In this document: positions 1-14,664 of the stretch, in pieces
Layout: each line of letters starts with the position of its first letter
How positions within the stretch are numbered: the first letter of the stretch is position 1
DNA from: Desulfotalea psychrophila LSv54
GTDB taxonomy: Bacteria > Desulfobacterota > Desulfobulbia > Desulfobulbales > Desulfocapsaceae
NCBI RefSeq assembly: GCF_000025945.1
Contig: NC_006140.1
Coordinates: forward strand, 1 to 14,664
Reading direction: 5' to 3'
DNA length: 14,664 bases
Program-made: the position numbers and the translations under genes
Notes under the pieces: generated by a model
The model's database searches: none
Told to the model about the DNA's origin: nothing
The model's input: the letters and a program-made list of their open reading frames with translations, nothing else

Positions 1-47
1 TTTAATATATCCATTCACATTCCTATAAGCTAACAAGTTATTATCCG

Positions 48-135
48 ATTACCACACCATATTATGCTAAATCTAAGCAATAAGTGTAACGAGCTTACTC
101 GTACAACTTCATAATAGCTGATATGTTATTTAACT
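48..135. repeat. Copy 1 of an ~90-bp imperfect direct repeat (copy 2 at 1545..1635)
   Basis: Hand alignment shows the same blocks in the same order and orientation in both copies: ATTACCACA, AAGCAATAAGT, CAACTTCA, CTGATATGTTA, TTTAACT. Roughly three quarters of positions are identical. Each copy has a short internal hairpin around AATAAGT...ACTTA. Confidence 0.7.
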
Positions 136-201
136 TTTTTCTAGCTTCTTTTTACTATGGAAAAAATTAAGCGGTAAGGTAAGTCAAAAAGTCAATGACT
201 C

Positions 202-236
202 AAAAAGGCATTAAGTCATTGACTTAATGCCTTTTT
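202..236. terminator. Bidirectional rho-independent terminator-like hairpin that also carries a TAAGTC-N3-GACTTA palindrome
   Basis: Perfect 16-bp arms AAAAAGGCATTAAGTC (202..217) and GACTTAATGCCTTTTT (221..236) with a 3-nt loop. An A-run and a T-run flank it, so it can terminate in both directions. It lies about 60 nt 3' of the minus-strand CDS ending at 296. Confidence 0.6.
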
Positions 237-295
237 GGGGCAACTTGTTATTTTTGCCGAATTATATGACTGAAAGACAACACAAAACTGTTAAT

Positions 296-1435
296 TTACT
301 TTTTAATGAGAAGTTTATTAAATATTTCTTTATGTATACTTTCATTGTTGATGACCCTTGCCATTTCATCAGCAGCCCCAACAGAGAAAAATACTTTTGT
401 TGTTTTTGAGTAATTATCAAGGCTCTCGACCCAAATATAATGTTCAAATTTATTATCCACAGTACCCTCGGGCGGATTATTAACTTTAAACTTTGGGTCG
501 TCAACCCACCCTAAATAACGCATTGCAATTTTTAGATGTTGGTTTCCGAAGTTGTATATCACCTTGTCTTTAACAGCTTTGTTAAGACTTGTCATAGTAA
601 TATGTTCTTTAAAATTACTTAGCTCACCAACAATTTTATATATAGGTTTACCTTCATTGGTAGTTATTTTTCCTATTTCCCCTGCTGATATAGCATTCAA
701 GATAATATTGAAAACGCCATTTTGATTCTTATCTATCTCAACATCACTATTAGATAAAATATTATCTCTACTATTGAAGCCATAAACTCTATTTTGTACT
801 GGATTAAGTATCAACACTTCCCGCGGGTTAATATCCACCATTTCAGGTAAAAGCTTTGACCATATTTCCATAAATTCTTTGCTTCGTTCATTTGCTTTAA
901 TCTGAAGAAATCGATTAAAGTCAGCTGTTGACTGATTAGCGTGCTCATTTTTACTAGATGCACGATAATAAATAGCTCCCTTTTGTAACTTATACTCAGG
1001 GACATCAGCCTGCGGTATCAATATCTGATTATTTTTTTCAATAATCAGATAGTAAAACAACCTTGTACTAATCTTGAACTTTTGAAGATCAATGGACACC
1101 CCGACCTTTGCTATTTTTTCAAATTTTTGAGTGACATCATTAAGATCAATTTGTTCCAATATTTCTAACGTTTCACTTGGCAAGCCTACATCATCATTTT
1201 TACCTGTTGTCTTATCTTCCTTGATTCCTAATAATATCATTCCTCCATCTGCGTTAGAAAATGAAATAATATCTTTAGCAAAATTCAACAAAAAGTTTTC
1301 CAAAGACGATTTCGACTTAGTAAGTTTCAAATCAACCTTATAGTCAATATGCGAGTTTTCTTTCGGAAAATTACCATTATTTTTTAAGTCTGAAATAATA
1401 TCTGTTACGTTAACTTTTAATTCTTGAAGGTTCAT
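296..1435 (-). CDS. AlbA_2 / Schlafen-like putative nucleic-acid-binding domain protein (379 aa)
   Basis: Uninterrupted ORF with ATG start and TAA stop. The N-terminal segment ENSHIDYKVDLK...FAKDIISFSNADGGMILLGIKED matches my recollection of the AlbA_2 (PF04326) signature E..lEfK...aFaNt.GG.l.iGv.d. The C-terminal two thirds has no motif I recognise. Confidence 0.55.
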   Translation of the reverse strand: MNLQELKVNVTDIISDLKNNGNFPKENSHIDYKVDLKLTKSKSSLENFLLNFAKDIISFSNADGGMILLGIKEDKTTGKNDDVGLPSETLEILEQIDLNDVTQKFEKIAKVGVSIDLQKFKISTRLFYYLIIEKNNQILIPQADVPEYKLQKGAIYYRASSKNEHANQSTADFNRFLQIKANERSKEFMEIWSKLLPEMVDINPREVLILNPVQNRVYGFNSRDNILSNSDVEIDKNQNGVFNIILNAISAGEIGKITTNEGKPIYKIVGELSNFKEHITMTSLNKAVKDKVIYNFGNQHLKIAMRYLGWVDDPKFKVNNPPEGTVDNKFEHYIWVESLDNYSKTTKVFFSVGAADEMARVINNESIHKEIFNKLLIKK

Positions 1436-1544
1436 TTTCCCTACACTTTTATTAGACCAAAATTAATACATCAATTTAAATATTATGAAAAGTACCGCAC
1501 GAATAATATCAAACAAAGTGGTAAATTACTGTAATTGTTATGAC

Positions 1545-1635
1545 ATTACCACAATTTTATACTAACTCCAAGCAATAAGTATACCCACTTATTCGTAACA
1601 ACTTCACATAATATCTGATATGTTAAAGTTTAACT
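1545..1635. repeat. Copy 2 of the ~90-bp imperfect direct repeat (copy 1 at 48..135)
   Basis: See copy 1. It lies 110-200 nt upstream of the start of the minus-strand CDS at 1435. On the minus strand it contains a TATAAA -10-like hexamer at the position where copy 1 has CATAAT. Confidence 0.7.
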
Positions 1636-1829
1636 AAAGCCCATTTTTAAGCCCTAGAAATGTCTTGAAAACAGGCATATATTGGCAGGACACGCAAAAA
1701 CTCATAGTTAGACCTTCCTTTTCATTTTTATTTGATTCAATTTTGGTTGATCCTAGTGATTGAAATAGGAAACTCACAGAGAACGCATTGTTGTTGTGTC
1801 TTAAAGGTCGATTCTAAAGGAAAAAACCA

Positions 1830-2285
1830 ATGATAAATAGACTAATTAAAAAAACGTTAATCACAGGAATTTTGTTGGTAGCTGTCACCGCTGTTACAAT
1901 TTATTTTGTTTACGATCCAGGAATTTTTAAAAAATGGCCGTGGTTTAGATATTCTCTTAGCTTATCTGTTCTTACGATTCTAAGCGCCTTCACATATATG
2001 GCGTGGTGCATGTTAGATGTCATAAGGTGGGATAATCTATTCCACAGGGGCAGTCTTGGTAGTGATTTTTCTGCTGTTGGTTATGGGGGGGTGATAGCAC
2101 CAATACTGGTACTTCTTCTTTACCCTAGCCTTAGTTCACTTGGAGTCCATAGCGATGGAAGTGTTCGTACCGTAGGTTTTGTCATGGCATTTACACATGG
2201 CATTGGTTTTGGATATATACAAACACAAATAAACAATACTATAACTGAAATCTACAAAGCTAGATCCGAAGAGGAAACGTTGTGA
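1830..2285 (+). CDS. Small integral membrane protein of unknown function, about 4 predicted TM helices (151 aa)
   Basis: ATG preceded by AAAGGA. Four hydrophobic stretches are present (LITGILLVAVTAVTIYFVY, LSLSVLTILSAFTYMAWCML, VIAPILVLLLYPSLSSL, VGFVMAFTHGIGFGYI). It is visibly more G+C-rich than the plasmid core. It ends on TGA (2283..2285); if TGA is sense the ORF runs to TAG at 2292..2294. Confidence 0.55.
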   Translation: MINRLIKKTLITGILLVAVTAVTIYFVYDPGIFKKWPWFRYSLSLSVLTILSAFTYMAWCMLDVIRWDNLFHRGSLGSDFSAVGYGGVIAPILVLLLYPSLSSLGVHSDGSVRTVGFVMAFTHGIGFGYIQTQINNTITEIYKARSEEETL

Positions 2286-3044
2286 CTAATGTAGTGCCAA
2301 ATAAGCTGTCACAAAGGCCAATATAACCGTAAGCAACTGGAATCCCATGGATATTCGGCTCTTAGTCTTTTGTGAATTAAATTCGTCAATAGTATTTATT
2401 GCCTTACCACTTACTTTAATTGTTGTTTCATATTTTTGTATGTCTTTACAGTCTTTCAGTGATTCTAAATAAAAATCCATTTTTTTCTTTTGCAATTTGC
2501 TACCTGTACTACCTAAACGATGTGAACGGTAAAACTTTTGTAGTATGTAATCGCATTCTATTTTTTGTTTACCATTATTAACCTGTTGCCTAACTAAAAA
2601 TTGAAGAAGCTGATTTCTTTCGCTCGCCGATGCTTCTTTATTTAAATGCAGATATGCGAACTTTGTGCATAAAATCCCATATATTTTATTAAACCAATAA
2701 GGATATCTTGTGAAATACAGGAGGTAGATTTTAAATAGACTTTTTGTTTCTTTTGGTTTGAAAAAAAAATTTGGTTCAAAATAATAAGTTGTATACAAAT
2801 AGTATTGTGAAAGATTCTCAACAGTGATGTTGAAATCATCTGTCCAGCTAGTTCCGTCGAAACTTCGACATGAAAAATTATTTGCATCAAATTTGTCGAC
2901 AACATAAGATCCACCGCCCTTCTTGTGGTTTAGGATTGTGCTAAAGCGACTATAGGGACTTGTTCTACGTATACCTGATGTACAGTGGGCTTTTTTAACT
3001 AAACGTACTGCTATTGCTTTATGCATTGTTTGATAAATTTTCAA
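2286..3044 (-). CDS. Hypothetical protein with a C-terminal hydrophobic anchor (252 aa from a TTG start; an ATG at 3024..3026 is an alternative start)
   Basis: Long ORF with TAG stop at 2286..2288, directly abutting the TGA of the convergent gene. The C-terminus ISMGFQLLTVILAFVTAYLALH is TM-like. I recognise no family motif. Confidence 0.45.
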   Translation of the reverse strand: MKIYQTMHKAIAVRLVKKAHCTSGIRRTSPYSRFSTILNHKKGGGSYVVDKFDANNFSCRSFDGTSWTDDFNITVENLSQYYLYTTYYFEPNFFFKPKETKSLFKIYLLYFTRYPYWFNKIYGILCTKFAYLHLNKEASASERNQLLQFLVRQQVNNGKQKIECDYILQKFYRSHRLGSTGSKLQKKKMDFYLESLKDCKDIQKYETTIKVSGKAINTIDEFNSQKTKSRISMGFQLLTVILAFVTAYLALH

Positions 3045-3160
3045 AATCAGCTCTATCCCTCGTTTATCGATTGCAGTTTTGCTAACTCTTCGATTCTCTC
3101 ATTACCCGTACAAAAAAGATTTAACTTCGTCGCCTAACACTTTTCGAGCTTTGGACTAAA

Positions 3161-3691
3161 CTACTTTGGTTCATTAAGTTTTTTGACGTCTTTTTTATCG
3201 TTGATGAAAATAGCATTCCTTTTCAATTCAGGAAATATTTGAGGAATCATTTTTAATATTCTTTCCTGATCCTGGGCTTTCCTTGATATCTCCTCACACA
3301 CTTTTTGTTCAAGTAACTGTTTGTCTATTATCATAGATATTGCTGAATGGCTCTCACCCATATGTTGCACCATTTCCATATCTTTTAATAATTTATTGGC
3401 TCGATTTTTTAGTACGTTAGTGTAAGTGTCTATTTTACCTTTATATATGGATTCTGTGAATAATTTATCATCAAAAATAAGCCTTCCGTTTTCATCTTTC
3501 CTGAACCCTGATGCTTTGTGATTTCGTTTAGTTGCTAAATCGTTAAGGTGCAATGTTATTTCTTTTTTGATATTTTCTGAAGTCGTTGATAAGTTATAAA
3601 TATCTAACATCAACTTAATTGGGAAAGGTAACTCTTCTGCCGTAAATATCTCACCAGTACCTTTTTGTTCTACTATTTCGTTTTTACTCAC
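3161..3691 (-). CDS. Hypothetical protein (176 aa), co-oriented with and immediately downstream of rep
   Basis: GTG start with AGGA about 7 nt upstream, TAG stop. It lies 31 nt downstream of the rep stop, so an operon with rep is likely. No motif recognised. Confidence 0.5.
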   Translation of the reverse strand: MSKNEIVEQKGTGEIFTAEELPFPIKLMLDIYNLSTTSENIKKEITLHLNDLATKRNHKASGFRKDENGRLIFDDKLFTESIYKGKIDTYTNVLKNRANKLLKDMEMVQHMGESHSAISMIIDKQLLEQKVCEEISRKAQDQERILKMIPQIFPELKRNAIFINDKKDVKKLNEPK

Positions 3692-3722
3692 TTAGGATTC
3701 CTTTAAATATATTATCTTTTTA

Positions 3723-5060
3723 TTAAAATTTTATACCTTTTGTTTTTAAAAGCCATTTTTCAAAAGTATTAACACTTGAATCAAGTATATTTTTCCTATA
3801 ATATAATTTTGCTTGAACCTCAAAAATAACGGTTTTATAATATTCATCTATTGTTTTTAATGATGATATTTTTCTTAAAATAGTCGACTTAATTCCATCA
3901 TGACAATTATCAAGAAACTGTTTTGTAAATTTTTCTATGTTTTTATCTAAATATTTTTCAAATTGCGAATTACAATATAAACTATATTCTTCATCTAATA
4001 TTTTTTCTTTATCTTTTCTTTTTTGGTAAGCTTTTATTTCTTCTATAGATTTTTTGTCTTTTTCATCTTTCTCTTTTTCTCTAGTTTCTTTTTTCTTTTT
4101 ATAAGGGCTTTTTTTTGCCCAGTCACCAGTTATAGCTGATGAAATAAAGGCAGCTATCGTATCAACTTTTCCTTTTTCATCTTCACTTAAAGTATATTCT
4201 ATATTTCTCACTACACGGGATTCATCTAATATACCAGACTTATCCATAGATAATATTTTTTTAGGAGAAATGCCATAACCTATTAAATCTCTATAATGTT
4301 CAGGGCTTACAGAATTAAACTTCATTTTTAAAATAGCTTGTGCATCTTTATCAATAATAATGAGATCTAAAAAATGTGTTTTCCTTCCTAATTTCCTTGT
4401 TTTATAACTAAAATACATTTCTGTTTTAAGTGGTATTTCTACCATTGCTTTTTCAATAACATACTTAATAAAATCAGTAGGTTGCTTATATTTACTAGTT
4501 AAACCCATTAAAACCTTGAGTTCATCTATAACTAATGTTTTCTTTCCTAAGAAAGAATACAGCCGAATAATCTCGTAAAATCTCCATACATTACCACCTA
4601 CCACCTCATTTCTCATCCCTATTGGATAAGCGATATATGACTTTAAACTTGCACTTAATAGATACTTTTTCATGATAGGCGAGAAACGGACATCAACAGT
4701 ACCTTTTCCCTTGTTGTAATCCGCTTGGCAAAGAAAAGATGATTGGCTAACAATAATAGCCCCCTCTTCTGAAGTAGTCGTCAACTGGAAACCCTTAGTA
4801 ATCAAGCCTGCGGTTATTTCTTGAATAGCTTTATATGCCCCGTCTGGTTTTATTTTATAGTATTCAGCAAGTTGAGAAATTGAAAAACGAAGACTATCAA
4901 AATCTTCAGCATTTCCATCTGATACAGCAATCATTAAATCAATAAATTTTCCTTCCCTTTCAGTAAAACAATAATTTTTGCTTAGCATTTTCGTGCTTTT
5001 TCTTACAAGGGTATGCGGATTATATACTTCCGGTAAATGAACCATTTTCAAAAAAACCAT
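3723..5060 (-). CDS. Plasmid replication initiator (RepB / Rep_3-like, iteron-binding type), 445 aa
   Basis: Large ORF reading away from an array of 21-bp iterons that begins about 85 bp upstream of its start. The N-terminal half looks like winged-helix initiators (LSKNYCFTEREGKFIDLM...ISQLAEYY). It has a K/E-rich linker and a TAA stop. The call rests mostly on the iteron context. The true start could be one of the internal Met codons. Confidence 0.65.
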   Translation of the reverse strand: MVFLKMVHLPEVYNPHTLVRKSTKMLSKNYCFTEREGKFIDLMIAVSDGNAEDFDSLRFSISQLAEYYKIKPDGAYKAIQEITAGLITKGFQLTTTSEEGAIIVSQSSFLCQADYNKGKGTVDVRFSPIMKKYLLSASLKSYIAYPIGMRNEVVGGNVWRFYEIIRLYSFLGKKTLVIDELKVLMGLTSKYKQPTDFIKYVIEKAMVEIPLKTEMYFSYKTRKLGRKTHFLDLIIIDKDAQAILKMKFNSVSPEHYRDLIGYGISPKKILSMDKSGILDESRVVRNIEYTLSEDEKGKVDTIAAFISSAITGDWAKKSPYKKKKETREKEKDEKDKKSIEEIKAYQKRKDKEKILDEEYSLYCNSQFEKYLDKNIEKFTKQFLDNCHDGIKSTILRKISSLKTIDEYYKTVIFEVQAKLYYRKNILDSSVNTFEKWLLKTKGIKF

Positions 5061-5145
5061 ATTAAATTTAAAAGAATATATAACTGTATTTTCGAGACAT
5101 TAATACATTAAGTATAACCTAACTCAGAATTTGTCAAACAAAAAG

Positions 5146-5504
5146 AGCAATAAAAACTCGGAGTTAATTTAGGACAAGCAAAAACTCGGAGTTAAAAACA
5201 TCATAATGAAATAAAAAAGGTACTAATACAGAGACATACTTCCAAAAATAATCTGAAAAAACAAGGACAAGCAAAAACTCGGAGTTAATAAAGTATTATT
5301 AAGCTTAAACTGTCGTATTTAAATAATAAATTAAAAATAATTCTAAACATCAAAAAACAACAAGCAAAAACTCGGAGTTAACAAGCAAAAACTCGGAGTT
5401 AGTTTTTTATTTTTTGCTCTTTTTTATAAAAAAAAGCGTCATAATAGGCAGTTAGCCCACAAACAAGCAAAACCTCGGAGTTAACAAGCAAAAACTCGGA
5501 GTTA
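5146..5504. repeat. oriV-type iteron array: seven 21-bp direct repeats ACAAGCAAAAACTCGGAGTTA
   Basis: Copies at 5146..5166 (degenerate 5' third), 5174..5194, 5267..5287, 5360..5380, 5381..5401, 5463..5483 (one mismatch) and 5484..5504. All have the same orientation, and two pairs are exactly tandem. An A/T-rich tract (5402..5440, GTTTTTTATTTTTTGCTCTTTTTTATAAAAAAAAG) lies between the tandem pairs and is a plausible unwinding element. Confidence 0.85.
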
Positions 5505-5682
5505 GTACTCCTAAGTCCTCTAATTTAAAGTATTTTTGAAGTCCCTATATATGTTATGGTTTTATATAAGTAACCAACAACAAGAAAAACAAAAAATTAA
5601 CAACTTTTCAAAAAAAAAGAACAACACCAAATTTCTGAAAAAACAAACTCTTTCAAAAACGCAACTGGAAAAGATGGTGAAT

Positions 5683-5845
5683 AGACCTAAAAAAGCTCAA
5701 GAACAAACCATAGCTAAACGATCACAAAAAAAACATACATAAGTACAAGTCCCCTATATTTTGCTCTGTAGGAGGGTTTTTTGAGCTTTTTAAGGATTTG
5801 CAAGAAAGTCTTTTTTGAAAAACCAGAAAAAGCGCTGACAAAAAG
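5683..5845. repeat. Copy 1 of an ~165-bp imperfect direct repeat (copy 2 at 6665..6830)
   Basis: Hand alignment. Both copies begin AGACCTAAAA and end G(C/A)CGACAAAAA(G/A). The 38-nt cores 5763..5800 and 6744..6781 (GCTCTGTAGGAGGGTTTTTTGAGCTTTTTAAGGATTTG) match at 35 of 38 positions. The copy lies 3' of the minus-strand gene ending at 5975. Confidence 0.7.
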
Positions 5846-5974
5846 AAAAAACAGGGCGTTTAAAAGGGCAGGATTCACTCGTAGTGAAGTGATTAAACGA
5901 AAAAGGTACAATGACACCCCTTATAGCTTTTCTTTTCTTAAAAAGTAAATAAGGAGTGTTTTTTAAGAAAATCT

Positions 5975-6346
5975 TTATTTTTTACTAGTTTCTCCCTCAG
6001 TAAGTGTAATACACACAAAATCATTTTCTTGATGTAAAGGAAATTTAGTACTTGAACTAATAACTATATTTTTATGTTCCAAAAATCTTTTTATTGAAGC
6101 ACTAGCACCATTTTCTTTAATATTAATTTTATATGCACCTGCTTTTTTTTCTGCAACAAAATTAAACCCTATTGAGGTTTTATCTTCTGAAATACCGTAT
6201 ATAATATATATTGACTCATTTATATTATATTCTTCTAATGCTTTTTTATTAAAATTTATACCTCCATTTTTAGAAATTGTAACAGTTGGGTTTGCATTAC
6301 GTTTAGCACCTCTTTTAATTTGTTCTTCAAACCATTCAAATTCCAT
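5975..6346 (-). CDS. Hypothetical small protein (123 aa)
   Basis: ATG start, TAA stop, non-repetitive sequence (PTVTISKNGGINFNKKALEEY...). It is bracketed by the two copies of the ~165-bp repeat. No confident family call. Confidence 0.5.
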   Translation of the reverse strand: MEFEWFEEQIKRGAKRNANPTVTISKNGGINFNKKALEEYNINESIYIIYGISEDKTSIGFNFVAEKKAGAYKINIKENGASASIKRFLEHKNIVISSSTKFPLHQENDFVCITLTEGETSKK

Positions 6347-6511
6347 CTTATTTTCCTTTTTTAAAAAAAGTTGAATTCATTATATCTATGCTAGATGACA
6401 AATATTATTATATAATGACAATATATAATAATATTTTCAAGAGGTTTTTAACTATAGAGAAAGAGAAGGTAAAAGATTTTAAAAGAAAGACCAAGTTTCT
6501 TTGCTCTAAAA

Positions 6512-6577
6512 TGTTTACATAAAGTTTACATGTTTACACTTGTCTACACCCGTATTTACTGGGTTCTTTGTTTACAT
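6512..6577 (+). repeat. Cluster of six direct 8-9-bp repeats with consensus TGTTTACA(T/C)
   Basis: TGTTTACAT 6512..6520, AGTTTACAT 6523..6531, TGTTTACAC 6531..6539, TGTCTACAC 6541..6549, TATTTACT 6553..6560, TGTTTACAT 6569..6577. All are in the same orientation and lie 165-230 bp upstream of the minus-strand gene that starts at 6346. Confidence 0.7.
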
Positions 6578-6664
6578 AAAAAAAGGTGATTCTGCACCTC
6601 TTTTTCTCTGCATATCCGAAACCTGTAAAATTTACAAAAAAGAGCAACGTAAAAGAAAAAATAC

Positions 6665-6830
6665 AGACCTAAAAGGTTCATAACCAACCTTTTAGCTAAG
6701 CGGTTATAAAAAAAGATACATGGTTACCCGTTTTATATGTTTCGCTCTGTAGGAAGGATTTTTGAGCTTTTTAAGAATTTGTGAGGGATTCTTTTTTCTG
6801 AAGTTCTTGAAAAACAGCCGACAAAAAAGG
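6665..6830. repeat. Copy 2 of the ~165-bp imperfect direct repeat (copy 1 at 5683..5845)
   Basis: See copy 1. This copy contains a perfect 10-bp hairpin CTAAAAGGTT-CATAACC-AACCTTTTAG (6669..6695). Its high-coordinate end lies 14 nt beyond the stop (6844..6846) of the minus-strand primase-like gene, so the repeat lies 3' of that gene. Confidence 0.7.
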
Positions 6831-6843
6831 GAATAAATAATTT

Positions 6844-7737
6844 TTATTTCCTTTTTTGTAAAAAATCATTGTAATCATTGAATTTAGCATAGATATAGCT
6901 TTTATCATCAACAACTAAATTTTTTAAGTTGTCCTTAAAAAATTTAGTTGTTTTTTTTCCTGTTTTATCATTATCAAGCAAAGTATAAATGCTTTTTATA
7001 TTAGTTTCTAGGCATATACAAAAAATTTTTTCAATAGTCTTTTTAGCCATAGATACAGAACACATAATAATAACAGAGTTAACATATTCTAATACACTTT
7101 CTTTTTTATCAGTTAAAAAACTTAAAAAATCGATAAATCACTCAAAGATCAATATATTTTTACTTTTTTTATTAAAAGTAAATGTTGCTATATCTTTACA
7201 AATTAAATTTGATTTAAAATTTAAATTTCTTATTTCGTATCATTTTTTATCGTTTTCAAAAGCAATTGCTTTAAATTTTCAATATTGGTTTGTATAAGTA
7301 ATTTCTTTGCAGAATTTTTTAACAATAGAAATATTAAGTTTCCTTGATTCTAAATAGTCAATTATTGATTTTGTTTTTATCGGTCATATAGCTTCTATGC
7401 TATAATTTTTTTTTACTTTTGATTCTACTTTTTTTGTTGTTGGAACAGGGGGTAAAATAGTTTGTTGACCTCAGATATTTTCTAAAAAGTTTAAGGCTTG
7501 CGATACAGAGCATTTTTGAAATCCGATAATAAAATCTAGTGTGTTTCCTCCTTCCCCAGTACCGTGGTCAAACCATGCATTTTTTAAAGGGCTATAATCA
7601 AAAGAAGGAGTCTTTTCTTCTCTAAAAGGACTAAAATATTTTATTGAATTTTGACTATTTAAATATTTTTGTGGTGCATAACCTAATTTATTTAAAACTA
7701 AATCAAGTTTTATGTTTTTTGCTTGTTCACATTTCAT
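6844..7737 (-). CDS. Toprim / degenerate CHC2-finger primase-like protein typical of mobilizable elements. It is 297 codons only if five in-frame TGA codons are read as sense (best fit Gly, table 25)
   Basis: I walked the frame codon by codon. The standard-code fragments 7471..7737 and 6844..7065 are in the same frame. The 405 nt between them contains TGA at 7471..7473, 7384..7386, 7279..7281, 7240..7242 and 7138..7140 (plus-strand coordinates) but no TAA or TAG. The N-terminus SPFREEKTPSF...WFDHGTGEGGNTLDF and the C-terminus LLDNDKTGKK...YNDFL match my recollection of Bacteroides-type Toprim proteins. Three TGA codons fall at the family glycines in NGK.YFAIGF, GGYE.RN and FEGF.D(F/Y)LSFL. 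Confidence 0.8.
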
Positions 7738-7906
7738 ATAAAATTATATTAATTGTATTAATAATAATATAATAATTTTTTCAAAATCAGGAAATTTATT
7801 TATTATAAATTTTCCAGTAGCCTTAAAAGGCTAAAATGTGTACAATTATTGCTGTTTTTTCTTTTTGTTAGCAGATTTTTAATTTTATTTAACAGGAGTG
7901 ATTTAA

Positions 7907-8449
7907 ATGCGATTCAATACCTTGATGGTATGTTTTTTTAGTTCCGTGTGCTTTTTTTTGGTTTTACCGTTCAATGCTTCAGCTGAAGATTTGTTGAATA
8001 TAAGGCAATATACAAACAAAAATAAACCTGAAACATTAGGAGAGTTTACAATAGAAAAAGAAAAAGAGACTAACTTAGCATATATTACGTCAGCCACTAA
8101 TAAGGCTTCTTTTTTACTTTTTGAAAAAGAAATTAAAAGACCATTTGAAATAAAATTTCAAAAATATAGTTTAGAAAATTTTGCAATAAATATTATTTCA
8201 GAAAAAAAAGAAATAAAAATTTCTTATAATCAATGGCTATATGTAAATAAAAAAAGAGTGGAAGATTGTTCCTTAAGAATAGCTAGATGGAATACTTTGA
8301 GAATAAAGGTTAAGGAAGATAAACTTGTATTTTATATTAATGGAGAAAAATCTTACACTTTGCCAAGTGTTGATAATAATATAGTTGAAGAAATTTTATT
8401 TAAATTTGGTGACACCACTAAAATTTCAAAACTGGAAATCAAAAAATAA
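7907..8449 (+). CDS. Secreted protein of unknown function (180 aa) with an N-terminal signal peptide
   Basis: Canonical AGGAG (7894..7898) sits 8 nt before the ATG. The signal-peptide-like N-terminus is MRFNTLMVCFFSSVCFFLVLPFNASA/EDLL, and the stop is TAA. The C-terminal half (ARWNTLRIKVKEDKLVFYINGEK) is faintly reminiscent of ConA/LamG-like jelly rolls, which is a weak impression only. Confidence 0.6.
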   Translation: MRFNTLMVCFFSSVCFFLVLPFNASAEDLLNIRQYTNKNKPETLGEFTIEKEKETNLAYITSATNKASFLLFEKEIKRPFEIKFQKYSLENFAINIISEKKEIKISYNQWLYVNKKRVEDCSLRIARWNTLRIKVKEDKLVFYINGEKSYTLPSVDNNIVEEILFKFGDTTKISKLEIKK

Positions 8450-8492
8450 CTTTTCTTTTAAGTTTTAACTGAAAGCAAAGTTTATTAATAAT

Positions 8493-8519
8493 AAAAGTAA
8501 GTAATTTTAATTTACTTTT
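8493..8519 (+). terminator. Terminator-like hairpin downstream of 7907..8449
   Basis: AAAAGTAA (8493..8500) pairs with TTACTTTT (8512..8519) and ends in a T-run. It lies about 45 nt after the TAA stop. The stem is entirely A/T-rich, so it would be weak. Confidence 0.35.
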
Positions 8520-8633
8520 CTTCAAAGTCAAGAACCGATTTTTTTAATTCTAAAGAATTAAAAAAATAACGGATTCTGGACTTTTTAAAAATTAAATTTT
8601 CAATAACTTACTTTATTATTTAAATTTTTTAAA

Positions 8634-8945
8634 ATGGACATTTGTAAAATAGTTGAAGAGAAATTAAAGGATTATCCACTATATTCTCAAGATTGAAATA
8701 AAAACCCTTTAGTTTGTGCTAAATTGTTTTGATTAGGTACAGGAGCAACCTGGTATATTACAGAATATTCTCCTAAAGAAAAAATAGCTTTCTGATATAC
8801 TGAATGATTAACGGAAAATGGTGATGAATGGGGATATATTAGTTTGGCAGAACTTGCGAGTATAATGTTTTGACCTATCCCAAGAATAGAGGTTGATTTG
8901 TTTTTCAAAGTAAAAGGTTTTTCAGAAATTGTAAAAAGGGAATAA
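8634..8945 (+). CDS. DUF2958-family protein (103 aa) containing five in-frame TGA codons (best fit Gly, table 25)
   Basis: ATG at 8634 and TAA at 8943. In-frame TGA at 8694, 8730, 8793, 8805 and 8871. With TGA = Gly the product is MDICKIVEEKLKDYPLYSQDGNKNPLVCAKLFGLGTGATWYITEYSPKEKIAFGYTEGLTENGDEWGYISLAELASIMFGPIPRIEVDLFFKVKGFSEIVKRE. This reproduces my recollection of the DUF2958 (PF11171) pattern LYSQ.G, KFF.P...WTWY..E.D, FFG.V.G...E.GY.SL.EL, RGP...IERD..F. The standard-code track reports only an antisense ORF here. Confidence 0.8.
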
Positions 8946-8957
8946 GCCCCTTTTTTT
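8933..8957 (+). terminator. Weak terminator-like hairpin overlapping the DUF2958 stop codon
   Basis: AAAAAGGG (8933..8940), loop AATAAG, then CCCC followed by a T7 run (8947..8957). Confidence 0.35.
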
Positions 8958-9055
8958 CAGTTCATTTTTACGGGCACGGTTAATTTTGGAGCTATGCTGA
9001 AAGAGTGCTATTATAGTAGAAGCAAGATTGAAAGTTTTACGAAAACATTCATCTT

Positions 9056-9080
9056 GTAAGGGGGGATTCCCCCCCCTTAC
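9056..9080 (+). promoter_or_regulatory. Candidate oriT inverted repeat
   Basis: GTAAGGGGGG (9056..9065) pairs with CCCCCCTTAC (9071..9080) across the loop ATTCC, and is followed by CCCCCTTTTAAAAACC. It is the only strongly G/C-rich hairpin in the window and sits about 30 nt upstream of the mobC-relaxase operon, the usual oriT position. The nick site was not identified. Confidence 0.45.
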
Positions 9081-9112
9081 CCCCCTTTTAAAAACCATAA
9101 AAAATAAGCCTA

Positions 9113-9481
9113 ATGTCTAGAAAAAAATATTTACAAGAATATCAAAAAGAGTATCGAAAAGAAAAAAAACAAGTAACTTTAACACTTACTTTAACAGAGT
9201 ATAATTATTTTAAAACAATAGCAGATAAAGAAGATATAAAAGTTACAAGTTTAATTAAAGCTATGGCTTTATCTCAACTTGGTAAAACTTTTTATTTCCC
9301 TAAGGAAATCCTAAAAAGGATAGATGAATTTATTTTTATAATTAGAAATATTGCTAATAATCTAAATCAAATAGCAAGGCATTCAAATATTATAAAAAAT
9401 GTTATTAACGAAAACAGTGTACTCTCATTAATAAAAAATCTTGAGACAGAAGTTAAAAGATTCATAAAAAGTAAAATATGA
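9113..9481 (+). CDS. mobC: MobC-family relaxosome accessory protein (ribbon-helix-helix type), 122 aa
   Basis: The motifs KKQVTLTLTLTEYNYFKTIADKEDIKVTSLIKAMAL and IRNIANNLNQIARHSN match my recollection of the PF05713 signature NLNQ(I/L)AR..N. Its stop overlaps the relaxase start in ATGA (9478..9481). If TGA is sense the ORF ends at TAA 9485..9487. Confidence 0.8.
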   Translation: MSRKKYLQEYQKEYRKEKKQVTLTLTLTEYNYFKTIADKEDIKVTSLIKAMALSQLGKTFYFPKEILKRIDEFIFIIRNIANNLNQIARHSNIIKNVINENSVLSLIKNLETEVKRFIKSKI

Positions 9482-10398
9482 TTATAAAATCCTTATCAAG
9501 AAAAAAACCGACTTTTGGGCAGTTGTCTGATTATATTTATAATGAGGCAGATAAAGAATATATTTATACATATAATATGTACTCTGATAAAAATAAATTA
9601 AAAGATATAAAAAAAGAATTTAAAGAAAATTATAGTTTTTTAAAAAAACAAAAAAATTCTAATGCCTTGTACCATGAGATGTTATCTATAAAAAAATCTA
9701 ATATAGAGATTGATTTACAAAAAAAAGCCTTATATGACATTGTTAACGAGTATATAAAAGTAAGGTCGCCAAATTGTTTAGTCTATGGTGGTCTGCATGA
9801 GGCAGAAAATAACCTACATTATCATGTGATTATTAGTTCAAATCAAATTGAAAAAGAAAAGAATAATTATTTATCAAAAAAAGAATTTTCTGAAATTAAA
9901 AAAGGGTTAGAAATGTATGTTCTAAACAAATACCCAGAGTTAAAACAAGAAATAATTATAAATAAAGAGAAAAAGAAAAACACTATATCGGACAAAGAAT
10001 ATCAATTAGGAAAAAGAACAGGTAGGCAAACTAAAAGCGAAAATTTAAAAGAAAGATTAAATAATATTTTCAATAATGCTAAAACAAAAAAAGAATTTTT
10101 TGACGCTCTCTATTGGGAGAAAATAGAAATTCAACTAAAAGGTAAAACAATAAAATTTATTGATGAAAAAACGGGGCTGACTCGTCGTCTAAAAAGACTA
10201 GGGCTAGAAGAAGAATTTTATAAATTAAGTGATAGTTTAGAACAGCAAGAAGCAAAGTACCAGGAGGGGAAGCAAACCCACGAGCAACAGCAAGCTCACG
10301 AGCAACAGCAAGCTCACGAGCAACAAGAACAAACTAAAAATACTGAGTCAGCTGAAGAACTGAAGAAAAACAAAGAAATAAAAGAAAAGAATTTCTAA
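9478..10398 (+). CDS. Relaxase / mobilization nuclease (MobA/VirD2-type, PF03432-like), 306 aa
   Basis: N-terminus MIIKSLSRKKPTFGQLSDYIYNE, with candidate catalytic Tyr residues. A histidine motif NNLHYHVIISSN is present. The start is translationally coupled to mobC and the stop is TAA. The C-terminal tail is Q/E-rich and carries an 18-bp tandem repeat. Confidence 0.8.
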   Translation: MIIKSLSRKKPTFGQLSDYIYNEADKEYIYTYNMYSDKNKLKDIKKEFKENYSFLKKQKNSNALYHEMLSIKKSNIEIDLQKKALYDIVNEYIKVRSPNCLVYGGLHEAENNLHYHVIISSNQIEKEKNNYLSKKEFSEIKKGLEMYVLNKYPELKQEIIINKEKKKNTISDKEYQLGKRTGRQTKSENLKERLNNIFNNAKTKKEFFDALYWEKIEIQLKGKTIKFIDEKTGLTRRLKRLGLEEEFYKLSDSLEQQEAKYQEGKQTHEQQQAHEQQQAHEQQEQTKNTESAEELKKNKEIKEKNF

Positions 10399-10458
10399 AA
10401 GAAATGTTAAAAGATAAAAATCACACTAATACAAAAGATTACGAAAAAGGTAAATAAA

Positions 10459-10671
10459 ATGGGTTTTTTAAGTTTTTTAGATTCGTTTATGAGTTTAATT
10501 TCTATCTTAGACAACAAGAACGACGTTTCAGATGATAAAGAAGATACAAATAAGTCTGAAACTAAGCCCGTTAATGAATCAAAAAAAAATGAACTTATAG
10601 CAGAAAGGAAAAGCGAATTTTCTAAAGTAGAAAAAAAAGAAAAAGAAAAAGATAAATCAAGGCAAAGATAA
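10459..10671 (+). CDS. Small hypothetical protein (70 aa) with a hydrophobic N-terminus and a K/E-rich tail; paralogue of 10683..10988
   Basis: ATG with AAAGG upstream and a TAA stop. The N-terminus MGFLSFLDSFMSLISIL resembles MIDFLGLFDGFMSFFSL in the next ORF. Confidence 0.45.
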   Translation: MGFLSFLDSFMSLISILDNKNDVSDDKEDTNKSETKPVNESKKNELIAERKSEFSKVEKKEKEKDKSRQR

Positions 10672-10682
10672 AAGGGGTTATT

Positions 10683-10988
10683 ATGATAGATTTTTTAGGG
10701 CTTTTTGATGGATTTATGAGTTTTTTTTCTCTCACGAAAGATAGTTCAACCAAAATAGATAATGGCAATAATAGATGTGGAAATTGTAAAAAAAACAATT
10801 ATAAAAAACCCACTTATGAAGCTAAGACAATTGATAAAAAACAAAAAAATGATCTTCTTGAAAAACAAAAAAATGCACGTATCAAAAGAGAGATGGATAT
10901 AGTTAAAAGAAAAGCGGATTTTTACTCTACAAAACAGCCTAATATGACTATAAAAGATAATGTAGTTACATATGATTTTAAAAACTGA
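10683..10988 (+). CDS. Small hypothetical protein (101 aa); paralogue of 10459..10671
   Basis: AAGGGG (10672..10677) sits 5 nt before the ATG. It shares the N-terminal motif FL.(L/F).D.FMS with the preceding ORF and contains a CGNC pair. It ends on TGA (10986..10988), with TAA two codons later (10992..10994). Confidence 0.45.
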   Translation: MIDFLGLFDGFMSFFSLTKDSSTKIDNGNNRCGNCKKNNYKKPTYEAKTIDKKQKNDLLEKQKNARIKREMDIVKRKADFYSTKQPNMTIKDNVVTYDFKN

Positions 10989-10999
10989 GTTTAACAATT

Positions 11000-12466
11000 A
11001 TGTCAAAATTAATAGCGGATACACTAAAAACATTTTTTAATGTTGGGAAATTTATAGCTAAAGGCTATGTATTAAAAAAAGAAGAGGGCGCAAGGTTTGC
11101 AAAAAATAGTGAACAAAATGAAATAATAAATAGCTCAAATAGAGGGTTATTAATTAATGGGATTAATAAAAGATTATCAGAAAAAGAGTCATTTAAGCAT
11201 ATTGCAATTATTGCAAAATCGGGAATAGGTAAAACAACAGGATATATTTATCCTAATATTTTTGATAAAGCAGATTCTAATTGCTCAATGCTTATAACTG
11301 ACCCAAGTAGTGAAATTTATGAAACTACATCACAACATTTAAAAAATAGAGGTTTTAAAATTGTTAGGTTAAACCCTAGTAATATTAATCAGTCGTCAAG
11401 ATTTAATCCATTTCATGGATTAGGTGCGGAAGATATTATTGAAATTGAACAAATTTGTACATCAATAATTAAGTCTAAATATGGAAATGATAAAGAGCAA
11501 GTGTGGAATGATGGGGCGATTTCTTTGCTTGAACTGTTTGCTAAATGTTTAGCTTATACACAACCTGAATACTTAAATCTGCCTAATCTTAATTATTTAA
11601 TTCAAATGTTCGGAGAAAGTGGGGAAAATTTAGATGATTGGGTTATTGAACACTCTATAAACCCCTATGACGAACAGGACAGGTCTATTCTTGATTTTTG
11701 GATAGGTCTTAGGTCTAATAATGCTAATATGTTAACTAGTTACGCAACTATCGTTAAAACAGCGTTAAAACAGTTAAATAATCGGAAGATTCAAAGACTA
11801 TTATCAAATAATGATATTGATTTAGAAGATTTTAGAAAACAAAAAACAGCAATTTTTTTAAGTTTTCCAGATAATCAGCAAGACTATTATCAGTTTTTAG
11901 TTGATATTTTTTATGCTAGGTTTTTTTCTGTTATGATGAGCAAAAAACCCACGCCGAGAGATTTAAACGTGTATTGTTTTTTAGATGAGTTTGGTAATGC
12001 TTACGTGGATAATTTCCCTACAATAGTAACTACTATTAGAAAATACAGAGTTTCTCTGTCTGTTGTACTTCAAGGAATAAGCCAACTTAATAAAAAATAT
12101 GGAGATATGGCGAAAAGCGGAATTTCAAGTTTTATAATTTATGCAGGTGGTGACTATGAAACTTTGAATGAACAAAGCCAGTTAATAGGGAAAAAAAGAA
12201 TAATACAAAGAAATAAATTTGAAGACCATGTGACAAGTTATCAAGATATTGATTTATTGCCTCCTGCAGAATTAAGAACAATGAAAGATAATCAAGCTTT
12301 ATTTTTGTCTAGTAATAAATACCCTTTTATATTTGAATTTCAACCCTTTTATAAAAACAGAAAATTTTTAACTCTTTCTAAAAAAGGGGAGTATATACCA
12401 TTAGAAAAACAAAAAGATATGTGTTGGAATCAATTGTTTTTGAAAAAAAATAATAAAAATAAATGA
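11000..12466 (+). CDS. Type IV coupling protein (TraG/VirD4 family ATPase) without N-terminal TM helices, 488 aa
   Basis: Walker A AKSGIGKTT (GIGKTT at 11222..11239). Walker B-like YCFLDEFGN. RFNPF and VLQGISQL motifs are typical of T4CPs. It has 24 Gly (hand count) and no internal TGA. It ends on TGA (12464..12466); the next in-frame stop is TAA at 12500..12502. Confidence 0.85.
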   Translation: MSKLIADTLKTFFNVGKFIAKGYVLKKEEGARFAKNSEQNEIINSSNRGLLINGINKRLSEKESFKHIAIIAKSGIGKTTGYIYPNIFDKADSNCSMLITDPSSEIYETTSQHLKNRGFKIVRLNPSNINQSSRFNPFHGLGAEDIIEIEQICTSIIKSKYGNDKEQVWNDGAISLLELFAKCLAYTQPEYLNLPNLNYLIQMFGESGENLDDWVIEHSINPYDEQDRSILDFWIGLRSNNANMLTSYATIVKTALKQLNNRKIQRLLSNNDIDLEDFRKQKTAIFLSFPDNQQDYYQFLVDIFYARFFSVMMSKKPTPRDLNVYCFLDEFGNAYVDNFPTIVTTIRKYRVSLSVVLQGISQLNKKYGDMAKSGISSFIIYAGGDYETLNEQSQLIGKKRIIQRNKFEDHVTSYQDIDLLPPAELRTMKDNQALFLSSNKYPFIFEFQPFYKNRKFLTLSKKGEYIPLEKQKDMCWNQLFLKKNNKNK

Positions 12467-12503
12467 AAAGAAAAAATAAATGAAAAATCAATAGGAACTT
12501 AAT

Positions 12504-13127
12504 ATGGCTTTAAATGTTTTTGATTCTGTTTTGTTGTCCTTTGTATATGCTTTAATAACTTGGGTCTGTTTTTATTCTATTAAAAAATTACACTGGTTAT
12601 TAAAAATAGTTCCTATAATATTTCTAACAAGTGTAATTGGTCATTCTCCAAGTTTTGGCGCTAGGATAATGATAATATCTTTTTTGATTATGGTAGCAAG
12701 AGAACTATATATAAAAAATAATTGTTATTTTTTATATGAAATATTTAGTAACGCAACTGATTTTTTAAAAAATAAAAAAAATAAGAGAAAAGAAGAAGAG
12801 AATTTTAATTCTGAAAGAAAATCAAACAATGAAAACATTAAAGAAGAGTTAAGCCAAGCAAAAGAAAGATTGAAAAAAGTTAGGGAAGAAGCAGACCACC
12901 AAAAAGCAAACCACCAAAAAGCAGCCAGTAAACCCCCAAGAGAAAGATTAAATATTTTTTCAGAACCATTAACTCATGCAGAGTTAAAAAAAGCTTATCG
13001 TCTAGCTTCATTAAAATGCCACCCTGACCATGTGGAACATCTCTCGGAAACCTTAAAAGAAACGGCTAATGAGGAATTTAAAAAACTTAATGAAGCTTAT
13101 AATAAACTTAAAAAAGTAGCCCAGTAA
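12504..13127 (+). CDS. Membrane-anchored protein with a C-terminal J domain (DnaJ-like), 207 aa
   Basis: AGGA sits 7 nt before the ATG. About three hydrophobic N-terminal segments are followed by a charged coiled-coil-like linker. The J-domain signature is LTHAELKKAYRLASLKCHPDHV...EEFKKLNEAYNKLKK, with HPD at 13020..13028. The stop is TAA. Confidence 0.75.
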   Translation: MALNVFDSVLLSFVYALITWVCFYSIKKLHWLLKIVPIIFLTSVIGHSPSFGARIMIISFLIMVARELYIKNNCYFLYEIFSNATDFLKNKKNKRKEEENFNSERKSNNENIKEELSQAKERLKKVREEADHQKANHQKAASKPPRERLNIFSEPLTHAELKKAYRLASLKCHPDHVEHLSETLKETANEEFKKLNEAYNKLKKVAQ

Positions 13128-13207
13128 GTCTGTGACTTAAAAAACTTTTAAGTCAAAAAGCTATTAAGTCAAAAAATTTTTGACTTTTTAACTCAATGCC
13201 CTATAAT
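13125..13207 (+). promoter_or_regulatory. par operon promoter with overlapping palindromic operator / centromere-like sites
   Basis: TTGACT (13180..13185), 16 nt, then TATAAT (13202..13207). The palindromes are TAAGTC-TGT-GACTTA (13125..13139) and AAGTCAAAAA-A-TTTTTGACTT (13166..13186, overlapping the -35). An extra TTAAGTCA half-site lies at 13148..13155. Confidence 0.6.
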
Positions 13208-13240
13208 ATATTTTATAATTTAACATATAAAAGGTTTATT

Positions 13241-13837
13241 ATGAGAACTTTATTTTGGACGTTTAAAGGTGGTCAAGGCAAGACAACCCTTGCTGTTTCC
13301 TATGCTCTTTATTCAGACAGTTATTTTATAACTAACGATACAGAGAGTGGAACTTTAGATATTTACGGGGGCTTGTTTAGTAGTGATAAAATGGAGAGCT
13401 TAGGAAGAGGGGAAGACCTGGTTTTAAGAGAGAGAAATGAAGTTTATGACTTGGGGGGGTGGTCTGATAGTTTGGCTGAAAAAGTAGCTAGTAACTGTGA
13501 GATTTGTGTTATCCCTGTTTCTTTTAATAGTATTAGTGAAATAACACCCTCCATTAAGGCTATAAATTCATTGTCTATCTATAACAAAAGTATTGTTTTA
13601 GTGATAAATAATACAGACAAAAAAGAAGCTGTAGAAGCTAAAAAATACTTTGAAAAAGAATACCCTAAAATAAAAGTATTTATAGTAAATAAATCTAAAT
13701 ATATACATAGACTAGCAAATGAAAATAAAACGGTTTTTGAAATAGCAGAACAAAACGGGCTTACTAGATATAATACTAAGCAACTAAGAAACCAACTTAC
13801 AACCTTATTTGATTATATAAAAAACTATGACAACTAA
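13241..13837 (+). CDS. parA: ParA/Soj-family partition ATPase (198 aa from the ATG at 13241)
   Basis: The deviant Walker A FKGGQGKTT lies right at the N-terminus when translation starts at 13241. AAGG sits 6 nt upstream. The ORF-track start at 13196 lies upstream of the predicted -10 box and would add an atypical 15-aa leader. The stop is TAA. Confidence 0.8.
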   Translation: MRTLFWTFKGGQGKTTLAVSYALYSDSYFITNDTESGTLDIYGGLFSSDKMESLGRGEDLVLRERNEVYDLGGWSDSLAEKVASNCEICVIPVSFNSISEITPSIKAINSLSIYNKSIVLVINNTDKKEAVEAKKYFEKEYPKIKVFIVNKSKYIHRLANENKTVFEIAEQNGLTRYNTKQLRNQLTTLFDYIKNYDN

Positions 13838-14069
13838 AAAAAGTACTTTTGACAAACTGGCAAACAAAAGCAAAACTATAGCAAATAGTAATCCAGTAGA
13901 TATACAAAAAAGTGAATTAATAGAAAGTGTCGTTAAAAGAGAGAAGAAAAACAAACAAGTACAATTTTATTTAACAGAAACAGAATATAATAAATTGATT
14001 AACACTATGAAACCTATGGAAAAATTAAGCGATAAAGTAAGGCAAATAGTAATTAAGTCTTTGACTTAA
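13827..14069 (+). CDS. Small partition adaptor / DNA-binding protein, probably ParG/RHH-like (80 aa)
   Basis: It overlaps the parA 3' end by 11 nt. A basic N-terminal tail is followed by KQVQFYLTETEYNKLINTM...VRQIVIKSL, resembling a beta-strand-helix-helix (RHH) unit. Its position matches type Ib par operons. The stop is TAA. Confidence 0.5.
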   Translation: MTTKKSTFDKLANKSKTIANSNPVDIQKSELIESVVKREKKNKQVQFYLTETEYNKLINTMKPMEKLSDKVRQIVIKSLT

Positions 14070-14070
14070 T
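14052..14070. promoter_or_regulatory. Additional TAAGTC-N3-GACTTA palindrome at the 3' end of the par operon
   Basis: ATTAAGTC-TTT-GACTTAAT (14052..14070) followed by GCC. Apart from its 3-nt spacer it is the same as ATTAAGTC-ATT-GACTTAATGCC at 210..231. Confidence 0.55.
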
Positions 14071-14087
14071 GCCTTGTATAATTAACG

Positions 14088-14664
14088 TCAAGTTAACCGG
14101 CTGATTTCGTCACTCACCGCTTTTATGTATTTATTGCTTGAGGTCACAAAATCTTCTAGTCCTTTTTTTAGAATCAAAGAGTTAGCCGGTGTGTTTTCAG
14201 AATTTCTATATAAAGTTTCAAATTTGAAATTTTCTTCCAGTAGAAATTTAACCTTTTCAGAGAAATCTTTATCTGAAATATGTTTTGCATAAATTGAAGA
14301 TAAAGATTTTATTTTACTTTGAATTATAAAAAATTCCTGCCCTAAATTTTGCGAAGCTATATATTTGTCAATTTGCTCGCCAGATATTTTTTCTTCAATC
14401 ATGGTGTATATATTAGAATATTTCACGTATATTCTTAAATTCATTTCTATTAGTTGACAGTGCAATTCTTCAAGTTTAAGTATTTTTCGTTCTTTATTGC
14501 TAGCGATTTCGGCTAATTTGTTTTTGTGATCTTCGAGATCTTGTGATAACGATAATTTATGATTTTCAATATCTTTGACAAGAAACTGACCGAGAACTTT
14601 CTTGGCTAAAAAAACTGCTATTGTAATTAATGTAGCAGATCCACTGACTGATAATAGAACAATG
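14088..14664 (-). CDS. Membrane-anchored coiled-coil protein of unknown function, 5'-truncated by the window edge
   Basis: The frame of ORF 14088..14465 stays open upstream to nt 14663 (IVLLSVSGSATLITIAVFLAKKVLGQF..., a TM helix, then heptad-like charged sequence). The M in the ORF track is a TTG codon inside this longer frame. It ends on TGA (14088..14090), with TAA two codons later (14082..14084). Confidence 0.6.
   Translation of the reverse strand, partial: IVLLSVSGSATLITIAVFLAKKVLGQFLVKDIENHKLSLSQDLEDHKNKLAEIASNKERKILKLEELHCQLIEMNLRIYVKYSNIYTMIEEKISGEQIDKYIASQNLGQEFFIIQSKIKSLSSIYAKHISDKDFSEKVKFLLEENFKFETLYRNSENTPANSLILKKGLEDFVTSSNKYIKAVSDEISRLT

What the first reader, a model, noticed from the sequence alone, without database searches (positions are those of the whole stretch)
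1..14664. Genetic-code mosaic: two TGA-rich cargo genes sit in a plasmid backbone with no internal TGA
By hand count, TGA supplies 5 of 10 glycine positions in the DUF2958 gene and 5 of about 13 in the primase-like gene. None of the other roughly 14 ORFs has a single internal TGA. That set includes Rep, MobC, relaxase, the T4CP with 24 Gly, the J-domain protein, ParA and the AlbA_2 protein. All of these are full family-typical lengths under the standard code. Such a sharp split is not expected from uniform codon usage in one genome. I see three possible explanations. (a) A standard-code plasmid backbone recently entered a code-25 host and picked up native genes. (b) The backbone is kept code-neutral because the element moves between hosts with different codes; this is speculative, though SR1-type bacteria are reported as epibionts or predators of other bacteria. 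(c) A standard-code plasmid captured two genes from a code-25 donor, and those genes are dead in their present host. Any of these would be an unusual documented case of a mobile element crossing a genetic-code boundary, and plasmids of these candidate phyla are barely described.
Basis: inference. Interest (0 to 1): 0.9.

Follow-up and report, generated by a model that had tools for sequence, protein, structure and literature searches.

The report
Plasmid written in two genetic codes
This small plasmid of the standard-code sulfate reducer Desulfotalea psychrophila has two conserved genes readable only if TGA means glycine, while its other genes use TGA as a stop; relatives share this split, which suggests mobile DNA crossing a genetic-code boundary.

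Summary
Only the primase-like gene (6844-7737, minus strand) and the DUF2958 gene (8634-8945) need TGA as a sense codon: 10 TGA against 13 GGN. Sixteen other ORFs have 0 internal TGA against 137 GGN (Fisher p=5e-10). Homologue alignments and profile scores both read TGA as Gly, not Trp.

The window is the complete 14,664-bp small plasmid of Desulfotalea psychrophila LSv54, a cultured standard-code bacterium. The two genes are not cargo. They sit next to the oriT-like site, keep their position in relatives, have the same codon usage as the backbone, and DUF2958 co-diverged with the T4CP (rho 0.74-0.90).

The split is family-wide and old. Fifty-seven T4CPs have no internal TGA in about 1,460 Gly codons, and many end in TGA exactly at the ancestral stop. 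Neighbouring genes (DUF2958, primase, methylase, recombinases) carry conserved TGA=Gly under purifying selection (dN/dS 0.07-0.3). This holds even in elements inside Colwellia and Pseudoalteromonas isolate genomes. No suppressor tRNA was found.

Best reading (about 50%): the lineage is selected in both standard-code and code-25 cells, and in Desulfotalea the two genes are silent. I found no prior report.

The parts
6844..7737 (-). Primase-like gene (CHC2-type zinc-ribbon region plus Toprim_2), 297 codons, with 5 in-frame TGA at codons 89, 118, 153, 166 and 200. Under the standard code it stops after 88 aa. The public record annotates that fragment as 'Related to DNA primase PrmN1 (partial length)'.
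   Evidence: In alignment A1, TGA at codons 166 and 200 falls on near-invariant Gly columns, including the E-G-F Toprim motif. The Pfam score is best with G (46.0 bits) and worst with W (38.2 bits). Annotation.
8634..8945 (+). DUF2958 gene, 103 codons, with 5 in-frame TGA at 8694, 8730, 8793, 8805 and 8871. Under the standard code it stops after 20 aa.
   Evidence: Pfam scores are G 30.7, X 28.1 and W 24.8 bits. In the family alignment, 'AF#Y' and 'TE#L' line up with AFGY and TGL of the TGA-free relatives.
9020..9090 (+). oriT-like site: two adjacent hairpins, GCAAGATTG...CATCTTG followed by GTAAGGGGGG-ATT-CCCCCCCCTTAC. It lies between DUF2958 and mobC.
   Evidence: The same architecture is conserved 30-150 bp upstream of MobC across the family; the GCAAGATTGCA core occurs in 24 of 36 upstream regions. 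DNA fold -16.9 kcal/mol, z=-5.2. Nick site and transfer polarity are not determined.
9113..9481 (+). MobC-like relaxosome accessory gene. It ends in TGA, which overlaps the relaxase ATG as ATGA (9478-9481).
   Evidence: Pfam MobC 22.2 bits, just under the 23.2-bit cut-off, plus a NikA-like match. The same ATGA overlap occurs in the Colwellia isolate locus L009.
9478..10398 (+). Relaxase, 306 aa, no TGA, TAA stop. It has a C-terminal Gln/His-rich 18-nt tandem repeat.
   Evidence: No profile hit of its own. It is 44-48% identical to the L001 and L002 orthologues, and the L002 orthologue carries PF03432. The HxxxxxNxHYH motif is visible in the alignment.
10459..10988 (+). Two small paralogous ORFs (10459-10671 and 10683-10988) with similar hydrophobic N-termini. 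The second ends in TGA.
   Evidence: repeat D5. Function unknown.
11000..12466 (+). Type IV coupling protein (T4CP), 488 aa, 24 GGN, no internal TGA, TGA stop.
   Evidence: Pfam T4SS-DNA_transf 171.8 bits. It is 100% identical to CAG37860 / WP_011190473 of D. psychrophila. The TGA falls where TAA/TAG-terminated orthologues end.
12504..13127 (+). Membrane-anchored J-domain protein. It is a conserved partner downstream of the T4CP in the family and has no TGA.
   Evidence: Pfam DnaJ 36.2 bits. Family-wide count is 0 TGA against 209 GGN.
13196..14069 (+). ParA-like ATPase (13196-13837) and an 80-aa partner (13827-14069), flanked by parS-like palindromes TTAAGTCAnnGACTTAA at 211-227, 13124-13140 and 14053-14069.
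   Evidence: The KGGQGKTT Walker A motif is present. It is 42% identical to the L001 ParA. Palindromes: 6 matches against 0.2 expected.
3723..5504 (-). Rep_3 initiator gene (3723-5060, no TGA) and its iterons: six ~21-nt copies between 5175 and 5504.
   Evidence: Pfam Rep3_N 73.4 bits and Rep3_C 51.1 bits. Iterons: 7 matches against 0.01 expected. Rep has essentially no close relatives in the 5.8-billion-protein collection.
296..3691 (.). Accessory arm: AlbA_2/Schlafen-type protein (296-1435, minus), a membrane protein (1830-2285, TGA stop), and two unknown ORFs. None has an internal TGA. GC3 is about 0.3 against 0.1-0.25 elsewhere.
   Evidence: No PADLOC or NCBIfam hits.

Best explanation
SHOWN. 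The window is the whole small plasmid of Desulfotalea psychrophila LSv54. It is a Rep_3/iteron, ParA-partitioned, mobilizable plasmid carrying an oriT-like site, MobC, a relaxase and a T4CP. It belongs to a family of marine mobilizable plasmids and integrated elements that use TGA in two conflicting ways within one molecule. Replication, partition and mobilization genes never use TGA as a sense codon and often use it as their stop. A set of genes next to oriT uses TGA for conserved glycines. In this window that set is the primase-like gene and DUF2958. In relatives it also includes an N6/N4 DNA methylase, DUF7222, recombinases and unknown genes. The split has persisted while the two gene sets co-diverged from about 94% to about 50% protein identity, and the TGA-containing genes are under purifying selection.

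INFERRED. Both rules can only be maintained if the lineage is repeatedly selected in two kinds of cell. In standard-code bacteria the mob, rep and par genes work and TGA terminates. In code-25 cells (the Gracilibacteria/Absconditabacteria type, the only known TGA=Gly users) the oriT-proximal establishment-type genes are readable. In D. psychrophila the plasmid replicates and can be mobilized using its code-neutral genes, but the primase-like and DUF2958 genes stop at their first TGA (after 88 and 20 aa) and are silent. In a code-25 cell every gene would be readable; the five TGA-terminated genes would merely gain 1-11 extra residues. The code difference therefore acts as a host-specific expression gate.
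For: Identity and host. The T4CP and eight other ORFs are exact matches to proteins of the 14,664-bp D. psychrophila LSv54 record. PMC4224046 lists 'plasmid small' CR522872 at 14.7 kb and 28.6% GC, 18.2 points below the chromosome.

TGA means Gly.
- The Toprim E-G-F column is near-invariant Gly.
- Pfam scores are best with G and worst with W.
- In the family-wide tally of residues opposite TGA, Gly is 39% (8.2x enriched) and Trp 2%.
- In TGA-rich genes, Gly content is 2.7% without TGA and 5.7% with it, against 4.4% in TGA-free genes; TGG frequency is equal in both classes.
- The FxGxGTT SAM-binding motif of the methylase is spelled with TGA.

TGA means stop in the backbone.
- All five terminal TGAs in the window sit at ORF ends (p about 2e-9).
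- The ATGA overlap between MobC and the relaxase is shared with the Colwellia element.
- The T4CP TGA sits exactly at the conserved C-terminus in at least 10 divergent members, and the relaxase TGA follows a conserved C-terminal motif in 8.
- Across the family there are 0 internal TGA in about 1,460 T4CP Gly codons, 0/427 in the relaxase, 0/209 in DnaJ and 0/138 in Fic.

Not cargo and not recent.
- Synteny Toprim - DUF2958 - oriT - MobC - relaxase - T4CP - DnaJ holds in L001, L002, L022, L032 and L074.
- Non-Gly codon usage correlates at r=0.986 between the two gene classes.
- DUF2958 and T4CP identities correlate at rho 0.74 overall and 0.90 within the recoded clade, as strongly as MobC or relaxase against T4CP.

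Functional recoded genes. dN/dS is 0.07-0.30 at dS 0.25-0.6, with TGA positions conserved.

Residence in standard-code cells. Recoded genes lie in elements of the cultured strains Colwellia I2R04, Colwelliaceae 6441, Pseudoalteromonas ASV78 (4-Mb contig) and IMCC1989. Cargo in L074 (a polysaccharide lyase and toxin-antitoxin pairs) is TGA-free.

Compatibility with a code-25 home. A closed marine Gracilibacterium genome is 28.87% GC and has been tentatively linked to Colwellia (PMC6851277).
Against: No family member was found on a contig that can be assigned to a code-25 organism. The scan of 185,579 species genomes returned only standard-code taxa and MAG bins.

No tRNA-Gly(UCA) is present in the window or in 41 related loci. 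Every host known from culture uses the standard code. Code-25 cells are therefore inferred only from the codon reading itself.

Transfer polarity at the oriT-like site is unknown, so calling the recoded genes a 'leading region' is an analogy.

Which genes are recoded varies between members. Toprim is TGA-free in L001 and L004. The Rep3 of L004 has 5 TGA. DUF2958 is TGA-free in the Colwellia clade.

The correlation p-values ignore phylogenetic non-independence.

I could not check that D. psychrophila lacks any UGA-suppressing tRNA. That it does rests on general knowledge and on the record's own table-11 annotation.
Confidence: 0.5

Rival explanations
1. In-host code switching. The elements live only in standard-code bacteria. 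The TGA-containing genes are expressed when a trans-acting suppressor is present, for example a tRNA-Gly(UCA)-like tRNA carried by the helper conjugative element or a phage. This would gate the oriT-proximal genes much as recoded phages gate late genes.
For: All cultured hosts are standard-code. Recoded genes stay intact and under purifying selection between elements of different Colwellia isolates. Recoded integrases and serine recombinases lie in elements already integrated in standard-code chromosomes. The elements lack a mating pore and so depend on a helper.
Against: No tRNA of any suppressor type was found in the window or in 41 loci with up to 10 kb of flank on each side. There were no Rfam hits. 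A Gly-inserting UGA suppressor is known only from code-25 lineages (general knowledge). Flanking regions of the Colwellia copies differ, so independent acquisition cannot be excluded.
Confidence: 0.12
2. Essentially a code-25 plasmid family. Copies in Desulfotalea, Colwellia and others are dead-end spill-overs. The mob genes stay TGA-free because they are continually replaced by recombination with standard-code relatives, or for an unknown reason internal to code-25 cells.
For: In a code-25 cell every gene is readable. The window's GC of 28.6% matches a marine Gracilibacterium (28.87%) and not its recorded host, which is about 18 points higher. The Rep3 and ParA of L004 are themselves recoded.
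Against: DUF2958 and T4CP co-diverge at rho 0.90 within the recoded clade, so the mob module is not being swapped in. TGA is conserved exactly at the T4CP and relaxase stop positions in about 10 divergent members, which has no explanation where TGA is Gly. TGA-free cargo such as a polysaccharide lyase fits heterotroph hosts. Several independent cultured standard-code hosts carry intact copies.
Confidence: 0.15
3. One reading: a standard-code plasmid captured two genes from a code-25 donor, and they are simply dead.
For: In D. psychrophila both genes terminate early. The public annotation shows only an 88-aa primase fragment.
Against: The genes are syntenic family members and not insertions. 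Codon usage is indistinguishable from the backbone. There are no frameshifts or TAA/TAG in 297 and 103 codons of 24-30% GC DNA. The family shows dN/dS of 0.25-0.3 for DUF2958 with conserved TGA sites.
Confidence: 0.08
4. Mis-assignment. The plasmid was not in D. psychrophila cells but in an unnoticed code-25 epibiont or contaminant of the sequenced culture.
For: This plasmid has the largest plasmid-chromosome GC gap (18.2 points) among plasmids of cold-active bacteria. Its Rep is an orphan. CPR epibionts can persist in apparently pure host cultures (general knowledge).
Against: Relatives are embedded in megabase-scale contigs of other cultured standard-code bacteria, so residence in such hosts is normal for the family. 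The backbone uses TGA as a stop. It is a finished genome from a type strain.
Confidence: 0.05
5. Assembly chimera joining DNA from two organisms at 6.3-6.9 kb and 8.9-9.1 kb.
For: None beyond the codon split itself.
Against: The DUF2958 - oriT - MobC junction is conserved in many independent contigs. GC3 and codon usage are continuous across the boundaries. The record is a closed 14,664-bp replicon. The 90-nt repeats near the left boundary are only 78% identical and so are not an assembly collapse.
Confidence: 0.01

Closest known systems
Stop-codon-recoded bacteriophages with mixed-code genomes
   Same: One mobile genome in which a block of genes uses a stop codon as a sense codon while another block stays readable in the standard code. 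The split follows function and life-cycle stage. The hosts use the standard code.
   Different: Those phages reassign TAG to Gln or TGA to Trp, and usually carry their own suppressor tRNAs or release-factor genes. Here TGA is Gly. No tRNA was found in the window or in 41 loci. The element is a mobilizable plasmid or integrated element, and TGA is also kept as a real stop in the same molecule.
Genetic code 25 of Gracilibacteria (BD1-5) and Absconditabacteria (SR1)
   Same: In-frame TGA at conserved glycine positions. GC of about 29%, as in the closed marine Gracilibacterium genome (PMC6851277).
   Different: Only 2 of about 18 genes in the window use it, and the rest treat TGA as a terminator. 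The recorded host is a Desulfobacterota isolate. No code-25 chromosomal gene or tRNA-Gly(UCA) is linked to any family member.
Rep_3/iteron mobilizable plasmids with MobC, relaxase and T4CP, and NBU1-type mobilizable elements with a PrmN1-like Toprim primase
   Same: A Rep3_N/C initiator with 21-nt iterons; ParA with palindromic sites; an oriT-like inverted repeat upstream of mobC; a relaxase with a histidine triad; a T4CP; no mating-pore genes. The nearest primase homologues are mostly from Bacteroidota.
   Different: None of these is reported to carry genes in another genetic code. Rep here is an orphan. PLSDB holds no near relative.
Plasmid leading regions, the oriT-adjacent establishment and anti-defence genes expressed first in the recipient (Samuel et al. 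2024; my own knowledge)
   Same: The recoded genes sit directly beside the oriT-like site and are of establishment type. They include a primase, an orphan DNA methylase (in relatives), DUF2958 and DUF7222, with an adjacent H-NS-like gene in relatives.
   Different: Transfer polarity, single-strand promoters and early expression were not tested. Gene orientation is mixed. The H-NS gene is TGA-free.

Membership tests
Genetic code 25 usage (TGA = Gly) | In-frame TGA falls at conserved glycine positions of homologous proteins | tested here: met
   The E-G-F Toprim column is Gly. Pfam scores favour G over W. In the family tally, Gly is 39% and 8.2x enriched. The methylase FxGxGTT motif is spelled with TGA.
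Genetic code 25 usage (TGA = Gly) | TGA is not used as a terminator in the same genome | tested here: not met
   Five window genes end in TGA (p about 2e-9). T4CP and relaxase TGAs sit at the ancestral stop positions across the family.
Genetic code 25 usage (TGA = Gly) | tRNA-Gly with anticodon UCA present, and release factor 2 absent, in the host | not testable with these tools
   No tRNA is present on the plasmid or in related loci. The host chromosome could not be read. The record is annotated with the standard code.
Mobilizable plasmid (relaxase + T4CP, no mating pore) | Type IV coupling protein | tested here: met
   PF02534 171.8 bits and PF12696 66.4 bits.
Mobilizable plasmid (relaxase + T4CP, no mating pore) | Relaxase with the catalytic histidine triad | tested here: inconclusive
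   The window protein has no Pfam or NCBIfam hit. It is 44% identical to an orthologue carrying PF03432, and the HxxxxxNxHYH motif is present.
Mobilizable plasmid (relaxase + T4CP, no mating pore) | oriT with inverted repeats next to the relaxosome genes | tested here: met
   A conserved twin hairpin lies upstream of MobC in the family. Fold z=-5.2. Nicking was not tested.
Mobilizable plasmid (relaxase + T4CP, no mating pore) | Absence of VirB4 and other mating-pore genes | tested here: met
   No such domain occurs in any window ORF.
Rep_3 iteron plasmid | Rep3_N and Rep3_C initiator with tandem iterons nearby | tested here: met
   73.4 and 51.1 bits. Six ~21-nt iterons lie at 5175-5504, with 0.01 expected by chance.
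Code-mosaic recoded phage | Element-encoded suppressor tRNA or release-factor manipulation | tested here: not met
   ARAGORN and Rfam found nothing.
Code-mosaic recoded phage | Phage structural, packaging or lysis genes | tested here: not met
   All recognisable genes are plasmid replication, partition or mobilization genes.
Plasmid leading region | First DNA to enter the recipient, expressed early from single-stranded DNA | not testable with these tools
   Only adjacency to the oriT-like site and establishment-type gene content are shown.

The most novel reading that the evidence does not exclude
A family of marine mobilizable plasmids and integrated elements is written in two genetic codes at once because its life cycle alternates between two kinds of cell. 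One kind is standard-code bacteria such as Desulfotalea, Colwellia, Pseudoalteromonas and probably flavobacteria. The other is code-25 CPR epibionts or predators (Gracilibacteria/Absconditabacteria). The code difference acts as a natural host-specific expression switch: establishment genes (primase, methylase, recombinases, DUF2958) are readable only in the code-25 cell, while replication, partition, mobilization and cargo genes are readable in both. If so, these elements physically trace CPR-host pairs, and D. psychrophila would be a host or prey of a code-25 bacterium.
Probability: 0.4. Interest if true: 0.95.

Novelty: new variant of a known kind. Interest (0 to 1): 0.85.

Why it matters
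A changed genetic code is usually seen as a firewall against horizontal gene transfer. Here a whole family of mobile elements appears to straddle that firewall. One set of genes is code-neutral and another is readable only where TGA is glycine, and the arrangement has been stable over long divergence.

Four consequences follow if this is right.
- It would be the first described plasmids or integrated elements tied to code 25, and a natural example of gene expression gated by the genetic code.
- It would give an experimentally tractable handle on the unknown hosts of Gracilibacteria/Absconditabacteria. The carriers (D. psychrophila DSM 12343, Colwellia and Pseudoalteromonas isolates) are cultured.
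- If the rival holds instead, it would reveal an unknown UGA-to-Gly suppression system in ordinary marine bacteria.
- Practically, public annotations of these elements are wrong. The primase gene of this plasmid is annotated as an 88-aa fragment, and gene callers using table 11 leave the recoded block of relatives nearly empty.

Tried and rejected
- TGA=Trp (code 4, suggested by the low GC). Rejected by alignment columns, profile scores, the residue tally and amino-acid budgets.
- Selenocysteine or simple read-through. Rejected on general grounds: five UGAs per gene, and Gly identity.
- Cargo or compositional-island reading. Rejected.
- Chimera. Rejected.
- Near-identical DNA in PLSDB: none, and only one distant T4CP hit by protein search.
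- Exact-sequence look-ups of Rep, relaxase, AlbA_2 and the T4CP in the contig index found nothing. Identity came instead from the homologue search and cluster look-up.
- One exact 38-mer scan of IMG/VR: no match.
- Rfam at permissive threshold: only noise.
- NCBIfam and PADLOC on the unknown ORFs: nothing useful.
- Rep homologue search: self plus one weak hit.
- The genome paper of Rabus et al. 2004 is not held in the library.
- Literature searches for recoded or code-25 plasmids, and for Desulfotalea with Gracilibacteria, found no prior description.
- Relaxase C-terminal tails after the TGA as conserved read-through extensions. This was left undecided, because they may be separate small genes like the window's 10459-10988 ORFs.
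- TAA/TAG-only ORF calling in loci above about 38% GC gives spurious long ORFs. I therefore relied on homology-anchored counts there.

Full report
**What the window is.** The 488-aa coupling protein encoded at 11000-12466 is 100% identical to a protein from a 14,664-bp NCBI contig of Desulfotalea psychrophila. Eight further window ORFs are exact matches to CAG378xx / WP_0111904xx proteins of strain LSv54 with locus tags DPPA... A review of plasmids from cold-adapted bacteria lists this replicon as 'plasmid small', CR522872, 14.7 kb, 28.6% GC and 17 ORFs. It notes that its GC lies 18.2 points below the host chromosome, the largest gap in that survey (PMC4224046). The window is therefore a complete plasmid from a cultured bacterium. 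The record is annotated with the standard code. One of its annotated products is the 88-aa N-terminal piece of the primase-like gene, which ends at the first in-frame TGA.

**Check of the observation.** With only TAA/TAG as stops, exactly two long ORFs contain internal TGA.
- 6844-7737 (minus strand): 297 codons, 5 TGA, 8 GGN.
- 8634-8945 (plus strand): 103 codons, 5 TGA, 5 GGN.

Pfam finds a CHC2-type zinc-ribbon region and a Toprim_2 domain on either side of the TGAs in the first ORF, and DUF2958 across them in the second. Sixteen other ORFs (3,439 codons, 137 GGN) have no internal TGA; Fisher's exact test gives p=5e-10. The other two frames of the primase gene each hold 25-27 TAA/TAG, so a 297-codon open frame is not chance. 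Rep_3, MobC (weak), T4CP, J-domain and AlbA_2 are confirmed by Pfam. The relaxase and ParA rest on homology and motifs.

**TGA is glycine.** Thirty-three homologues of the primase were aligned, at most 40% identical to it and mostly from Bacteroidota. In that alignment the TGAs at codons 166 and 200 fall on Gly columns, the latter in the near-invariant E-G-F of the Toprim fold. The other three TGAs lie in variable regions. Replacing TGA by different residues gives the best Pfam scores with G and the worst with W: Toprim_2 46.0 against 38.2 bits, and DUF2958 30.7 against 24.8 bits.

**TGA is also a stop on the same plasmid.** Five backbone ORFs have a single in-frame TGA, always 2-12 codons before the next TAA/TAG (joint probability about 2e-9 if position were random). 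They are 1830-2285, MobC, 10683-10988, the T4CP and 14088-14465. The MobC TGA overlaps the relaxase start as ATGA, and the same overlap is found in a Colwellia isolate. The plasmid thus contains two incompatible uses of TGA.

**The two genes are not cargo.** GC3 of the two genes (0.15 and 0.18) matches that of the mob genes and rep (0.11-0.24). The only compositional outlier is the accessory arm at 296-3691.

Contigs carrying the closest T4CPs show the same gene order. L001 has a T4CP 65% identical and L002 one 58% identical to the window's. The order is primase (minus strand), a small gene, DUF2958, an intergenic site, MobC, relaxase, T4CP, J-domain protein, with the ParA pair elsewhere. The intergenic site is a conserved pair of hairpins, GCAAGATTGnAA...CATCTTG followed by a G-run/C-run stem, lying 30-150 bp upstream of MobC across the family. 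In the window it is at about 9020-9090 and folds with z=-5.2. I read it as oriT. The nick site and transfer polarity are untested.

**The split is family-wide.** I collected 75 related loci through the T4CP and clustered all TAA/TAG-delimited ORFs.

Across 57 distinct T4CPs there is no internal TGA in about 1,460 Gly codons. The relaxase N-terminal domain has 0/427, the J-domain protein 0/209, Fic 0/138 and H-NS 0/25. In at least 10 divergent members the T4CP ends in TGA exactly where TAA/TAG-terminated orthologues end. In 8 members the relaxase TGA follows a conserved C-terminal motif.

The genes just upstream of oriT are full of TGA. They are DUF2958, DUF7222, an N6/N4 DNA methylase, usually the primase, and in other members tyrosine and serine recombinases, a T4CP-like ATPase and unknown proteins. 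In seven low-GC members TGA supplies 52% of Gly codons in 33 such genes. Opposite TGA, homologues have Gly in 39% of cases (8.2x enrichment) and Trp in 2%. Counting TGA as Gly raises the Gly content of these genes from 2.7% to 5.7%, against 4.4% in the TGA-free genes, while TGG frequency is the same in both classes. The methylase spells its SAM-binding FxGxGTT motif with TGA, and one TGA ('NP#LTMR') is shared by 7 of 8 members from 28% to 49% GC. Read as Gly, these ORFs give strong Pfam hits: methylase 143.6 bits, integrase 115.2 bits, and resolvase plus recombinase domains.

**The split is old and maintained.**
- Non-Gly codon usage of TGA-rich and TGA-free genes correlates at r=0.986.
- DUF2958 identities track T4CP identities as tightly as MobC or the relaxase do: rho 0.74 against 0.68 and 0.73, and 0.90 within the recoded clade, over a range from about 94% to about 47% identity. 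The p-values ignore shared ancestry, so I rely on the effect sizes.
- The TGA-containing genes have dN/dS of 0.07-0.30 at dS 0.25-0.6, with TGA positions conserved.

A recently imported backbone, recently captured genes, and frequent swapping of the mob module are all hard to reconcile with this.

**Hosts.** A scan of one genome per species found relatives only in standard-code taxa. Several are cultured: Gamma proteobacterium IMCC1989, Colwellia sp. I2R04, Colwelliaceae bacterium 6441, Pseudoalteromonas sp. ASV78 (on a 4.0-Mb contig) and P. rubra. Most of these copies also contain TGA=Gly genes.
- Colwellia: a 481-aa ATPase with 8 TGA (Walker A 'SS#SGKS'), and conserved 277-aa and 145-aa proteins.
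- Pseudoalteromonas sp. ASV78: an integrase with 9 TGA.
- IMCC1989: the methylase and DUF2958.

P. rubra showed no convincing recoded gene.

Low-GC contigs binned as Cellulophaga, Campylobacterota or Gammaproteobacteria show the same pattern. One of them carries TGA-free cargo typical of heterotrophs, a polysaccharide lyase and toxin-antitoxin pairs.

No tRNA gene, apart from one tRNA-Phe, lies in the window or in 41 loci, and Rfam finds nothing in the window. No locus could be tied to a code-25 organism.

**Interpretation.** The following are shown:
- the identity of the plasmid;
- the reality and significance of the split;
- TGA=Gly in one gene set and TGA=stop in the other;
- long-term linkage of the two sets;
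- purifying selection on the recoded genes.

The rest is inferred. The lineage must be selected both where TGA terminates and where it is glycine. The only known cells of the second kind are Gracilibacteria and Absconditabacteria, which are epibionts or predators of other bacteria. A closed marine Gracilibacterium genome has 28.87% GC and has been tentatively linked to Colwellia (PMC6851277). CPR bacteria almost universally carry a type IV secretion system but rarely carry relaxases (bioRxiv 10.1101/2025.01.22.634366).

I therefore favour a two-host life cycle at about 50%, with the code acting as an expression gate. In D. psychrophila the primase-like and DUF2958 genes are silent. The main rivals are an unknown trans-acting UGA-to-Gly suppressor in the standard-code hosts (about 12%) and a basically code-25 family with dead-end spill-overs (about 15%). 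Plain dead cargo, culture contamination and chimera are minor.

**Novelty.** Code-mosaic genomes are known from recoded phages (my own knowledge). Those phages use other reassignments and carry suppressor tRNAs. My literature searches found no report of plasmids or integrated elements using code 25, nor of recoding in this long-public plasmid. I rate it a new variant of a known kind and of high interest. The carriers are culturable, and the competing explanations can be separated by simple experiments.

Noticed in passing
L009 493-2762 and 7675-8112; L010 7592-8029; L012 4491-5441; L003 4534-5689: Cultured standard-code Gammaproteobacteria carry intact TGA=Gly genes inside T4CP-bearing elements. 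The strains are Colwellia sp. I2R04, Colwelliaceae 6441, Pseudoalteromonas sp. ASV78 and IMCC1989. The genes are an ATPase, two unknown proteins, an integrase, a methylase and DUF2958. TGA positions are conserved between strains.
   Followed up: partly
window 5727-5816 and 6708-6797: A 90-nt direct repeat (78% identical) brackets the 123-aa gene at 5975-6346. The second copy lies just downstream of the primase gene. It could be a duplicated promoter or terminator region, or the scar of a small cassette.
   Followed up: no
window 10459-10671 and 10683-10988: Two tandem paralogous small ORFs with similar hydrophobic N-termini (MGFLSFLDSFMSL / MIDFLGLFDGFMSF) lie between the relaxase and the T4CP. 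In relatives the same space is an in-frame tail after the relaxase TGA, 60-80 codons long in four of them and still free of TAA/TAG. It may be a separate small gene or a code-dependent relaxase extension.
   Followed up: partly
window 10271-10325: An 18-nt tandem repeat (x3) encodes a Gln/His-rich (QQQAHEQQ) stretch at the relaxase C-terminus.
   Followed up: no
window 211-227, 13124-13140, 14053-14069: Palindromes TTAAGTCAnnGACTTAA flank the parA/80-aa operon and recur near the plasmid 'start'. They are likely centromere-like sites.
   Followed up: partly
window 1691-1710: A degenerate extra copy of the Rep iteron (3 mismatches) lies 3.5 kb from the iteron array, upstream of the membrane-protein gene.
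   Followed up: no
window 296-3691: The accessory arm has clearly higher GC3 (about 0.3) than the rest of the plasmid. It holds an AlbA_2/Schlafen-type protein, a membrane protein and two unknown ORFs. It looks like the real recently acquired cargo. It has no defence-system hits.
   Followed up: partly
L004 3099-4358 and 2211-2849: In a 28% GC contig binned as a Cellulophaga MAG, the Rep_3 initiator (5 TGA) and ParA (2 TGA) are themselves recoded, while its primase is TGA-free. Which genes are recoded therefore differs between family members.
   Followed up: no
L074 980-4058; L073 7028-8298: Public gene calls made with the standard code leave the recoded block of these contigs almost empty or in fragments. 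Such blocks are therefore systematically invisible in protein databases.
   Followed up: partly
L001 11317-14911; L054 1181-2872; L064 4354-6087: A family of roughly 560-590-aa proteins with no Pfam match is among the most TGA-dense genes (11-18 TGA each). In L001 they are followed by two more dense unknown genes (256 aa with 14 TGA, and 271 aa with 4 TGA and no GGN).
   Followed up: no

What the first reader, a model, noticed from the sequence alone, without database searches (positions are those of the whole stretch)
6844..7737. Primase/Toprim-like gene is intact only if five in-frame TGA codons are sense, and they align with conserved glycines
In the standard code this locus looks like two fragments, 88 aa and 73 aa. 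I walked the frame by hand. Both fragments are in one frame, and the 894-nt span contains five TGA codons (codons 89, 118, 153, 166, 200) but no TAA, TAG or frameshift. That outcome is very unlikely for decaying DNA in a sequence this AT-rich. Written with X for TGA, the joined product contains ...YTNQYXKFKAIAFENDKKXYEIRN...ILIFEXFIDFLSFL.... From memory, the Bacteroides-type Toprim family has NGK.YFAIGF, GGYE.RN and FEGF.D(F/Y)LSFL at those places, so three of the five X positions fall on conserved Gly. This fits NCBI table 25 (UGA = Gly in Gracilibacteria and Absconditabacteria/SR1).
Basis: partly seen in the sequence, partly recalled or inferred. Interest (0 to 1): 0.88.

Follow-up and report, generated by a model that had tools for sequence, protein, structure and literature searches.

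The report
TGA=glycine genes on a standard-code plasmid
A small plasmid from a cultured sulfate-reducing bacterium that uses the normal genetic code carries two intact genes written in the rare code where TGA means glycine, and related plasmids show the same mix, so this plasmid family has crossed a genetic-code boundary.

Summary
Window 6844-7737(-) is one 297-codon frame with TGA at codons 89, 118, 153, 166 and 200, no TAA/TAG, and a TAA stop. Read through, it is a full-length PrmN1-like primase (zinc-less DnaG-type ribbon plus Toprim). Two TGAs fall on near-invariant Gly columns (G in 106/119 and 97/119 homologs; 133/147 and 142/147 in a second set). No column has Trp. A second gene, DUF2958 at 8634-8945(+), also has five TGAs at Gly positions.

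The window is not from a code-25 organism. It is the complete 14,664-bp small plasmid of Desulfotalea psychrophila LSv54, a standard-code host. The other 15 genes have no internal TGA (0 vs 133 GGN; Fisher p=6.5e-10), and five end in TGA.

Relatives repeat the mixture, including elements in cultured gammaproteobacteria. The MobC-relaxase-T4CP module is TGA-free. Genes on the other side of a conserved oriT-like hairpin (Toprim, DUF2958, methyltransferase, integrase) carry TGA at textbook Gly motifs.

Best reading: a mobilizable plasmid lineage that exchanges DNA with TGA=Gly bacteria. The two genes cannot be translated in the present host. I found no prior report for plasmids; dual-code-compatible phages are the nearest precedent.

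The parts
6844..7737 (-). PrmN1-like primase gene (zinc-less DnaG-type ribbon plus Toprim), 297 codons plus TAA. In-frame TGA at 7471-7473, 7384-7386, 7279-7281, 7240-7242 and 7138-7140 (codons 89, 118, 153, 166, 200).
   Evidence: Pfam PF01807 and PF13155; column residues; distant DnaG similarity, below the dnaG cutoff; fold of family member P0003 resembles DnaG and T7 gp4 primase.
8634..8945 (+). DUF2958 gene, 103 codons plus TAA, with in-frame TGA at codons 21, 33, 54, 58 and 80 (8694-8696, 8730-8732, 8793-8795, 8805-8807, 8871-8873). This is the second TGA=Gly gene on the plasmid.
   Evidence: PF11171, residues 20-93; invariant G at X21 and X54, G in 5/7 at X58; orthologs in L001, L002 and L004 share TGA at AFXY and swap TGA/GGN at EWGY.
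9023..9079 (+). Putative oriT: two adjacent hairpins (AGCAAGATTG...CATCTTG, then G5-N5-C5) followed by a C-run, between DUF2958 and mobC.
   Evidence: Conserved upstream of mobC in window, L002, L004, L006, L022 and L023. DNA fold -16.9 kcal/mol, z=-5.2. The oriT function is inferred.
9113..9481 (+). MobC/NikA-like relaxosome accessory gene. No internal TGA. Ends in TGA that overlaps the relaxase ATG (ATGA), with TAA two codons later.
9478..10398 (+). Relaxase with an HxxxxxxHYH histidine motif. No internal TGA.
   Evidence: Orthologs in L004, L022 and L023 carry PF03432.
11000..12466 (+). Type IV coupling protein (VirD4/TraG family), 488 aa, with 24 GGN and 0 internal TGA. Terminates at TGA (codon 489), with the next TAA 12 codons later.
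   Evidence: (100% = WP_011190473.1).
3723..5060 (-). Rep3-family replication initiator. No TGA.
5152..5527 (+). Iteron array: at least eight copies of the 21-bp repeat ACAAGCAAAAACTCGGAGTTA. Probable oriV.
13196..13837 (+). ParA-like partition ATPase (Walker A motif KGGQGKTT). No TGA.
   Evidence: ortholog in L002.

Best explanation
The locus is an intact gene for a PrmN1-like primase, written in a code where TGA is glycine. It sits, with a second such gene (DUF2958), on a 14.7-kb Rep3 mobilizable plasmid. The plasmid's replication, partition and mobilization genes contain no sense TGA and sometimes use TGA as their stop. The plasmid belongs to a widespread marine family whose members mix standard-style genes and TGA=Gly genes on one replicon.

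The simplest account is that this lineage has lived in, or recombined with relatives living in, TGA=Gly bacteria. The only such bacteria known are Gracilibacteria and Absconditabacteria, which are episymbionts or predators of other bacteria. The lineage then entered standard-code hosts such as Desulfotalea psychrophila. It can replicate and be mobilized there because its backbone reads the same in both codes.

In D. psychrophila, translation of the primase gene should stop at codon 89 and DUF2958 at codon 21, so both genes are silent cargo there. In a TGA=Gly cell every gene on the plasmid is translatable, and TGA-terminated backbone genes gain 2-12 extra residues.

Shown: the TGA=Gly decoding, the host identity, the gene-by-gene split, and its recurrence in relatives. 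Inferred: residence in a code-25 host, the direction and timing of transfer, and lack of expression in D. psychrophila.
For: (1) Decoding. Gly dominates at columns 166 and 200. DUF2958 X21 and X54 fall on invariant Gly. Orthologs interchange TGA and GGN. L023's intact Toprim has TGA at family columns 59, 64 and 200, where G is 92/119, 118/119 and 97/119. Methyltransferases in L004, L005, L006 and L023 read SFAXSXTTX, the FxGxG AdoMet-binding motif. Integrases in L008 and L014 read LXHS, the LGH motif, with full-length Pfam matches.
(2) Host. The T4CP is 100% identical to WP_011190473.1 of D. psychrophila on a 14,664-bp contig. Published plasmid size is 14,664 bp at 28% GC against a 46% GC chromosome (PMC2702500).
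(3) Split. 10 TGA:13 GGN in two genes versus 0:133 in 15 genes, p=6.5e-10. The lone TGAs in backbone genes are terminal.
(4) Recurrence. L002, L004, L006, L008, L022 and L023, plus the cultured-isolate records L005 (IMCC1989) and L014 (a 4-Mb Pseudoalteromonas contig), show the same mixture.
(5) Fully recoded relatives exist: L003 T4CP has 20 TGA:5 GGN, and P0342 Toprim has W at 6 of 10 conserved-Gly columns.
(6) No tRNA on any element.
(7) GC3 of the recoded genes (0.15-0.18) matches the backbone (0.11-0.24), so the plasmid looks like one compositional unit that is foreign to its host.
Against: No direct link to a code-25 host was obtained: no CRISPR spacer match and no relative on a Gracilibacteria or Absconditabacteria contig. 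The bins that hold relatives are named Cellulophaga, Colwellia, Campylobacterota, Methylococcaceae and Gammaproteobacteria, although plasmid binning is unreliable. The host chromosome could not be inspected for prfB or a tRNA-Gly(UCA). If the genes are dead in standard-code hosts, it is surprising that they are intact in every isolate examined. That requires recent or repeated transfer. The closest primase relative is only 42% identical, so timing cannot be estimated. The plasmid's assignment to D. psychrophila rests on the deposited genome record.
Confidence: 0.75

Rival explanations
1. Code-gated shuttle element. The split is functional rather than historical. Genes that act in the donor or in any host (MobC, relaxase, T4CP, Rep, Par) are kept free of sense TGA. 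Genes in the leading region, which enter a recipient first and act in establishment (primase, DUF2958, orphan methyltransferase, integrase), are written in TGA=Gly. They are therefore made only when the recipient is a code-25 cell, for example an episymbiont attached to the standard-code donor.
For: In 13 of 14 elements, TGA is concentrated within 4 kb on the side of the oriT-like site opposite the mob operon. Pooled counts are 124 TGA:398 GGN versus 14:648. The relaxase is typically in the lagging region, and the leading region carries establishment and anti-defence genes including orphan methyltransferases (PMC11541004). T4CP orthologs that differ by 35-50% in protein sequence all lack sense TGA, while adjacent genes are 40-85% TGA. 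Phages predicted to infect Gracilibacteria and Absconditabacteria avoid in-frame TGA and stack different stop codons at gene ends (PMC10746230). In the window, 4 of 5 TGA-terminated genes have TAA/TAG within 3 codons (window-only p=0.037).
Against: There is ascertainment bias: relatives were found through T4CP protein similarity, which disfavours TGA-rich T4CPs. The mob-side genes are the same orthologs in every element, so they are not independent samples. The set of TGA-bearing genes is not constant. Toprim is TGA-free in L002, L006 and L022. Rep3 and ParA carry TGA in L006. H-NS on the leading side is TGA-free. The backup-stop signal disappears when relatives are pooled (p=0.55). Transfer direction was not determined.
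Confidence: 0.2
2. Ordinary pseudogene. The primase gene was inactivated by random nonsense mutations and is decaying.
For: Databases annotate it as two fragments. It cannot be translated in full by its host under the standard code.
Against: All ten in-frame stops in the two genes are TGA (P=6e-7), with no TAA/TAG and no frameshift in DNA of 24% GC. At least four of the ten sit on near-invariant Gly columns. Independent orthologs from other samples carry TGA at the same and other Gly columns.
Confidence: 0.02
3. TGA is read as tryptophan (table 4) or selenocysteine, or is bypassed by programmed readthrough in D. psychrophila.
For: D. psychrophila has Sec machinery and a tRNA-Sec that reads UGA (PMC1914089, PMC1794560). 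Gene callers translated relatives under table 4 (P0120, P0244, P0342).
Against: There is no Trp or Cys in any of the five primase columns across 119 plus 147 homologs. The W residues in P0120, P0244 and P0342 fall at conserved-Gly columns and are TGA in the DNA. Five Sec codons per small non-redox protein, with no Cys homologs, is unlike any known selenoprotein (established knowledge). Five successive readthrough events would leave a negligible yield.
Confidence: 0.03

Closest known systems
Genetic code 25 (UGA=Gly) of Absconditabacteria (SR1) and Gracilibacteria, and their code-25 phages and prophages (Campbell et al. 2013, cited in PMC13059738; PMC10746230; PMC13059738)
   Same: In-frame TGA at conserved glycine positions, at a high share of Gly codons (38-50% in the two window genes; 75-80% in L002 cargo genes and the L003 T4CP). 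Low GC.
   Different: Here only 2 of 17 genes on the replicon use TGA as sense, and five use it as the terminal codon. The replicon was sequenced from a cultured standard-code deltaproteobacterium. No suppressor tRNA is encoded, unlike phage RSA-ATP1.
Dual-code-compatible phages predicted to infect Gracilibacteria and Absconditabacteria (Liu et al. 2023, mBio, PMC10746230)
   Same: Mobile elements whose genes lack in-frame TGA and have different stop codons close together at gene ends, so they read the same under tables 11 and 25. The plasmid backbone here has that property.
   Different: This is a plasmid, not a phage. It also carries genes that are readable only under code 25. Residence in a standard-code host is documented by an isolate genome rather than predicted from spacers. 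No spacer link to a code-25 host was tested.
Stop-codon-recoded phages in which one set of genes is standard-compatible and another set needs the alternative code (from my own knowledge of Borges et al. 2022 and Ivanova et al. 2014; late-gene suppressor tRNAs are mentioned in PMC13059738)
   Same: One genome contains two classes of genes with respect to a stop codon, grouped by position and function.
   Different: Those phages bring or induce their own suppressor tRNA and switch code within one host. Here there is no tRNA, and the two classes would be read in two different hosts.
PrmN1 of the Bacteroides mobilizable element NBU1, and the Bacteroidota 'toprim domain-containing protein' family
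   Same: Same two-domain architecture (PF01807-like ribbon plus PF13155 Toprim_2), about 280-310 aa, encoded next to mob genes on mobilizable elements. The GenBank annotators named PrmN1 as the relative. Homologs include B. ovatus and B. thetaiotaomicron proteins.
   Different: Only 30-42% identity. It lies on a Rep3 plasmid rather than an integrated element, and it is TGA-recoded. The biochemical activity of this subfamily is, to my knowledge, untested. NBU1 excision needs a region that includes two genes, oriT and part of the relaxase gene (PMC5704250). That prmN1 is one of those genes is from memory.
DnaG and T7 gp4 primases
   Same: The fold of family member P0003 (pLDDT 92.6) matches Aquifex DnaG ZBD+RPD (2au3, E=2.5e-8) and the T7 gp4 primase fragment (1nui, E about 1e-6). 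The Toprim Glu and DxD motif are conserved.
   Different: All four zinc ligands are replaced (S36, R39, D57, T60) throughout the family. The NCBIfam dnaG score is 49.6 bits against a cutoff of 283.6. There is no helicase-binding domain.

Membership tests
Genetic code 25 (TGA=Gly) usage | In-frame TGA codons align with conserved Gly in homologs, not with Trp or Cys | tested here: met
   Primase columns 166 and 200 are G in 106/119 and 97/119 homologs and in 133/147 and 142/147. DUF2958 X21 and X54 are on invariant G. TGA and GGN swap among orthologs. No W or C.
Genetic code 25 (TGA=Gly) usage | TGA is used as a sense codon across the replicon and is not used as a stop | tested here: not met
   Fifteen of 17 genes have 0 internal TGA (0:133 GGN). 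Five genes terminate at TGA. The T4CP stop at codon 489 is shared with L004, L006, L007, L009 and L022.
Genetic code 25 (TGA=Gly) usage | Host has a tRNA-Gly with anticodon UCA and lacks release factor 2 | not testable with these tools
   No tRNA on the plasmid or on nine relatives, and no tRNA match in Rfam. The D. psychrophila chromosome was not available. The literature treats it as a standard-code organism with UGA=Sec at specific sites (PMC1914089, PMC1794560).
PrmN1-like Toprim family (PF01807 plus PF13155) | Both Pfam domains above the gathering score, with full-length collinearity to family members | tested here: met
   PF13155 scores 40.1 bits (cutoff 22.1) and PF01807 scores 34.2 bits (cutoff 24.9). 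Coverage is 97-100% against 119 homologs.
PrmN1-like Toprim family (PF01807 plus PF13155) | Toprim catalytic Glu and DxD acidic motif | tested here: met
   E199 (E in 98/119 homologs) and D255-N-D257 are present.
Canonical DnaG primase | CHC2 zinc ligands in the N-terminal ribbon | tested here: not met
   Aligned with 2au3 and 1d0q, the C/H/C/C ligands are S36/R39/D57/T60. The family has S at position 36 in 117/119, R at 39 in 103/119 and D at 57 in 118/119.
Canonical DnaG primase | Score above the NCBIfam dnaG equivalog cutoff | tested here: not met
   TIGR01391 scores 49.6 bits against a cutoff of 283.6.
Canonical DnaG primase | DnaG/T7 gp4-type fold (ribbon domain plus Toprim-containing polymerase domain) | tested here: met
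   Tested on family member P0003, not on the window protein itself. Foldseek gives 2au3 at E=2.5e-8 and 1nui at E=1.3e-6, probability 1.0.
Dual-code-compatible mobile element (sensu Liu et al. 2023) | Absence of in-frame TGA in its genes | tested here: inconclusive
   True for 15 of 17 genes, including all replication, partition and mobilization genes. False for the primase and DUF2958 genes.
Dual-code-compatible mobile element (sensu Liu et al. 2023) | Different stop codons close together at gene termini | tested here: inconclusive
   In the window the distances from a terminal TGA to the next TAA/TAG are 3, 2, 2, 12 and 2 codons, against a median of 8.5 for other genes (p=0.037). Pooled with relatives, p=0.55.
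Dual-code-compatible mobile element (sensu Liu et al. 2023) | Link to a code-25 host, for example a CRISPR spacer match | not tested
   No spacer database was available.
Mobilizable Rep3 iteron plasmid | Rep3 initiator with adjacent iterons; relaxase, accessory protein and coupling protein with an oriT; no mating-pair-formation genes | tested here: met
   Rep3_N and Rep3_C. At least eight 21-bp iterons. MobC, relaxase and T4CP. A conserved hairpin element upstream of mobC. No T4SS structural genes among the 17 ORFs. The oriT function is inferred.

The most novel reading that the evidence does not exclude
These are bilingual shuttle plasmids that move between standard-code bacteria and the TGA=Gly episymbionts or predators that attach to them. 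The backbone is kept readable in both codes. The leading-region establishment genes (primase, DUF2958, orphan methyltransferase, integrase) are deliberately written in TGA=Gly, so they are expressed only on arrival in a code-25 cell. The genetic code would then act as a host-specific expression switch on a plasmid. D. psychrophila LSv54 would be a cultured reservoir host, and possibly prey, of such an organism.
Probability: 0.2. Interest if true: 0.92.

Novelty: new variant of a known kind. Interest (0 to 1): 0.78.

Why it matters
A reassigned stop codon is usually seen as a barrier to gene exchange. Here a deposited, complete plasmid from a culture-collection strain (LSv54 = DSM 12343, a standard-code host) carries intact TGA=Gly genes. 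At least eight related elements, two of them in cultured gammaproteobacteria, show the same mixture.

This is direct sequence evidence that a conjugatively mobilizable plasmid family crosses the boundary between code 25 and the standard code, repeatedly and recently enough that the untranslatable genes have not decayed. It makes several questions testable with a cultured organism:
- How permeable the code barrier is.
- Whether episymbiotic CPR bacteria exchange plasmids with their hosts.
- Whether the code can gate gene expression by host.

There are also practical consequences. A Rep3/Mob backbone that reads the same in both codes is a natural starting point for shuttle vectors for Absconditabacteria and Gracilibacteria, which currently lack genetic tools. 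For annotation, genes like these are being deposited as fragments (two 'proteins' in RefSeq), so standard pipelines hide the signal.

Tried and rejected
- PLSDB megablast with the whole window found no match. Protein searches against plasmids found only relatives at 33% identity or less.
- Exact-pattern scans of viral and genome collections found nothing.
- An exact lookup of the relaxase found no record.
- A metagenome scan for close primase relatives found only 34-36% identity. The exhaustive HMMER library reached 42% at best. The age of the TGAs in this gene therefore cannot be estimated.
- A suppressor tRNA on the element was looked for and not found: ARAGORN on the window and nine relatives, and Rfam at a permissive threshold returned only noise.
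- Backup stop codons as a sign of adaptation to TGA readthrough: suggestive in the window alone (p=0.037) but not when pooled with relatives (p=0.55). That pooled list is contaminated by fragments of TGA-rich genes. I do not rely on this signal.
- Foreign-insertion hypothesis for 5.1-9.1 kb: weakened, because Toprim and DUF2958 occupy the same syntenic position in relatives and share the backbone's GC3.
- Trp, Sec and random-decay readings were rejected (see rival explanations).
- Two older stop-codon-mining papers that mention D. psychrophila do not report these ORFs. Literature searches found no report of mixed-code plasmids.
- PADLOC found no defence family for the accessory genes.
Full report
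**1. The observation.**
The reverse strand of 6844-7737 is a single frame of 297 sense positions that ends in TAA. It is interrupted only by TGA at codons 89, 118, 153, 166 and 200. Under table 11 it breaks into an 88-aa and a 73-aa ORF. Public databases annotate it that way: CAG37855.1 'Related to DNA primase PrmN1 (Partial length)', WP_011190468.1 'CHC2 zinc finger domain-containing protein' and WP_083819028.1 'toprim domain-containing protein'.

TGA is 24% of all stop trinucleotides in the window. Five of five being TGA has P=7.8e-4. With X at the TGAs, the product matches Pfam Zn_ribbon_DnaG (35-89) and Toprim_2 (197-293) above the curated cutoffs. It is collinear over 97-100% of its length with 119 homologs of 276-315 aa, mostly Bacteroidota 'toprim domain-containing' proteins.

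**2. Which amino acid.**
- In a MAFFT alignment of the 119 homologs, column 166 is G in 106 and column 200 is G in 97. Column 153 is K/R. Columns 89 and 118 are variable. No column contains W.
- An independent set of 147 representatives from an exhaustive HMMER search gives G in 133/147 and 142/147 at the same two columns.
Codon 153 would reach the G of the nearest relative's 'TGK' only with a one-residue indel.
- On a high-confidence model of family member P0003 (pLDDT 92.6), the five positions map to the interdomain linker, a strand, two beta-hairpin turns and the strand-helix junction of the Toprim E-G motif.

**3. A second recoded gene.**
8634-8945(+) encodes a DUF2958 protein (Pfam match over residues 20-93) with five TGAs in 103 codons. 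In its homologs, X21 and X54 are invariant G and X58 is G in 5 of 7. The closest homolog, P0120, shows W at those sites. Its DNA (L001, from a different sequencing run) has TGA there. It had simply been translated under table 4.

**4. Where the window comes from.**
The coupling protein is 100% identical to WP_011190473.1 of Desulfotalea psychrophila, on a contig of exactly 14,664 bp. The published small plasmid of strain LSv54 is 14,664 bp at 28% GC, against a 46% GC chromosome (PMC2702500). The window is therefore a complete circular plasmid; one ORF crosses its ends. D. psychrophila is treated in the literature as a standard-code organism that uses UGA for selenocysteine at specific sites (PMC1914089, PMC1794560).

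**5. The rest of the plasmid is not written in code 25.**
The plasmid carries:
- a Rep3 initiator next to at least eight 21-bp iterons;
- a ParA-like gene, a DnaJ-domain gene and a Schlafen/AlbA_2 gene;
- MobC, a relaxase and a VirD4-type coupling protein;
- no mating-pair genes.

So it is a mobilizable iteron plasmid. Fifteen genes contain 133 GGN codons and no internal TGA, against 10 TGA:13 GGN in the two recoded genes (Fisher p=6.5e-10). Five genes end at TGA. The T4CP ends at codon 489, as in L004, L006, L007, L009 and L022, while L002 has TAA at that place. MobC's TGA overlaps the relaxase ATG. No tRNA is present. GC3 of the recoded genes (0.15-0.18) is the same as that of the backbone.

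**6. Relatives.**
The closest T4CP relatives (49-66% identity) lie on 5-35 kb low-GC contigs from unrelated samples. They have the same gene order: H-NS, Toprim(-), DUF2958(+), sometimes DUF7222 and an N6/N4 methyltransferase, then MobC, relaxase, T4CP and DnaJ.

Gene-by-gene counts are bimodal everywhere:
- L002: DUF2958 6 TGA:1 GGN; two cargo genes 18:6 and 14:4; but T4CP 0:28, integrase 0:14 and Toprim 0:14.
- L004 and L023: Toprim, DUF2958, DUF7222-like and methyltransferase all TGA-rich (L023: 6, 6, 4 and 11 TGAs), followed by a TGA-free mob module.
- L006: methyltransferase 13 TGA, Rep3 5, ParA 2, T4CP 0.

The TGAs fall on textbook glycines:
- 'SFAXSXTTX', the FxGxG motif, in the methyltransferases;
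- 'LXHS', the LGH motif, and 'XKGxKxR' in tyrosine recombinases;
- 'FEXF' and 'DFXxxxGXN' in Toprim orthologs.

Two of these elements are in records of cultured standard-code bacteria. One is Gamma proteobacterium IMCC1989 (L005, methyltransferase with 7 TGAs). The other is a 4-Mb contig of Pseudoalteromonas sp. ASV78 (L014, integrase with 9 TGAs inside a low-GC island next to 40-44% GC flanks).

Fully recoded relatives also exist. The L003 T4CP has 20 TGA:5 GGN, and P0342 Toprim has W at 6 of 10 conserved-G columns. None of nine relatives examined encodes a tRNA.

**7. Position of the recoded genes.**
A conserved double hairpin followed by a C-run lies just upstream of mobC in the window (9023-9079) and in five relatives. 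It folds well (z=-5.2) and looks like an oriT. Within 4 kb on the side away from the mob operon, 14 elements hold 124 TGA:398 GGN. Within 4 kb on the mob side they hold 14:648. Thirteen of the 14 elements show the same direction.

By the usual convention the relaxase lies in the lagging region. The other side is the leading region, which enters the recipient first and carries establishment and anti-defence genes, including orphan methyltransferases (PMC11541004).

Caveats:
- The relatives were found through T4CP similarity, which disfavours TGA-rich T4CPs.
- The mob genes are orthologs, not independent samples.
- Some flagged ORFs in the higher-GC loci may be spurious.
- Transfer polarity was not determined.

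**8. What the protein is.**
The family has the fold of DnaG and T7 gp4 primases (2au3 at E=2.5e-8; 1nui at about 1e-6) and keeps the Toprim Glu and DxD motif. All four zinc ligands are replaced throughout the family, and it scores far below the dnaG equivalog cutoff. It is best called a PrmN1-like primase-like protein. A role in priming or processing transferred DNA is inferred from fold and context and has not been shown.

**9. Interpretation.**
Shown:
- TGA=Gly decoding of two intact genes.
- A standard-code host of record.
- A backbone with no sense TGA.
- Recurrence of the mixture across a plasmid family.

Best explanation (confidence 0.75): the lineage exchanges DNA with, or alternates with residence in, TGA=Gly bacteria. 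The only ones known are Gracilibacteria and Absconditabacteria, which attach to and feed on other bacteria, including Gammaproteobacteria (PMC11452946, PMC13059738). In D. psychrophila the two genes are untranslatable cargo, while the backbone works in either code.

The more novel reading (about 0.2) is that the split is functional. Leading-region establishment genes would be code-gated so that they are expressed only in code-25 recipients.

Random decay, Trp, Sec and readthrough are rejected or very unlikely.

**10. Comparison with what is known.**
- Code 25 itself and code-25 phages are known.
- Phages that avoid in-frame TGA and stack stop codons, so that they read the same in both codes, were described by Liu et al. 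2023 (PMC10746230). The backbone here behaves the same way.
- What I did not find in the searchable literature is a plasmid with this property, a replicon mixing both gene classes, or a cultured standard-code host carrying intact code-25 genes.

I therefore rate it a new variant of a known kind, with interest 0.78.

Noticed in passing
window 8634-8945 (+): A second gene (DUF2958) with five in-frame TGAs at Gly positions. It is not annotated as a gene under table 11.
   Followed up: yes
window 5152-5527: At least eight copies of a 21-bp iteron (ACAAGCAAAAACTCGGAGTTA) directly upstream of the Rep3 gene. Probably the replication origin.
   Followed up: partly
window 5727-5816 and 6708-6797: A 90-nt direct repeat (78% identity) brackets the small gene at 5975-6346(-). 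One copy lies just downstream of the primase gene's stop. Its function is unknown.
   Followed up: no
window 6910-6952: A perfect 19-bp inverted repeat with a 5-nt loop lies inside the 3' part of the primase coding sequence. The terminator scan flags it on the + strand. Unexplained.
   Followed up: no
window 9023-9079: A conserved double hairpin plus C-run upstream of mobC, shared with L002, L004, L006, L022 and L023. Putative oriT.
   Followed up: partly
window 14088-14664 joined to 1-14 (-): A 196-aa ORF crosses the ends of the window, consistent with a circular replicon. It ends in TGA, then one codon, then TAA.
   Followed up: partly
window 1830-2285, 9113-9481, 10683-10988, 11000-12466, 14088-14664: Five genes end in TGA. 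In four of them a TAA or TAG follows within three codons. This resembles the stacked stops reported for dual-code phages, but it is not significant when relatives are pooled.
   Followed up: yes
window 10250-10350 (relaxase C-terminus): A short HEQQQA amino-acid repeat in the relaxase tail.
   Followed up: no
window 296-3691: A higher-GC arm (31-38% GC) holds a Schlafen/AlbA_2 gene, a membrane protein and two unknown genes. None matches PADLOC. It may be a separate cargo module.
   Followed up: partly
L004 2497-3434 (-): The Toprim ortholog in this relative is split by a frameshift between its two domains, as well as carrying TGAs. This could be real decay or an assembly error.
   Followed up: no
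L014 4512-5441 (Pseudoalteromonas sp. ASV78, 4-Mb contig) and L005 4952-5689 (IMCC1989): An intact tyrosine recombinase (9 TGAs) and an intact N6/N4 methyltransferase (7 TGAs) written in TGA=Gly lie inside genomes of cultured standard-code gammaproteobacteria. How an element whose integrase is untranslatable became integrated is unexplained.
   Followed up: partly
L003 261-1571; protein P0342: Fully recoded relatives of the coupling protein (20 TGA:5 GGN) and of the Toprim protein (W at 6 of 10 conserved-Gly columns). Public gene calls translated them under table 4, which writes Trp where Gly is meant.
   Followed up: partly

What the first reader, a model, noticed from the sequence alone, without database searches (positions are those of the whole stretch)
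8634..8945. Hidden DUF2958-family gene with five sense TGA codons, missed by the standard-code ORF track
The ORF track shows only a 73-aa minus-strand ORF (8687..8908) here. On the plus strand, ATG 8634 to TAA 8943 is open apart from TGA at 8694, 8730, 8793, 8805 and 8871. Reading TGA as Gly gives LYSQDG, KLFGLGTGATWYITEY, IAFGYTEGLTENGDEWGYISLAEL and FGPIPRIEVDLFF. These reproduce my recollection of the DUF2958 consensus blocks LYSQ.G, WTWY..E.D, FFG.V.G...E.GY.SL.EL and RGP...IERD. Reading TGA as Trp would put 7 Trp in 103 residues, and both family-typical Trp positions (TWY, EWGY) already use TGG. This is independent evidence, from a second unrelated family, for the same reassignment.
Basis: partly seen in the sequence, partly recalled or inferred. 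Interest (0 to 1): 0.88.

Follow-up and report, generated by a model that had tools for sequence, protein, structure and literature searches.

The report
Glycine-UGA gene on Desulfotalea plasmid
A real but never-annotated plasmid gene (DUF2958 family) is written in the rare genetic code where UGA means glycine, yet it sits on the small plasmid of Desulfotalea psychrophila, a cultured bacterium that uses the standard code, which points to plasmids moving across a genetic-code boundary.

Summary
ATG 8634 to TAA 8945 (+) is open except for five TGA codons. It encodes a DUF2958 protein (PF11171: 30.7 bits with Gly, 28.1 with X, 24.8 with Trp). Against 149 family representatives, Gly is the best of 20 meanings for TGA (+6.1 bits; Trp -18.4). 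With four relatives that also carry in-frame TGA, Gly scores +26.2 and Trp -58.7.

The window is the complete 14,664-bp small plasmid of Desulfotalea psychrophila LSv54, a standard-code isolate. TGA is not sense plasmid-wide. The primase and DUF2958 genes hold 10 TGA against 13 GGN. The other 16 genes hold 0 against 138. Five of those end at TGA, four with a TAA/TAG one or two codons later.

The plasmid family (Rep3, primase, DUF2958, MobC, relaxase, coupling protein) includes members that clearly use UGA=Gly and TGA-free members in Colwellia and Pseudoalteromonas. Across the family DUF2958 is TGA-rich, while relaxase and coupling protein avoid TGA.

Most likely the gene was inherited from a lineage hosted by UGA=Gly bacteria, and in D. 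psychrophila it stops at codon 21. The protein's function is unknown.

The parts
8634..8945 (+). DUF2958-family gene, 103 codons plus TAA. It reads through only if TGA is decoded, as Gly.
   Evidence: The gene lies between CAG37856 and CAG37857, which are consecutive accessions, so nothing was annotated here.
8694..8696 (+). TGA codon 21 (LYSQD-x)
   Evidence: Gly is the plurality in this column (66 of 149; Trp 1). Relative L001 has TGA at the same column.
8730..8732 (+). TGA codon 33 (KLF-x-LG)
   Evidence: Variable S/T/N/D column with Gly 1 of 147 and Trp 0. Uninformative about the meaning of TGA.
8793..8795 (+). TGA codon 54 (IAF-x-Y)
   Evidence: Gly in 145 of 146 representatives. L001 and L005 have TGA at the same column.
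8805..8807 (+). TGA codon 58 (TE-x-L)
   Evidence: Gly in 110 of 146. L005 and L017 have TGA at the same column.
8871..8873 (+). TGA codon 80 (MF-x-PIPRIE)
   Evidence: Variable column with Gly 11 of 142. L002 and L005 have TGA at the same position, suggesting an inherited TGA.
6844..7737 (-). Primase-like gene (degenerate CHC2 zinc-ribbon region plus Toprim), 297 codons. It has 5 in-frame TGA at 7471-7473, 7384-7386, 7279-7281, 7240-7242 and 7138-7140.
   Evidence: Pfam Toprim_2 and Zn_ribbon_DnaG hits. Residue 166 column has Gly 116 of 120 and residue 200 (the Toprim 'EG' motif) has Gly 117 of 120. Gly is the best meaning (+4.4 bits) and Trp scores -22.6.
7907..8449 (+). 180-aa ORF between primase and DUF2958 (CAG37856). 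It has a signal-peptide-like N-terminus, no TGA and only 3 Gly codons.
8687..8908 (-). 73-aa antisense ORF, judged spurious.
   Evidence: No Pfam hit. It is not in the protein collection. It lies wholly inside the DUF2958 gene.
9056..9087 (.). G/C-run inverted repeat (GTAAGGGGGG-attcc-CCCCCCTTAC, then a further CCCCCCTT) in the AT-rich spacer between DUF2958 and MobC. Candidate oriT hairpin (inferred).
9113..9481 (+). MobC/NikA-like accessory gene. It ends at a TGA that overlaps the relaxase ATG (ATGA), and TAA follows one codon later.
9478..10398 (+). Relaxase-like gene, with no TGA.
   Evidence: 37-48% identity to relaxases of L005-L012, which carry PF03432. 0 TGA against 10 GGN.
11000..12466 (+). 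Type IV coupling protein (CAG37860). It has no internal TGA, ends at TGA, and the next TAA is 11 codons later.
3723..5060 (-). Rep3-type replication initiator, with no TGA.
5152..5527 (.). About eight copies of a 21-nt iteron (ACAAGCAAAAACTCGGAGTTA) upstream of rep. Probable oriV.

Best explanation
Positions 8634-8945 hold a genuine DUF2958-family gene whose reading frame was shaped in cells that read UGA as glycine. That is genetic code 25, known only from Absconditabacteria and Gracilibacteria.

The gene belongs to a conserved module of a Rep3, mobilisable plasmid family: primase, a small ORF, DUF2958, a candidate oriT, MobC, relaxase and coupling protein. The family has members in UGA=Gly hosts and in standard-code marine bacteria.

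In a UGA=Gly cell a tRNA-Gly(UCA) would insert glycine at the five UGA codons and give a 103-aa protein. In the deposited host, Desulfotalea psychrophila LSv54, release factor 2 should stop translation at codon 21. The neighbouring primase should stop at codon 89. Both genes are therefore silent passengers there.

The replication, partition and mobilisation genes contain no internal TGA, so they work under either code.

Shown: gene identity, Gly as the meaning of TGA, the two classes of genes, plasmid identity, and the family pattern.
Inferred: silence in D. psychrophila, the identity of the UGA=Gly hosts, and any role of DUF2958. My guess for that role is an establishment function in the recipient, because of its position beside the primase and oriT. 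No test supports this guess.
For: Gene identity and the meaning of TGA:
- PF11171 scores 30.7 (Gly), 28.1 (X) and 24.8 (Trp) bits.
- Against 149 representatives of 4,804 family clusters, Gly is best at +6.1 bits, Asn next at +1.2, and Trp scores -18.4. Over 17 TGA sites in five genes, Gly scores +26.2, the next best -16.1, and Trp -58.7.
- L002 has TGA at the invariant Gly of EWGYIS. L001 and L005 share TGA columns with the window.
- Both conserved Trp residues use TGG.

Identity of the window:
- The coupling protein is 100% identical to CAG37860/WP_011190473 of D. psychrophila, on a contig of 14,664 bp.
- PMC2702500 Table 1 lists the small plasmid as 14,664 bp, 28% G+C, 17 CDS, 72% coding and no tRNA. 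The chromosome is 85% coding.

Two gene classes in the window:
- TGA:GGN is 10:13 in primase plus DUF2958 against 0:138 in the other 16 genes (Fisher p=4.7e-10).
- Five genes end in TGA, with TAA/TAG following after 1, 1, 1, 2 and 11 codons. Genes ending in TAA/TAG show gaps of 0-82 codons (median 7). The binomial probability is 0.0025.

Family pattern:
- The closest relative in every module is L005 (DUF2958 62.5%, MobC 60.5%, coupling protein 64.6%).
- In L005 all 22 genes end in TAA/TAG, and two cargo genes have TGA:GGN of 18:6 and 14:4.
- Relaxases of L006-L008 stay conserved as protein beyond their TGA.
- Over 14 loci with TGA-bearing DUF2958, TGA makes up 42 of 92 Gly codons in DUF2958. 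It makes up 8 of 354 in the coupling protein and 0 of 165 in the relaxase N-terminal region.
- TGA-free DUF2958 genes that stop at TGA occur in Colwellia loci, one of them from an isolate (L015).
- No tRNA gene is present in the window or in 19 relatives.
Against: - Nothing here measures translation. That D. psychrophila terminates at these UGA codons follows from its standard-code annotation, not from a test. I could not examine its tRNA set or its RF2.
- Two of the five TGA columns are not Gly columns.
- One distant subclade member (L075) has TGG where its relatives have TGA at codon 2.
- The ORFs show no decay apart from the TGA codons. That requires either a recent arrival or continuing selection somewhere.
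- The hosts of the metagenomic relatives are inferred only from codon use.
- DUF2958 has no known function. The AlphaFold model of a homologue (pLDDT 76.5) has no PDB neighbour with E<0.4.
Confidence: 0.75

Rival explanations
1. The plasmid is not really carried by D. psychrophila. It came from a UGA=Gly bacterium (or its DNA) present in the sequenced culture, and the gene is translated normally in that true host.
For: - G+C is 28% against 46% for the chromosome.
- The closest relative, L005, clearly uses UGA=Gly.
- Two genes need that code.
Against: - The strain is a published pure-culture genome, and no other foreign replicon was reported.
- 16 of 18 genes avoid internal TGA and five end at TGA. 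This is unlike L001, L002 or the L005 cargo genes, where TGA equals or exceeds GGN.
- A second isolate, gammaproteobacterium IMCC1989, carries a related contig with a TGA at a Gly column of DUF2958.
Confidence: 0.07
2. The two genes are dead relics. A recombination event brought a UGA=Gly-coded primase-DUF2958 segment into a standard-code plasmid, nothing selects for them any more, and the family pattern reflects repeated accidents of this kind.
For: - The genes are untranslatable in the deposited host.
- Rep3 and the host primase could suffice for replication.
- Primase is TGA-free in some relatives and TGA-rich in others.
Against: - Both ORFs are free of TAA, TAG and frameshifts in DNA of 24-30% G+C, where the median distance to the next TAA/TAG is 13 codons.
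- All invariant family residues are kept.
- The same synteny, with TGA-bearing DUF2958, recurs in at least 14 diverged loci.
- TGA positions are shared with L005, L001 and L002.
Confidence: 0.15
3. D. psychrophila itself decodes these UGA codons, through a suppressor tRNA, its selenocysteine machinery or high read-through, so the protein is made in place.
For: From my own knowledge, the organism has selenoproteins, and tRNA-Sec has a UCA anticodon.
Against: - Ten UGA codons in two genes would each need a SECIS element, and Rfam finds no family in the window.
- The aligned columns are Gly, not Cys or Sec.
- The plasmids carry no tRNA.
- Five other genes on the plasmid use TGA as their terminator.
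Confidence: 0.02
4. TGA means tryptophan here (code 4, as in Mollicutes).
For: - AT-rich DNA.
- Gene callers translated relatives P0001-P0003 with Trp at these sites.
- L075 has TGG where its relatives have TGA at codon 2.
Against: - Trp scores -18.4 bits for the window and -58.7 bits over 17 sites. Trp occurs in at most 1 of about 146 sequences in every window TGA column.
- Pfam scores 5.9 bits lower with Trp.
- In the primase, Trp scores -22.6 bits.
Confidence: 0.01

Closest known systems
DUF2958 (Pfam PF11171) proteins of plasmids, integrative elements and some phages
   Same: - Domain match above the gathering score.
- Same length, about 100 aa.
- Same invariant residues (ITEY, DEWGYIS.EL).
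- Located beside mobilisation genes.
   Different: - Half of its Gly codons (5 of 10) are TGA, so it is invisible to standard-code annotation.
- The family has no assigned function and no solved structure.
Genetic code 25 (UGA=Gly) of Absconditabacteria/SR1 and Gracilibacteria (Campbell 2013 and Rinke 2013, as cited in PMC13092985)
   Same: In-frame TGA at conserved Gly columns, with TGG kept for Trp.
   Different: - Only 2 of 18 genes on the replicon use it.
- Five genes end in TGA.
- The deposited host is a standard-code Desulfobacterota isolate.
- No tRNA-Gly(UCA) is on the plasmid.
[quoted passage not shown]
   Same: The plasmid backbone lacks in-frame TGA and has a second, different stop codon close behind gene ends. 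The paper describes exactly these traits.
   Different: - This is a plasmid, not a phage.
- It is not fully dual-compatible, because two genes can be read only under code 25.
- One member is in a cultured standard-code host.
Stop-codon-recoded phages in which recoding is concentrated in late or lytic genes (bioRxiv 10.1101/2021.08.26.457843)
   Same: The reassigned codon is confined to a subset of genes on one element, so expression of those genes depends on the decoding state of the cell.
   Different: - From my own knowledge, those phages usually bring their own suppressor tRNAs and use TAG=Gln or TGA=Trp.
- Here no tRNA is encoded and the meaning is Gly.
Leading-region establishment genes of conjugative plasmids (plasmid primases Sog/TraC, ArdA, PsiB, SSB). 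This comparison is from general knowledge.
   Same: A primase and a small protein lie next to the candidate oriT, on the side away from the relaxase operon.
   Different: The nick site and the direction of transfer are unknown here. No anti-restriction or SSB similarity was found.

Membership tests
DUF2958 (PF11171) | Whole-protein HMM score above Pfam's gathering score (21 bits) | tested here: met
   30.7 bits with Gly, 28.1 with X and 24.8 with Trp. A family profile built from standard-code homologues gives 88 bits.
DUF2958 (PF11171) | Conserved core residues (W-Y-I-T-E-Y and D-E-W-G-Y-I-S..E-L) | tested here: met
   I42, T43, E44, E65, W66, Y68, S70, E73 and L74 are invariant in A1. W40, Y41 and G67 are nearly invariant. 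All are present in the window.
Code 25 usage (UGA=Gly) | In-frame TGA falls at conserved Gly columns of homologues, and Gly is the best-fitting residue | tested here: met
   Columns are 145/146 and 110/146 Gly in DUF2958, and 116/120 and 117/120 Gly in the primase.
Code 25 usage (UGA=Gly) | TGA is used as sense throughout the replicon and never as a terminator | tested here: not met
   0 TGA against 138 GGN in 16 genes. Five genes end at TGA, one of them in an ATGA stop/start overlap.
Code 25 usage (UGA=Gly) | tRNA-Gly(UCA) present and release factor 2 absent in the cell | not testable with these tools
   No tRNA in the window. The D. psychrophila chromosome could not be fetched.
Code 25 usage (UGA=Gly) | Host belongs to Absconditabacteria or Gracilibacteria | tested here: not met
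   The record names Desulfotalea psychrophila.
Dual code-11/25-compatible mobile elements (as in PMC10746230) | No in-frame TGA in any gene | tested here: not met
   Met for 16 genes. Primase and DUF2958 have 5 each.
Dual code-11/25-compatible mobile elements (as in PMC10746230) | Several different stop codons close together at gene ends | tested here: met
   4 of 5 TGA-ending genes have a TAA/TAG within 2 codons, against 1 of 13 controls. Binomial P=0.0025.
Code 4 (UGA=Trp) | TGA at conserved Trp columns | tested here: not met
   Trp is in at most 1 sequence in each window TGA column, and the conserved Trp residues use TGG.
Selenocysteine recoding | SECIS element downstream of UGA, with Cys or Sec in homologues | tested here: not met
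   No Rfam family in the window. The columns are Gly.

The most novel reading that the evidence does not exclude
This is a natural plasmid family that shuttles between standard-code marine bacteria and UGA=Gly bacteria (Absconditabacteria/Gracilibacteria).

Selection keeps the replication, partition and donor-side transfer genes free of UGA, with back-up stops, so they work under both codes. The genes next to oriT that act on arrival in a recipient (DUF2958, and often the primase) are written with UGA=Gly. They are therefore 'code-gated': silent in standard-code cells and made only after entry into a UGA=Gly cell.

The D. psychrophila plasmid would then be a culturable member of this family.
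Probability: 0.25. Interest if true: 0.92.

Novelty: new variant of a known kind. Interest (0 to 1): 0.74.

Why it matters
Stop-codon reassignment is widely thought to wall a lineage off from horizontally transferred genes. Here a cultured, standard-code sulfate reducer carries a plasmid on which two intact genes can be read only with UGA=Gly. The plasmid's closest relative sits in a UGA=Gly host, and other relatives sit in Colwellia and Pseudoalteromonas.

That is direct sequence evidence that a plasmid lineage has crossed this code boundary. The backbone shows the same TGA avoidance and tandem stops described so far only for phages.

It also has practical value:
- It gives an available strain and a 14.7-kb replicon for testing how a code difference filters plasmid genes.
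- It is a possible starting vector for Absconditabacteria and Gracilibacteria, which currently cannot be manipulated genetically.
- It shows that standard-code annotation of isolate plasmids and binned contigs (for example the 'Methylococcaceae' contig L008) can hide or truncate genes.

Tried and rejected
- A megablast of the whole window against PLSDB found nothing, and accession NC_006140 is not held.
- The contig look-up for the 100%-identical coupling protein returned no record.
I modelled the homologue P0005 instead (pLDDT 76.5). Foldseek against the PDB gave nothing below E=0.49.
- The PDB sequence search gave only spurious TPR and calcineurin hits.
- PHROGs and NCBIfam have no model for this protein.
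- Large proteins that contain a DUF2958 domain carry no informative partner domain, apart from ChaB in one case.
- The literature holds only two passing mentions of DUF2958. Nothing links Desulfotalea plasmids to UGA=Gly.
- There are no tRNA genes in the window or in 19 related loci, and no Rfam family.
- The promoter and terminator scan around the gene was at or below shuffle expectation.
- Rejected readings: TGA=Trp, selenocysteine, chance ORF, and the antisense 73-aa ORF as the real gene.
- I first took the T4CP 'TGA stop' in L006-L008 as a sign of standard-code plasmids. I dropped that once their relaxases proved conserved beyond TGA.

Full report
**Observation.** The sequence is as described. 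ATG 8634 opens a 104-codon frame that ends at TAA 8943-8945. It is interrupted only by TGA at 8694, 8730, 8793, 8805 and 8871. The only standard-code ORF of 60 aa or more here is the 73-aa antisense ORF 8687..8908. That ORF has no Pfam match and is absent from the protein collection.

**What the ORF encodes, and what TGA stands for.**
- Pfam PF11171 (DUF2958) is hit under every reading: 30.7 bits with Gly, 28.1 with X and 24.8 with Trp, against a cut-off of 21.
- I built a profile from nine homologues that carry no suspect residues (A2). I searched it against 1.84 billion cluster representatives and found 4,804 family members. I then aligned the best 149 with the window.
- The five TGA columns in the window read as follows:

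| Residue | Gly in column | Note |
|---|---|---|
| 21 | 66 of 149 | plurality |
| 33 | 1 of 147 | S/T/N/D column |
| 54 | 145 of 146 | |
| 58 | 110 of 146 | |
| 80 | 11 of 142 | variable column |

- Trp is never in more than 1 sequence in any of these columns.
- Treating each of the 20 amino acids in turn as the meaning of TGA, Gly is best at +6.1 bits. Asn is next at +1.2, and Trp scores -18.4.
- The nearest database relatives had been translated with Trp at odd places. Their DNA shows in-frame TGA there.
- L002 has TGA at the invariant Gly of EWGYIS. L001 has TGA at the same QD-x and AF-x-Y columns as the window. L003 and L001 share another Gly/Ser column.
- Over 17 TGA sites in five genes, Gly scores +26.2 bits, the next residue -16.1 and Trp -58.7.
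- The two conserved Trp positions use TGG.
- So the gene identity and the Gly reading are solid. The recalled 'RGP' block and the residue-33 position are not Gly columns.

**What the window is.**
- The coupling protein at 11000-12466 is 100% identical to CAG37860/WP_011190473 of Desulfotalea psychrophila, on a contig of 14,664 bp.
- PMC2702500 Table 1 lists the small plasmid of strain LSv54 as 14,664 bp, 28% G+C, 17 CDS, 72% coding and no tRNA. The chromosome is 46% G+C and 85% coding. The window is therefore that whole plasmid.
- The gene map:

| Coordinates | Strand | Feature |
|---|---|---|
| 296-1435 | - | Schlafen/AlbA_2 protein |
| 3723-5060 | - | Rep3 initiator |
| 5152-5527 | . | about eight 21-nt iterons upstream of rep |
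| 6844-7737 | - | CHC2-like/Toprim primase |
| 7907-8449 | + | 180-aa ORF |
| 8634-8945 | + | DUF2958 |
| 9056-9087 | . | G/C-run inverted repeat |
| 9113-9481 | + | MobC |
| 9478-10398 | + | relaxase-like gene |
| 11000-12466 | + | coupling protein |
| 12504-13127 | + | DnaJ-domain protein |
| 13196-13837 | + | ParA-like protein |

- The ORFs at 7907-8449 and 9113-9481 carry consecutive accessions (CAG37856 and CAG37857). So nothing was annotated where DUF2958 lies.

**TGA is not sense plasmid-wide.**
- Primase plus DUF2958 contain 10 TGA against 13 GGN. The other 16 genes contain 0 TGA against 138 GGN (Fisher p=4.7e-10).
- The primase TGA codons also fit Gly. Residue 166 lies in a column with Gly in 116 of 120 homologues. 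Residue 200, the Toprim EG motif, lies in a column with 117 of 120. Gly scores +4.4 bits and Trp -22.6.
- Five of the other genes end at TGA. One of them, MobC, does so in an ATGA overlap with the relaxase start.
- In four of those five, a TAA or TAG follows after one or two codons (gaps of 1, 1, 1, 2 and 11 codons). The 13 genes that end in TAA/TAG show gaps of 0-82 codons to the next one.
- The background chance of a gap of 2 codons or fewer is 0.155, which gives a binomial P of 0.0025.
- Liu et al. [quoted passage not shown]

**The plasmid family.**
- I used the coupling protein as an anchor to fetch related contigs.
- The synteny Rep3, (H-NS), primase, DUF2958, MobC, relaxase, coupling protein, DnaJ recurs.
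- L005 is the closest relative in every module (DUF2958 62.5%, MobC 60.5%, coupling protein 64.6%, relaxase 48%, ParA 42%, primase 40%).
- L005 clearly lives under UGA=Gly. All 22 of its genes end in TAA/TAG, and two cargo genes have TGA:GGN of 18:6 and 14:4. Yet its coupling protein is 0:28 and its primase 0:14.
- In L006-L008 the gene callers stopped the relaxase at TGA, but the next 50 codons are conserved as protein (DYSKGKxKLVSL...KVVEILEQYEDEK). TGA is therefore sense there too. L008 is filed in a 'Methylococcaceae' genome bin.
- DUF2958 carries TGA inside the domain in 14 non-redundant loci. The counts over those loci are:

| Gene | TGA as share of Gly codons |
|---|---|
| DUF2958 | 42 of 92 |
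| Coupling protein | 8 of 354 (at the extreme ends where I inspected them) |
| Relaxase N-terminal region | 0 of 165 |

- The primase is TGA-rich in the window, L007, L028, L070 and L075. It is TGA-free in L005, L006, L008, L030, L032 and L036.
- On the other side of the family, chromosomal copies in Colwellia and Pseudoalteromonas have no sense TGA. This includes the isolates Colwellia sp. I2R04, Pseudoalteromonas sp. ASV78 and P. rubra S2471. The DUF2958 genes found in two Colwellia loci (L014, and L015 from isolate I2R04) stop at TGA.
- A second isolate, gammaproteobacterium IMCC1989, has a 17-kb contig. It has a TGA at the AY-x-SGTW Gly column of DUF2958, and a relaxase C-terminal region lying beyond a TGA.
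- No tRNA gene is present in the window or in 19 of the related loci.

**Interpretation.**
- The window shares TGA positions with L005 (residues 54, 58, 80), L001 (21, 54) and L002 (80). These TGA codons were therefore probably inherited from an ancestor that lived where UGA is glycine.
- According to PMC13092985, that decoding is known only from the class uniting Absconditabacteria and Gracilibacteria.
- In D. psychrophila, DUF2958 should terminate at codon 21 and the primase at codon 89. Rep3, ParA, MobC, relaxase and the coupling protein are unaffected. This explains how the plasmid can persist.
- I cannot tell whether the two genes are silent passengers on their way to decay, or are kept by selection because the plasmid lineage regularly passes through UGA=Gly hosts.
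- Three things argue for continued selection somewhere. The ORFs are intact in DNA where a TAA/TAG is expected about every 13 codons. All invariant residues are retained. The contrast between a TGA-free backbone and a TGA-rich DUF2958 holds across diverged family members.
- The more speculative reading is that genes next to oriT are 'code-gated' for recipients that read UGA as Gly. It fits the geography of the plasmid, but it rests on an unmapped oriT and an unknown protein function.

**Function of the protein.** Nothing tested here assigns one.
- There is no solved homologue by sequence.
- An AlphaFold model of homologue P0005 (pLDDT 76.5; two short helices, a four-stranded sheet and a C-terminal helix) has no PDB neighbour below E=0.49.
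- There is no PHROG or NCBIfam model.
- The literature holds only passing mentions.
- The conserved position between a plasmid primase and the mobilisation operon suggests a role in establishment of incoming DNA. This is inference only.

**Limits.**
- I could not read the D. psychrophila chromosome, so its tRNA set and RF2 are assumed from its standard-code annotation.
- Hosts of the metagenomic relatives are inferred from codon use.
- The back-up-stop statistic rests on five genes.
- One subclade member (L075) has TGG where its relatives have TGA at codon 2 of DUF2958. I read this as a Gly/Trp substitution at a variable N-terminal site.

**Verdict.** The finding is real, and its core reading is right: a hidden DUF2958 gene in which TGA corresponds to Gly. 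The assumption that the replicon as a whole uses the reassigned code is wrong. The interesting result is the context: a UGA=Gly-coded gene pair on an otherwise code-neutral plasmid of a cultured standard-code bacterium. That plasmid belongs to a family spanning both codes.

Noticed in passing
window 6844-7737 (-): Primase-like gene with five in-frame TGA. Two fall at columns with Gly in 97% or more of homologues, including the Toprim EG motif. It is split into 88-aa and 73-aa fragments under the standard code and is unannotated in the deposit.
   Followed up: yes
window gene ends at 2285, 9481, 10988, 12466 and 14088: Five genes end at TGA, and four of them have a TAA/TAG one or two codons downstream (P=0.0025). 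These look like back-up stops, the pattern described for phages compatible with both codes.
   Followed up: yes
window 5152-5527: About eight copies of a 21-nt repeat (ACAAGCAAAAACTCGGAGTTA) upstream of the Rep3 gene. These are probably the iterons of the replication origin.
   Followed up: partly
window 9056-9087: Perfect 10-bp G/C-run inverted repeat with a third C-run, standing alone in AT-rich DNA just upstream of MobC. Candidate oriT hairpin. The nick site is not identified.
   Followed up: partly
L008 (NCBI GCA_044426695.1, contig JAUGSP010000367.1, 'Methylococcaceae' MAG): The contig carries sense TGA: the relaxase is conserved beyond its TGA, and DUF2958 holds 1-2 TGA. It is probably mis-binned, or at least annotated with the wrong code. 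Its DUF2958 gene is not called.
   Followed up: partly
L009 (Gamma proteobacterium IMCC1989 ctg_49) 4552-4923 and 8566-9984: This is a second cultured standard-code bacterium with a related contig. Its DUF2958 has TGA at a Gly column, and the last ~40 codons of its relaxase lie beyond a TGA.
   Followed up: partly
L006-L012 relaxase genes: A conserved C-terminal relaxase region of about 50 aa lies behind one or two TGA codons (...SKGKxKLVSLTIKxKVVEIL...). The window's relaxase (306 aa) and the Colwellia-type relaxases lack this region.
   Followed up: partly
L075 3173-3529 versus L006, L007, L008, L028, L070: Codon 2 of DUF2958 is TGG (Trp) in L075 but TGA in five relatives. This is the only site seen where TGA lines up with Trp.
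   Followed up: no
L005 11317-14911: Cargo genes have TGA:GGN of 18:6, 14:4 and 4:0 and no Pfam hits, on the same contig as a coupling protein with 0:28. This is an extreme within-plasmid contrast in codon use.
   Followed up: partly
window 296-1435 (-) and 12504-13127 (+): The first is a Schlafen/AlbA_2-domain protein, possibly a defence or regulatory gene. The second is a membrane protein with a C-terminal DnaJ domain. A DnaJ-domain gene lies just downstream of the coupling protein gene in several family members.
   Followed up: no
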